The position numbers and the translations under genes were made by a program. Shown piece by piece: positions 1-64,000 of a stretch of 64,000 nucleotides of DNA (position 1 is the first letter of the stretch; the number at the start of each line of letters is the position of its first letter). Source of the stretch: Leucoraja ocellata (taxonomy: Eukaryota). Under the pieces are notes generated by a model, which saw only the letters and a list, made by a program, of their open reading frames with translations, was not told the origin of the DNA and made no database searches. Location of the stretch: positions 9,424,001 to 9,488,000 of the forward strand of contig JAWMAR010000011.1 of the NCBI GenBank assembly GCA_036785375.1. The letters are read 5' to 3'.

Positions 1-620
1 AATGCTACACTTGTCAAAGGGACCTGTCCAACCTCCCCCCCCTTGACTCCATTCAAGGACCCAAGCAGTCTATTCACGTGCGGCAGAGATTCACCTGCAC
101 CTCCTCATACCTCATCTATTGCATCCGCTGCTCTAGATGTCAGCTGCTCTACATCGTTGAGACCAAGCGTAGGCTTGGCGATCGCTTCGCCCAACACCTC
201 CACTCGGGTCGCAATAACCAACCTGATCACCCGGTGGCTCGGCACTTCAACTCTCCCTCCCATTCCGAATCCGACCTTTCTGTCCTGGGCCTCCTCCATG
301 GCCAGAGTGCGGACCACCGTAAATTGGAGGAGCAGCACCTTATATTTCGCTTGGCCAGTTTACACCCCAGCGGTATGAACACTGACTTCTCTAATTTCAG
401 ATAGTCCCTGCTTCCTCCTCCCCTTCTCAGCTCTCCCTCAGCCCACTGACTCCACCTTTCTTCTTCCCCTCCCCCACCCTCAAATCAGTCTGAAGAAGGG
501 TCTCGACCCGAAACGTTGCCTATTTCCTTCGCTCCATAGATGCTGCCTCACCCGCTAAGTTTCTCCAGCATTTTTGTTTACCTTCGATTTTCCAGCATCT
601 GCAGTTCCTTCTTAAACGTT
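1..620 (+). mobile_element. Penelope-like element 3' part: GIY-YIG endonuclease remnant + pLTR
   Basis: ORF 78-404 reads LIYCIRCSRCQLLYIVETKRRLGDRFAQH...VARHFN...RKLEEQHLIFRL...GMN, followed by a pyrimidine tract and CTGAAGAAGGGTCTCGACCCGAAACG. Confidence 0.9.
490..517 (+). ncRNA. Minimal hammerhead-ribozyme-like core in the Penelope pLTR
   Basis: CTGAAGA box, stem II GGGT-CTCG-ACCC, then GAAAC-GTT. Minimal type I hammerheads are known in Penelope-like elements. Stem I is weak here. Confidence 0.6.
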
Positions 621-1208
621 TTTATACGTGCTTTGATTTGCACATGTCACAATCCAGAAGGCAGAAGATCCAGTCCTTCTCTTGCCTTAAATGGAGCCAA
701 GGGTGTGATGCCAGCAAACTGGACTCCTGGCAACTGACTGTAATGTGAGGGTTAAACAGGTTAATTAACAGCTTCACACTACAAACCCTGTTTAGGAAAA
801 CAAGTTGGACAAATGCTTGTGCTAACTTGAAGAGACCTGTAAATCACAAAGCCACTTGTGAGGTTTTTAAGATAGGATTCTGCCTTCTTAGGGACATCAG
901 ACACTAGATTGTGCCTAATATGACAAATAACTCCCGTTTGGCACTAAGTAGGATAGCTAGTTTAAAAAAAAACACCCACCTGCTATTCTTTGATTAGAGT
1001 AGAAGCTAGCAGCTAGCCTTTTTATTATATGAGAGAGGAAGGGTGGGGGAGAGAGAGGCAGAACTCAGATGTGCAGACATGTTATTTTGTTAATAATTTT
1101 TCTGTATTTTACTTTAATAATTGTTTGTGCTCTTCAAAATGTTCTTTCGAGTCACTGATCCGAATCCTGCATATATTTTGTTATACTGATTCTGACAGGT
1201 ATTAATGC

Positions 1209-1835
1209 AGAAACATAGAAAATAGGTGCAGGAGTAGGCCATTCGGCCCTTCGAGCCTGCACCGCCATTCAATATGATCATGGCTGATCATCCAACTCAG
1301 TATCCTGTACCTGCCTTCTCTCCATACCCCCTGATCCATTTAGCCACAAGGGCCACATCTAACTCCCTCTTAAATATAGCCAATGAACTGGCCTCAACTA
1401 CCTTCTGCGGCAGAGAATTCCAGAGATTCACCACTCTCTGTGTGAAAAAACTTTTCCTCATCTCGGTCCTAAAAGATTTCCCCTTATCCTTAAACTGTGA
1501 CTACTTGTTCTGGACTTCCTCAACATCGGGAACAATCTTCCTGCATCTAGCCTGTCCAACCCCTTAAGAATTTTGTACATTTCTATAAGATCCCCCCTCA
1601 ATCTTCTAAATTCTAGCGAGTACAAACTGAGTCTATCCAGTCTTTCTTCATATGAAAGTCCTGACATCCCAGGAATCAGTCTGGTGAACCTTCTCTGCAC
1701 TCCCTCTATGGTAAGAATGTATTTCCTCAGATTAAGAGACCAAAACTGTACGCAATACTCCAGGTGTGGTGGCACCAAGACCCTGTACAACTGCAGTAGA
1801 ACCTCCCTGCTCCTATACTCAAATCCTTTTGCTAT
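1209..1835 (-). mobile_element. CR1 LINE 3' fragment
   Basis: ORF 1458-1790 reads HLEYCVQFWS...IEGVQRRFTRLIPGM..LSYEERL..L.LYSLEFRRLRGDLIE. The 3' UTR ends in (TTTCTATG)n. Confidence 0.95.
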
Positions 1836-2080
1836 CCTTTAACCATCCATTCCTTAAATTTGGGAAAAGTATTGCACTTCAAAGATTGAAATGAAATGTG
1901 TATTCTATCCAGCAAGAGCATTTGCATCTTCAAAGTGTTACACAGCACACACTTGTGGTAGTTTGTCTGATCCTTAAGGAAGCTCTGATTCATTACCCAC
2001 AAGGCAAAAATGATGGGAGAATCCATCAGCATCATTGGAATTTTAGGATACACAATTCATACCTTATACCATAATAAAAA

Positions 2081-2328
2081 AACAAAGTGCTGGAGTAACT
2101 TAATAGATCAGGCAGCATCTCTGGAGGACATGGATCGGCAACGGTTTGGGTCCTTCTTCAGATTGTAGTAGTGGGGGAGAAAGCTTTCCCCACCCCATCC
2201 CGACCAACAACAGTCTGAAGAAGGGTCCTGACTCGAAATGTCCTCCACAGATGGTGCCTGACCTGCTAAGTTACTCCAATACTTTGTTTTTTTTTGGTAA
2301 GCTAGCATCTGCAGTTGCTTGTGTCTCC
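2081..2328. mobile_element. Inverted dimer of Penelope pLTR
   Basis: ACAAAGTGCTGGAGTAACT...CTTCTTCAGA is mirrored by TCTGAAGAAG...AGTTACTCCAATACTTTGT. Confidence 0.75.
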
Positions 2329-3438
2329 TATCCCTTAATGTATTGAATAGTGCATTGCAAGGATGCCTTTCCCATAGTATTTGCAGGCAGCTGTAGAATA
2401 CCAGGGCCTGAAGCAGTGGCAGCTGTGGCACAATTTAGGGGATATAGTTTTGCAAGCAGGCCACTGGTCAGGTTTACAAGAACAGCCCTGATCAGATTTT
2501 TTTTTTTTACATTGCGATTTAACTTATGTCGCCCAAAAAAAATTAAGTTTGGATGCTGAAATGAAACGTAAAAGCGTTTTTTTGTGTGCACCTACTGAGT
2601 TCAGCAGACAAATGATACATACTGGCAATACCAATGAGGAAAAAAATTACATTTTTAATCTGGAATTCACTGCCTTGAGTGGTGGAATTACATTCAAGTG
2701 TAACTTTCAAAAGTAAATTGTATTTATATTACAAAGGATATTTGACAGGACAAATGGAGATCTCTTTTAAGAAGCTACCATCTTAATGCTCTTAATGTTT
2801 TGTGATTTAGTGACATAAACTAGAAGGTGGACAGTTTTCTGGCTGAAATGTTTTTATTTGAGTTTAAAACCATATTTGAATTTTGTCTGCTAAACAAGAA
2901 TGGTGAAGCAGAATGTATTTTTTCTATGTTTCCGCATCATTAACTGCATGTGGAGTTGGTAGGAGTAATAAAGGAATTTAGGAATGCATGCAAATAACTT
3001 GTCAAAAAATAGCCATGATATGCAAGTTACTGATACTGCTGGGGCTCATCATGAAGGGTAGAATGGTAAAAGCAAGGACATTTAACATTATTTTATAAAG
3101 CACTGGACAGGCCTCGCAATCAAGGGAAAATAATCTTAATTCAGGGCAAGTTTATAACAATAACTGCACCACAGAAAGGGTTGTAGAAATGGGTAAATTA
3201 TTTGTCCAATTTCCCATCGGAGAAAAAGGGTATTTAACTATGAAAGCTTCTTTGGAAAAAAGTATTAACCAACATTAAAGAATTATGGATTTTTTAAAAT
3301 TGTCACTAGCTAACAAAGTGGTTGGATGTCACCTTTTGCATGTCATGAAATACCTCACATGTAGATTCCCATTCTGTCAATCCAGTCTCCTAAAATACGA
3401 AGTAGAAAATTAAATGCTTCCTGCAATCGACTTTAACA

Positions 3439-3714
3439 GGCACGGTGGCGCAGTGGTAGAGTTGCAGCCTTACAGCGCCAGAGACCCTCTGGATCCTGAC
3501 TACAGGTGCTGTATGTACAGAGTTTGTAGGTTCTTCCCGTGACCTGCGTGGGTTTTCTCCGGGATCCTCCCACACTCCAAAGACGTACAGGTTTGTAGGC
3601 TAAATGACTTGGTAAAATTGTAAATTATCCCTAGTGAGTGTAGGACAGTGTAAGTGTGTGGGAATCGCTGGTCGGTTCAGACTGTGCTCCCGTGCTGTAT
3701 CTCTAAACTAAACT
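3439..3714 (+). mobile_element. tRNA-derived V-SINE-type SINE
   Basis: tRNA-like head GGCACGGTGGCGCAGTGGTAGAG, central GCGTGGGTTTTCTCCGGG...CCTCCCACACTCCAAAGAC, tail (CTAAA)n. Confidence 0.9.
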
Positions 3715-3959
3715 CAATGCGTTCCACGGCCATAGTTGCACTTTGGTTCATCTTACACCTTCTGGGACAGACCTAATAGGCGGTTACCTCTTACTGTTTC
3801 TATTCCTTGGAAATGTTTATTATTTCCTAAATGTGATAACTTATTTCTCAGAATTGCCAATTCTGGACCTAGTCCATTTCTTACCCAAGAAATTGGAATA
3901 ATAAGGAAAGTTTTATCACCGTTACTTCCAATTTCCATCTGGCTGTCATTTTCATCTGA

Positions 3960-5000
3960 TCCACCTGTTTGTTCCTTTCTCTTTCTTGATTTCACAGGCG
4001 ATAGTTTAGTGCCCCAGATCTATTGCAAACCCTCAGACTTCCATTCTGCTTCTTACAAAGACTCTATATCGTTCTCATATTTTCATCAGTTCTGCCGCAT
4101 CTCTTCTGATGACTTATTCAACATCAGGTCTTCTGAAAGGTATTTCTATATCCGTATACATGATTTCCCCTCTGAAATTTCTCAACCATGTTGGCCCCAT
4201 TTCCTAAATATCTACTCTCTTCCCATGCTTCTCTTCTCTTGACCATTCTCTTCTCACCTAGAGCAAAGATCGATTTCTGCTCGTCATTGTTTTTCCACCA
4301 TCATGTTGAACAGATCTTTCCACCAACTTCAATGCAAATCCACCATCAGACACATCTTCCCCACGTTGTGGAGCTCTTCCGTTCAATCCATATGCATGAG
4401 CCTGAGCTACCAGCAATCTATCACTTTTATTTCCATCCCATTCTCTCTCACTCTCGCCTCTCTGTTTCTGACCTTACACTGTTCTAATAAAGCCTAAGGA
4501 ACTACATTTCATGTTCAGAATATGTACATTAAAACCTCAGTATTGAATTCAAGAATAAGCAGATCTTTTGAGTTTCCATCAGTGTGTTAGTTCTAATGAA
4601 AGAATAAATCTCTATTTCCCTCACTCCATGGACACTGACTGCTGAGAATTTCCAGTATTTCTTTTATTTCACTTTTAACAATTGCAGTAGTTCGTATCAC
4701 ATTGCTGACGTATTATTTTTTCCACTTCACATTATTTCCATTTATCGTCCATTTGCAACTCCTGCAATCTGCTCACCTGCAATTAACAACACTCCATCAT
4801 CCTTTCTCAGCCAGCAGCATTGATACCTGTGCCATTCAGTCTCTCTTTCTTCATCCTCTCACTGGGATTCCTTTTGTTTACTCCACTCCTCTTCATCTGA
4901 ATTTTAATTTTCATCTTAATTTCCAATTTTAGCTTGGTCTGATGAAAGATCATCAAACTGAAACATTAACTTTGTTTCTCCCCATTGACAATGAATATTT
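3960..5000 (+). mobile_element. Old, degraded Penelope-like fragment
   Basis: Decayed matches to Penelope RT/EN (FLDF..., IYCKP.D.H; PELP...HF) and a degenerate CTGATGA...GAAAC motif near 4939-4965. Confidence 0.55.
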
Positions 5001-5974
5001 CCAACTTTTTCACAATATTAGATGAGAACATTTCAACTTATTTGAAATCATCAGCATTAGGCGTTATTGTTTTTATTAAACATATAGATTACACAGGCAA
5101 TTTTAATTAGATAGGAAATATAGTCTGAATATTCAGAAAAAAAACTACACACTGTACTTCTTTGAACAGAACCTACGATAACATAAAAAATAAAATCAAC
5201 TTCTAAATGTTTATGGCTTAGTGCAGTGGAGGAGGGAGGAAGGACATACATAAGAAATAGATCTGCTAAACATATTTTCATCCAATCAATCTGATGCTTC
5301 TGGAGTCAACAAATCTGAAAAACTGCAAACTTGGAAAAACAACTCTTATAGCATTTTCTCCAATTATTGTTTCTCTGTAGAACATTAGCACTGCTTATTT
5401 TGACTATGTAGAATTATAACATTTCAATGCATTATGTGATGGGATCAATGACAAGTTTATTCTACATTTGAACATAGAAAATCCTAATTTATAAATGATC
5501 CTATCTATTTTTTGATATCTCATTTTTAATCTTCCTTCACTCACAGCCCACATGTCATCATTAGAAGGGAACATTGGCTGTTTCCTCCCTCTACATTCCT
5601 CAGTCTAAAGGAACTATAGGGTTTTTGCTGCTGTGCTCCCAGAGATCAGGTCGGACAACATAGAGTGCAAATTAAACTTGGGACTTTGAGGATTTCAGCA
5701 AGATATGCACGTTTATGATGCCTTTGAGGATAGGTGGAAGTAAACTGATCTAATGTTGATCATTATAAAATCAGATCATAAATTGTAAAAAATGATTCAT
5801 CATTACTTTTATTGTAATTAGACACTTCTGGACTCAAGGTTCTTTTGTTTGACTGCACCACAAATATCTTCTCACCCACTGATGTTAATTTGATAATGGG
5901 CTAAATAGCACATTAATGCCACTGGCCAATATTCTACAGGATAGAAAAAACCAAGAGGGGTAACCAGAGGGGTG

Positions 5975-6207
5975 ACTTTTTCAAGCAAAGGGTGAAAGAT
6001 GTTTGGAACGAGTTGCTGGAAGAGATAGTTGAGGCAGGTACTATCACAATGTTTAAGAAACATTTAGACAGGTACATGGATTGGACATGTTTAGAGGGAT
6101 ATGGGCCAAATGCAGGCAGGTGAGACTTGTGCAGATGAACATGTTGGTCAGTGTGGGCAAGTTAGGCTGAAGGGCCTGTTCCCATGCTGTAGGTCTCTAT
6201 GACTCTA
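5975..6207 (+). mobile_element. CR1-type LINE 3' tail
   Basis: TTTAAGAAACATTTAGACAGGTACATGGAT...GAAGGGCCTGTT...CTCTATGACTCTA. Confidence 0.8.
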
Positions 6208-7139
6208 AAGATATCTTTTGGTTTGGTAGGTGATAAAAATGCCCAATTCCAAACAGCAAACATGAGAAAATACTATCTTCAAGGTCCTTGGTAAGAGTGC
6301 AGTGGAAAGTTATAGGAATGGTACCAGAGATGAATGCAGAAAGGTAACGGAAAATGTAATTAAGGCGTTAATCATGATGCAGAATTCTTATAGAGTGATG
6401 GCCAAATTACAGCACAGTCAATGACCACAAATTTAAGATAACAGTCAAAAGAAGCACTAAAGATGTGATGGGACAATGTAAATAAATAAACTGAGTACAT
6501 TTGTTTACACAGAGCTGAAAGAATAAAGAAAGCCTTAGTAATTTTCTAAATACACCATTTACATATGTTTAACATGGAAATACAGCAGATAAATAGAACC
6601 ACTTTGATATTTTTTTTCAAGGAGCTTGTGCAGCCACCTTGAATCCAAAGACCTCCTTCATTATGCACAATTCTATTGTGGCAAACACAGCATCACCACC
6701 AAAGTAAATTTGGTGAACTCATTGTTGCAAGACCAATTTAGTCCAGTCCTAGCCCAAAAAAGTATTTATGAAATTATGCTGTGGATAATAATCCACCCAA
6801 AATTTCCATGGTGAATATAATCAAGAATAACAAAGGTTATTTTAGAGCAAAAAAAAATGCTGCTTCAGTACTAGTACTGGATTAAAGTACTTGGATAAGC
6901 ATTCTTTGGATACACATATCTTGCATTTATATTGATGTCAAATTGTGGTGATGTCAATGGACAACATCCTAAAGTGAACCAAACTGAACAGATAACAATT
7001 CAATGTGATTCAATTCAATTTCACGGACTAGAAGGGTCAAGATGGCCTGTTTCCGTGCTGTAATTGTTAATGTGAAGCCAAGTAAAATGAAACGGTCTAG
7101 CCTAACCACCAAATTAGCTTACAACCATTAGGAGAATTG

Positions 7140-7350
7140 TGTAGGAGGGAACTGCTGCTGCTGATTTACACAAAGATAGGCACAAAATGCTGGAGTAACT
7201 CAGCGGGACTGGCAGCATCTCTGGAGAGAAGGAATGGGTGACATTTCCTGTTGAGACCCTCCTTCAGACTCCAGAGTCTGAAGAACGGTCACGACCCGAA
7301 ACATCACCCACTCCTTCTACCCAGAGATGCTGCCTGTCCCACTGAGTTAC
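7140..7350. mobile_element. Palindromic Penelope-pLTR dimer with hammerhead-like cores
   Basis: Arms meet at CAGACTCCAGAGTCTG (7265-7280). The plus arm carries CTGAAGAACGGTCACGACCCGAAACATC. Confidence 0.8.
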
Positions 7351-9613
7351 TATCTTCAGTAGGAGAATTATGTTTCTATAGCTTAAATTGACAGTGAATT
7401 TCCCAGTCTGAAACCAGTAGATGCCATTTAAGTAGCACTATGACTTGTTCTCCTGCCAGCAAAGGGCTCTACCTGGATTGATGGATGCACATTGCTTTCC
7501 ATGTTAAAATTGTACGTGTTCGGAAAGGAAAAGGGAGAATCCCTGCTCATTGAATATTTCTCTTAATTCCAACCACGTTCGCTGATTTTAATTTAATTTA
7601 CAGTCATACAATAGACAATAGGTGCAGGAGTAGGCCATTCGGCCCTTCGAGCCAGCACCTAGGACAGTGTAGAATTACTTTTTCTTTCTTGCTCTGGCAT
7701 CTGGTTTAATGTCAATTCCAGATGAGTACTGAATGTCATGTCTTACAAAATATTTAGATTTTAAATGTAATCTTAAGCAAAAAAATCTGGAGGAACAGGG
7801 CGTATATGGAAAAATATGGAGATGGCATAGGTGGATGAGGACCAGTTGGACACAAAAATACAAACAGAATCATTTTTACTCTATCATTAAAAAAATGTCA
7901 ATTGAAACCACCAAATATAGATGCATGAACTGTTCATAAGTTTGTGTTGTACAAACACCCTACATTTAATATTATTAAAATAGAGATGCTAACTAATAAG
8001 TACTTTGTCAGAAATTCTGAATTTGACGAGGTAACCAAGAAATCTTCAGACAATAACCCAGATTTAATTTAGGTCATACGATTACTTTCTTCTTTTGGCT
8101 GTAATAAACACTTGGCTAAAATAAGTCAATGATACAAAGATTTGCAATGCGTCAGTGTACCAAACCAAATATCAACTGAGAGGAGGATTTACATGTGTGA
8201 TTCTTCTCCCATATATATTCTTATCGAGGGGGATATCAGAATGAAGCAAAAAGAACTTCATCAAATGGGGGAGATTTTTTATAGAAAGTTAGCAAATGTT
8301 GGTCTGCACAACTGCAATTGGTGATCCTGGAGGTTTAGTAGTTAAGAACATTAATGGCAATAGGGAAAAAAATTAAAATTAAAATCAATCAGCAAAGGAA
8401 TAGAAAAATAATTCTGCATAAAATTGGTTCATTATTTGGTACTTAATTTGTGATTGAAAAATCCCTTGCAAATACAATGAAATGGTTTCTGCTGAAGGAA
8501 ACATAATATGAACAAATGCTACATTGTGCTTAAAAAAATCTACATTATTAACCAAACAATGAGAAATCATATATATAGCAAAGTAATAAATATACAGTAA
8601 TGTCGTCAGCAGCTTGAGCGACACCATCGCCAATCATATTGCATAATACAATGTACGTCATTCATGAGGCTTCTGTCTAACAGCAACATCTAAATGAGAT
8701 TTAAATACAAATTCTCTCCTTATATTCCTTTTGACAACATAGATCAACAAACAAAAGATCACCAATGTATGAACGGTAACCAAGACGTGGATTAAACATG
8801 TTTGACATTTTTTCTATTATCTCGACATTGTTCAGTATTTGTACACATATGATTGAGTCCACACATATCATGGGAACAATAAAAAGGCAAATCTAGAAAG
8901 ATAGCTAACTCCAGGCACCCTTATAATTACATCTGATTTGATTATTGCATTTATGGTAGCCTTAGTTTAGCTGTATCTATGCAATTACATCTCCAATCAA
9001 TCACTGGCCTCTAGAATGATCACTATTCTCCTGAAATGGCCATGATTACCATTTTGTTTCTTTTAAACTATAATACCTATTTTCTAATTCCATCAGTTCT
9101 GCATAAAAATCATTTACATATTGTAGCTAAATCAGTGATCAGTTAGTTCATTGCATTTGCTAATCCATTGGATAGACTTGCAGCAGGCAACTTTCAACAA
9201 GTATATTTAGTAACTTAAATATAAAAATTTACACTTAGTTACAAAAATATATATGCATTTAAAAACATACAAACCATATTAAGACTGGGTATTAATGATA
9301 TTGACTAAACACATCTTTGTTCTCCATTTGCAGATATGAAAAATAAAGTCCACCAATAGTGAAGAATGCATTCTGATTCTGAATAAAGTTGCACAGATAT
9401 TTTAAGTTTAGAAATAAAACATTTTAATTACTGGTGGATTCTTAGCTTTTGTAAATTTCTAACGCTTCTAGCTTATGACATTTATGACAATTTAGGAACT
9501 TGTCAGCAACTTAGATCATGAGTAAGCTTAGTACCCAATGTTAATAACCAGGCAAGGCATTTTGAAATTATAGTTCATGAGTAGGATATATTATAGAACC
9601 GCATTAACTAGAC

Positions 9614-9962
9614 CAGTGATTCCCAACCTGGGACCATGGCAAATTTCAGGGGGGGCCACAGAAAAAATCTGGGATTTAGGGGGCCACAGGTTCAATGAAG
9701 GGGGCCACAGAGCTACCACCCTGTTGCCTCCTAAATTTCAGTTCTAATAAATTTAAATCTATGTAGTTGAAATATTTTTGATGTTTGTGGAATAGAATAA
9801 AAGAGAATATATGTGCAATTAATAGACACTGATATTTTTATGGAAGGTATTATAATATTGAGGTACTTTTTTCCCCGCTAATAATGTCACGGGGGGAGGG
9901 GGGCACAGAAAAATTAAAAGATCCCAAGGGGGCCATGAGCTAAAAAAAGTTGGGAACCACTG
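9614..9962. mobile_element. Non-autonomous hAT (Charlie-like) MITE
   Basis: TIRs CAGTGATTCCCAAC / GTTGGGAACCACTG; 8-bp TSD AACTAGAC / AAGTAGAC (7 of 8 match); subterminal GGGGCCAC repeats. Confidence 0.88.
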
Positions 9963-11637
9963 AAGTAGACAAATCAAATTCAGTCTTAATATTTTGAACC
10001 AATATTAACATGTCCAACTTTTTAAGAATATACTATCTTTTTCATAATATTCTAAACTCTATATGTATACTCAGAGTTATTAATTCACTATAATATATCA
10101 CATATCAGTTTTAAATTATGCAGTTCCTTAATTCTTATCTAGGGTATTTGCACTATAGTCTGCCAAAGATTAGTAGTGAACAAAGGCTGTACAGTACAAA
10201 TTTAATCCCTTGTCCTCACTTCGATGTTTACGGTATATTCAAATTGACTGTTGCACTAATAGGTTCCAGGCCCTATTACTTTGTGGCCATTTTCATAAAA
10301 GTTTTATTGCATTAAAAAATCTGCATTACGTAATTGATATGCAAAGGATTAAATTCATACATACAAAGCAAATTACGCAGTAAAATGAGTAAATAGAACA
10401 GCCGCTTGCATGTTTTCCATACATCTTTGTCACTTGAGTTATAGAGAAAGGTGCCCTTTTAAAATAAATTATGATATTTTGAATCTATGGTTCTACAATA
10501 ATATTGCTCACCATAGTAACAGGATTCACATGATATTTGCCTAAATTGGTGGATACAAGTTGATGGTACCAGCAATGCCTGTTCAGCATTTAAATTGGCA
10601 AAGAATTGTTGTGGTCATGCAAAAGACTGAGCCTCTCATATCGCTTGGTACGTTTTACAATAAGAACATCTAGAAACAGCAGCCTTTCATATTTAGTTGG
10701 TGAAGGTGACTGGCCGTTCATTGCTCATGGTACTGGGAGCACAAATTGTACTTTTACTGGTAAGGTTAATTTTATGCAGAAATATTATATTAATTAAGTA
10801 TCTCATTTCTTGTTCTCAGATTTCAATTTAGAACCACAAATTTCATACCTGCTGTACAACTAAAGTCTTTCTCATATTCAGGAGTTTCTGAATAAAAATT
10901 TGCTTAAATTTGTCGATCTAATAATAATAATAAAGTTTTGTGCAGAACTGTAAAAACCACAGGCATGACTAGGAACTGTCAAACAAAATGCAATGTTTTT
11001 TGTGGCATTTATATATATCAAAGTATATAATAAAAGTGCTTTGTAGCCAGTGGCAGCACCTGGCAATATAAGTTATGCTTTTCAACAAATTCTATGAAAG
11101 ATAATGTTTTCTCATCTTGCAATACATCATGTTGCTGTATGACTTTGCCAATCTCAAAATGACCCTCCTTTCCAATTGAAATTATCAAACTAATTTCACT
11201 ATCGTCTTTAAGAACAAACTTTCATCCAGTTACAACTGGGTTGAGTCTTTAAAATATCTTGGACATGAAAATAATTTCTATCGTCAATCCCCTATAAGGG
11301 CACATACAGTATCAATAGTTTTATCGTCTAGCTTAGTTAACTGAACAGAGTTGAGTATGGTCAGCCAATGCAATGCTTGATTGTGTGTGCTTCCTCCCAC
11401 AATAATAAAGAAATGAGAAGGGAAATATATTCCTTTGATAAATCTATTCATTTCTTGGTGTTTTTTTAAGACATGCTCATTTGACAGAAAAGCATGACCA
11501 TCTATTATCAATAATCATTATCTATAAAAATAAAGTAAATACATATATTATTTAATCCCTTCAGCTATGCATTTTATATCTTTTAAATCCCACAAATAAC
11601 AAATGATCTTTCCCTCCCCTCTCTCGTGAGTCACTAA

Positions 11638-12476
11638 TTATTCAACATCAGGTCCTCTGAATGGTATTTCTATATCCTTATACATGATTTCCCCTTTGAA
11701 ATTTCTCAACCTTGTTGGCCCCATTTCGTAAACATCTACTCTCTTCCCATGCTTCTCTTCTCTTGACCATTCTCTTCTCACCTAGAGCAAAGATCGATTT
11801 CTGCTCGTCATTGTTTTTCCACCATCATGTTGAACAGATCTTTCCACCAACTTCAATGCAAATCCACCATCAGACACATCTTCCCCACGTTGTGGAGCTC
11901 TTCCATTCAATCCATATGCATGAGCCTGAGCTACCAGTCACCAATCACTTTTATTTCCATCCCATTCTCTCTCACTCTCGCCTCACTATTTCTGACCTTC
12001 CATTGTTCTAATAAAGCCTACTGCAAGGTTAAGGAACTCCATTTCATGTTCAGAATATGTACATTAAAACCTCAGGATTGAATTCAAGAATAACCGGACC
12101 TTTGAGTTTCCATCAGTGTGTTAGTTCTAATGAAAGAATAAATCTGTAACAGTAACTATTTCCCTCACTCCATGGACACTGACTGCTGAGAATTTCCAGT
12201 ATTCTCTTTTATTTCAGACTTTTAACAATTGCAGTAGTTTGTATCACATCGCTGACGTATTATTTTTTCCACTTCAAGTTATTTCCATTTAGCATCCATT
12301 TGCATTTCCTCCAATCTGCTCACCTGCAATTAACAACACTCCATCATCCTTTCTCAGCCAGCAGCATTGATACCTGTGCCATTTAGTCTCTCTTTCTTCA
12401 TCCTCTCACTGGGATTCCTTTTGTTTTCTCCACCCTTCCACTTCATCTGAATTTTAATTTCCATCTTAATGTCCAA
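11638..12476 (+). repeat. Direct duplicate of 4114-4926
   Basis: Colinear near-identical sequence; the translated ORFs at 4188/11712 and 4303/11827 are almost the same. Confidence 0.95.
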
Positions 12477-12976
12477 CAATTAATGATCTTTCCCTCCCCT
12501 CTCTCATGAATCAGTAATTGTTAATGCTTATTTATTGTTTATGTAAATAAGAGGTTAGTTAAAGACTGAACAAGGTGACCCATGTATCAATCATAGGCAG
12601 CATAAATAACCACAGTTTTCAAATAAAAATTAGAATAACTTTGCTTATTATCTAATATTTGCATTACTAAAAGCAAACTGCAGTCCAATATTTTTGGTGA
12701 CAAAACAGTACCAACATTTTAGCAGACCATTTCATTCAGGTTATTTGAACTTTCAATATTTGATTCCCAAAGGTGACAATAAATCTAGGAATTGGATCCT
12801 ATAGGTTGGGGCAGCAGTGGTTTGTCAGTGAGGTTTATCAAAGTTTTATTAACTTCGCTGGTCTGGTATCTGTACCTATATGTCACAAATTACCATTTTC
12901 ATAATATCAATATATTTTGGGTTATTCTCATTGGATAGGGAAGCTAATATATAAGCAATTTAAAAGCACCGATCAT

Positions 12977-15159
12977 TTACATTATGGTTTCATGAATATC
13001 TGTTAGACAATTAGTTCCCATGTCTAGACCATGTAATGTTGCTTTCTGGTCCAATGAAGTAACTTTGTTGAACATCTCTGGAGACAAGGAATATCTGTTT
13101 CCTGACTTCTCCTCAAACCAACAGTCCAGTGCCCTCTTTGCCTCAAAGTTTGCAATGGATGTTCCATTAACAGCAATAGTCAAAAGGTCACTGAGTTGGT
13201 CAAGGCTAAGTCGAGACCTGTTATTGTTACGTATCCGATAAAAGGCACCACGACTCTTCTCACAAGCTGCTGTTGAAGTCGGCAGAACAAGCAATAATTG
13301 AATGATTCTGTTTAGTATTGGGAATCTTTGTTTATACTTAAAGATGTGACAGCTCAACTCTTTGAAACCATTCTTGTTGTAGCATTCAGATTTTAACTCC
13401 CGCCATTCCTGCAATAAACTACCCCGAATGTCTCTGCCATCCAGACCAATTTCCTTTGTAAAAGATGGAATTATTTCAAAGTGCTTATATATGTGCATAA
13501 TTTCTTCTTCACCATGACTCATCAGGTTTTCCTCATTTTGGGGCCACGTCGTAATGTCAAACACTTGACATGCTCTAATAATGATACGGCTATTGCAATC
13601 CAGTCTTTGTGCTAGAATGAGTTGCGTTTTTTGGCAAATCTTCTCTCTTATTGAATTAAACTTGGCTTCTGCCACTCTTAGTTTTTGCAGAGGAACACCA
13701 TGAAAGTTTTCATGAAAGGTCTCCTCAAACTCTTGCAGATATTCTCCTGGTGATTCCACCAATCTACTTATCTCTTCAATGGCTTCTTCGATTTTTTCAT
13801 CCGCATGGGTAATGAGAAGGTGATCACCCTGGAAAATGAACGCCAACCGTGTAAGAACACCAATAATGTCTAACAAAAAATAGATAAGCTTAACTGACTG
13901 ATAGTCCATCAAGAATTGTAGCAGAGCCAGAGCAATGGCAGCAGCATCTGCTTTATGGGTCTGAGCACTAACATCCTTAAGATGAGCTATCACTTCCAAA
14001 TAATCCTTGATCAATGCACTCAAGATATTCTGCTCTCCAATGATCCACCTGACAGCACGAATGTCACCCAGGAATTCTGTCTCCTCGCAGAGTGTTGCAG
14101 CAGTGGCTCTTAATTCACACATGAGTTTGGGGGAATATCGATAGAAGCTCAGCAATTGTTTCAGGTTATTCTCTAGATCTTCCAAACAGGTTAGTTCTTT
14201 GCTACTAATAGCATCCAATACTTCCAAGTGAGGTCTATGTATCACACATGGGACAGAGAGTAGCCAAGGCAAAGCCTTTTTGATCTTCATGGCTAAACCT
14301 GCCCTTAGTCCTGTTGTCATATTGGCTCCATCGACCCCCAGACCAACAATTATTTTTTCTTCTTTCCATTTGATCCCTATGCCCCCAAGGGCCCTGTCCA
14401 GTGCCTGTGTATAACCGTCCACTGTTGCAGAGCTCAATTCCTGTAGGCACAATAACTCTGTAGCAGCTGGCCCCTCGTTGGTAACGTATTGAATGTAGAT
14501 GGCAACATTATCAGCAATCATGTCATCTGTTTGCCCATCCAAAATCACACTCATAAATGGGGACACCCTGAGCCTCTCAAGGAGATCCTCACGAAAAGAC
14601 ATTGCTATGTGGTGAATTAAAGTTTGACAGTCTCCCTCATTCAAGTATTGATCAACAATCTTTAAGTCACATTTTTTCAGAAGTTCAGCCAACGGTCTGA
14701 AATCTGAAAAATGCCTTCCTTCAAATGCTATGTGATAGGCTACATTAAATAACAGCGTCATGTTCCGGCACATCTCTTCTGTTTTTTCTGGATGCATCCT
14801 TAGTTTATAAAGTTGCAAACATTTCTTATGAAGATTACTCTGGGCGTGCAACTTGATAGTGTGGATTTTGAACTGCTTAGAGCCCAAGATGAAGGCTGAT
14901 GTCCTGGAGGACTGAACAGTGTACTGCCTACAAACATGGCACCACATTTCATTCAGAGTGGGTGAGTAGCGCAGGAACCAGAACTTTTTCAGCCACTCAT
15001 GTTTGAAGCGTCTGATCCTCCGGCCTGTACCAGTCGATATTTTCGATATTTCTTCTGTGGTGGCCAAAATCTCATTGGACATCGACTCGTCAGCTGAATC
15101 CATCTCCTGCTCACTTGTGTCATCCATGACAACTGGGACAGGAGTCTGTCCTTCTTGAG
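12977..15159 (-). CDS. PRDM11: PRDM11 terminal exon: TTF-type zinc finger + ZNF862-like domesticated hAT transposase domain
   Basis: Stop-free ORF. Acceptor TTCCTCACCCTAG|CT is phase 1, matching the 58891 donor. RRIRRFKHEWLKKFWFLRYSPTLNEMWCHVCRQY...HAQSNLHKKC and the downstream sequence are recognisable as the long PRDM11 isoform. hAT motifs LDGQTD, DGA, RW and TSTAACE are present. Confidence 0.95.
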
Positions 15160-18100
15160 CTAGGGTGAGGAAAATAAGAAAAAGATGTTTAGAAATTAAA
15201 AGTTCAACCTCTTTTTTCCTCAATCTAATCACTATCACGTATTTTGCAGTTGGATGGAATCAATCCAACCACTATCAATTAGACTAGATCTTGTGGAATA
15301 GCTTTTAATTTTTTCTTAAGCGGCAGGTCACTGAAAACACAAGTCAACAATCTTGTGGCGAGTGTCAAGCAAGCTGAACGATTTTGCATTTAACCGAGCA
15401 AGTACCAAAAATAAATTGCAAATTATAGCGGAAGAATTTCTTAAAATTGGATTTAAGCATAATTAAAGAGAGAAAAAGACATGGATTAAAGGAGAGATAA
15501 TAGAAATGATATATAAAACATTAAAATCATATTTAAAAAAAACCTACAAAATTATTTCTGTACACTGGGAATACTTAATATTTAGAACCAGGAATGTTGG
15601 CTGGCAGTAATTAACGTATATTATGCCGTTAAACAAGTACTTAGACTAGAATGGAGAATGCTTGACTTTCACGGAAATTATAGCAACTTCAAGCCATTCG
15701 CTGCAAGTCAATAAACCACAAAGTAAGGAGCCATTTCCAAAAAAGAGCCATTTTTTGGACAGTTGAGATTAACCACATATCTTCCACGCACCTGAAGTTA
15801 AAAATCCGACAGGAAAACCTCGGACATTATTGACAGAGAAAATTGTTATTTTCTTTTTATTATATAGTATTGTATTTATCTTTGCGGCTTTGAAATTATT
15901 CCAACCTAGAGAAATATTTTGAAGTTCTTAACCACTTTGAAGGTCAGAGTCTATCTGACATAACACATCTTTACAGTTTAGAGAAGACTTACATAAATTA
16001 AATAATCTAAACCAATTAAAAATAGTATGACATTGCGTGGAAGGTGTTAAAACCTATTCAGGTGATGATATTGAGACATCAGTAATTCTATGAAGATCAT
16101 TGTTCCATTGAACCATTACTTCAAGCAAAGCAACCTTTTTCTATTGCCACTGTGCAAAATGCTATGAGAATCCATTAAAAAAAACCTCAACAAAGTAAGA
16201 CAAGTTTAGCTACATACACAATCTACAGAAAACATATTCCAATGCAATTATTTATATGGTGCCTTTGACAGATGTCCCAAACTATTGGGTTATTACAAAT
16301 CCTAAATACACTTGACCATTAACACCAGGAGATTAAACTAATGGTCTGAGATTTAAAAAACGAAAATGACCATGTTAGTTTACTACAATCCATAATGAAT
16401 ATAAAATAAATGGTATTTTCTTCAATGGCAATTGGACACTCGACCCCATAGAATATGATTTGTCACGTTTCTGTTTTGTACATTTGTGCAATTTGATCAG
16501 TACAATGAAATAGTAAAATACAAAAAGTGCATAGAGAGAGAGAAACAATCACATCCATCTATTAAAACCCTTCTACCACAAAATCCCTTTTATTTAGTCA
16601 GAATGCATTCAATATTATGTTTTGCAGCTTAAAACCCATATGTTTAAGGCTCAAATACAAAAAAATGAATGGTATAATAATTAACATTGACATATTATTC
16701 ACACATCTAAGAGAAAACATACATACATGAGGCAGATACCATTTGTCAACTCACTAAATTCTTATATTTCTTAATTAGTGAACACCTGGTTATATCTTCC
16801 GCTTTAACATATCAACTCTACAAGCAATGTTGAAAACATCTCTAATATCCGTACTGACTGAACCAGTGTTATGTCAGGATACATTCCATCTAATAATTTA
16901 GCAATATGTTGATTATGATCTTGATTCATCTTTGTGCAAAGATTATTTTCTCCCTTGGGGGTGTGATGGACATGGTAAGTGGAAGAGATACAAAAGGTAA
17001 AGCAACCTCCATATAATGATCATACCAATTCAAAAAACACCAGCACCTAAACGGGATTAAAATATTATGGGAAGCTAGAGATAGCGGATGTCAGGAAGCC
17101 AACTAAGGAAGCAAAGCAGTTGCTAATCTAAACTGTTTTAAAAATATATTTATGTGAAAAAGTTTAATAGTTTCATTATGAGTATAAGAAAATAATAACA
17201 TCAACCAATGAAACACGCACAGACTACAATTTCCTACTGAAAGAAAAACGTATCACAAGTCATTGTACAAGTCTTAGCACTGTTGTAAAGGATTTAAAAT
17301 TGGAATACATGAGCCTTAATAATTTCATAGTAAGTCTTGCCTGTACCCATGAGTAAAATAAAGCAACTTTATTTCACTCAATATTTTTGAATAAGTCTAA
17401 AGGCATTTTGGATGAGCAATGCATCTCAGACAACTTAAAGATTTCTATAGATCGCTAAATGTGGCTGTCCAATTTCATATAAATAGAAGATAAATTAATA
17501 TTGCTGTTAATTTGACTGGCTTTTTTTTTTAAAGAAAATGGTATAACAATATATTTGTGAAAGCTTTGGAAGATGCCTATTATAACTTCATAAATTATAA
17601 ATATATGATAATTATCTCCCTTATCAGTGGTTCAAGAAGATAGCCGCTAAACACAATCTTTTATAATTGGATTAGATTTGTACAAATAATTTGGATGTAT
17701 CAAGATTGCTGAAACAGCAATGAAACAGAATACCATGTGATCCTACTGGGCAGTAGACTAACCACTGGCGCAAAACATTAGATGAATTTCTCAGTGTAAA
17801 CTCAAGGGGACTATGACTCCAAAGAAAACTACACAAAGTATCAACAAATCTTTTTAAAAACACTGTTTCTGCTGACTGGAAAGAGGGTGTCCACAAGGAA
17901 GAGCAAGCCCCAACAGTCACGGAAAAAGATTAGATTACGCATGTTTGCACACATTTGCCTCATAATATTTATCAATTGCATGTGTCGCCTCAAAAACCCA
18001 GTACATTTAAATTACTATGCATGTCTCTTAACAGGACCGACTGTAAAATCTTCACGGACTTACATTCCTGTGAAGTACCTTGTGCTGTTTTAATCTGTTA

Positions 18101-19199
18101 AAAGTTCTTTATAAATGCAGACTTTCGGTATGCACACAGGATACATAGGGATAAGAAGATTCAGCACAGACATGGTGGGTGTGTATACAAAATAATAGTT
18201 AGTGTATTACTAAGATGTGGAGCTGCTTGCTGTCTGTCGTTTGATTGCTGTCTCAATTGTGGGTTTACTCTCATTTTGCAGCTACAGAATTTCTTTCGAT
18301 TACTGGAGTGATTAAGAAGCACTGTTGTGATTAAGATGCACAAAAATGAGACAGTCATTACTGTTTTAGCAGTAAAGGCGAAATATATTTTTTTGAAAGG
18401 CAAAAGGATTGTTTAGATTGATTCAATAGTACAGTTGACATTACTGTAACCAAAAGTTAAATCAAATAAACCAATGATACCAGCACATCATCAAGTAACA
18501 TTCTCTAATTCAAACGTGCAGCAGCATCAACATACCACGGCTATAAAAGTAGTAACTCTACTTGCTATGTGTGCACTAAAAGATCAGGACATTCAGCATT
18601 CATATCTAATGTCGATATATCACATGTCAAATTTGAGAAAAAATGAAACATTAGTATTCCAATCATTTGAATATATGAAAAATTAAGTATTCATAAGACG
18701 GGGAAACTTCCCTCATGCCTGACATCATCACCAGTAAACAAAACCAAAATATACAAATTGAAGTGCTTCATAAAATTAGTTATGCACAATCAAATGTCTT
18801 TTTAAGAAAAGAACTGCAATTTGCATTGCCATGAATCACAAAACGTTTAAATAATAAAACGTTTAGATTTTTTTTGTGCTATTGTGATATGTCAAATTAT
18901 GTACAAAACTAACAATTATTTGGAACACTTGCTCTAGTTTGTAACAAATGCACTTTTTACTTAAATGGTGGAACTCCAAAATAACCTTTTTTTTATATCC
19001 ACGCCAGCAAAATGTGTAACATTATGGTCAATTTCTCAGCCTTCCTAACCTTAGAATTTACATTGCCTTTTGTGTCCATTTTATTGCTGAAATCTTAATA
19101 AATCAGAGAACAGGGATATAACAAAGACAATTTTGATTAACATCAGAACTTCATAAGCACTTTATAGTCAATTATATACTTTCTCGAGCAAACTCCCTT

Positions 19200-19513
19200 T
19201 TGTAATATAAAAGAGTCAAATTGCTCCTGGCAAGCTCTGACAATCAGAAATGTTACGTGGACAAATTAATCTGCTTTTAATTAGTGACATTGATTCAGAG
19301 ATAATATGGACCAAGACACCCGAGGTAACACTCTTGTCCTATGATCACTCACAAGCCCACGAGTCAATGCAGCATCGTGTCTAAAGGTACTGCAGTGGCA
19401 TGCCAACAGTATTGGGATTGGATTGTTATCTTACAATGTTGTGCTCAAGTCAATTGAATGGAAATTGAACACACAATCTTCAAAAATACTACTAACTGAG
19501 TCACAACTGACAC
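19200..19513 (-). mobile_element. Ancient DeuSINE-like (SacSINE1-type) remnant
   Basis: Minus-strand tRNA-like head GTGTCAGTTGTGACTCAGTTAGTAG...GTTCAA, followed by a decayed Deu-domain-like segment (TGGTCCATATTATCTCTGAATCAATGTCAC...CAGATTAA...). Recognised from memory of the consensus. Confidence 0.55.
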
Positions 19514-20433
19514 TAAAGGTTCAACAAACATGTATTTGATTCAAAATGTATAAAATACATATTTACACCATATTCACAGGGTGTTGACAGAATCTGAAGT
19601 GGAATCAATAACATTCCCTTTATTCACAATGATTCACCTATTGCAGCGGATTGCTTACCTTTTTATTTAATTCTTCATTTTCTTATTATCAAATGCGATT
19701 TTCACAATTTTCTATTCTTCAAAAAGCATAGGATAAAGCAAAAACATTCAATCCTTCCACAGCAACCCCTACAACCCTCCTCCCCCCAACTAGATCACAA
19801 TTCCAAGACTTATGTATGAGTAATGAGAAGATACACTGAGGAGCAATTTTTAAATTAAACAACGAAATAATTAAAACCAAGTACCTCATCTTTAATTATT
19901 CATTTTAATTTATCACCAGTGTAACAATAAAACCAAAGCAAATATGTTGAGCAAAAATAAAATCATAAACCTACAACATATGTGCAAAACAAGGTAAACA
20001 GCAATGAAAACAACAGGGATAGGTTTATTTATCTCAATGAAAATGATAATGGTTCGTGATTGTTAAACTTGTCGTTTATCTGTGACTTGTCAAAGATACA
20101 ATTTTGTGAATTGCTTTTCCTCTGGCAATTGCTGATCACAAAAGCACCAGTCAACCCATTGGTAGGAGAGGGAGTGGGAGAGGGGGAACTGAATTGATGA
20201 GGTATGAGAATTTTCATTGTTATCACCTTTCTTTCACATGTGTAAACCGTCAGCGCAGTGAGTTTATGCTGTTGGTTAAACCATTTTCTAGACAAAACAT
20301 TTGAGAGGTCATTCAATAAGCTAAGGGGAGGTTTATAAATGTATCATTAAATTTATATTTCACTTTTCCTGTCCGCTTAACAAATTCCTGCATTATCTTA
20401 GCACTTTAATGAAAACACATTAGATAACAGTAA

Positions 20434-20629
20434 TGTTTAAGAAAGAACTGCAGATGCTTGGAAAATCGAAGGTAGACAAAAAAGCTAGAGAAACTCAGCG
20501 GGTGAGGCAGCATCTATGGAGAGAAGGAATAGGCGACGTTTCGGGTCAAGACCCTTCTTCTCCATCCGAATCGTCGCCTATTCCTTCACTCCATAGATGC
20601 TGCCTCACCTGCTGAGTTTCCCCAGCTCA
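20434..20629. mobile_element. Inverted Penelope-pLTR dimer
   Basis: AACTCAGCGGGTGAGGCAGCATCTATGGAG is mirrored by CTCCATAGATGCTGCCTCACCTGCTGAGTT; same family as 481-620. Confidence 0.8.
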
Positions 20630-20672
20630 GATAACAGTAATGTCTTATAGAATAATTCCAGTTATACCTTCT

Positions 20673-20905
20673 AGGGAAATGGGGAAGACAGAAATCCAAC
20701 CTATGGAATTTGTTTGTTGATAACTGCAAGAAATTATTTTTCTGCAAAATGATTTCTAAGTTAATAATTATTAACTTAGAAATCATTTTTAAAGACAATT
20801 TAATTTAAAAAGATTTTGTCTGAAATTGAAATTTCAGAAAAATAATTTCTTGCAATTATCAACAAACAAATTCTATAGGTTGGATTTCTACCTTCCCCAT
20901 TTCCT
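20673..20905. repeat. Branched inverted repeat with a perfect 44-bp internal palindrome
   Basis: Outer arms 20673-20744 and 20835-20905; perfect palindrome 20746-20789. Confidence 0.9.
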
Positions 20906-23900
20906 CTCAGTGATGTCTGCTCCACATTAAATTACTGATTTATAAAACTGATCTATTTTTATATTTCACAAAGAATTACAAGTGAGATACATACTTCGCT
21001 GGCATAGTATTGTATTCTTTGGGGACAAAAGTTCCCTTAACTACTAATTAACACAATAATAGAGTAGGGCCTTTAACACAATACAATCTCTGAATAGTAT
21101 TACTCTACTCAAAAATCTATCTGTAAGATACCTTTAATCTTTCTCTCTCTTCCACTTTTTCTATCTTCCAAGATTTCATTAGTTGTGCAGCATCTCGACT
21201 TTTGTGATGTCTTTTGAGATGCTGTACACATGTTGATTAAATAAATGCTAATTCAATAAATAAATCAATAAAAAAGGACCTGCCAAACTGCACAAATTAA
21301 TGGAAAGCAAAAAAAAGTTTATAGGGACTCATAAGGTGATGCAAAAAATGGTCTCTTTAAAGGCCTGACACAAACAAAAAGGAGAGAGCAGAACAACCCC
21401 GGCTAGTAAAGATCAGGAGGTAAAAATAAAACGCTGTACTCAGCAGGTCAAAGTTCGTCTACAGATGGGGAGCAGAATTATTGTTTCAGATCTATTTCTT
21501 TCAATGGAATAGTGAAAGATAAAAGTTCATCATACATTACACAAGAGCAATTTTAATCAGGATGACAAATAATGAAGTCTTAACTATTCTTCTTTGATTC
21601 CTGCTTTAAGTGTATGAGGTGTGCAGTCAGCATCATCTGAAGTTGTTTTCAACTGTTCAGATTCAAAGACAATAGCATTGGATTTAGCTTTGTATACCTG
21701 GACATGGTTCAATTATACCATTCTCTCTGAAATCAAGATAAGCCAGGTCCAGTACGCTTGTGACTCTGGTTTCATTGTTGCTTTAGCATTTTTCCCCATA
21801 ATATATTGTTTTCCAAAACTCAGCATTCCAGCAACTATAACAATTAATTTACGATTTAGTTTTGAAAGAATTGTAATGCATTTAATCATGGAACTCATAA
21901 GCAGGTATTTTAAATTCATGATAATGTTACAAGGTTAAAATGCTGCAGTACACTTAAGCATTAATTTACTTTATGGAGCAAGATGCTGATTTGATTCTCC
22001 ATGTGATTCAATTTTTATTCTTGGCTTTTAAACTGACTCTAGGTGTCAGGCAGGGGGAGGAAATAGGTATGAACCCATACAATTGGTTCTCTGGTACCTT
22101 GTGCTAACATAGTCTTATTGATGTGGAAATTGGTGAAGGTCTTCTTTACTTGTGCTTGGCTGAGTACACTTACAAAAGATAAAGCCCTAAGTGAGATGCC
22201 AGGCTGAATGAGTGACCCAGTGGGCAACAAAAGAATAGACAACAGATGAGTTGCAAAGGTGCAAAGAATTGCAGTGTTGATGAGGGGGAGAAAGGTTTTG
22301 TGACAAAGATGATATGGGTGGAAACCTGTGGTAAACAAGACAACAAAATATAAACTTGTTGATTCAGTTTTGGTCAGGGAGGAACAATGAAGTTAGTAGT
22401 TGGGGAATAAAGTTTACAATGGGGACCAAGATGATCGTACATCAAGTGTACTGCCAGACAAAATGCTGAAAACACTCAAAAATAATTTAAGAGGAAAATT
22501 GATGCTGCAATGTGGAGATTATGAGGTATACCAGAGAGCTTGAGGTCGCAATATAAATATCTGCAATAAATGGGGTTACCGCAATGATCCGACATGTGGA
22601 ATACTACAGATCATAGCAAAATGCCACAATGTTCTCCTATTTGTGCAGTACTAAAAGTAAATGGCGATTTAAAAATTAAAAACTTGAAGTCTTAAACTGA
22701 CCTAACTATTTGATATGGTTTACTGAATTTATTATGAGTTTGTTGCTGTAGCTTAATTCTATTATCATTTATGACTCATAAGCCATGTACTATTGATTTC
22801 TTCAGAAATTTTTGAGAAGTAACAGTGGCTTGAATGTTTCACTGCTAGAAATTCTATGGATCAAAAGCAAGATATTATCCTGGTAATTCTAGCATAAGAT
22901 TTACAATAATGCGTCAGAAATCAGGCAGACTACTCTAGGTTTATCATTAAAACACAAGATTAAAAAAAAAAGAAAATTGATACATAAGAGAAATATCAAT
23001 TACATTTCAAATTGAGAGATTCTTCAGAAAGGTTCTAACATGCTCCATCTAAAAACTGTTAGGCATTAACTTATAAATTCTCATACATTCTGTTCTGATT
23101 TCAGCTTGCGTATGCCTTTTAATTATTCTTAATTCTTCTCAATGAAAAGATACATTCATATAGAATCAGTCCTTTCATATTGTAAATAGTTCAACTTAAA
23201 ATATATTCCGTGGAACTGTTTTGAGTATTCCACGGGTAGCGGTATTTGAACATAGAGCAACAAATGCTGCTTAATTCAAATGTAGTTCTTCTTATTTACA
23301 GTTGGTTACTGTACTATCATTTCACTTCATATACAAGACTGAATATGGTCACTTATGTCCACAAGAGAGATTTTTTATCTAATTAAATAAATGAGATAAA
23401 AATCTCTCTGTTGGACATACGTGTACTAAATGAGAGCCAATATCAATCCAAAATCTAATGGCTTAAAGTCCGTGGCACATAATTTGCCATTGCCAACCAT
23501 CTCACTCAAACATTTTTTACGGTAGTTTAATTCAAATTATCTGGAAAATTCAATTATTTTTAGCAGAAGAAAGCACAGTCCTGAAATAAACTTGTAGTTC
23601 AGGAAATCGAGATGTTATATCACTGTAGCTAAATTTAGATTTTAGTTTTAGTAAATGCATTGTTTATAGACTATATTTCTTGACTAATACAGCGCTTTAT
23701 TCTATATTTGGTTTGTTCTATATTTTTCCTTCAATTTCCATTGGTGGCAAAGCATACAAAATATTTTCTTCTTGATAACATGAGCAACAAAGGGAATTTA
23801 AGATTTTCTCTAAAATATGAACATATCTACTGAAAAATTCAATGAAGCTTTGTGAAATTACTAATATCTGAATTGTCACATACACAACAGTTTGCTTATA

Positions 23901-25983
23901 AAACAATCAGTCATAAAAGTCTTACCAAAAAAAGCTGGAAAATATTCTTCCTATGCTGAAAAATATTCCATTTCCACCTGACCCTTTCCTGTTACACAAT
24001 CAAATGAGAACCTACTTCATAAAAATTTATTGTAAATGCTATCAATATTCATTTGGAACCAAGAGCCATAACTGTCACTCCTGAGATAATTAAAGAATCC
24101 AGGAATAAAATTCCTTCATATTTGGTGGAATATTGTTGAAATTTGAACTAGAGCTTTATTGAAACTTTAATTTTTAATAAAATGTAGGAACTATAATTGA
24201 AGGCATCCAGGGAAAATTGTGCAGATAATCGGAAAAATGTAGGGAAAAAATCCCTATCATTTATAATATAAAATCACAAAACTAGATATATATTTTTTGC
24301 ATCCTCTTAAAGTGGGTGTTACTTGTAGACCAAGACAATGCATTAGTTCACCACACAACATTTCTACAATTGATCGGATTCATAGCTGCAACATCAGTTT
24401 CTCAATATAACAAAGAGCTAAATCATTCATTTAGATTGTGGGCCAAGTGACTCAGATGTGCTAATGGCATAAAGAGAACTTAAATTGTTAAAGTGTTCCA
24501 ATATGTTTTTGGAAAATTAATAAATTGTAATTCAACGTTCAGAATAATAACAGCATAATTTTCTTGATGAATATATTATCCTTATGATGCCCTCTTATTA
24601 AATGGAACTGGAATACAAGCTCAATTGAGATGTTTGATTAAACTGAGCCAAATCTAGGCACTTGTCGACTAAGTTTAGATATACTTTTATAGATAAAAGT
24701 AAATGAATTCACAGCAAGTTTAAGGATTAAAACATAATCTATCATCTACATTTTCTTACAAAAGATCATAGAATATTCAATTCATAGTATTTATGACATT
24801 CTTAAGCAATATTTGGCATTAAAAAAAATAAAAACATTGGCATACAAAAAAGAAATATTCTAGTTTAGATTCCAGTTCTGAAAAAGAAATATATTCTAAT
24901 TTTGGTTCCAGTTATGAATAACATCAATAATTTAATTTATTGTGTCAATTTGCTATATCTTTCTGCTAGTACAGTGAAAAGCACATCTTTTACTCCAGAT
25001 TTCTGTTATACAGATCTTGCCTCACCATTTTCCCCCTACTCACCTGCAGACACCAATTACTTGCAATGAATATACCATCCGTCGTCCTCACATGTTATAG
25101 AGACCATTATTCATATTTGAAGCATTTCCTACAAACATTCTTCTAGCACATGCCATTGGAAGACAATAAAAGGAAGTCCTGGAAAACATTGCCTTCTTTA
25201 ATCTAGGGAAATTAAACCAATTTACTTTATTTCAGCATACCGCTTGTTAAGATGACATAAATCAACAGAAGTAGGAGACCAAACCAGGAGTTAGATTGCT
25301 GGATATTCTTGCTGAATTTTATCGGTTGTTAAATTTCACATTCAATTACACTAATTAAGGATAAAACTAATGTTTTTTATAAATGCAGTTGTATCTTCTT
25401 TGATAAGCCCTTGGAAAAGAAGGAAGATTATTGATCCAGTTAGATAATTCGGCAAGCAGCGAGGAGTAGAAGGATCGTGGACAAGTACTTAAATTGGCAG
25501 GATATGATTAGTGGTGTCTCATAGGGATAAACGTTGGGGCCTCAACCACTTGCAATATGAAGGGCTTAGATAAAGTCAACCACATAACCAATGTTGTTAA
25601 TGAGCAGAACCAAGCAGCATTTTAAAGAGATTAATATGTTGTGAACAGAAAAAATAATGTTTAAATGGATTTCAAAAGGTCACATAGTTGGATCCTAAAC
25701 AGGATAACCAGTATACTTGCTAAATAGTTAAAAAACTCAAGACTGTAATTGTCCAAAGTGAGTTGGGAATCTTAATGCAGAGATTATTAAAACATCAGGG
25801 ACACACAGAAAATATCCAGAAGAGCTGTCTAACATTGGAGCAAATAAATGAGAAGAATAAGGATAGAAACCATGTTGTACCTATACATAGCCCTGGTTAG
25901 AGTGCTGTATTCAAATTTGGACATCACAAAGACATACTGGCGGGGTACAATGTAGACTCACCAGAAAAACAACTGAATTGTAA

Positions 25984-26482
25984 AGGGGCTGTCCCACGGG
26001 CGACATAATTGGTGAGTTTTGAAGAGTTTGAAAAAATGACATGTAGAAGACCTCCTTCAACTATGTTGAAGACCAGTTTCGACTTGCTACGACTAACTTC
26101 GGGAAAATTGGACACCGAATAGTGGAGAGTGAAGACGACCTCCTTCGATCTCCCTTCGACTATGATGAAGACTATCTACGACTACCTTCGACTACCCTCG
26201 ATTGCCTACGACCAACATGCCGACCTAGTACGACTAAACCTACGAGGAAAAAAAAGTAGCAATTTTTTTCCATGGCGACCTTTTTTACTCGCGGGTATTT
26301 TTGAACATATTGAAAAAAATGGCACGACCTAGCTGAGGCTTCGAGTACGCGGAGACCACTCTCGAGCATGAAGGAGAGTTCCGAAGACCTCCTTCGACCT
26401 CGTGTCGACCATGCTACGAGTACGAGTCGAGGGCAAACTCGCCAGAACTCACGGATTAGGTCGCCCAAGTGGGACAGGCCCT
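25984..26482. mobile_element. PIF/Harbinger-like MITE
   Basis: TIRs AGGGGCTGTCCCAC / GTGGGACAGGCCCT with TAA duplicated on both sides; CpG-rich interior with (CGAC) repeats. Confidence 0.8.
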
Positions 26483-28361
26483 TAAAGCATAAATTTTGAA
26501 AGTATATAGTAGACATAGTAGAACATGTCTGAATTTAAACATTGAGGGATTTGATCTGCTTTATTTTCAAAATTTTGGGGAAACTTATTGAGAGAAACTA
26601 CGACCATGAAATAGAGTGTCAAGTATATTAAATCCCATTGTTCAGGATTAATGTTCAAAAATACATCCAATACATACTAGAAATTTGGAACATCCTTCTA
26701 AAAATGAATGTTTATCTCGTCATTGCTAATTTGAAATATAAGTGTAATAGATTTTCATTATTGAATGTCAATTTCTAATTTGATAAAGAAGAGTAAAGAT
26801 ATTTGTTATCTAAATGCATTACAGGGTATAAATGCATAGTTAGTACAAGTAGTTAGATCACAGATCACCTAAGCCTGAGGGACTAAATAGCTTTGTTTTC
26901 TGATCCAATGAAGGCAAGTTCAAAGAAGTCACATTTACTAAGTAGTATGCATAAAAAATAATCAGGCTTATCTTTGTGACTATTTGTAATATTTTGAGCA
27001 TGTATATGGTAAAATAAGTCTCTTCCCTGTAGCAGACTATTCCAATTTTAAGGAGGGTTTCCCACTGTTTCCTCTCACCAACATTAACTTTTTATCTTCT
27101 TGTTAAAGCTAAGCACCTTGATATGTTTTCCCAGTTATTGATTTCTACTCTAACCATGTAGGTGGAATTAAATGACTTATTTTACCAAGTTATTATTTAC
27201 CTAAATAGAAGGCAGATGATGCATCTATTTGTGCAAATCAAAGTATATCATTTGCTCATATACCTTTAATTTAATTACCACAACAAATAAAAACGGGTTA
27301 TCATCCTCAAGTAGTAAAAAAAAACAACTTTATTTTTCTTCTGTTCAGCTTCGTGCTTCAAATAATCATTGTGACCTCTTTACATCAGTGAGCTTCTACT
27401 TCATCGCAGATGATTAACTATAGAAAGAAGGGTCTAGTACAATTGAAAGTTGAATTTCACAATGTTACCCACCCCCAACAATGTCTGGAATCAGAAGATG
27501 GTGTGGAGTAGTTCAAGTTCACATGTCCATTCTAACAAATGGAATTCAGAAATGCAGACTTAGAGGCTACAAAATGAACAAATGTATAAACACATGACAG
27601 AAAAAAATTTGTGTTACCAGTAAAATTTCTATATCATCTTGAGATACATTCAATATTTCAGAGGTTAATGTGTTGAATTACGACTTGGCTTGCAGCAGCA
27701 ACACTTTCTGCCAGCAGAAAACAAATGTTCTGCCAGAAGCCGGCAATTTAAATGCATTAATAATGCACAATGAGTAAATCATGCTCACTTCAGTGACCAT
27801 GTTTCCCAGCTTTTGGTTAAGTGCAATCAATAAGAAGCATATCCAGCAGCAAACTATGAAAATCAAGTGTATCCCTATTATGCTTTATCATTTACTGCGA
27901 TATGCCGCACCTAACATTTTCTGGGGATGGTGCATAGGCCGAGACAATCTGAATGCTCTTACAGATAACATGATCTTCAAATTTACCACATATCTAATGC
28001 TCAAGTAATCAGTTACTAAGACAGTTTTTGGCCAGAACTACTACAAATGAAATGGTGGGAAAAATTCTGGTTAGAATCACAAACGTGCTGCTAATAATAT
28101 CATTGTCATTTCTAGTTAGTAACCATTTGTGTAACATCTCGTTGAGTAAGGCTCTCTTCCTCAGAAGTAATTTCATCACCCAATATGAGTCAAATTGCAC
28201 AAATAAAGAACAAATTTCCATACACTTTATTTTGTAGTAGTAATCTCATCAGCTGTTTTGTAGTATATGTACTGAATGAATAAATTAAATAAATATACAC
28301 TGCTTTGCCATGGTGGTGGGTATCAGGACAAATGGATTAGCAGATTAATTTGAAGCCAATT

Positions 28362-28442
28362 AGACAATAGGCAATAGGTGCAGGAGTAGGCCATTTGGCC
28401 CTTCGAGCCAGCACCGCCATTCAATGTGATCATGGTTGATCA
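28362..28442 (-). mobile_element. Very short CR1 3' tail
   Basis: AATAGGTGCAGGAGTAGGCCATT.GGCCCTTCGAGCC; the same tail occurs at 7608-7659 and 52494-52644. Confidence 0.85.
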
Positions 28443-28448
28443 TTTATT
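28443..28448 (-). promoter_or_regulatory. Candidate polyadenylation signal for the BEN isoform
   Basis: Plus-strand TTTATT (AATAAA on minus) is the first canonical signal after the BEN exon stop. The background is AT-rich, so this is weak on its own. Confidence 0.4.
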
Positions 28449-28678
28449 CAAATAATTATATTATGATGGGAACAAACTGAAATGGATTGAAATTTCAGGT
28501 TGTCATTTCCTGGTAGAATCAATTGATTTGGGGTTGTTTGACATTATTGATGTGGACAATACAAACATTTCCTCCTTTTTTGGTGAGCGTGCACATCCAT
28601 CAACACCAGCTTCCATCTTCTCTCCTTCTTCAGTATTAGCCCCATGATTTCCACTGTGCAACCCACACAAAACTTCTG

Positions 28679-28815
28679 CTATTTGGGAGCATCTTCAGGT
28701 TTGTCCCGGACTCCCAAAATGTAACGAATCTTTTTTCTGCTGTCACTGCATTTGCTGTTTACCATGGCATAAAATGCCTTGTCCGTCACGTATGCAAACT
28801 TCAGCTGGACATATG
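28679..28815 (-). CDS. BEN-domain exon 2 (C-terminal helices), putative terminal exon
   Basis: Strong acceptor TTCATTTTGTATTTTGCAG|CA (phase 1). Encodes AYVQLKFAYVTDKAFYAMVNSKCSDSRKKIRYILGVRDKPEDAPK*, including the BEN C-terminal N.KC...R(K/R) helix. AATAAA follows on the minus strand at 28443-28448. Confidence 0.8.
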
Positions 28816-29499
28816 CTGCAAAATACAAAATGAACAAACATTAGTTTGATGGATAATCTAAAATAGGATTAATTAAACAAGACACTTCAGTCTTAACATT
28901 GTATCGAGAGTGGATCCAGGCATCCCAAGAACTGGACTAAGTATGAACAAAGTTGTATTACATAATCTTCATATTTGATCTATCCAGGCATTATAGGGAA
29001 GCAAGGATGTCATAGATGGGGTTCAAATATATCCAAAGCTTCCACTGTACACTCACCACGATAACCTCCCAGAGTTTTTGGTTTGCAAAGTTAAAAAATA
29101 AAATATTAGTAAACCATTCAAACAATTCTGAAATAATACACGATTTCCTTGAAATTGGATTGAACCAACATTTATCATCTGAAACATCATTGTGTTGCAT
29201 ACTAGTGCCAAATTGGGTGCTCCTCAAAAAAACAAGTGTGTGATTATGTTAAATATGCAAAAAATGAGTTTCACAGTTCAACATAGCTCCTGACACTCAA
29301 CTGCACAGCAAATAGAGTAGGGCATGTTCTCTATGGCAGGAGAGCAATAACAAAGGCTGTACAGCTGAAACAGAGGAGAGGGAGGGGTAAAAGCTTTGTA
29401 CACGCCAGATCATGTCTTACTACCTTGATCGTTTTTTTGAGGAGATTATGAAGTTGATCGATGAGGGCAGGGCTATGGATGTTACCTACAAACATTTTT

Positions 29500-30138
29500 A
29501 GAAGGCATTGACAAAGTCCACTCCAAAACCAGCAACCCTATCCTAATGCACAGCACTGCTCTAGAGGAGGTAGCAACATTCACATACCTAGGCAGTGTTG
29601 TGGACATCACCGGAGGGGCAGAGGCAGACATAAAAAGTAGGATCAATAATGCTAGGGTGGAGTTTAACATGCTCAGGAAGATCTGGAGCTCAAAACACAT
29701 CTCAATCAACACCAAAATATGCATCTTTAACTCAAATGTGAAACAGGTGATGCTGTATGGATCAGAGACATGGAAAACAACAAAACACACTACAAACTGG
29801 CTGCAAACATTTATTAGCACCTGCCTTAGGAGAATACTCCACATCAGGGGAAAAGAACAAGTCAGGAGCCCATTGACTTACAAATTCGAAGGAGAAAATG
29901 GAGTTGGATTGGACACACCCCCAGAAACCTGCCACAAACATCACCCGGCAAGCCCTGAAATGGAACCCCCAAGGAAAAAGGAAAAGAGGTCGCTCCAGGA
30001 ACAGGTGATGAGGTGCCCAGACAGAAATGTCTGAGAGTGGACTCAACTGGGGAGATCTCGAAAGAACTGCCTACAACCAAGTGAGGTGGAGGACATTTGT
30101 CAATGGCTTATGCGCCCTAGAGGAGCAAAGGACTTATG
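29500..30138 (+). mobile_element. RTE-clade LINE 3' fragment inserted in a degraded CR1
   Basis: LEEVATFTYLGS...DIKSRINNAR..F..L.KIW...TKICIFNSNVK.V.LYGSETW; CR1 RT remnants on both flanks. Confidence 0.88.
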
Positions 30139-30899
30139 AAGATTTGACAAAGTCCCCCATGGTGCGCTGATCCAGAAGATTAAGATGCAAGGATTAATAG
30201 CGGCTTATTTGTATGGATTCAGAACTGATTTACCAATAAAAAACAGAGGATTGTGGTGACAGGTCAACATTCAGGCTGGAGGTCTGTCACCAGCAAAGAT
30301 CCAGTGGAGTTCTGCAGGGAACTGTTGTTTGTGATATACATATAAATGACTTGGATGTAAATGTAATGTAAATGGATAAATAATGTAAATGTAATCTAAA
30401 TGGGCTGGTAAGTAAATTTGCTGTAGGCAAAGCATCTCAGCATATTCTAATGATAATGTTTACAATTGAGTAGTGCAAAGGGAATGCAGGGATTACAAAA
30501 TGTTGTTTGTGGTATGTGCTGAATTTCATTAAGTCCCCATTCATGAGGTTGTTTGCATCTTGGTGGTCCCTATGCTTGCGAGGAGAATTGTTATCTGCAG
30601 CCTGGTGAGGCACTTCACTTGAGGGCTCATCTCCCCTTTTCCTATTTTCCTACCTTTTCTTCATTCCTTTAGCCTAACTGGAGATGAGAGACATTTTTAT
30701 TTGACTACATTTAACTGCTTCAACCCAGTGAAGGAGATAAAGAGAATAGATTGCCCTTGGTGCTGTGCGAGCGGAGGATGGTGTAGATGTGGAATAAATA
30801 AGAGATTGTGTGTGTGGGTGTCTGTGTGCGTACGCAGCAATGAATGCACGTATGTACACGTGTACGAATGTGTGTACGTATATACGCACATGACATGAA

Positions 30900-30903
<4 letters not shown>

Positions 30904-30941
<38 letters not shown>
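30904..30941. repeat. (GT)n microsatellite
   Basis: Pure GT run, preceded by a degenerate purine-pyrimidine tract from about 30807. Confidence 0.97.
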
Positions 30942-30947
<6 letters not shown>

Positions 30948-31304
30948 TTAATATTTTTAATAGTGTTCTGCTCACCTCTTCGTATCTTGCAAGGTCATGA
31001 AATAGCTTGACACATTTCACCTTTGAGCAGGGGTTGTTATTCCTGACAATGCAAATAACTTTCTGCAAGACTTTAAAGGACTTTAAACCTAATGTATTTC
31101 AGATATGAATACATTATCTGCTGTTTAACACAGAACAGTACAGCACAGGAACAAGCCCTTCAGTACTCAATGTTTGGGCCGAACAAGATGCCAAGATTAA
31201 CTCTTACCTGCCTACACATAATCCATATCTCTCAATTCCCTGCGTGTCCATCTGCCTATCTAAAAGTCTCTTAAATGCCACTATTATAACTGCCTCCTCG
31301 ACCA

Positions 31305-31655
31305 CGCCTGTTTCCAACGGGAACGGTGACGGACGCACCACACATCTCTGTCGTCCAGTTTCTGTGGACTTCAACCGCTGGAAGTATAGGATTTCGGTGT
31401 GTGTGCTTTGTCATCATTCCTTACAATGCTATATACGACAGTGATCACAACTTCTACTGAAGTGTGGACGGCCGTTGGCTCACTAGAAGCTCATTCGCCC
31501 TTTGGCAGGTCTTGTTTTTTGTCCTGCTGAGGGTCCACAGCCCCCTCCTCACCTGGCAAACCAGGTGGGGGAGACGGTTTTGTCGCCGACTATCCGACCA
31601 TGGAGCAGGCAGCACGGGATTACATAGTACCCGTGGCGGGGGTACCCCGACCTGA
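31305..31655 (-). mobile_element. GC/CpG-rich inserted repeat, possibly an RTE 5'-UTR-derived element
   Basis: Abrupt compositional block with several hairpins, adjoining a CR1-type tail (31125-31304). Family assignment is tentative. Confidence 0.4.
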
Positions 31656-32173
31656 AATGTACTGCAGTAAATAAAAGATAGGTGGCCTTAAGAGGCTGTG
31701 CAACCCAGGGTAATTAGAATTGTACAGGTCTTTGATCAGACCATTCATGTGTTGTTTGTGTCTCTTGAGGAAATATAAACTTCCTTTCATTGGAGATTTA
31801 CAATATTCCTGGCATGAAGCAGATTCCCAATGAGGAGAGTTTTAAGTTGGTTGGCCCTTTATTTGCAGAAGTTTATAATAATGAAAGGTGAATGAAAAGT
31901 GATTTCATTTAAACATACAAGTTGCTGACTGGGATTCACAGAGTAGATGCTGAAGGAGTGGTTCCTTTTCCTGGAGAGTTTAGAACATGGAGATGTAGAC
32001 AAGATTCAGAATAGAGATGTGGTAACATTTCTGCGTGGTTTGTAAATCATTACACTTCTCCACTCCATAGGCTGCAGTTACCTAGTCATTGTATATATTT
32101 ATGGTAGGATTCATATCTTTTTGGATACTACATGATTCAAGGAAATCATTATTGGTATATTATTTATTATTGT

Positions 32174-32492
32174 GGCACAGTGATGCAACTGGTAGAGCTG
32201 CTGCCTCACAGCGCCAGAGATCCGGGTTTGATCCTCAGGTGTTGTCTATCTGGAGTTTACACGTTCTCCCACTGACCACGTAGGTTTCCTCCGGATGCTC
32301 TAATTTCCTCCCACATCCCAAAGACGCGTGGGTTTGTACGTTGATTGGTATCTGAAAATTATCCCTAGTGTGTAGGGAGTGGATGTGAGAGTGGGATAAC
32401 ATAGAACTAATGTGAATGTGAAATCTATGGTCGTCATGGACTTGATGGGCTGAAGGGCCCGTTTTCCTGCTATATCTCTAAGCCTAAAACTA
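32174..32492 (+). mobile_element. V-SINE-type SINE
   Basis: Same head, core and tail as 3439-3714. Confidence 0.88.
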
Positions 32493-33894
32493 ATTGTCAC
32501 GTGTATGGAGGTGCAGTGAAAAGTTTTGTTTGTGTGCTAGCCATTCAAATAATATTATACATCAATCAATCAAACCATACACAAATAAACGGGTAGTACA
32601 AATAGAAAAAAAGACCAGTGTGCAATATAGTGCTATCAAATTATAGTGTTACAATTACACAAAAAGTGCAGATAAAATAAGTGCAAGGTCGGCACTGAGA
32701 TAGGTTGGAAGATTGGGACGACACCCTATCTTATGGAAGGACCATTCAGTAGTTTGATAACAAGTTGGGCTGAGGATCAAACTATTATCAGATGGAATTG
32801 ATATGGAACAACAGTCTTGACAGACCACATTGTTCTATTTCATATGTTTTAAAATCCTGCTCCAATTAATTGGACCTTTTTTGTAAAATCCAAGTCACAG
32901 AATCATCAATCCAAATCCTTTCACTAAATTAAAATCAATAACTTGCGGGAAAGTTCTTGAATTCAACTGAATCACTTGAATTCTTGACTCACTTGTCAAT
33001 TATGTTCAATTGTCATTTGATTAAAAAAAAAAAAATTGTACTTCAAACTACTCAAAACTGAGGGCACGTATATTTAAACTATATCAATAACATTTTGCGA
33101 GCCTGGAATGAGAATTGCACACATAATATTTATGAAGATACTGAAATCCTACTGTTAAAATTTTCATCCATTGTTACTTTTCTTACTCTTACTGAGGGTA
33201 AATACAATTTTCCACTTCCTGTGGCATGTATTATTATATTATGGTGACACACAATGGCATTATTTAAAGTAGAAGTAGTCAGAAAATGCTGTTGGGGCAG
33301 GTAAGAATCTTGGAATCTCTGGGACTGAGGTCCTGCTCTAAGGTTTCACTGCAGGACTTCGTCATTTTCTTATTCCATTATTTACAATCCCTGCCATAAC
33401 ATGCAGTAGGAGACCAGAGACAGTAACTGGGAAAGATTATGGCTTCATAGGTGGAGTTGAAGTCTATCAATCAGAAAGGCATGTTCCGTTGATCATGAAG
33501 AAAGGCAGCAGTATAAATCAGGTTCTCAAATGACTGTAATCCTCCTGCTGCTGTAAAAATGGTGGTCAGTGCATATGTTGCTTTTTGGAGATGTATTCTG
33601 AAACTTATCCCATTCATTATGGGCATAATGGTCTACATTGAAAGGCCAGAAATATAATACCAGTACCAAATGTTGAACTAACACCAAGCCATTTTAACGT
33701 ATTAAATTTTATTTTTAAATGGATGGGCAAAGATCAGCAGATGTGCTTTCTAGAAATACCTTTTCAATTTTTGGGACCAAATATTAGACCGCTAAATACA
33801 CTGAAAATGTCTCTTAGCTGCTTCATTTATTCCTTGTGGCTTCAATATACAAATGACCATGATTAAAATTTGAAGTGAATGAGGTGTAGTGTAC

Positions 33895-34117
33895 CTTTGA
33901 TTGCATCCAGAACATCAGGATCAAGAGCTGGTCTGGACATGTTGAACCCACTGTTTTTCCCTTTGCCTCGAGCACAATGTGAAGCCAGGTGTTGCTCAGT
34001 GTAAAAGTATTCCAGCAGAGCTCTTGTAAGTTTGCTTGGGTCACTCCTCTCAGCAGGACTGATGAAATTTAAATTAAGGCAACTGACTGATATCCCAGGG
34101 CCAGACTGTGCACCTTC
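33895..34117 (-). CDS. BEN-domain exon 1 (N-terminal two-thirds of the domain)
   Basis: Acceptor TTGTATTACAAG|GAA (phase 0; a nearby CAG|TCT is an in-frame alternative) and donor AAAG|GTACAC (phase 1). Encodes DPSKLTRALLEYFYTEQHLASHCARGKGKNSGFNMSRPALDPDVLDAIK, the typical BEN pattern (R..LL..FF..E.L.S...G...LDP..L.AI). Confidence 0.8.
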
Positions 34118-34639
34118 CTTGTAATACAAGCAATAAGAAAAATTATAGTATTTAAAAGCCAAAGCATATACTTATTCACAGAATTCTGAGTAATAGAGAG
34201 ATGCAATCTAATACAATTGCCCACCATCAACCACCCATTTACCCCGATCCTATAATAATCCCATGTTATGTTATAGCAATTAGAAAGTTTGAGCATTTTT
34301 ACCTCTATATGGAATCCCTTAATTATTTTGCCTACTATTTAAATCTAACTATTTGCGATCTGCTTTACACAGGTTTTTAAGTCCTTGTCCTCTTTCCTCC
34401 TTGAGCCACACCTTCCAAAAAAAGTATCATACAAAATATATGGTCCCATAGGCACCATGCATCCATCTCCTTCTTGGTACCTTGCTTAAAAGAACATTAT
34501 TCACATATGGCCCAAGAGGGCATGTTATACCAGGTTCTTCAATTAGCAGAACCTTTCTCTGCTTCCATCAACTTGCTTCAGCAATAAATGCCCAACAAAA
34601 TCATTAGTGTCCACTTGTGGTAATATACTGGGAGGTACA

Positions 34640-34913
34640 CAGTGTCCTCCATAATGTTTGGGACAAAGACCCATCATTTATTTATTTCCCTCTGACCACC
34701 ACAATTTGAGATTTGTAATAGAAAAACTTCTTTGGTGCTTTAAAAGTATGTTTGGGAGCATTGTCTTGTTGTAGAATAAAAATGTATAAAAATGTCCTTT
34801 AATAAAATCTGGCAATGTGCACTTTAACCACATGTGATCTTTTTCTATTGCACATCTCAAATTGTGGTGTACAGAGACAAATAATAAATTATGGGTCTTT
34901 GTCCCAAACATTA
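34640..34913. mobile_element. Internally deleted derivative of the Tc1 family at 61106-62766
   Basis: CAGTGTCCTCCATAATGTTTGGGACAAAGACCCATC...ATGGGTCTTTGTCCCAAACATTA; the right TIR tip is missing. Confidence 0.85.
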
Positions 34914-35324
34914 GAAACGTTCTAATTTGGCTCTTTTTTCTATTCTTCACAAGCTTATGCCTTTGACATAGTGTTGCCATTCTTTCTTGCAACCATGGCA
35001 ATCCATGTGGCAATTTTAGCAGCAAATCCGGTGTCCCAGCTGAAAATCATCTACTAAAGTCCCAAAACTGAAACTTATTAGTTAACATGCCTTGGTAGAA
35101 TATTAACGGTACAATCATTTTGTAATAGTTATTTCCTCTGCAGACAATGCGACATTCATTTGAATTTAATATGGCTTGATATTTTAAAGTGAAAGCTTTT
35201 AAAATACTTTCCAATAATGTTCAAGAGACCCAGATCTACTATATCTAAGGTATTTAAATCATAGAATCAACAAGTACAAAAGACATCCAATTCCATCATA
35301 AAGTTGTCTGTTCTTTTGGAGAGA

Positions 35325-36450
35325 TAGAATCACGTAGCACCAAAATAATTCCTTTGACTCAACTCATCCATGCAGACCAAGATGTCCCATCTAAGCTAGT
35401 CCCATTTGCCAGAGCCTGACCCATATTACTCTAAACCTTTCCTATCCATGCACCTGTCCAAATGTTTTTTTAATCTGTTCAGTGCCACCCCCCGAGTATA
35501 CTCGGGTCATGGCCAATAGTGAAAAAAAAACTTGGCAGTAAACAGGTTCAATGTTGTTATTGTACCTGGCTCAGCTACTTCTCCTAATAATTCGTTCCAT
35601 ATATCAACTACCCTCTGTGTGGAAAAGTTGAACCTCAGGTCCCTATTAAATCCTTCCCATCTCATCTTAAATCTATCTTCTCTAGTGCTTGTTTCGACCT
35701 ACTATTATCCACATGACTTTATACACCTCTATAAGATCATGCTGCTGCCTAATACTTCAAGGAATAAAGTCCTAACCTGCCGAACCCCTTCTTATAACTC
35801 ATGCCCTTGAGTCCTGGCATCATGCTCGTAAATCTGCTCTGTACTCTTTCCAGATTAAAGGCACCTTTCTTAAATCAAGGCGACCAAAATTGATCATAAT
35901 ACTCCAAGAGCAGACTCACCAAAATCTTGTATAACTGTGAAATAATGTCCCAACTTCTACCCTCAATTCCGTGACTGATGAAGGCCAGCCTGCGAAAAGA
36001 CTTCTTCACCACCCTATCTGCCTGCAACATCACTTTCAGGGAACTTTACACTTGCTCTCACAGATACCTCTGCCTCTACAACACTCCCAAAGCTCTCTCG
36101 TTCACTGTGAATGCCCTGCCATGATTGGACTTCCCAAAATACAACAACTCACACTGATCTAAATTAACCATTCCTAGTCCAAGCTGATCAAGATTCCTTT
36201 GTAAATATTGATAACCATTTTCAGTCTACGCTCCAACCTCGTTTAGTGCCATCTGCAAATTTACATTTTCATCTAACGATAGATGACAAAGAGCAATGGG
36301 CCCAGCACTGATCCCCGAGGCACACCACTAGTTAAAGGTCTCGATTATGAAAAATAACTTTCCACCACCACTCTCTTTATTTCTTTATCCAATCATTAAG
36401 CAAATTCTGTATCCAGTTAGCTAGCTCTCCCTGGATCTCAAGCGATCTGA
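35325..36450 (-). mobile_element. Older degraded CR1-type LINE
   Basis: Minus-strand RT remnants (VPRGSVLGP, KFADG, EYY.QFWSP) and a 3' tail near 35325. Confidence 0.75.
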
Positions 36451-38703
36451 CATTGAGGTTAAGGAGCCATTAGGAGGTAATGACCATAATATGGTCAAGT
36501 TTAATCTACAATTGGAGAGGAAGAAGGGTAAATCAGAGATGTCAGTGTTACCGTTGAATAAAGGGGACTATGGAGACATCAGGGAGGAGCTGGCCAAAGT
36601 TGACTGGAAAGATACCCTAGGAGGGATGACAGTGGAACTACAATGGCAGGTATTTCTGGGAATAATACAGAAGGTGCAGGGTCAGTTCATTCCGAAGAGG
36701 AAGAAAGATTCCAAGGGGAGTAAGGGGCGACCGTGAATGATAAGGGACGTCAGGGACAGTATAAAAATAAAAGAAAAGGAGTACAAGGTAGCAAAGATGA
36801 GAGGGAAGCAAGAGGATTGGGTAATGTTTAAAGAACAACAGAAAATAACTAAAAGGGCAATACGGGGAGAAAAGATGAGGTACGAAGGTAAGCTAGCCAA
36901 GAATATAAAGCAGGATAGTAGCTTCTTTAGGTATGTAAAGAGGAAAAAATTAGTTAAGACCAAAGTTGGACTCTTGAAGACTGAAAAAGGTGAATTTATT
37001 ATGTGGAACACGGAAATGGTAGATGAGTTGAACAGGTACATTGGATCCGTCTTCACTAAGGAGGACACAAACAATCTATACTAGTGGCCAGAGGATCTGG
37101 GGTGACGGAGGAACTGAAGGAAATCCACATTAGGCAGGAAATGGTGTTGGGTAGACTGATGGGACTGAAGGCTGAAAAATCCCCAGGGCCTGATGGTCTG
37201 CATCCCAGGGTACTTAAGGAAGTGGCTCTAGAAATCGTGAATGCATTGGTGATAATTTTCCAATGTTCTATAGATTCAGGATCAGTTCCTGCGGATTGGA
37301 GGGTAGCTAATATTATCCCACTTTTTAAGAAAGGAGAGAGAGAGAAAACAGGGATTTATAGACGAGTTAGCCTGACATCGGCGGTGGGGAAGATGCTGGA
37401 GTCAATTATAAAAGATGAAATAGTGGCACATTTGGATAGCAGTAACAGGATCGGTCCGAGTCAGCATGGATTTACAAAGGGGAAATCATGCTTGACTAAT
37501 CTTCTGGAATTTTTTGAGGGTGTAACTAGGAACATGGACAACGGAGAGCCAGTGGATGTAGTGTATCTGGACTTTCAGAAAGCATTTGATAAGGTCCCAC
37601 ATAGGAGATTAGTGGGCAAAATTAGGGCACATGGTATTGGGGATAGAGTACTGACATGGATAGAAAATTGGTTGGCAGACAGGAAACAAAGAGTAGGGAT
37701 TAACGGGTTCAGAATGGCAGGCAGTGGCTAGTGGGGTGCCGCAAGGCTCGGTGCTGGGACTGCAGCTATTTACAATATACATCAATGATTTAGATGAAGG
37801 GATTCAAAGCAACTAGTAAATTTGCAGATGACACAAACCTGGGTGGCAGTTTGAACTGTGAGGAGGATGCTATGAGAATGCAGGGTGACTTCGACAGGTT
37901 GGGTGAGTGGGCAGATGCAGTTTAATGTGGATAAATGTGAGGTTATCCACTTTGGTAGCAAAAACAGGAAGGCAGATTACTATCTAAATGGTGTCAAGTT
38001 GGGAAAAGGGGAAGTACAACGGGATCTGGGGGTCCCTGTTCATCAGTCAATGAAAGTAAGCATGCAGGTACTGTAGGCAGTGAAGAAAGCGAATGGCATG
38101 TTGGCCTTTATAACAAGAGGTGTTGAGTAAAGGAGCAAAGAGGTCCTTCTGCAGTTGTACAGGGTGCTAGTGAGATCACACCTGGAGTATTGTGTGCAGT
38201 TTTGGTCCCCTAATTTGAGGAAGGACATTCTTGCTATTGAGGGAGTGTAGTGTAGATTTACAAGGTTCATTCCTGGGATGGCAGGACTGTCATATGCTGC
38301 GAGAATGGAGCGGCTGGGCTTGTATACTCTGGAGTTTAGAAGGATGAGACATATAAGATTATTAAGGGTTTGACATGCTAGAGGCAGGAAACATGATCCC
38401 GTTGTTGGGGGAGTCCAAAACCAGGGGCCACAGTTTAAGAATGAGGGGTAAGCCATTTAGAACGGAGACAAGGAAACACATTTTCTCACAGAGAGTTGTG
38501 AGTCTATGGAATTCTCTGCCTCAGAGAGCGGTGGAGGCGGGTTCTCTGGATACTTTCAAGAGAGAGCTAGATAGGGCTCTTAAAGATAGCGGAGTCAGGG
38601 ATATGGGGAGAAGGCAGGAACTGGGTACTGATTGGGGATGATTGGGAATGGCGGTGTTGGCTCGAAGGGCCAAATGGCCTACTGCTGCATCTATTGTCTA
38701 TTG
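36451..38703 (+). mobile_element. 5'-truncated CR1 LINE, ORF2 broken by stops and frameshifts
   Basis: KSPGPDGLHPRVLKE, QHGFTKGKSCLTNLLEFF, VDVVYLDFQKAFDKVPH, KFADD; 3' tail CTATTGTCTATTG. Confidence 0.97.
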
Positions 38704-39321
38704 CAAAACAGTCTACTATGCAGAGGTTTATAGAAGTCCATGTCCTGCACTCATCAGCATAAGCAATTTCTCCCAATCATGAAATTATCTCACAAATAAA
38801 TAAGCAATTCCTTTTTTAAAGTTATGATTAAATTTACTCCACTATTTTCTTATAATCTTAATAAGTTGCAGAGCAAAATATTTTTCGTCGTCACCATTCC
38901 TAAGCCCACATTGACAGTGGTCCATTTGCAAATCACATTACATTTACATCTCTGGTTACCATTCCTACAGTCGATAGAAACACTTTTTCCATCTGAGCTC
39001 TGAAAACGCCTCCAATTTTAACACCTCTAATAAATTTCCTGTTCCCTTTTGCTGTTCGGAGGAAATAAATTATAGCTTCTAACACCTCTCTGCATAACCA
39101 AAGTCATTCAAGTGGCCTTGATGTCTCTCACCAATTCACATGCATGCAAATACTGATTTTTCTTGGAAGACAATTTTATCTTTTGGGTTCACATGGTAAT
39201 CACATATATGCCTCCTTGAAATCTTTCAAGTTGGTAAGCAGCAATTTTCATTTGATTCAGCCTCATTCAAGTATAACTAGCCAATGTAAAGAATCTTTTT
39301 GTATCAAATGATGGTTCTTAC

Positions 39322-40691
39322 CGATGGCTGATTTTGCCGCATACGTTTACGAGCAGCTACTGCTTTCAGATTACGACAAATATCTTTGAAAGTTGAAGGC
39401 TGCAACCTGTGTTGGAGATGTGGTGGGTCCTGCATTGAAGGGCATTGGTACTGTGGAAGCTGATGCTGTGGTTGTGATGGTGGCGGTGGTGCTGGTAGTG
39501 GCAATGGCTGTAGATTTTCTTGCTGCCATAAAAATGTCTTCTGGTTAGGTTGTGGTTGCTGGGATTGTGGCAATTGCTGTGGGGATGACTGCAGATTTTG
39601 TGATGATTGGTGAGGTGATTGTTGCTGGAGATGTGGTAACTGCTCTGCCGGCTGCTGCTGGAGATGTGGTAACTGTGGTGCCGGCTGCTGCTGGCGATGT
39701 GGTAACTGCTGTACCGGCTGCTGCTGGAGATGTGGTAACTGTTGCACCGGCTGTTGCTGGAGATGTGGTAACTGTGGTGCCGGCTGCTGCTGGCGATGTG
39801 GTAACTGCTGTACCGGCTGCTGCTGGAGATGTGGTAACTGTTGCACCGGCTGTTGCTGGAGATGTGGTAACTGTGGTGCCGGCTGCTGCTGGCGATGTGG
39901 TAACTGCTGTGGTGGCTGTTGCTGCAGATGTGGTAACTGTTCCACCGGCTGCTGCTGGAGATGTGGTAACTGCTGTGCCGGCTGCTGCTGGAGATGTGGT
40001 AACTGCTGTGCCGGCTGCTGCTGGAGATGTGGTAACTGCTGTGGTGGCTGTTGCTGCAGATGTGGTAACTGTTCCACCGGCTGCTGCTGGAGATGTGGTA
40101 ACTGCTGTGGTGACTGTTGCTGCAGATGTAGCAACTTTTGTGCCGGCTGCTGCTGGAGATGTGGTAACTGTTGTGCCGGCTGCTGCTGGAGATGTGGTAA
40201 CTGCTGTGGTGACTGTTTATGGAGATGCGGTAATTGGTTTAGATCTAATGGATGATGTTCAACCACTAAATGTTGCTGGCACTGACTGTTATTTTGTGGC
40301 ACCTCAAGGAATTGTTCTTTGAGTTTTATCTGCTGATATTGGTGTTTTGATTGCTCAGGGTAAAATTGTTCATCCACAATTTCATCACATTGTTCAACCT
40401 TAAGTTCTTGCTCAGAACACTTTTGTTGTGTCAGTTTAGGTTCTGGGCCCTGCTCAGTCACTGCTGGTTGTTGTTCTTCTGCATGTTGGGTTTCAAAAGG
40501 TTGTGGAAGGTGTAGCAGTGTTGGTGGATGATGAGGGTAGTAGTGTTGAACCTTATCCTTCACAGGTTGTTGTTTTTGGTCTGGTAGCACAGGTATCAAA
40601 GTGCTTATTTCTTCTGCTTCTGATTGCAAGAGGTGGAATCTGTAGTACTGGACAAGATTTTCCAGAAAGGCAAATGTAGCCATAGAAGGAA
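39322..40691 (-). CDS. Putative alternative PRDM11 exon, Gln/Pro/His-rich with an 11-aa tandem repeat
   Basis: Branch-like GCTAAC, T9 tract and AAG|TT CCT TCT ATG acceptor (phase 1). 1370 bp open. Donor TCG|GTAAGA (phase 0). Non-repeat coding-like flanks on both sides, including basic AARKRMR. Confidence 0.75.
39613..40239 (-). repeat. Coding minisatellite, 19 x 33 bp (QQLPHLQQQP[A/V/P])
   Basis: 19 in-frame units counted from the translation; plus-strand unit is approximately GGAGATGTGGTAACTGCTGTGCCGGCTGCTGCT. Confidence 0.97.
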
Positions 40692-42066
40692 CTTAAAAAA
40701 AAACATAGGTTAGCTGCATCTAATTCAATGAACAATTGTTTAAAAACTGCTGTCAAACTACAAGAAACAAAGCTTTTTAACAGTACATTGGTAACTTTTG
40801 TAAAGGTTACATTATTTATTAGAAAGTGTATTTCTGTAGTCAATTGCACAAGGTAGACAGTATCTTTTGTTGGAACACATAGGCTGTATTTACAAAGAAA
40901 AATCTTTCATTATAAAGATAAGGAACGAAAGCATGTAGACTTATTTTATTCATTTTTCAGGGACCAAATGCATTTTCTACCTTCCCAAAGCGTATGTCTT
41001 AAGTAAGGCAAAACATCTTTATTCAATGTGCATTTCAAGGCCATCTTTCTTGTGCACAATTCTTTCTAATTATATGGGAATGGCCCAGACTAATACTATG
41101 TTTCTACTTTGAATCTACTGGCAGTACTAAGTACTTCTATCAGGCTCTTTTAATTTCCAAATATTAAAAAATAATCATGATACTAAATTTATCAACCTCT
41201 TAATCGGGTAATGAAATGCAAAAAGTGGTCTAATGTATGGATTACTTACTGTGATCCACCTAAAGCAACACAAACAATTAACTAATTGTAAAACCAAATA
41301 TCTTATTCTCAAAATTAAGTATTATTTACATGTTTTCCAGCAAGATACGATTCAGGCTTCAGCAAGAAGTAACACATGGTGGACAAAAGAAAGGCTTCAA
41401 ATCTGTGGCAAAAAAGGGTCAGCACTTTATTGCTGTTTGAAAACTTGACATTACTGAATGCATCATGATAAACTGATTTCACTTTAGAGGTTTAATAAAA
41501 ATAAAATAATTCCCATTTACACACACAGAAATATAATCCCTAAATAATATTATTCTTATAATCTGCATTCAGCTATCAATAGAAAACAATCAATGTGCAT
41601 GCAATCAAACCTCATAATGCCCAGATATATACAGAATCAGAAGGTAATAAAGAGAATTCCTGCATGAGATCTGGTAGGACTTTCTCACAGACAAAATATT
41701 ATATTAGCTACATGGGGAATTGCATTCTATTCAGACTGTCACCTTTACAAATCAGGTTCTCTCAATATTATGAATCCTGAAAGTATGTTTAGTTAGGCCT
41801 GTCACAAATCAGATGTAATTGTACAAGAATACGTTTATTCTTTCTGCACTGTTCAAACATTTGAATTGAAATGATCAAATCTCAGAAAATTTCCTTGTGG
41901 CAATGGAAGCTGAATTTTAGATTATACATTAGCGTGGAAGAGCTACTTATTTATCCACATACAATATTTTGAAGTACGTTGAAGATCCTCATTATATTTC
42001 AGAATTGGAGAAAGATACAAGAATGTGGTTCCCTCCATCCCCCTAAAAATAATCTTATGAAAATGG

Positions 42067-42367
42067 GGGCAGTACAGTGGTGCAGCGGTAGAGTTGCCTT
42101 ACAGCACCACAGACCTGGGTTTGATCCTGACTACGGATGCTGCCTGTACGGGGTTTGTATGTTTCCCCGGTGACTGCATGGGTTTTCTCCGGGTGCTCCG
42201 GTTTCCTCCCACACTCCAAAGACGTACAGGTTGGTAGGTTAGCTGACTTCAGTAAAAATTGTAAATTGTCCCTAGTGTGTAGAATAGTGCTAGTGTATGG
42301 GGGTCGCTGGTCGGCACTGACTCGGTGAGCCGAAGGACCAGCTTCCATGCTGTATCTCTAAACTAAA
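42067..42367 (+). mobile_element. V-SINE-type SINE
   Basis: tRNA head, GGGTTTTCTCCGGGTGCTCCGGTTTCCTCCCACA core, CTCTAAACTAAA tail. Confidence 0.9.
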
Positions 42368-43832
42368 ATGGCATATTTATATTTATAATTATAAAATCTC
42401 TGCAATAAAAGCCCCTTCTCACTTTTATGAAGGACAATCACTCCAAACTTTAGAACACATCTGAGGAGACAATGGAAAAAAACCTCAAACATTGTTGCTG
42501 ACAGCTGTACACATCAGAATGTGTCAGAATTAGGAAGTGTTGCAGCAGCATGAGAAATATGACATGTTCCCAAATCTTGGCTTTGGATAACATTGGTGAT
42601 AATTTGAACTCAATGTCCAGAGCTATGGTTATGGGCACTGGGAGATGCTGGGGAGAGGTTGAGGACAAATGTGAATCTCGGGATAATATATTGTAGTTAC
42701 TTTGTAGACTGAAAAGTTTACAAAAATGTTGTAAATTTGCTGCACTATATTTTCTGTGCCCTGCATTAGCTCAGTACAACTCAATATGATTCACATGTTC
42801 AGAATATTTGTGCCTGAATTTTAGAGATTCTCCATTTTCATATTTAAGCAACCTATTTCCAGCAAACATCCATGTCGACCAATGGTCACCCACATTAATT
42901 TAATGCCAGATATGCTCCTGTTGTAGGTCACAAAATAAAATGTCCAAATTTCCTCAGTATTGTAGTAATTTTACACCTGTAAGGAGAATATACCTGCCCT
43001 CCCCTCACCCTCCTCTCCCACCATCCCTCCACATGCTCCAACCCAAAGAATCTTATTTAAGGCAATAAAAGTAGTAGCTGAAAGGGACTTTTTCTCATTG
43101 ATTGCTAATGTTCTAATTGGTTTCTCTGAACTAATTGCTATGGTATTAACATATTTGGAAGGGAAGCTGCCTTCTTTTGTCATTACATGGATAACTGACT
43201 AATGCACATTCGACTGGGCTTGCTTTGCTGATCCATTGTTTTTCTATGTCAACCCATATCATCTCAATTTGTCCCTTAAAAAAATCCTGTTATTATGGCT
43301 TGCTGGATTTAATAGGGATATATGTAACGACTAATTAATGAAAGTACAGCACAAAGTACCCCCATAATCAAGCTGCCAACATCAAATTATTTCAATGACA
43401 GTGAATCTTACAAAGAATGTCAGAGCATTTCCTATTCTACCACCTCAATAGTTAGACGCAAACCTCAATTACATGTAGAAAAATAAGCTGTGTTTACCAC
43501 TGAGGAAGGAGAAATTCCAAGAAAATCCATCCCCTGCAAGTCTGCGCTTATTGTGAAGAACATGATAGATTGTGGTGTGCAAGTAAAGAGTTTGACCAGT
43601 CAATTCAGTTTATTCTGTAAATTACAATTAATTCACTTAATTGTGAATTCCACACAATTTGTCCCTAGATTCAAATATTGTATTGTTATTGATACCTCAG
43701 AGATTGATTTCTTTGGCATAAATCATTACTTCAACAGCTAATTCAGGTAAGGTACTATTATACCTACAACATTTTCTCAACTATGATCTGAATTCATCTG
43801 TATCGTAGGAAAATACTTTCTCCAATTGCTCA

Positions 43833-44200
43833 GTCATAGAGTTATACAGCACGGAAACAAGCCTTTCATCTCAACGTCCAGGCAGACTGCGATGCCCCTT
43901 CAAGCTAGTTTTATTTCCTTACATCTGGCCCTTTAGCCTTCTAGCCCTTTCCTAACCATACATCTGTCCAAATTTATTTTAAATATTGTTAATTTACCTG
44001 GCTCAACTACTTCCTCTGGTGCTCATTCCATATACCAACCACTCTCTGTGTGAAAAGGTTGCTCCTCAAGTTCCTATTACATCTGTCTCCTCTAACTTTA
44101 AATCTATGCCTTCTATTTTTCAACTCATACCCTGATAAAAACACACTGCATTCATCCTATCTATTCCCCTCACGATTTTATACTTCATTAAGGTCACTCC
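43833..44200 (-). mobile_element. CR1-type LINE 3' fragment
   Basis: AGTCATAGAGTTATACAGCACGGAAACA tail and ACCACTCTCTGTGTGAAAA motif. Confidence 0.75.
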
Positions 44201-46062
44201 ACATCCTTGATTCTTGATTGGATTGCAGTGAAATACTTTGCTCATGTTTTGAGTGAGTCTTTTGGACCAAGATTTATGGTAAAATATCTTTAAAAACAGA
44301 AACTGTGGGTATTAAATCAATTATGATGTGATCAATCGAAATTGACTTAACGACTAAGAATCAAAGTGAAGATAACCTTCATGATATAAGAGGCATCACA
44401 AAACCATAAAGAACTTGCTTAAACATACAACAGAATTATTCACTGCTAAGTATTAACTTTATTTTGGTATTAAACAAGTTATAGAAAAGACAAGAGGAAC
44501 CAGGGTGCAAACAAGGAAAAACAAGATGTTCTTTACAGCACAAGATACACAAGATTATCCTGCACACAATTTGTATTAATTTAGAAATTCTACCTTATAC
44601 TTTTATTGGATATTAATTGGATTAGATATAAAACTAGCCTTGAAATGTTCTTAAAGCTACAAGGCAAGGCAAGGGGGTAGTTGAAAGGGCATGCACAACA
44701 GTGGTGTGCTCATCAATAAAAAAATATTGCAGTAATATTTAAATAATATTACTGCCAGTCCAAATCTCATTATTGCCTGTTCAAATCTCACCATAAGAAC
44801 TGGGGAATTAAATTTTGGTCAATTGAATAATCTGGAATCAAAAAGCTGGTATGAGTAGTGTTTGCCTTGCGACTATAGGTTTCTACGGAGTCTCTGAGCA
44901 TGGCATTTTATTTTATCCCGCCAGCGACCACAGTGCTTGCTCTCTTCTATAGGACAAATTGTATTATGAACTCATCAGAGAGAGAGATTGCAAGTATAAA
45001 CTCATGTCTTAGCAAACACATCAAGGTTATGACATTGTGAAGTATAATTTGCCTTTGTCTTAAAGAGGTAAACAACATATTTTGATTGTGACTGTTCCAT
45101 TTTCTGTTCCCATCACTTCTCCCCACTTCCAGGACCAGAATAGGATTTCTTTATCTTCACCTTTCACCAACTGGCCTTCACATCCAATGGATCGTTATTC
45201 TCAAACTGCAATACCACTAGTCGCATTATCCCACCTCCTTTTCAAGCCTCAAGCTGTCTTCCCATGTGAAACAGCAATTTACCTGCACTTCCTTAAAGCT
45301 AGTATACTGTTTTGGCTGTTTACAATGTGTTGCCAGAAATTCTGTTAATTTTTTTAATGATATTAAAGAGTTTTGTGGGTCATTGTGAACATTGCACACA
45401 GATTCAAAGCTTTTTGGAACAGCATTGTTTGGTTCCCCTTTGTAATGCGTGATGAAAGTGACAGTGATATTCTCCAATATTCTCTTTTGATCCAGTACAA
45501 GCATTAGGCCTCATGGGTGCAATCTCTGCAGCTGACTCTTAAAGGAACATTACACAATACATAATCTGTGAGCCAGATCCTGGAACTCATTGCCGATTAG
45601 CACTGTGAGAACACCTCCATCACATGAACTCCAATAATTCAAGACGATGGGTCACTACCATTTTCTAAATGGTAATTACGAATAGGTAATAAATGCTGAC
45701 CTTGCCAAAGATGCATAGATCCTGAAAATAGATTTTAAAAAGTTATGGCAATAAATAGATGGACTTCACAAAGAATTGAAGGGAGAGGTAATGGGGCAAG
45801 GCATAATGCAAGAGTGTTCCCAAGCAGTTGGAGAAACTAGAGTGGGCAGATAAAGACCATCTGTACACCATCCAGAACTACCGAATTATGCCTTTGCAGA
45901 TGTTTGCCAGGAAGGACACAACTGAAGTCTTTGGATGCTTGTAACCTATGGATGTCTGTGGTATGCGCATTTGTATTTGCCAGCCCTGTCTGTTCTTGTG
46001 TGGATGAAAGGAAAAGTAAATGAAGTTTTTTGTGATTTATTTTAAAATCACAGGTCTCATAA

Positions 46063-46727
46063 AGGGGCTGTCCCACTACGGCGACCTAATCCGCGAGTTC
46101 CAAAGAGTTTGCCCTCGACTCAAACTCGCACCATGGTCGACATGTGGTCCTATGAGGTCACTGGAACTCTCCTTCGTGCTCGAGGGAAGTTCCCTCATAC
46201 TCGCGGCCTCAGCGAGGTCGCGGAGATTTTTTTCAGCATGTTGAAACATTTTCCGCGAGTAAAATTTGGTCGGCATTGTTCTTTTTAACTAGTAGTGCAG
46301 TGGAGTGGGGTCGCTATTTAGTTACAGGCAGTCGAGGGCAGCCGTAGACAATCTCCTTCGCTGACCAGGCATTTTGATTGGCTCATTGGAGTTTTCTGGG
46401 CCAAGGAAAACCGACTGATAGGCTAAATGTCCCCCTCCCCCCCCCCCCCCCCGGGCTCTCTAAAGGACTTACCGATACAGTGCCAGACGTCTTTTACCTT
46501 CCTCTTCATCGCGGGTGTGAATTTCAGACAGCATTCCCGCGCTTTCCCTGGCCCACACCTTTGCGGTCTGTCTGTCTGTCTGTCTGTCTGTGTGTTCGGT
46601 CCAGCTCGCAGTTTCAACGCGGACGGTCCATCCAGCTCGAGGTTTTCCAGGCAAGTGCCCTCGAGCTTGAAGGTCGAAAACACTCTTCTTCACTCGCGGA
46701 TTAGGTCGCCGCAGTGGGACAGCCCCT
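46063..46727. mobile_element. PIF/Harbinger-like MITE related to 25984-26482
   Basis: TIRs AGGGGCTGTCCCACT.CGGCGACCTAATCCGCGAGT / ACTCGCGGATTAGGTCGCCGCAGTGGGACAGCCCCT; TAA TSD. Confidence 0.85.
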
Positions 46728-47002
46728 TAAGTAATGCAGTTTGAATGCTAAAACTATAAAGAGTGTAGTTTCAGGGGAAACCGTTGTTCTGAGAATAAAT
46801 ACAATGATTAATTTTTGCATTACTGTTGATAAAATTTGAGGGTACTTTATGCCCTAAAAAAGGGTTCCAGAGCAAAAGAAAATCTTACCCAAAGTCAGAA
46901 GTCAGAATTCTCAACCAGGGCCAGATACATGGGAAATTGAGGCAATACTGTTATCTGAATTTTTCAAGTGTACAATACTAGTATATTTGGAGTTGTATTA
47001 AC

Positions 47003-47535
47003 TTTATGCTGGGGAGGCCAAATGCAGGCGAGCTGCTCTGACCACTTTGCAGAATACCTCCAAGTATGTAATCACGACCCCGAGCTTTTTGTCACCACTC
47101 GCTTCAAAGCTCTTATTCCGACTACTCTGCCTTGAATCTCCTGAGCTGTTCAAACAAAATTCAACCCAAGCACAGGAACGGTAGCTTATCACTTCACTAG
47201 ACATGAAAGACATTTTTACACTCAACATTGAACCAATAATTTGAAGGAAGTAGCATTGCTGCAATTTTATTTGATATACAGCATTCATTTGAAATTCCTT
47301 TTACATTTTAAGATTATCATTTTGCGCTTTCACTTCTTCAATGCTTTGTTATCTAGCGCGAACACTCTTGCTGTCATTCCATTCGGTCTGAGACTGCTTT
47401 TTGTTCTCTCCTCCCCCATTTCTCTGCACCTCAAAATACATTTCTAGCTATTTCCACTTGATTAAAGCTTGCTGCCCTGAAATATTACCTCTGCATCTTT
47501 CTCTCCAATGACTATGCCTGATTTGCTGCATGTTT
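47003..47535 (+). mobile_element. Degraded Penelope GIY-YIG/pLTR fragment
   Basis: Decayed YAGEAKCR...DHFAEYL...DPEL...LNIE pattern parallels 78-404. Confidence 0.6.
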
Positions 47536-48309
47536 GTTTTTTATTAGCGTAAGTATAATTGATGAAAGGAAAGTAGAAGAGTCAAGGGAACAAAAAAATT
47601 ATTCCAAAGGTGCTTCTGAAATTCATTGCCCGAAAGGAATGTAGATGAAGATACAATAACCATATTTTTTACAATACTTGCATGTGTACTTGTAATGTCA
47701 CTACCTAAAAGAATACAAATTAGATTGGAAAGTTAGCATAGCCTTTTAGGTGCTCTTCTTATTCACTTCAGGTACAATGTTCAATTACTTTTAAATATAT
47801 TGTATATATTTGTGATTTTGCAATGCACTTTAAATATTCTTGAAATTCCATGGTGTTATTATTAAGTAATGGAACATAAAAAAATGTTTATGGTTTGAAA
47901 TTGTATGCTTAGTAGGTCTTTAAATCATGAATATTGAAGTCGATTTCAGTGCTAATATATTATAGAGTTGCTACTGCTCACAAAGCTTTAAAATACACAA
48001 AAATAAGAAAGGTTGCTTGACTCATGACGAGCTATCAAATGAAGAAACTACACTTGCACCTCAAATTTGCCATTTCCTGTACCTAAGCATACACTTAGAT
48101 TGGACAGAAGTTAAAGTTATTTCAATCTTATCATCGTCGAACATAACAGTTCACAATAACCAGCCCTTCGGCCCAAATCTCAGTGCCAAACATAATGCAA
48201 AGATAAACTAATCTCCTCTGTCTGCACTTGGTCCATATCCCTTCATATTATGTTTCTCTCCTGTGATTAATAAAGTTCTATCCTATGTTATCGTATATCC
48301 ATGTGCCTA

Positions 48310-48900
48310 TCTAACCTACCTTGGGTCTTAATCTTCTGGATCAGCCCACCATGAGGAACTTTAACAAATACCTTGTCCAGGTAGACAACATCAACCGCCA
48401 TACCCTCATTGATCACTTTCATCACCTCCTCAATCCTCAATTAAGTTAGTTAGATAGGATCTGCCAAAGACAAAGCCACGTTGACTGTCCCTAATTTTCT
48501 AATTCTCTTCCAAATGCGAGAAAATCCTATACCAAAGAATCCTTTTCAATAGCTCTTCTACCATGGATGAGAGGCTCAACGGCCCACAATTTCCTGGATT
48601 ATCTCTACGTCCTTTCTTAAACAAAGCAACAACATTGGCTACTCTCCAGTCCTGAGGGACGTCGCCTGCGCTAGAAAAGATCCAAAGTTTTTTGTTGAGG
48701 CTCCTGCAATCTACACCTGCCTCTCTCAATATCTTGGGATAGATTTCATCAGGCCCTAGGGATTTATTCACTTTAATACTTTCAAACAGCCCACCCTTCT
48801 TGATCTCAAACTGCCCTAGCATATTAATATAATCCAGATTGACCTTACTATCCTCCATATCCTTGTCCTTGGTGAATACAGCTGCAAAGTGCTCGTTTAG
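48310..48900 (-). mobile_element. CR1 ORF2 internal fragment
   Basis: LNEHFAAVFTK...KSLGPDEIYPKILRE...VPQDWRVANVVALFKKG..DNPGN. Confidence 0.88.
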
Positions 48901-48907
48901 TACTATG

Positions 48908-49300
48908 CCAACAAGTTTGCAGATGACACCACTGTAGTGGGCTGTATCTTGAACAATGATGAGATGGAGTACAGGAAGGAAATAGAAAGCTTGGTAGCGT
49001 GGCTTCAAAACAAGAACCTTTCTCTCAATGTCAGCAAACTAATGGAGCTAGTTATTAACTTCAGGAAGTGAGGTAGAGTACATTCCCAAATCAGCAATAA
49101 TGGTGTCAAAATGGAAATGGTCGTGCGCTTCAAGTTCCTACGCATAATTATCACCACATATTTGTCCTGGACCAACCGCATCAAAGCTCTGGCCAAAATG
49201 CCTCCTCTTCCTCAAGAGACTAACAAAGTTTGGCATATATCCAATTAATTTTACTAGCTTCTACAGATGTACCATACAAATCACACTGTCATCTTGCATT
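48908..49300 (+). mobile_element. Rex1/Babar-like LINE RT fragment
   Basis: KFADDTTVVGCILNNDEMEYRKEIESLVAW...FKFL...SFYRCTI. Confidence 0.75.
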
Positions 49301-51054
49301 GCAGGTGAAAATTATTTACTTCGTAACAAAATTTAAAATTTGTAGTCACTACATTAATAAATCAAACAAAAAACAATAGACCATGATTCCTCTTGTGGAG
49401 TTACTTTTATACTTTTCTTTAGAGGGGAGAAAACATGAAGCCAAATAGTACAATGGTAACAACAACTGTCTGGATCTCTGCAAGTGTAAATTAACTGCTA
49501 AAGTCCTGGTGGATAAGATAGCTATGGTAAGAGAATACTGAAATATTTTGGATTATGGTCCTTGTTTTTTAAATGTTATTTGATCATCTCCCATCACTTA
49601 TTACAAAAAATGACATGTATCATTACATTCAGCATATAAGATTTATATGTGGTGCAGGACCATTGTTTGTTATGTAAAGTGTTAAGTTCTCCTGGAAGCC
49701 CAATCTAAAAATAAGTGAAAAAATAATGGGGAAATTAATAATATTTTGATAAAATACTCAGTGATTTCAAAATATTTTACAATATGGCAATATTACACAT
49801 TTTTGTGCAATTAATTAATTCTAACCAAAATGCAAGTAAAGAAAAAAAAACAATAGAAAAGTGTAATCCTTGCAAAGTCTGTTAAATTTCATTATTAATA
49901 AGAATTTTAAATATAGATGTAATACATTCAACCTTATAACTTCTGGATGCTCTGGGCTTTTGTATAAAGAAGAGCTAACGTTGCTCAAATCTTTTTCTGT
50001 GCATGCCGAATAGAGGGAATGCAATGACAATGCTGAATGAAACATTCTTGTAACTAGCCTCATCTCATGATTGAAATCAAGAATTCACTATGTGGGAAAA
50101 CAATGGTGAAACCCAATAAACTATTATTTTGTCACATTTGACTGGAAGTTGATTGATTTGATTCACATTTTTAGGCATGATGACATCTCAGTTTCATCAC
50201 AAGCATGTAAGACGTGTGCAAATCAACTCTCCAGTGCACTGATGGTTCGAATATGTATAAGGTATTAAATAAACATGAGAAAATTCAACTCCACTGATTA
50301 GTTCCTCTTTAGCTAAAAAAATACTTAGTACTGTCACAAAATACAAAGTGAAAAACTATTTGATAATCCAGTGAAGTGCACCAGATAGAAAATTGGTACA
50401 GGGACTGAGTTATGTAGGTTCTAGGCAGGGTCTTACAATTTTCTGTGTTTTAGATGGTGTTGTTACTTCTCTGTATGTTCCATCAAAGAAGCAAATTTGA
50501 CTATAAATCATCAGGCTAGAGAAATTGCGGGTACAAACTGAGTTCCTAACAAAAGTATTAAGCCTATGATGCGTTGGGAGCTCAATGTTCTGTGCTGTCC
50601 AACAAGTCAGAAACAGTTGACTGATTCTGTCTGAATAAGTAGTTAAATGTTATTTAAAGGTAAAGCTTATGAAGGTGATAGTAGTGAGTTTGCATATAGC
50701 TCACCAGCCACCAGTCCATAGTCCAATACTTATCATTTTAGGTCCAGGAGGCCGCATAAGCAGCTATTTGAAAAGCAAATACCAGATCTGTAAAAAAAAG
50801 ACTCAGGAAAATGCAAGTGTTACCTGAGAAAAGCCAGGCTGGGAAGACTTTATTAAAGTTGCCATGGATTCAAGAGATATTAGTGAAATTGATATTGGTG
50901 TTCATAAAAAATATTGAGAAAGTCAACAAGCAAACACAGCAAGCAGTTAGGAAGGCAAATAGTTTCTGATGATGGTAAAAATAAAAAATTGATACGGATA
51001 TAGGGATTTTCCTGCAATTATTTAAGGTTCCAACAAGTCTTGGGATATTGTATT

Positions 51055-51313
51055 ATCATATAACCATATAACAATTACAGCACAGAAACAGGCCATCTCG
51101 GCCCTACAAGTCCGTGCCGAACAACTTTTTTTTTCCCTTAGTCCCACCTGCCTGCACTCATACCATAACCCTCCATTCCCTTCTCATCCATATGCCTATC
51201 CAATTTATTTTTAAATGATACCAACGAACCTGCCTCCACCACTTCCACTGGAAGCTCATTCCACACCGCTACCACTCTCTGAGTAAAGAAGTTCCCCCTC
51301 ATGTTACCCCTAA
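51055..51313 (-). mobile_element. CR1-type LINE 3' end
   Basis: RGNFFTQRVVAVWNELP..VVEAGS...FK..LDRHM. Confidence 0.9.
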
Positions 51314-51325
51314 AATGCAATCATG

Positions 51326-52086
51326 CTGGGTGGCGCCGTCAGAGATGGCAGTCTCGCCAACAGTCTCTGTCTTTTCGTCTTTTTTTGCTATTTTTAGTGT
51401 GTTTTAAAAAGTATGTATTAATGTTCTCTGGTTTGTTTTATGTGAGGAAAACCTTTATGTTTTCGGGGGAAACTTTTTTTCAATCTCTTACCTTACCGGA
51501 GATGTGATTTTTTTCTGGATCGTATCTCCAGTCGTTCTGTGGCCTAACATCATGGAGCTGGCGGCCTTGCTCGGGACTGACCTTGTGCCCCACCGCGGGG
51601 CCGTGGACTTACCATCAGAGTCTGCGATCCCTTGCCTGGGACCGACGCTTCAACCCGCGGCCTGCGGATTTCAACATCGAGGAGCTCGCAGTCTCGGGTA
51701 AAGCCTGATGTCAGGAAGCTCCAACGCACAGGAGGTCCGACTAGCCCCAACCCGATCGCCTGGCGCGGGGAGCCGAGATCCTCCTGATGCGGGAGCTTGA
51801 TCTCCCCGATGCGGAGGGCTTGACTGCCGGCTACGGGAGCCAAGATCGCTCCAACAGAAGGTTCGAGTGCCCCCGACCGCGGGAGAACAAAGAAGGGAAG
51901 AAGATTTAGCTTTTTTTGCCTTCCATCACAGTGAGGAATGTGGGGTAGTCGCTGTGGTGGATGTTCATGTTTCAAGTTTATTTGGGTGTATTGTTGCTCT
52001 TTATTGGTATGACTGTATGACAAATCAAATTCCTCGTATGTTGCAAAACACACTTGGCTAATAAATCACTATTACGATTATGATTG
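51326..52086 (+). mobile_element. CpG-rich non-autonomous retroelement (SINE-like or LINE-derived)
   Basis: GC-rich block ending in a LINE-like 3' end: CAAATCAAATTCCTCGTATGTTGCAAAACACACTTGGCTAATAAA plus a short tandem tail. Confidence 0.6.
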
Positions 52087-54770
52087 ATCCAGCTATGTGA
52101 GGAAGAATATACTTGCAATTGGGGAGCAATGTGGGACTGGTCCCTTGAGAAGAGATAAAGCCATTGCACCTATTTGCTGAGTGTAGACAAGGTAATCTCT
52201 TTGAAACATACAACATTTTTATGGAGTTTGACAGGGTAGATGGGGGGTGGGGTGCGGGGTATTGCTTCCCCTGTCAAGAATGTCAAGATCCGAGGGTTAC
52301 AGTCTTTAAAAGTAAGGAGTGGACCATTGAGTACGAAAATGTCTATACGTTTATTTAACCAGGGTAAGGAATCTTTGGAATTCTCCATGCAGGAAGGCTA
52401 TGGAGTCTTCAAGACAAGTTGATTGATTTTCAGATATTAAAGAAATCAAGGGCAATGGGGTTCGTACAAGTAAATGGCGTTCCAGTAGAGGATCAGACAA
52501 TAGACAATAGACAATAGGTGCAGGAGTAGGCCATTCGGCCCTTCGAGCCAGCACCGCCATTTAATGTGATCATGGCTGATCATTCCCAATCAGTACCCCG
52601 TTCCTGCCTTCTCCCCATATCCCTTGACTCCGCTATTTTTAAGAACTGGAGGTGGTATGAAGAATCAAATAACCTGGATTAAATAAAGTCTACTTTATTT
52701 TATGATCACCAACAACCAAGGATTAAAATTCAATTTCAGTTGTGAATGGTTTACATTTCATTTACTTCACACAGAGGGTGATGAACATGTAGAACACATT
52801 GTTAGCTACAGTGGAAACAGGTAGAGCTGGAACATTGAAACAAACTGTAGTTTTAATGGAAGAAAACTGCAAGGGTTAAAGGAAGAGAATAAAGTGACAT
52901 GTTTTTGTTTAAACTTGGTTACAGTCATAGATTCCAATTGTGATTTCCAGACCCAAAGACTCCAATGTTCTTAAGTGCATGTTGTTTCAATTTACAATCG
53001 TAAAAGAGCCATTTTACCACAGAAAAAGTATCTTAAAATTGTAAGTAGAATTTATAGTTGCAACCACCAAGTCCAAAAATCAGCAAAATGACAATAAGAA
53101 ACTACGTGACGTGGGCCATTCACGATATACAACCTCAACAGAACAGGAGTTTTTGTGTAGTTTTGAAATCTATCCTGCAGACATAATAAATGACATGTAT
53201 TATCAGTCTCACTCTGTATCCTCTGTGTAACAATTTCTTCAGATAAAATGTCAATTGAAATTTGTGATTGCTTACAGCGTCTTTTCAAAAATTACGACGA
53301 TACATAACTAAGCAAATAAAGATAAAAATATAAAGTTCTTACCTTTATCTGTTATTGCCATGTCCTCTTTTTGATAAGATCTCAGATATTGAACTGCAGT
53401 GATCAAAATCTCTGTTCCTCTGGTGTATGACAGCACTTGCAGATTATTATTTTCATTTTTTGATGTGCTCAGAATTCAGCAGTAGCATTGTGAAAATACA
53501 TCAGTAAACTCAAAAGATCGTACATGAACGGTTCCTCAAATATGTCAGATTATTAGCAATCGTGTGTCTTCTGGTTCACCAACATCAAAACCCAAATAAT
53601 TTCTTCAAAAATGTGCCAATATTGCTTATATACTTTACTGATTTAGCAATCACAGAAACAAGAAAAATAATATAGCTCAGTTACCAAAAGGCTTAACAGT
53701 TAATAATAATTAGGAGAGGAATCAAAGAAAACTTTATTAGTTTCATCATAAAACAGCTTGACAACATGAGAGCACCAAAATCTTACTTTCCTTACAACAA
53801 GCTATTTTACTCATTTAACTTATGGACTCACAAAATTGGATGATCATATATGTTTCTCTGGAAAGCCATATAATCATACATCTAATGCTAGATTAAAAAT
53901 AAAATATTCTTCATTTTTAGTTTAGACACCCCAGTTATATATATTGCAACTTATTTTGTTGCAAGGAAACACGTCAGAAATGCATATACTAATGAGTCCA
54001 TATATTTTTTTGGTAAGAGTTGTTTTGTTGGGTATTTTAGCTAGTATATACTAGTAGAGAAAGCAATAGATTTAAACAAGTAGATTAATAGATCCATAAG
54101 CATAGCACTCCGCAGGTTTATTCAAAAAATAAGTTCTAAAAGAATGTCTCAAAATATGCCCCAAAAAAACTATACAAAAGTGATGTCAACCATTTGATGG
54201 ATACAACATATCAGGGATCCTCCACAACACAGATCAACCTCCAAGTGATATATCAGCTTGTTAATTTAGCAAAGCAAGTTAAAAATGTGTCACTTTTATA
54301 ATTTATAGAGATGCCACCCATGCCTGATTTTGTTTTGCAATACACATACTGAATTATATGGCAACCTGAATAAACTATTAAGGAGCACTGATGCATTCAA
54401 ATGAGAAAATATTGCACACTAACTAATCTACACCTTGCCAGGCATCATCCATAGCTTCTTTCCTCACCTAGTCCAACCAAGAAAGATGAAAAGCTCCAAA
54501 ATGTCTGTCGCTACAATGAGCAATATTAGACATTTCTTATTAAATTAGAAATTACAAACATTTACAATTCAGTGCTCTGTACTTCGATATTACAATGAAC
54601 ACTGATACAAGGAATGAATTAATGTTGCAATCTAGTTACTTGCCTTTTGTACAACAATAATTTCATGACCCAAATGATTCTGTGTTTTTGAATGAATTAA
54701 TAAAATTTCCTGGTGAATAGGGGCTACTAGTTTATCCTACATTGTTGAGGTACGCTATCTAGACCTAGGA

Positions 54771-56321
54771 ATTCTGGTTCAATCAATAAGCATGGGCTCA
54801 GGAGATGGCCACGTGTATTTAGAACATTTTATGGAGGGTTATGGATCAGGCACTCACTATTAATCTTGGGCAGATTTTGAAAAGTATTGAGACCTCAAAA
54901 AAAATTGTTGGAGAATGGGGAGGTTAGAGAAATGTTGTTGGCACTGGTGTGAGAGGGGAGGGGAAGAGGCAAGATGAAGAGGCTGCAGATCAGAGATGTC
55001 CAAGAGATCAGAGAGTATTGTGTTCAGTGTACAATCAGAGTACATTGTGAGGGAAATGGGACAAAAATGTAGAGACATATTTCACTTACTTGGAGGGATG
55101 TTAATCCAATGCTGTGCTGGTACTACCACATTTTTCCAGTTATGCCCAATGAGAGGTGTGTTGCATGAAAAATTAAATCTAGAATAGAATCTAGAATACT
55201 CTCTAGAATTTAGGAGATTGAGAGGGGATCTTATAGAAACTTACAAAATTCTAAGGGGTTGGACAGGCTAGATGCAGGAAGATTGCTCCCGATGTTGGGG
55301 AAGTCCAGGACAAGGGGTCACAGCTTAAGGATAAGGGGGAAATCCTTTAAAACCGAGATGAGAAGAACTTTTTTCACACAGAGAGTGGTGAATCTCTGGA
55401 ACTCTCTGCCGCAGAGGGTAGTCGAGGCCAGTTCATTGGCTATATTTAAGAGGGAGTTAGATGTGGCCCTTGTGGCTAAGGGGATCAGAGGGTATGGAGA
55501 GAAGGCAGGTACGGGATACTGAGTTGGATGATCAGCCATGATCATATTGAATGGCGGTGCAGGCTCGAAGGGCCGAATGGCCTACTCCTGCACCTAATTT
55601 CTATGTTTCTATGTTTCTAAATCATGCAGAATTAACTTTTAAGATCGAAAGAGTGATTTACGATAGGTAGTGCTTGGTTAAATTTTCAAAGTGACACAAA
55701 ATAATCCAGAACATCTTGTTATTCTATTGCACCCAAGGGTAGACCATTTCCAATTGCATAAAACTAAAAAATAATGTTATGCAATTGAATTTAATTGATG
55801 GAATATCGCATACTAAACTATTTAGAACTACAGTAAACAAAAATGGACCTTTCAATCAGATTCAAATTCAGATTCAGATTCAATTTTAATTGTCATTGTC
55901 AGTGTACAGTACAGAGACAACGAAATGCATTTAGCATCTCCCTTGAAGAGCGATTCTGGTTCAATCAATAAGCATGGGCTCAGGAGATGGCCACGTGTAT
56001 TTAGAACATTTTATGGAGGGTTATGGATCAGGCACTCACTATTAATCTTGGGCAGATTTTGAAAAGTATTGAGACCTCAAGAAAAATTGTTGGAGAATGG
56101 GGAGGTTAGAGAAATGTTGTTGGCACTGGTGTGAGAGGGGAGGGGAAGAGGCAAGATGAAGAGGCTGCAGATCAGAGATGTCCAAGAGATCAGAGAGTAT
56201 TGTGTTCAGTGTACAATCAGAGTACATTGTGAGGGAAATGGGACAAAAATGTAGAGACATATTTCACTTACTTGGAGGGATGTTAATCCAATGCTGTGCT
56301 GGTACTACCACATTTTTCCAG
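54771..56321 (+). repeat. 369-bp direct duplication (54771-55139 and 55953-56321)
   Basis: Constant offset of 1182 bp; one visible mismatch (AAAAAAAA vs AAGAAAAA). Confidence 0.95.
55195..55619 (+). mobile_element. Young CR1 LINE 3' end
   Basis: RGHSLRIRGKSFKTEMRRTFFTQRVVNLWNSLPQ; tail (TTTCTATG)n. Confidence 0.95.
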
Positions 56322-58890
56322 CATTTAGGTCAGTCATTCTGTCAGCATATCCACTATTCCCTTTTCCTTCTTACGTTTATTTATCCTTTCATTAAAAACA
56401 TCATGTTCTGCATTCTTTCCATAAATGCATCCAAACACTCATAACTCTCAAGATAAAGAAATTGCCTCTGAATTCTCCATTTAATTTCTTGCCCTATAAG
56501 GACGGCAGTCAGTATAGTTGTACTTTATAAATAGACTGTTTCCCTTTGTGTCTCTTTTATAAAGGTCTTTCATAATTTTAAACTTCTCTATTAGGTAATC
56601 CTTCAAACAATCCTTTCAAGCAAGAAAATCAATGTAAAATATTTGAGTTGGTTTTGTATCAATAAAACAGGATAAAATTGTTATGAAAAATTAAATTTGC
56701 AGAGATAAAGTTCTTGAAGTAGGATCTCCTCACAAGTAAGACATTATACAAAACAGCAGATTACACACATTTCACTGTTAAAAAATTAACTATGTATATT
56801 TAAAGAGAAACCCCTAATTGTCTGAAGATAACATAAATGTACTTCTTAATAGCACACACAAGGTTTGAGCTTCAAAATTAAACCACCTTCTTTGCTCTCT
56901 TGGTTGGTGATTCATAAACACAGAATGGAATAGTAATAGATTTTACTCAGTTTAAAAAAACAAGGTCTTTTAAAATTGGGTTTCACAAGTAGTTGGACAT
57001 ATCTATAAAATAAAGTCTATTGCTAATGTCTAAGATTACTGGACAGCATGGTAAAATTTCACCTTCTGCAGATTAAACAAGGGCGATGCGTCATCACCCC
57101 GAGTAAATAGTCTGGTGACCCAAACTATTCACGAAATGTAACAGCTCCATCTGCTGACAAAAAACACCTTACACCTTAGAACTGCATGCCACTGTTCTAA
57201 AAAATTTTATTTTGGTAATTTTTATAAACAAATCATCCAGTAATAAACAAAATTTAACATACAATTTAATGATTTCAATCTAAAAAGAGGTGATTTGCTG
57301 TCAAATTATGATATTAAAAACTAAACTGAAAATGAAACTCTTTTCTTAGAAAACAGAACACAAGTAACAGAGATATAACATACTAGAGTTAGATAATTTG
57401 GAAGTGACTGTCACATAATCCAAGGTCATCAGATCAGATAGAATCTATTCTTCTGAATCATCACACAATATGTTGTAACGTTGATGTTTTATGTACAAGG
57501 GTCTCGACCCAAAATTTCTATTCCTTTTCTCCAGAGATGCTGCCTGACCCGCTCAGTTATTCCAGCATTTTGTGTCTATCTTAGGTTTTCTTATTGTCAC
57601 CTTCACCACATTTATAATTAATAATAATAAATTTATAAATAATAAAAAAATCAATTATTGAACTGAATAATTTGATTAATTATTTGATTTCAAATGCTTT
57701 CATAATCAAGCGCCTTATTGATTATAAACCAATTTCAATAAAGAACTACTGTAAATAAACCTAAAATAAACATCATTCATAGTTGGCTGAGTTTAGCTAT
57801 TGGTCTTCACACATCAAATAAAAGTAACACCCTATTAACTTAAACAAAGGAGAATCAAACAAAACTTAATTTACAGCAGTGCGCATTAGAAAGGAAAACA
57901 ACTGAGGATTTTGAAATCTGCTAAATGAATATTGTAAATTGTAAACAGTTTGTAGCGTTTTAGGACTGACCATCCAACGGTATATTTCTTCCAAAAACAT
58001 TCAATCCCACTTCTCCCATTTGCAATCACTCCTTTGTGAGGATTTTGTTGCCATTCCTCTTCCCTCCCAGCTTTTGAACTCACATTAACTGTGAAAGGGC
58101 CATTTGCTTCCCCCCCCCCCCCCCTCAATTACTCCCTCTAACGACCAAAACTGATAAAACAAAGATATATCCTTTAAAAACCGTCCAAGTAATGTTGCTC
58201 CAAAGTCTAGTCGCAGGAAAGATGCGGATATTGAAGAACTGGCACAAATCCTTAGCTTCCACAAAATTATTGAATTTAGAATAGTAGAGTACAGTGAATA
58301 CAACTGTAACGAATATATACACATGACAAAGTAATGTGATATTTGCAGAATTATTTAATTTCCATTGAGTACCATAACTACATATGCAGTGGTATTAATA
58401 AAGCATTTGCTCTGAATAAAGAAGAATGATACACATGTTAGAATGATACATGTTTAGATTGGCCTGTAGAATGTCAGCAGCCATTCTCAAACCTAAAATT
58501 TAATCTTTATCTTTAAGATTATCTGTGAAGGAAGCAGTGATTTGAAATACAGCCTATGCAGGCCAACAAACAGGATACTGTCTCTTTCTAATTTAGATTA
58601 GAATTACCCAATGCCCACTTTTTCTTTGTCATTCCAACTCTTCTAAATGGGTCACCTCCCCCTTTACAAGAGTCATAGATATGCAACACCAATGTTATTC
58701 CGTGGATCAATCAGCAAGCCAGCATTGACCACTATAAGCAACAGCATAATTTTATTTTATAACTTCACATATAATATGGAAACCATAACTAATAGGTTGG
58801 TTAAACTGCCAGCCACAGCTTAAAAACCGATCAATAAAAAGCAAAAAATAAATATTAATTTTCTAGGGCACATCATATGTGTAGACTTAC

Positions 58891-59700
58891 CTGGCAAGTT
58901 AGACTTCAGTCGATCTAGTTCCTCTTGAAGCTGTCGAATTTTCTCTTGTAGTATTACACAATTTGGACAGTACGATGTGGGCTGGCTTTTTGGAAGATCT
59001 TCCTCAGCCACAGCCCTGTGCTGTCCACCTGAATTCTCTGGTGGCAAAGCACTGCTGTTTTCTTCAGTATTTTGAAGGAACCCAGAGTCCATTGTTTGGA
59101 GAAAACCAGTATTTAAATGCTTTTCATTTACTTTTTGTTGGGATCTGAAGTCTCCTTCACCTCTGGTGCCTGATTGAGATAGAATACTTTGCTGTGAAGA
59201 AGTTCCTGGCCTGTTGAATGTGTCTCCTTCGTGATGCCTGAGCCTTTGCCGAACAGGAAATTGATTGTCCATTGATGATGGATATTTTGTTTGTGCTGTA
59301 CTCAATTTATTGATTTCATGTTCCTGTCCACTGCGGGCTACAAACTGAGACCTTTGAGGTACAGGAGATGAGGTAGTTAGAAGATTGCTAGTTTGCTTCA
59401 TAGAACATACATGTTCAAATGGACCCCGACCAGAAATTGGACAACCAAGCTTTTCTCTTGGACTATCAACTGGCAAATCATGGATGCTTTTAAACAATTG
59501 TTCCAGCTTCTTCTTTTTAGGGCTTGGGCTGCAGTCGCCATCTTTGTTGTCACGTTTTCCACCCTTGTTGGGATTGGTATTTTCCAGTCTCTCAAAATCA
59601 TCCTTATTTAGAATCCCTGGTATTCTGGAGGTCCCTGGATCTCCAGTGGGTTTTTCAGTGGAATGTCTTCCTAGGCTAGCCTTCTTGCACTTTGCTGCCG
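58891..59700 (-). CDS. PRDM11: PRDM11 internal coding exon (post-PR-domain region with NLS-like PKKKK and CxxC + coiled coil)
   Basis: Acceptor CATTTCAG|CG at 59701/59700 and donor CCAG|GTAAGT at 58891/58890. The exon is 810 bp, open and phase 1-1. It encodes SPSPKKKKLE and PTSYCPNCVILQEKIRQLQEELDRLKS, matching the recalled vertebrate PRDM11 motif TSFCPNC...VRELQAELDMLKS. Confidence 0.9.
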
Positions 59701-60129
59701 CTGAAATGGTACATTATGTAAATTACTGCCAAAATACAGGGTTTGAATGTCATTTTTTGAGCTCACAGAAATGACTTCTGAAGAAATGATCATGTTCACA
59801 GTATTGCTTATATAAAGTCACCGAGAAAAAGGAGCATTGGCATAATGAGCTTGACCATATCGCTTACCATGAACTAAAATAATTTGGTATGGAATTACTT
59901 TGTTCTTTTCACATATCACATTTCTCAATGTGAGCATAGTTCAGTGAGAACTGGTATACCAATAAACAGGTAGATAGAAGTACTTGGAATTAACATACGT
60001 CATAAACATTTGTCAATCATACAAAATATAAATGTATTTAAGTCCAGTTTAAATTCTGCATTAAAGAATTTATCATGGAGTTTTAGGCCAAAGTATTTTA
60101 ATTTAAAGAAAAGAGAATATTTATTTCTG

Positions 60130-60575
60130 TTTATATTCAGTTTTGGTCACCCTCCTATAGGAAAGATGCCATTATGATGGAGAGTACAGAAAATATAAAT
60201 ATTCTTATGCTACCTGGACTTGAGGGACTGATTTATAGGGAAGAGTAGGAGACTGAGCGATGATCTTACACAGGTGCATAAAATCATAAGGGGCCATACA
60301 TAGGGTGAATGCACCCAATATTTATATTCCCAAGGGTTGGGGAATCAAGAACTTGAGGGCACGGGTTCAAGGTGAGAAGGGAAACTTTTTCAAATAGGGC
60401 GGTATGTATATGGACCACGCTATTGGAGGATGTAGTTGCGGCAAGTACAATAACAAGGTTTAAACAACATTTGTTCAGGTATATGGATTGGAATGGTTTA
60501 GGAGGATATGGGTCAAATTAAGACAAATAGATGAGTTGGGCCAAAGGGTTTGTTTCCGTGCTGTATAACTCTAAA
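60130..60575 (+). mobile_element. Degraded CR1-type 3' fragment
   Basis: CAGTTTTGGTCACC...GGGCACGGGTTCAAGGTGAGA...TTTCCGTGCTGTATAACTCTA. Confidence 0.7.
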
Positions 60576-61105
60576 TGGTGCACTTATAAGGAGACAAGAG
60601 AAACTGCAGATGTTGGAATCTTGAGCAAAACACAAAGTACTGGAGGAACTCAGCAGATCAGGCAACATCTGTGGAGGGTGGTCCTGAAGATCATTATATT
60701 CATGACGTTCCCTATTATTGCCCTAATGATAAACCAGAAAAGGTATTCACTTCATTCTATGTTAATATTTATGAGGATGAATAATTCTGCAAATTACATG
60801 AGAAATTACTAATTCCATATTTATTTTCGAGCGACAGAAAACCAAAAAAATCACTATTTTGTTGTGTTCCATTCCAGACAAAGTATTTTAAATAGATTAA
60901 TGTTAAATAATGAAGTTACTTCACAAAGAGTCACAAGCGCATGAGCTGGTTCTCAAGGTTTTTCTTCACATCAGATCAAACTTAATACTCCTCAGATCTC
61001 CCAATGGGTGTTTAATTTATACAGCTATTTAAGATCAAAAGATATCAATCAATTACTTACGTTAATAATGTGAAGTTTGTAAAGTAGAATACACAATGAC
61101 TGATA

Positions 61106-62766
61106 CAGTGCCCTCCATAATGTTTGGGACAAAGACCCATCATTTATTTATTTGCCTCTGTACTCCACAATTTGAGATTTGTAATAGAAAAAAAATCACA
61201 TGTGGTTAAAGTGCACATTGTCAGATTTTAATAAAGGCATTTTTATACATTTTGGTTTCACCATGTAGAAATGACAACTGTGTTTATACATAGTCCCCCC
61301 CCATTTCAGGGCACCATAATGTTTGGGACACATGGCTTCACAGGCGTTTGTTATTGCTCAGGTGTGTTTAATTGCCTCCTTAATGCAGGTATAAGAGAGC
61401 TCTCAGCACCTAGTCTTTCCTCCAGTCTTTCCATCACCTTTGGAAACTTTTATTGTTGTTTATCAACACGAGGACCAAAGTTGTGTCAATGAAAGTCAAA
61501 TAAACCATTATGAGACAGAGAAACAAAAATAAAACTGTGAGAGACATCAGCCAAACTTTAGGCTTCCCAAAATCAACTATTTGGAACATCATTAAGAAGA
61601 AAGAGAGCACTGGTGAGCTTACTAATCGCAAAGGGACTGGCAGGCCAAGGAAGACCTCCACAGCTGATAACAGACAAATCCCTCTATAAAATCCCCAAAC
61701 ACCTGTCTGACAGATCAGAAACACTCTTCAGGAGTCAGGTGTGGATTTGTCAATGACCACAGTCCGCAGACGACTTCATGAACAGAAATACAGAGGCTAC
61801 ACTGCAAGATGCAAACCACTGGTTAGCCGCAAAAATAGGATAGTCAGGTTACAGTTTGCCAAGAAGTACTTAAGAGAGCAACCACAGTTCTGGAAAAAGG
61901 TCTTCTGCACAGATGAGACGAAGATTAATTTGTATCAGACAGAGTGATGGCAAGAGCAAAGTATGGAGGAGAGAAGGAACTGCCCAAGAACCAAAGCATA
62001 CCACCTCATCTATGAAACACGCTGTTGGGGCTGTTATGGCCTGAGCATGTATGGCTGCTGAAGGTACTGGCTCACTTATCTTCAATGATGATACAACTGC
62101 TGATGGTAGTAGCATAATGAATTCTGAAGTGTATAGACAAATCCTATCTGCTCAAGGTTCAAACAAATGCCTCCAAATGCATTGGCCGGCGAGTTCATTC
62201 TACAGCAAGACAATGATCCCAAACATACTGCTAAAGCAACAAAGGAGTTTTTCAAAGCTACAAAATGCTCAATTCTTGAGTGGCCAAATCAATCACCCGA
62301 TCTGAACCCAATTGAGCATGCCTTTTATGTTTATGCTGAAGAGAAAACTGAAGGGGACTAGCTGCCTAAATAAGCATAAGCTAAAGATGGCTACAATACA
62401 GGCCTGTCAGAGCATCACCAGAGAAGACACCCAGCAACTGGTGATGTCCATGAAACACAAACTTCAAGCAGTTATTGCATGCAAGGGATATGCAACAATA
62501 TACTAAACGTGACTACTTTCATTTACATGACACTGCTGTGTCCCAAACATTATGGTGCCCTGAAATGGGGGGGGGGGGACACTATGTTTCAACACAGCTG
62601 TAATTTCTACATGGTGAAACCAAAATGTATAAAAATGCCTTTATTAAAATCTGACAATGTGCAATAACCACATGTGATTTTTTTCCATTACAAATCTAAA
62701 ATTGTGGAGTGCAGAGGCAAATAAATAAATGATGGGTCTTTGTCCCAAACATTATGGAGGGCACTG
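61106..62766 (+). mobile_element. Full-length but inactivated Tc1/mariner DNA transposon
   Basis: TA-CAGTGCCCTCCATAATGTTTGGGACA ... TGTCCCAAACATTATGGAGGGCACTG-TA. Long (~200 bp) TIRs with an internal repeat of CATAATGTTTGGGAC. Transposase fragments [19 protein letters not shown] and SPDLNPIE lie in shifted frames; the start appears mutated to ACG. Confidence 0.97.
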
Positions 62767-64000
62767 TATATGCAACAAATTAGGCAAGAGTGCAATACGA
62801 AGCTGGTGAAAAATTGAGTGGTTTTACAAGCCATAGCAATAAAGCTCAAGCTATTGATTAACGTTACCCAATTTTGTCAGAGAAATGTACTGTAGTGACC
62901 TTGCATATATGCCGAAAACAAATTAGAATCCATGGCCAATTTTGTAACATTTTTAGAACTTTTCATTCTTGCTGGCAAAATATATCACAATAAATAGTAG
63001 AATGTAAGGATTGTAGGCTTAGGCTTCAGTACGTGGTCTAAACTGTAATATTTGCAATACTGCGGTATCGCCGGCATGATAAAGAGTACACAGCTAGGTT
63101 TTGTTGATAAGTTTACAATGCCACCAAATTCCAGTGCGCATAATCTTGAATATATTACCAAACATTACAATTTTTCTAAAATATTTTTTTAATTTAAGTT
63201 TCTGGATCTTCCTTGTGGATGGTTTAATGTGGTGCATAAATGTTGTTATTGCTTTCCATGTGTTTTTCCAAGCAGTTAAATTTTGGCAATGGAATAGTTT
63301 AAAAGTACTTATTTTTTATGTACACACAACTACATAATTTTGAAAAAAAAGTTGAGAATACATGCAAATAAACTACACACTTTTACATTTATAGCACAAA
63401 GCTGAAACCAGTAAAATATTTTGGTGATATGCATAGGGCAAGCATGGGAAACTTCTGTGAAACATGGAAGCATGGATTACTAACTTGTGAGCATGAGAAT
63501 ATAAAGCCTTCAAGGAAAAGTGGACATTTACTGCAACCATAGACATCTGTGAATAAATATCAAGACTGTAAAAATAAATAATTCACAAACACTTTATTAC
63601 TGAATTTAGAGGGTTCATAATTATTTACATTAGTATAAAAACCTACCGCTCATTTTTGTAAACTAAAGGCACGATTACAAATTATTTTTTCAATTCCACA
63701 TTGAATTTTTTAAATTCGATCTATAATTCAGTAGTCAGAAATACAAGAATGTTACAATATATCAAAAATATTTTGATGTTCTGCATCCTTTCGTTTATTT
63801 CATAATGTGTTACACATACAAGTGAAGTAACAGTGTGTTTCAAATGAATATGACTAAACATCTACGTAAGATGTGATCAATACTTAATTATATTTGGTAC
63901 ATTTTTAAAAGTCAAAAATTTGAGATAAATATTCAAAGGCTAAATTCATCTTTATGATATTAAATTTCATTTCCAAGTTTCAAAATGCTAACCTTCTTAC

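Follow-up and report, generated by a model that had tools for sequence, protein, structure and literature searches.

PRDM11 of the skate Leucoraja ocellata: a PR-domain gene with a choice of two conserved in-frame endings, BEN and hAT

Overview

The 64,000-nucleotide stretch of Leucoraja ocellata DNA analysed here (the window) carries PRDM11 on its minus strand—a paralog of PRDM9 without the C2H2 array. We interpret the locus, with good confidence, as one PR-domain gene with two conserved, in-frame alternative endings, either a BEN domain or a domesticated hAT transposase. The evidence lies in splice sites, frames, domains, conservation, and the occurrence of both routes in public gene models. 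Two phase-1 donors, at the last PR exon and at a coiled-coil exon (exon A), would combine with two phase-1 acceptors in a combinatorial 3' splicing scheme. If a weak proximal acceptor is used, exons B, C, and D follow, with a stop and poly(A) site, and the product would be PR-(coiled coil)-linker-BEN; if that acceptor is passed over for a strong distal one, the product would be PR-(coiled coil)-zinc finger-hAT transposase. As judged from its sequence, one PRDM11 gene thus probably makes two differently targeted regulators, with each ending directing the same PR domain to different DNA.

Locus Identity and the PR Domain

The PR/SET exons lie outside the window, about 7.5–25 kb past its right end (upstream, given the minus strand); they map to the same contig, where the matched stretches are 83–100% identical. 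The last PR exon likewise ends in phase 1. Orthology to PRDM11 is marked by the PR/SET domain, which in a close relative's isoform scores 305 bits to 3RAY versus 142 to PRDM9, and by a second feature: a CxxC-coiled-coil exon together with a hAT-derived last exon like that of other gnathostomes. Pfam scans of PRDM11 models returned no KRAB, SSXRD, or C2H2 array. A near-identical second copy of the locus exists in the genome, in a 375-kb duplicate that may be either a second haplotype or a true duplication.

When aligned to PRDM9 chains, the PRDM9-type catalytic tyrosine triad (Y276, Y341, Y357) is incomplete, with IYFR against IFYR; the remaining two catalytic motifs of the PRDM11 PR domain retain their tyrosine. 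Since PRDM11 has a phenylalanine at what we take, from residue-to-motif mapping, to be the position of the second catalytic tyrosine of PRDM9, its PR domain probably serves as a scaffold or has altered chemistry.

According to an earlier study, the duplication of PRDM9 that gave rise to PRDM11 predates the gnathostome ancestor, and jawless fish have only pre-duplication PRDM9/11 genes and no PRDM11 (10.1101/093096). The map of endings over cyclostomes that the first-pass annotation had suggested therefore cannot be drawn for PRDM11.

The Shared Donor and a Skippable Coiled Coil

Exon A (58891..59700; like all gene features below, on the minus strand) is an 810-nt phase 1-1 cassette exon encoding a basic KKKK motif, a long linker, and, at its end, a CxxC motif with a coiled coil predicted from the sequence (58892..58972). 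It ends at the shared phase-1 donor, 58891 (CAG/GTAAGT), which had the top score when 3390 GT sites of the minus strand were ranked with a rough weight matrix of approximate frequencies. The coiled-coil segment has a mean identity of 98% across 11 elasmobranch isoforms, and is 82% identical to chimaera and 64–68% to lungfish and platypus. Contigs from a related skate align at 58891–59701 with unaligned flanks in two of four runs.

Exon A is skipped in models P0002, P0013, and others: the last PR exon joins exon B directly in P0002, and joins the hAT exon directly in P0013 and many more, including models from birds, turtles, marsupials, and monotremes. The coiled coil is therefore optional, and isoforms without it exist. 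The N-terminus that both endings were initially proposed to share is common in its PR domain only, and exon B, which had been assigned exon A as its upstream partner, is reached both from there and from the last PR exon, which tells in part against the initial proposal. A complex prediction for the BEN-isoform and hAT-isoform coiled coils with zinc scored 0.24 (mark 0.34) with alignments unused, and counts neither way for the mixed dimers that the coiled coil might allow.

The hAT Ending

The distal terminal exon, exon H (12977..15159), is intronless and derived from a hAT transposase. It encodes a C17orf113/TTF-type zinc finger (Pfam zf-C17orf113, ~14977–14804) and a hAT dimerisation domain (~13339–13175), both above the Pfam cut-off. 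Its acceptor at 15159 (CTCACCCTAG/C) is strong, being equalled or outscored by 25 of 3880 AG sites, and the hAT route keeps an open frame of 996 aa, counted from exon A, to the stop at 12977. A 3' UTR of some 5 kb may follow (7979..12976), as weakly suggested by a contig that extends 7181 nt beyond the donor.

Identity of the hAT exon is 90–95% across elasmobranchs and 70% to platypus, and the hAT ending is 70–81% identical in chimaera, lungfish, and amniotes. In the PRDM11 proteins compared, among which ray-finned fish are not represented, the sequences indicate a gnathostome-wide ending, which would date back to the jawed-vertebrate ancestor. The intronless reading frame is spliced to a host domain and matches the genome only at the locus and its near-identical duplicate; no dispersed hAT copies were present among 103 genome candidates scored. 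These features identify exon H as a domesticated hAT transposase fusion at a single locus, under apparent purifying selection. Among seven sequences, the first D and the E of what we take to be the DDE triad are invariant (7/7), while the second D is replaced by N in chimaera; by the same presumed assignment of motifs, the Cys of CxxH is retained in 2/7 and the Arg of RW is Lys in 3/7. No solved hAT structure matched the exon H protein in a structure-match search.

The BEN Ending

Exons B, C, and D fell below exon-finder thresholds and were located with proteins of relatives. Exon B (39322..40691; 1370 nt, phase 1 to 0) encodes a conserved first helix, a Q/P-rich linker, and a conserved basic end helix. 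Within it, a 33-bp minisatellite of 18.5 copies (39623..40233) encodes an 11-residue Q/P-rich repeat; its length varies among species, and the second locus copy has an exon B reading frame with 44 fewer codons. Exon C (33895..34117; phase 0 to 1) encodes the first two thirds of the BEN domain, and exon D (28679..28815), the proximal terminal exon, encodes the last BEN helix and the stop, with AATAAA at 28448 and 28231. The acceptor of exon B at 40691 (TTTTTTTTTAAG/T) is weak, being equalled or outscored by 635 of 3880 AG sites. The route A+B+C+D is an open frame of 845 aa, counted from exon A, to a TAG at 28681–28679. At exon C, a tandem acceptor (AAG/GAAG/) produces a +4 frameshift variant.

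The BEN domain (PF10523), a predicted DNA-binding domain, scores 25.3 bits in exon C against a cut-off of 23.2, and 31.4 bits in a relative's full isoform. The junction peptide LP/VPS is identical in 11/11 aligned BEN isoforms, and identity over the 24 residues that open exon B is 93%. Among elasmobranchs, mean identity is higher in BEN exons C+D (96.7%) than in the PR domain (92.8%) or the exon B linker (70%). Matching phase by itself is expected at about a third of AG sites. The agreement between 58891 and 40691 goes beyond chance because LP/VPS is invariant, the start of exon B is 93% identical, and exons C+D are 97% identical. BEN alone passed the cut-off when Pfam was run on 95 minus-strand ORFs (94 of the 106 listed with at least 58 aa, those above 16800, plus exon D), and neither a Myb/SANT nor any other additional ending was found among them.

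Splice Choice and Transcript Evidence

The first-pass annotation proposed that the donor at 58891 fits both acceptors, 40691 (BEN) and 15159 (hAT); this stands, as both continue the frame and both are used in gene models. Junctions other than 58891 to 15159 are on record, with the sole PR-containing model seen for three species taking the BEN route. Mutual exclusivity of the two outputs, as also proposed, applies to the domains, with no model seen to contain both, but not to the exons, as exon B can be joined, out of frame, to the hAT exon as well. This variant and the exon B to exon C+4 variant recur in two and three species, respectively; because such frameshifted variants recur across species, the gene models appear to rest on observed junctions. 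We infer that the choice is made by the weak proximal acceptor, with proximal polyadenylation, competing with the strong distal acceptor.

Contigs from a related skate indirectly place both junctions in RNA. One matches exon A exactly and runs on for 518 nt, about the length expected if it enters exon B and breaks off at the first repeated 31-mer there (offset 475–505); another, from a second run of the same species, also matches exon A exactly and continues for 7181 nt without repeated 31-mers, which fits exon H and its UTR—in both cases, the fit is judged by the length of the continuation rather than by junction-spanning letters. The two runs are labelled 'probably DNA' by program; we take them as RNA only because contig ends coincide with exon boundaries and the introns on either side have little or no coverage. 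In the sole certain RNA run (X24, raw), no read lay on exon A in the 6% of the run that was read, and run X5 covers exon A in part only. Which route is recovered differs between the two samples and among several annotations, at most a hint of a choice regulated by tissue or stage.

A short form, proposed earlier as a third ending, would read from exon A into the intron for 23 residues (58820..58890) to a TAA at 58822–58820, with a possible 3' UTR covered by contigs within 58344..58890 and an ATTAAA at 58359–58354. Contigs there have a depth of 4–6 versus 41–45 on exon A. We think it unlikely that the short form ranks as a third regulated ending, equal to the other two, and acts as a functional dominant-negative coiled-coil protein. 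The read-through contigs do reach about a tenth of exon depth, one of them stopping 10 nt after an ATTAAA, with the intron bare further in; bird models of 464–465 aa (marked partial) stop at the matching place; and vertebrate PRDM11 is described in reviews as a PR protein without zinc fingers (PMC4760075). However, in a relative with 98% exon identity, both the stop, which reads lysine, and the nearer AATAAA are altered (one contig, depth 6.2), no short elasmobranch model was among the proteins fetched, in searches not aimed at that length, and the contigs resemble what retained-intron pre-mRNA would give. The short form looks like low-level intronic read-through with an unconserved tail rather than a third module.

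Distribution and Origin of the BEN Ending

In public gene models, which are automatic annotation, the BEN ending occurs in at least 19 of the 20 elasmobranch species seen, a PR-linked hAT ending in at least 17, and both in at least 16; these counts are lower bounds, as they draw on 120 of 729 matches and, for one cluster, on 15 of its 19 members. Three species have a PR-BEN model and no PR-hAT model among those seen. Among 36 candidates of 96–2000 aa, none was a BEN ending from the PRDM11 of a chimaera or bony vertebrate, and a search for short, chimaera-like BEN fragments of 40–130 aa gave no candidate. In the gene models seen, the BEN ending is thus so far restricted to sharks and rays. Its absence from five Callorhinchus models is weak evidence, because annotation can miss the BEN form: the skate Amblyraja has none among the models seen, though the closely related Leucoraja has intact exons.

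We consider it somewhat probable that the BEN module was added within the last PRDM11 intron on the elasmobranch or chondrichthyan stem, and give a little under even chances to an ancestral BEN ending that was lost elsewhere. In 1.84 billion representatives, the best outside match to the BEN domain is a Mytilus HTH_psq-BEN protein (46% identity, E 5e-17), followed by a separate vertebrate coiled-coil-BEN gene (32–36%). A tree in which 4 of 14 inner branches are supported and long branches meet places PRDM11-BEN with Mytilus at a support of only 86/86, and the AU test does not reject grouping PRDM11-BEN with the vertebrate coiled-coil-BEN gene instead (p-AU 0.085). An Atlas search with the BEN part returned arthropod BEN clusters only (≤0.90), and one with the coiled coil and exon B helix gave no usable match.

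A fuller version of the ancestral reading, which we hold to be possible though the less probable course, starts from the fusion of a PR domain with a CxxC-coiled-coil-BEN gene, followed by downstream capture of the hAT transposase as an alternative last exon and, in bony vertebrates and perhaps chimaeras, by later loss of BEN with the coiled coil kept. The BEN module has its own introns, as expected for a host gene, and its exons sit upstream of the transposase exon; several BEN relatives share the coiled coil-then-BEN layout, two invertebrate-like ones with cysteines just before the coiled coil; the stem branch of BEN is long, with 1.24 changes per column; and fusions begin as splice variants whose parental transcript tends to vanish with age, according to Cosby et al. 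(10.1101/2020.05.07.082677). This history nevertheless requires two losses (holocephalans and bony vertebrates) against one gain on current annotation; the coiled coil and exon B helix show no significant similarity to the vertebrate coiled-coil-BEN gene (hhalign probability 1.4%); and the coiled-coil exon is skippable and paired with hAT throughout gnathostomes. Far less credible is that the BEN exons form a separate gene nested in the PRDM11 intron, with PR-BEN models being annotation fusions or rare read-through. Exon B has a weak acceptor and, in this skate, an ATG three codons past it, and a BEN-alone GenBank model exists (P0191); yet 6 of 11 aligned species have Val or Leu in place of that methionine whereas the VPS upstream of it never varies, PR-BEN models occur in the species counted above, including the three with no PR-hAT model seen, and the 518-nt contig continuation fits an exon A–exon B joint.

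A broader scenario is speculative and, in our estimate, rather improbable: PRDM11 would have swapped the PRDM9 zinc-finger array for foreign DNA-binding modules held as splice-selectable last exons—hAT in the jawed-vertebrate ancestor, in sharks and rays a BEN module of invertebrate-like origin that may have moved horizontally, and in human perhaps a Harbinger Myb-like domain—and a tissue- or stage-dependent splice switch in elasmobranchs, with mixed dimers through the coiled coil, would address two unrelated sets of sites. The Myb-like domain is called putative in human PRDM11 in one report (PMC9392472); it was present in no PRDM11 protein examined here.

Known Systems and Significance

Other vertebrate PRDM11 (3RAY, the human PR domain, and amniote PR-hAT isoforms) has an orthologous PR domain (E 7e-90), the skippable coiled-coil exon, and a hAT last exon that is 70% identical overall and 95–97% in the zinc-finger region; unlike it, the skate gene has three exons for a BEN ending within its last intron (43.7 kb), an extra ending that only shark and ray models show. 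PRDM9 is the PR-domain parent (E 1e-40), and PRDM11 differs from it in having no KRAB, SSXRD, or C2H2 array in the models scanned. BEND6, NACC1, Insensitive, and an unnamed gene of shark, coelacanth, amphibians, turtles, and birds share the order of coiled coil, linker, and C-terminal BEN, and the solved domains of BEND6 (E 0.005–0.013) and NACC1 are weak matches; these single-BEN proteins have no PR/SET attached, and the nearest vertebrate BEN is less similar (32–36%) than that of the mussel (46%).

The hAT ending resembles SETMAR, CSB-PGBD3, and KRABINER—a transposase reading frame in its own exon, an acceptor just upstream, a host chromatin domain, and a coexisting other ending—as these are presented in 10.1101/2020.05.07.082677. 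The PRDM11 fusion is far older than the cases in which both transcripts usually coexist, and its rival ending is itself a foreign-looking DNA-binding module. PRDM does not occur in the main text of that paper, whose supplementary gene table may list PRDM11. PRDM11 is usually called a PRDM without zinc fingers (PMC4760075), its enzymatic activity is tabulated as unknown (PMC12249604), and it is a reported lymphoma suppressor (PMC7177584). A literature search that reached neither most subscription papers nor bioRxiv supplements found no description of a PR/SET-BEN protein, and nothing on point for PRDM11 with BEN, a transposase fusion, hAT evolution in sharks, or ZNF862.

PRDM11 here has two conserved C-terminal candidates for DNA binding, and we found no printed account of the PR/SET-BEN domain combination, which is 97% conserved in sharks and rays. 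The locus offers a direct test of the model in which transposase fusions arise as splice variants and in time supplant the other ending. The hAT isoform, common to amniotes, is likely a DNA-binding form worth studying in mammals.

Identity of the Locus and Its Exons

The minus strand of the window carries the 3' part of skate PRDM11. Residues 20–300 encoded by exon H, the hAT-transposase-derived last exon, match Amblyraja PRDM11 models at 100% identity and Rhinoraja at 99%; against the solved human PRDM11 PR domain the isoform of a close relative reaches 305 bits, versus 142 against PRDM9. The PR/SET exons named in the first-pass annotation lie outside the window—five map 7.5–25 kb past its right end. 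A second copy of the PRDM11 3' region sits on the same contig, about 374.6 kb before the window, with 96–98.7% identity, introns included, and all six splice sites checked identical; it is either a retained haplotype or a recent duplication.

All exons lie on the minus strand. The donor at the end of exon A (59700–58891) is in phase 1 and, in a rough scan of 3390 GT sites, scores highest. The BEN ending comprises exon B (40691–39322), exon C (34117–33895), and exon D (28815–28679, including the stop), placed with relatives' proteins; it is entered through a weak acceptor at 40691, matched or beaten by 635 of 3880 sites, and exon H (15159–12977) has a strong one (25 of 3880). From exon A, the reading frame stays open for 845 residues through the BEN exons and for 996 through exon H; reading past the donor adds 23 residues before a stop. 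Pfam confirms BEN, a C17orf113-type zinc finger, and a hAT dimerisation domain; across 95 ORFs scanned, intronic and exonic, no other domain passes the cut-off. Exon B also contains a coding 33-bp minisatellite (39623–40233), whose length differs between species, and probably also between this locus and its second copy, with the frame kept.

The window also holds several repeats. A 369-bp direct repeat (54771–55139 and 55953–56321, 99.7% identity), with about 810 bp between its copies that include a dispersed LINE-like piece, is a young insertion, a local duplication, or an assembly echo. Inverted arms of about 235 bp (61103–61332 and 62537–62769, 93% identity, 1.2 kb apart; related pieces at 34639–34913) are probably a non-autonomous DNA transposon. 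Intronic ORFs at 29465–30034 (+), 36425–37731 (+), 1238–1842, and 48499–49038 resemble reverse-transcriptase fragments of what we take to be LINE-type elements.

Use of the BEN and hAT Endings

The alternative BEN and hAT endings are real and conserved. Of the 20 elasmobranch species seen, 19 have a public automatic gene model joining PR to BEN, 17 one joining PR to hAT, and 16 have both; these counts are lower bounds, taken from among the matches listed (120 of 729; some clusters in part). Among the models listed, the rays Pristis, Hypanus, and Hemitrygon have the BEN route only, the hAT exon being annotated as a gene of its own, and Amblyraja has the hAT route only.

The alignment of 11 isoforms points to strong selection on the BEN route: mean identity is 96.7% in exons C and D and 93–94% in the helices at the two ends of exon B, compared with 92.8% in the PR region and 70% in the exon B linker. 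The BEN exons might instead form a separate nested gene starting at a Met near the start of exon B; the same isoforms argue against this, since 6 of the 11 have Val or Leu in place of that Met, whereas the junction LP|VPS is invariant.

The coiled-coil N-terminus, previously thought common to all endings, is optional. Exon A is a phase 1-1 cassette and the last PR exon likewise ends in phase 1; this exon is joined directly to exon B in protein model P0002, and directly to exon H in numerous models spanning sharks, chimaera, chicken, turtle, and Tasmanian devil. Because exon A can be skipped in frame, two donors meet two acceptors. Gene models of sharks, chimaera, birds, turtles, marsupials, and monotremes contain the direct PR-to-hAT splice, and the option of skipping the coiled-coil exon may therefore date back to the origin of jawed vertebrates; the coiled-coil motif occurs in 14 of 99 bony-vertebrate hAT matches. 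The two endings exclude each other as domains but not as exons: exon B is also spliced to exon H, out of frame, in two species, and, in three, to a site lying 4 nt inside exon C, both variants giving an early stop in the window's sequence as well.

RNA Evidence

Four sequencing runs were aligned to 57700–60300. In two, from one related species, a contig matches 58891–59701 at 98% and depth 41–45, with other sequence on both sides; the exon-exact edges and bare upstream intron overrule the automatic call of these runs as DNA, and we read them as spliced RNA. One exon A contig continues 518 nt past the donor; this fits exon B up to its first repeated 31-mer, at offsets 475–505, a point at which an assembler would break. 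The other continues 7181 nt, consistent with exon H followed by a UTR of 5 kb, over which the window has no repeated 31-mers; its end falls 9 nt from an ATTAAA, although 7 kb holds 14 such signals and the UTR a dispersed repeat. Both readings are indirect, drawn from the lengths of the continuations and not from the junction letters, which fall among 37 loose ends outside the alignment. An 840-bp repeat (4114–4926 and 11638–12476, 92.5% identity) has its second copy in this putative hAT-form 3' UTR. The single certain RNA run has no read on exon A, and the fourth covers it partly.

The short form, proposed as a third ending, fares less well. Contigs at depth 4–6 extend to 58344, 10 nt past an ATTAAA, and no further, lending it some support; its tail is not conserved, however, since the same relative's stop codon and nearer AATAAA are altered (one contig).

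Origin of the Two Endings

The PRDM9/PRDM11 duplication predates the gnathostome ancestor, and jawless fish hold only pre-duplication genes, according to Baker et al. (10.1101/093096), which limits the BEN question to jawed vertebrates. The hAT ending occurs in elasmobranchs, chimaera, lungfish, and amniotes, and is therefore as old as jawed vertebrates. Across three protein searches the BEN ending was found in elasmobranchs only, and five Callorhinchus models have the hAT ending alone. Outside this group, the closest BEN is that of a mussel protein (46%), followed by a separate coiled-coil-BEN gene (32–36%) of shark, coelacanth, amphibians, turtles, and birds. That unnamed gene (models P0168, P0174, P0175, P0176, P0179, and P0182) is well conserved in sevengill shark, coelacanth, axolotl, Xenopus, turtles, and birds, with no mammalian member among the matches listed.

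We lean towards a single gain of the BEN ending, being more parsimonious than two losses. An ancestral BEN ending lost elsewhere would nonetheless agree with the introns of the BEN module, with the coiled coil-then-BEN layout common among its relatives, and with a tree allowing kinship with the vertebrate coiled-coil-BEN gene (p-AU 0.085). According to Cosby et al. (10.1101/2020.05.07.082677), parental endings tend to vanish in old fusions, and bony vertebrates would show such a loss; moreover, at least one skate has a BEN form that annotation overlooked, and the models found include no ray-finned-fish PRDM11.

Mechanism and Implications

PRDM11 is already known, as are BEN domains and the capture of transposases through alternative splicing, and both isoforms are in public automatic annotation under uninformative names; in open-access full text we found no description of a PR/SET-BEN protein or of a BEN/hAT choice. 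Human PRDM11 is listed as a putative Harbinger Myb-like domain carrier by Etchegaray et al. (PMC9392472); this domain was seen in none of the proteins examined here.

The anatomy suggests competition between a weak proximal acceptor, which leads to a separate terminal exon with poly(A) signals, and a strong acceptor 25.5 kb downstream. Where exon B is recognised, C and D would follow and the transcript would end at D; where it is not used, the donor would reach exon H.

The BEN domain weakly matches the solved BEND6 and NACC1 domains. The zinc-finger region of exon H is 95–100% identical across gnathostomes; in what we presume to be the hAT catalytic motifs, two acidic residues are invariant (7 of 7), chimaera has Asn at a third acidic position, and bony vertebrates have lost the cysteine of CxxH. 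With the finger kept and the catalytic motifs partly lost, DNA binding is more likely than cutting to be the conserved job of the hAT exon. In both human and shark PRDM11, Phe occupies one of the three PR-domain positions where PRDM9 has a catalytic Tyr. Mixed dimers among isoforms containing exon A are plausible, and either ending would place a candidate DNA-binding module on the same PR domain.

Follow-up and report, generated by a model that had tools for sequence, protein, structure and literature searches.

Layout of the PRDM11 locus

The window, a stretch of 64,000 nucleotides from contig JAWMAR010000011.1 of Leucoraja ocellata, carries part of a PRDM11 gene on its minus strand. The PR exons are located on the same strand, upstream of the window. 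The features of the locus are as follows:

58891..59700, minus strand: shared PRDM11 exon, encoding a long linker followed by a CxxC motif and a predicted coiled-coil helix; its phase-1 donor serves both endings
39322..40691, minus strand: cassette exon 1, 1370 nt, phase 1 to 0, joined to 58891 in a contig of run X3
40615..40689, minus strand: conserved amphipathic helix immediately following the coil, 85.4% identity between rays and sharks
39623..40233, minus strand: 33-bp tandem array encoding an 11-residue Q/P/L/H repeat (TRF, 18.5 copies, 84% matches)
39337..39390, minus strand: conserved basic helix ahead of the donor, placed by tblastn, 92.0% identity between rays and sharks (P0001 residues 863-890)
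33895..34117, minus strand: BEN exon A, 223 nt, phase 0 to 1, encoding the N-terminal half of the BEN domain with its minor-groove loop (Pfam BEN 1-45/76)
28679..28815, minus strand: coding part of BEN exon B, 137 nt, phase 1 to stop, second half of the BEN domain with the recognition helix
28443..28448, minus strand: candidate polyadenylation signal, the first AATAAA past the BEN stop codon
12977..15159, minus strand: usual PRDM11 last exon with a C17orf113-type zinc finger and a hAT dimerisation region

A preliminary description of this DNA had proposed that the three cassette exons, lying in a PRDM11 intron, are connected by GT-AG junctions of compatible phase. Its coordinates proved exact throughout. 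The shared exon preceding the cassette begins at 59700, its donor after 58891 is GTAAGT, and an AG acceptor precedes 40691. The donors after 39322 and 33895 are GTAAGA and GTACAC, with AG acceptors in front of 34117 and 28815. Joining 59400-58891 and the three cassette exons by script gave 746 codons with a single stop as the final codon, a TAG ending at 28679; the other two frames held 24 and 34 stops. Further AATAAA motifs were found at 28231 and 27334. The usual last exon (Pfam PF25431, E 5.1e-9; PF05699, E 6.9e-6) competes with 40691 through a phase-1 acceptor of its own. The three cassette exons serve as alternative last exons of PRDM11.

A multi-copy repeat had been named as an observation that would speak against the cassette. 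This is not the case, as BEN exon A has only two full-length matches in the genome, both within one duplicated PRDM11 block, which may be a true partial duplication or an unmerged haplotype. Two dispersed copies of exon B were considered as retrocopies keeping the splice junction. They begin at the acceptor, the sequence ahead of them has no counterpart in the gene, and no target-site duplication of more than 5 nt was seen. Hence, they are uninformative on splicing.

Domains of the BEN-form protein

The BEN-form protein comprises about 950-1120 residues in the order zinc knuckle-PR/SET, linker, CxxC-coil, helix, Q-rich repeat, basic helix and BEN. Of the proposed architecture PR/SET-coiled coil-polyQ-BEN the overall order holds; the supposed polyQ is a tandem array and not a glutamine run. 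Its length differs among species, and the two genomic copies have 19 and 15 units. Cassette exon 1 encodes this Q/P/H-rich region together with the conserved N-terminal and the basic helix. The amphipathic helix was found in 12 of 137 proteins compared, all 12 being elasmobranch BEN forms, and the segment is helical only in a low-confidence model. The full-length AlphaFold model (pLDDT 30.7) was used just to locate helices, and a homodimer prediction for coil and helix scored 0.02. The basic helix is a possible nuclear localisation or DNA-backbone element.

By sequence, the gene is a PRDM11 orthologue. Zinc knuckle and PR domain (P0007) are nearer to human PRDM11 (3RAY, 321.7 bits, E 1e-94) than to PRDM9 (150-152 bits). 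PRDM11 has been described as the sole vertebrate PRDM without zinc fingers (PMC4760075). The expected lack of a C2H2 array was also found here, together with the zinc finger and hAT-derived last exon. The tyrosines of PRDM9 named in PMC5519329 were mapped by spacing; Y276 and Y357 are kept and Y341 is replaced by Phe, likewise in human PRDM11. Thus, methyltransferase activity of the PR domain is doubtful, although the loss of one tyrosine is no proof of lost activity (PMC5519329).

For the C-terminus a BEN domain had been claimed, and Pfam agrees. Exon 34117-33896 alone matched positions 1-45/76 of Pfam BEN (PF10523) with E 2.4e-5 and 24.9 bits, above the curated cut-off of 23.2. Exon 28813-28682 scanned alone gave no Pfam BEN match. 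The spliced relatives covered positions 1-72/76 with 31.4-35.5 bits in all five proteins scanned. The last 119 residues of the stingray orthologue were modelled with pLDDT 78.2, and the predicted BEN fold includes the loop and a long C-terminal recognition helix (86-114). Best Foldseek matches were BEND6, Bsg25A and Insv (E 4e-4 to 1e-3). Superposition with Insv (4IX7) gave Z 13.1 and rmsd 2.4 over 103 residues, followed by Bsg25A (Z 12.5) and BEND6 (Z 12.4), compared with Z 4.8 for the best unrelated chain. The 12 best structural matches were all BEN domains, nine of them titled DNA complexes.

The recognition-helix Asp and Lys corresponding to D349 and K352 of PMC4281564 are kept in a phmmer alignment to Bsg25A, and so are the lysines matching K259 and K265 of BEND6 (PMC10206803); these numbers were mapped by residue spacing. 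Basic residues outnumber acidic ones in the 119-residue C-terminus (18 K+R vs 13 D+E). Family membership makes the domain a candidate sequence-specific DNA binder. Residues of the loop and two positions in the helix are not those of Bsg25A and BEND6, so that no motif is transferable from these proteins.

Insensitive, Bsg25A/Elba1, BEND6, NACC1/2 (BTB-BEN) and BANP have the same fold (Z 11-13), the same recognition-helix residues and one C-terminal BEN domain. In structural alignments they are just 19-26% identical to the PRDM11 BEN, which is an orthologue of none of them; attachment to a PR/SET domain is not reported for them in the literature examined. By sequence, the best solved relative was BEND6 with 23.6 bits, compared with 124.5 bits for the BEND3-like copies of the same genome against BEND3. 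Orthology to BEND3, BEND6, NACC1 or BANP was rejected as the identity is not high (BEND2, 4, 5 and 7 stood outside this comparison). In the ESM Atlas only unnamed BEN clusters were matched, the best with 0.91. Six candidates for short or fragmentary relatives of the BEN region (65-209 residues) were obtained, none at E 0.01. A metagenome match was discarded: one of 596 pattern matches passed, and its 29 residues beside stops were judged chance.

Transcript evidence, database models and conservation

A contig of run X3 from a related animal (contig 1, 2538 nt, depth 40.6) joins 58891 directly to 40691; its positions 75-518 correspond to 40245-40691 and positions 519-1329 to 58891-59701, with nothing between. 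The library type of this run is not on record, and it is flagged 'RNA? (probably DNA)'. Its intron pieces have a depth of 4-8. In run X4 the cassette contig extends 300 nt into the intron, to 40991, and the coil exon is on a separate contig. The shared-exon edges 58891 and 59701 are visible in contigs of both runs. Run X5 gave short pieces only. X22, the sole run recorded as RNA (about 6% read), had zero depth on the shared and the cassette exon, and for 40240-40691 no run on record as RNA was listed. Of the three junctions suggested for inspection, 58891^40691 was therefore seen in one contig of one of the four runs examined; 39322^34117 and 33895^28815 are supported by database models and the logic of the reading frame.

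In the databases, 21 proteins from 19 shark and ray species contain PR/SET and BEN in one chain and keep all three junctions. One of the 21 reaches the cassette directly from the PR exon. Five further isoforms use cassette exon 1 and end without BEN. Elasmobranch prdm11 models such as XP_078271211.1 (Rhinoraja longicauda, isoform X4), XP_059831429.1 (Hypanus sabinus) and XP_041052708.1 (Carcharodon carcharias) have the same exons, junctions and domains. These RefSeq and UniRef entries are unstudied automatic predictions with no structural difference from the gene in the window. Thus, the cassette is not hidden, as had been stated, since automatic models of RefSeq type already annotate the BEN form, mostly as 'uncharacterized prdm11 isoform'. 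Names such as 'uncharacterized', 'heat shock protein DDB_G0288861' and 'PAX-interacting protein 1' occur, and several of the names given to these proteins are wrong.

The BEN core is the best-conserved part of the protein, with 97.8% identity between rays and sharks; the values are 94.7% for the CxxC-coil, 90.5% for knuckle and PR domain and 90.6% for the hAT exon (one pair). BEN exon A is 91-95% identical to 12 elasmobranch proteins and exon B 93-100% identical to shark and ray proteins. For the usual last exon the identity of skate is 81.6% with chimaera and 70.8% with bird. PRDM11 of chimaera and tetrapods resembles the gene in the window in zinc knuckle, PR domain, CxxC-coil (also present in frog, bird and mammal) and the zinc finger and hAT last exon. 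It differs in the BEN domain, which occurred in none of 90 non-elasmobranch PRDM11 proteins (4 chimaera, 5 frog, 81 bird, crocodilian, monotreme or marsupial) among the matches listed, with 573 further matches beyond these. The absence in chimaera and bony vertebrates refers to annotated proteins only.

These data bear on two alternatives. That the cassette is an artefact of chance splice-like sites and annotation noise deserves next to no credence. The database models are indeed automatic, and GT and AG are common, but the join completes a split Pfam domain exactly, the domain is conserved at 97.8% and the exact junction is present in a contig. It is also highly improbable that the locus is chiefly a BEN-solo gene nested in the intron, with a promoter of its own there and a start Met four codons into the exon at 40691, and that the fusion is a minor by-product. 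BEN-solo genes are known (PMC4281564), an in-frame ATG closely follows the acceptor both in the window and in rays, and the X4 contig reaches 40991 unjoined to 58891. However, adjacent intron pieces are also present in X4, so that its extension fits unspliced RNA. The start Met is Val or Leu in seven of eight aligned shark proteins, and the 2 kb upstream of 40691 have 31-45% GC and do not rank with the most CpG-rich windows of the intron. Both run X3 and the 21 database proteins use the acceptor, which matches in phase. Since these proteins combine PR domain and BEN in one chain, a nested gene is not needed, and the claim of a PRDM11 isoform stands: the cassette is supported as an alternative isoform joined to the upstream PRDM11 exons.

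Origin and possible function of the BEN ending

We regard it as likely that PRDM11 of sharks and rays has two mutually exclusive endings, that the cassette stems from a cellular BEN gene and that BEN aims the PR domain at DNA. The phase-1 donor at 58891 would be spliced either to 15159, giving the zinc finger and hAT-derived exon common to other jawed vertebrates, or to 40691, opening the three last exons with BEN. As in solved BEN domains, the last helix would lie in the major groove and the loop in the minor groove. In this way BEN may substitute for the zinc-finger array present in PRDM9 and lost from PRDM11, and may guide the PR domain with its cofactors to fixed positions in the genome. 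A flexible low-complexity spacer or an activation region is conceivable for the Q-rich tract. The BEN form probably turns PRDM11 into a sequence-specific gene regulator. According to a review (PMC13203297), PRDM11 has been reported to occupy transcription start sites despite its lack of zinc fingers.

The isoform might also be real and translated with BEN acting mainly as a protein-binding surface, e.g. for a corepressor, with no DNA motif of its own. BEND6 binds CSL via its BEN domain (PMC4281564), its affinity for CGCG DNA is weak (about 33-39 uM; PMC10206803), and near-invariance of the entire domain suits several binding faces. The kept base-contacting Asp and Lys, the basic C-terminus and the DNA complexes among the best structural matches argue against this reading, which we consider improbable.

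Most likely, the cassette dates from before the divergence of sharks and rays, when exons of a cellular, intron-bearing BEN gene were duplicated into the final intron of PRDM11. The intron splitting this BEN domain has a counterpart at the same codon and phase in another BEN gene of the genome, and exon shuffling is therefore favoured over transposon capture. Cases in which DNA-binding domains were shuffled onto chromatin domains are already known, and no principle is overturned. Possible, though distinctly the lesser expectation, is a splicing capture from a mobile element or DNA virus, comparable to the hAT exon. Outside elasmobranchs, the closest relative is a mussel protein (44%, E 5.4e-16), which also has a psq-type helix-turn-helix and outranks every vertebrate BEN protein (33-37%). 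BEN proteins occur in viruses, and old transposon families can be extinct, leaving no dispersed copies. Capture through alternative splicing is common in tetrapods according to a preprint (bioRxiv 10.1101/2020.05.07.082677). Apart from the shared intron, capture is opposed by the lack of a dispersed exon A family in the genome and by weak viral matches (best E 0.023, 17-20% identity). A BEN tree of 21 rows, built without BEND3-like rows and without human BEND and NACC rows, singled out no donor; the mussel branch was poorly placed, with a long-branch warning.

The closest vertebrate BEN domains (33-37%) belong to a jawed-vertebrate family with coil, short helix and BEN, represented by Xenopus XB5788060, Latimeria LOC102361767 and models of turtle, stork, caecilian, axolotl and Heptranchias. 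This family has no PR domain and forms a clade separate from the PRDM11 BEN. Homology of coil and helix between the two was not supported (hhalign probability 4.6%). A search of this genome with a single query, under a stricter first look, did not turn up the family.

The origin of PRDM11 from PRDM9 predates the separation of cartilaginous from bony fish (PMC5519329). A doubtful extension would be that PRDM11 had the BEN ending as its DNA-binding module from the outset: coil and BEN replaced the zinc-finger array at the split from PRDM9 in early jawed vertebrates, and the BEN exons, but not the coil, were subsequently lost in bony vertebrates. In that event an ancestral chromatin writer combining SET and BEN, with a fixed motif, would survive in sharks and rays, and splicing could switch it, perhaps in the germ line, to the transposase-derived ending.

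No description of the PRDM11 BEN form was found in the literature searched, which lay apart from the BEN surveys Abhiman 2008 and Pan 2023. Shark and ray PRDM11 has a candidate DNA-binding domain of a different class, more conserved than its PR domain, and offers a direct route to what DNA-aimed PRDM11 does. A PR/SET-BEN architecture is added to the PRDM and BEN families, with two separately acquired endings in one gene. PRDM9, SETMAR and KRABINER are similar in that a SET-type domain is steered by a C-terminal DNA-binding module, and host-transposase fusions likewise gain new last exons via alternative splicing. Unlike in PRDM9, SETMAR and KRABINER, the module of PRDM11 is a BEN domain, near-invariant instead of fast-evolving, and intron-bearing.

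Exon structure and splicing of the BEN ending

The window (G000:C11:9424001-9488000; assembly size 3.44 Gb) holds the 3' part of PRDM11 on the minus strand. Five further coding exons, among them those for the zinc knuckle and PR domain, precede it in the direction of transcription on this strand. The preliminary description had proposed a cassette in a PRDM11 intron that encodes a BEN-domain C-terminus. The exons concerned are:

59700-58891, minus strand, coil exon with the phase-1 donor at 58891
40691-39322, minus strand, cassette exon 1
34117-33895, minus strand, BEN exon A
28815-28679, minus strand, BEN exon B with the stop codon
15159-12977, minus strand, usual last exon with C17orf113-type zinc finger and hAT dimerisation region, phase-1 acceptor

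The splice sites claimed for 58891, 40691, 39322, 34117, 33895 and 28815 were all found to be present and canonical, with compatible phases. Joining of the four stretches by script gave a single open frame with the final codon as its sole stop. The acceptor of the hAT exon is of phase 1 and therefore a rival of 40691 for the donor 58891. This transposase-derived common last exon of PRDM11 is conserved from chimaera to mammals; 54 weaker hAT-like matches occur elsewhere in the genome. The PRDM11 proteins of the window are skate-like: of five relatives compared, Rhinoraja longicauda had the highest identity in the linker exon and at the 5' end of cassette exon 1. By eye, ORFs at 1-404, 1458-1838, 29465-30034, 37060-37731 and 48499-49038 resemble fragments of retrotransposon proteins, and an additional repeat is located at about 61118-62787.

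For the junction 58891^40691, 4 of 24 listed sequencing runs were examined over 40245-59800, a stretch that spans this one of the three junctions. The junction was present in run X3 of a related animal on one contig of 2538 nt, with letters 75-518 corresponding to 40245-40691 and letters 519-1329 to 58891-59701; this contig departs from the examined stretch at the upstream edge of the coil exon. Its depth was 40.6 versus 4-8 for intron pieces. The library type of X3 is unrecorded, with 'probably DNA' as the software guess. A processed genomic copy in this animal would look identical, yet it also requires the splice 58891^40691. In run X4 the coil exon was found with exact edges on a contig of 8746 nt without link to the cassette, whose own contig extends 300 nt into the intron. 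Run X5 yielded short pieces only, and X22, the sole run recorded as RNA, showed zero depth on both exons within the 6% of the run that was covered.

BEN domain and proposed function

The stretch 34117-33896 matched Pfam BEN positions 1-45 of 76 above the cut-off; 28813-28682 taken alone was without Pfam BEN match. In spliced relatives positions 1-72 were matched, in agreement with the proposed BEN identity. An AlphaFold model (pLDDT 78.2) was built for the C-terminal 119 residues of the orthologue from stingray, which shares 95% identity in exon A. The predicted fold was closest to the structures of Insensitive, Bsg25A, BEND6, NACC1, BANP and BEND3 (Z 13.1 to 9.1), with a Z of 4.8 for the top non-BEN chain. 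Splice sites, frame, the X3 junction, database proteins and the modelled fold support the cassette as a BEN-bearing PRDM11 isoform.

According to two studies, the last helix of BEN domains lies in the major groove of the DNA and a long loop in the minor groove (PMC10206803, PMC4281564). In the alignments the PRDM11 helix retains the Asp and Lys that correspond to D349 and K352 of Bsg25A, and the lysines at the positions of BEND6 K259 and K265 are likewise conserved; loop residues and BEND6 N261/N262 are changed. With the helix contact residues kept and a BEN fold modelled, DNA binding by the PRDM11 domain appears likely. Since the loop is encoded on one side of the exon A-exon B junction and the recognition helix on the other, both exons would be needed.

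The PR domain is of PRDM11 type. Two of the three catalytic tyrosines of PRDM9, as named in PMC5519329, are kept, and Y341 is replaced by Phe, as in human PRDM11. Given this exchange, the BEN isoform may be a scaffold and not an enzyme. Splicing and BEN domain identity can be regarded as established or nearly so. Most likely, a splice choice at 58891 would decide between the transposase-derived and the BEN ending, the BEN form would bind a short fixed motif, and the PR domain would be brought to chromatin via a long low-complexity spacer.

Occurrence and conservation among annotated proteins

With BEN exon A as query, 12 of 58 candidate proteins were identified, all from sharks or rays and all with PR, SET and BEN marks. 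Cluster look-up added 15 members: nine with PR and BEN, five with cassette exon 1 without BEN, and one BEN-only fragment model. The three junctions are kept in 21 proteins from 19 species; in one of these the coil exon is skipped and the PR exon joined directly to the cassette. In the BEN-less side forms, either the hAT acceptor is used out of frame after cassette exon 1, or BEN exon A is read out of frame. The latter was seen in bamboo-shark models (34117-34075, early stop) and fits the use of an acceptor located slightly within the exon, by a few bases. Such forms may be noise or an off-switch for the BEN form, and these minor forms suggest that the database models rest on reads.

The mean protein identity between four rays and seven sharks reached 97.8% in the BEN core, followed by the CxxC-coil (94.7%), the basic helix (92.0%), knuckle and PR (90.5%), the cassette helix (85.4%), the linker (77.0%) and the Q-rich part (66-69%); a single skate-shark pair gave 90.6% for the hAT exon. 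The PR/SET-BEN PRDM11 of sharks and rays is confirmed as a real, strongly conserved form.

A search with the PR domain gave 693 matches, 120 of them listed. Among the matches listed, BEN was present in 12 of 30 elasmobranch rows and in none of the 4 from chimaeras, the 5 from frogs or the 81 from birds, crocodilians, monotremes and marsupials; PRDM11 of ray-finned fish, coelacanth or lungfish was not among them. For the skate Amblyraja only hAT forms occurred in these lists. In the poison-frog models P0049-P0053 the N-terminal segment with zinc knuckle and PR is repeated. A HMMER scan of the BEN region against 1.84 billion representatives found 18 proteins, in the order of two elasmobranch forms, a mussel protein (44%), other invertebrate BEN proteins and a vertebrate coiled-coil and BEN family (33-37%). 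Much higher identity than in these 33-44% relatives would be expected of an orthologue in chimaera; it could be unannotated or concealed within a 50% cluster, and thus absence outside elasmobranchs holds for annotated proteins only. The unnamed, well-conserved coiled-coil and BEN family (P0016-P0020, P0022, P0025, P0026, P0028) comprises shark, coelacanth, amphibians, turtles and a bird, with no mammal among the listed members. Homology of its coil and helix with those of PRDM11 is not supported, as the two do not align.

A PR/SET-BEN PRDM11 is already present in automatic annotation. No description was found in the literature searched, which mostly excludes subscription journals; the surveys of Abhiman 2008 and Pan 2023 might mention the architecture. 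By title and start of abstract, no paper pairing PRDM11 and 'BEN domain' was on this subject, and none was found for PRDM11 with ZNF862. In their available text, PMC5519329, PMC10206803, PMC4281564, PMC13203297, PMC11601247, PMC9233729, PMC7177584 and PMC11514455 (reference list) do not describe this form, and PMC4760075 lacks the whole word 'BEN'. PRDM11 is absent from the available main text of bioRxiv 10.1101/2020.05.07.082677; its supplements might list it.

Genomic copies and origin of the BEN exons

A multi-copy repeat, considered in the preliminary description, does not agree with the genome search: BEN exon A had only two full matches, the second in a PRDM11 block about 374 kb away (G000:C11:9062415-9121970; L037-L040, L043). 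Both endings are intact in this block, which repeats the gene with 97-99% identity, beginning at the hAT exon and reaching as far as the last two PR exons; the first three coding exons were not found within 20 kb beyond. The BEN exons of both blocks show 0 differences in 360 nt and the hAT exons nine synonymous and no non-synonymous changes; the Q-rich repeat has 15 units in the second block versus 19 in the window. An unmerged haplotype is the preferred reading, because other loci examined in this genome also occur as near-identical pairs; a recent partial duplication is a possible alternative.

Regarding the origin, a BEN gene on contig C315 of the same genome (L047:4696-4920; closest solved relative NACC1, E 9e-7), which presumably resembles BEND4, has an intron after the identical three-residue motif and in identical phase. 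In two invertebrate relatives the Pfam match ends or drops out at this point. This favours descent of the PRDM11 BEN from a cellular BEN gene. Derivation from a mobile element is possible, and the psq helix-turn-helix of the closest relative speaks for it. The BEN tree gives no single donor gene.

Dispersed copies of 450 nt with BEN exon B and 3' UTR (95% identical) occur on C248 (L033:4401-4854) and C762 (L034:4849-5298). They begin at the acceptor, end in a short interspersed repeat and are 98% alike mutually; one contains a stop codon. They are possibly a retroposed 3' end. Furthermore, about ten single-exon ORFs of 686-769 codons with several BEN repeats each are located at G000:C72:7373554-8501900 (L003-L032). 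These match BEND3 (E 7e-36) and represent an expansion of the BEND3 family; part of the cluster recurs as an inverted mirror image.
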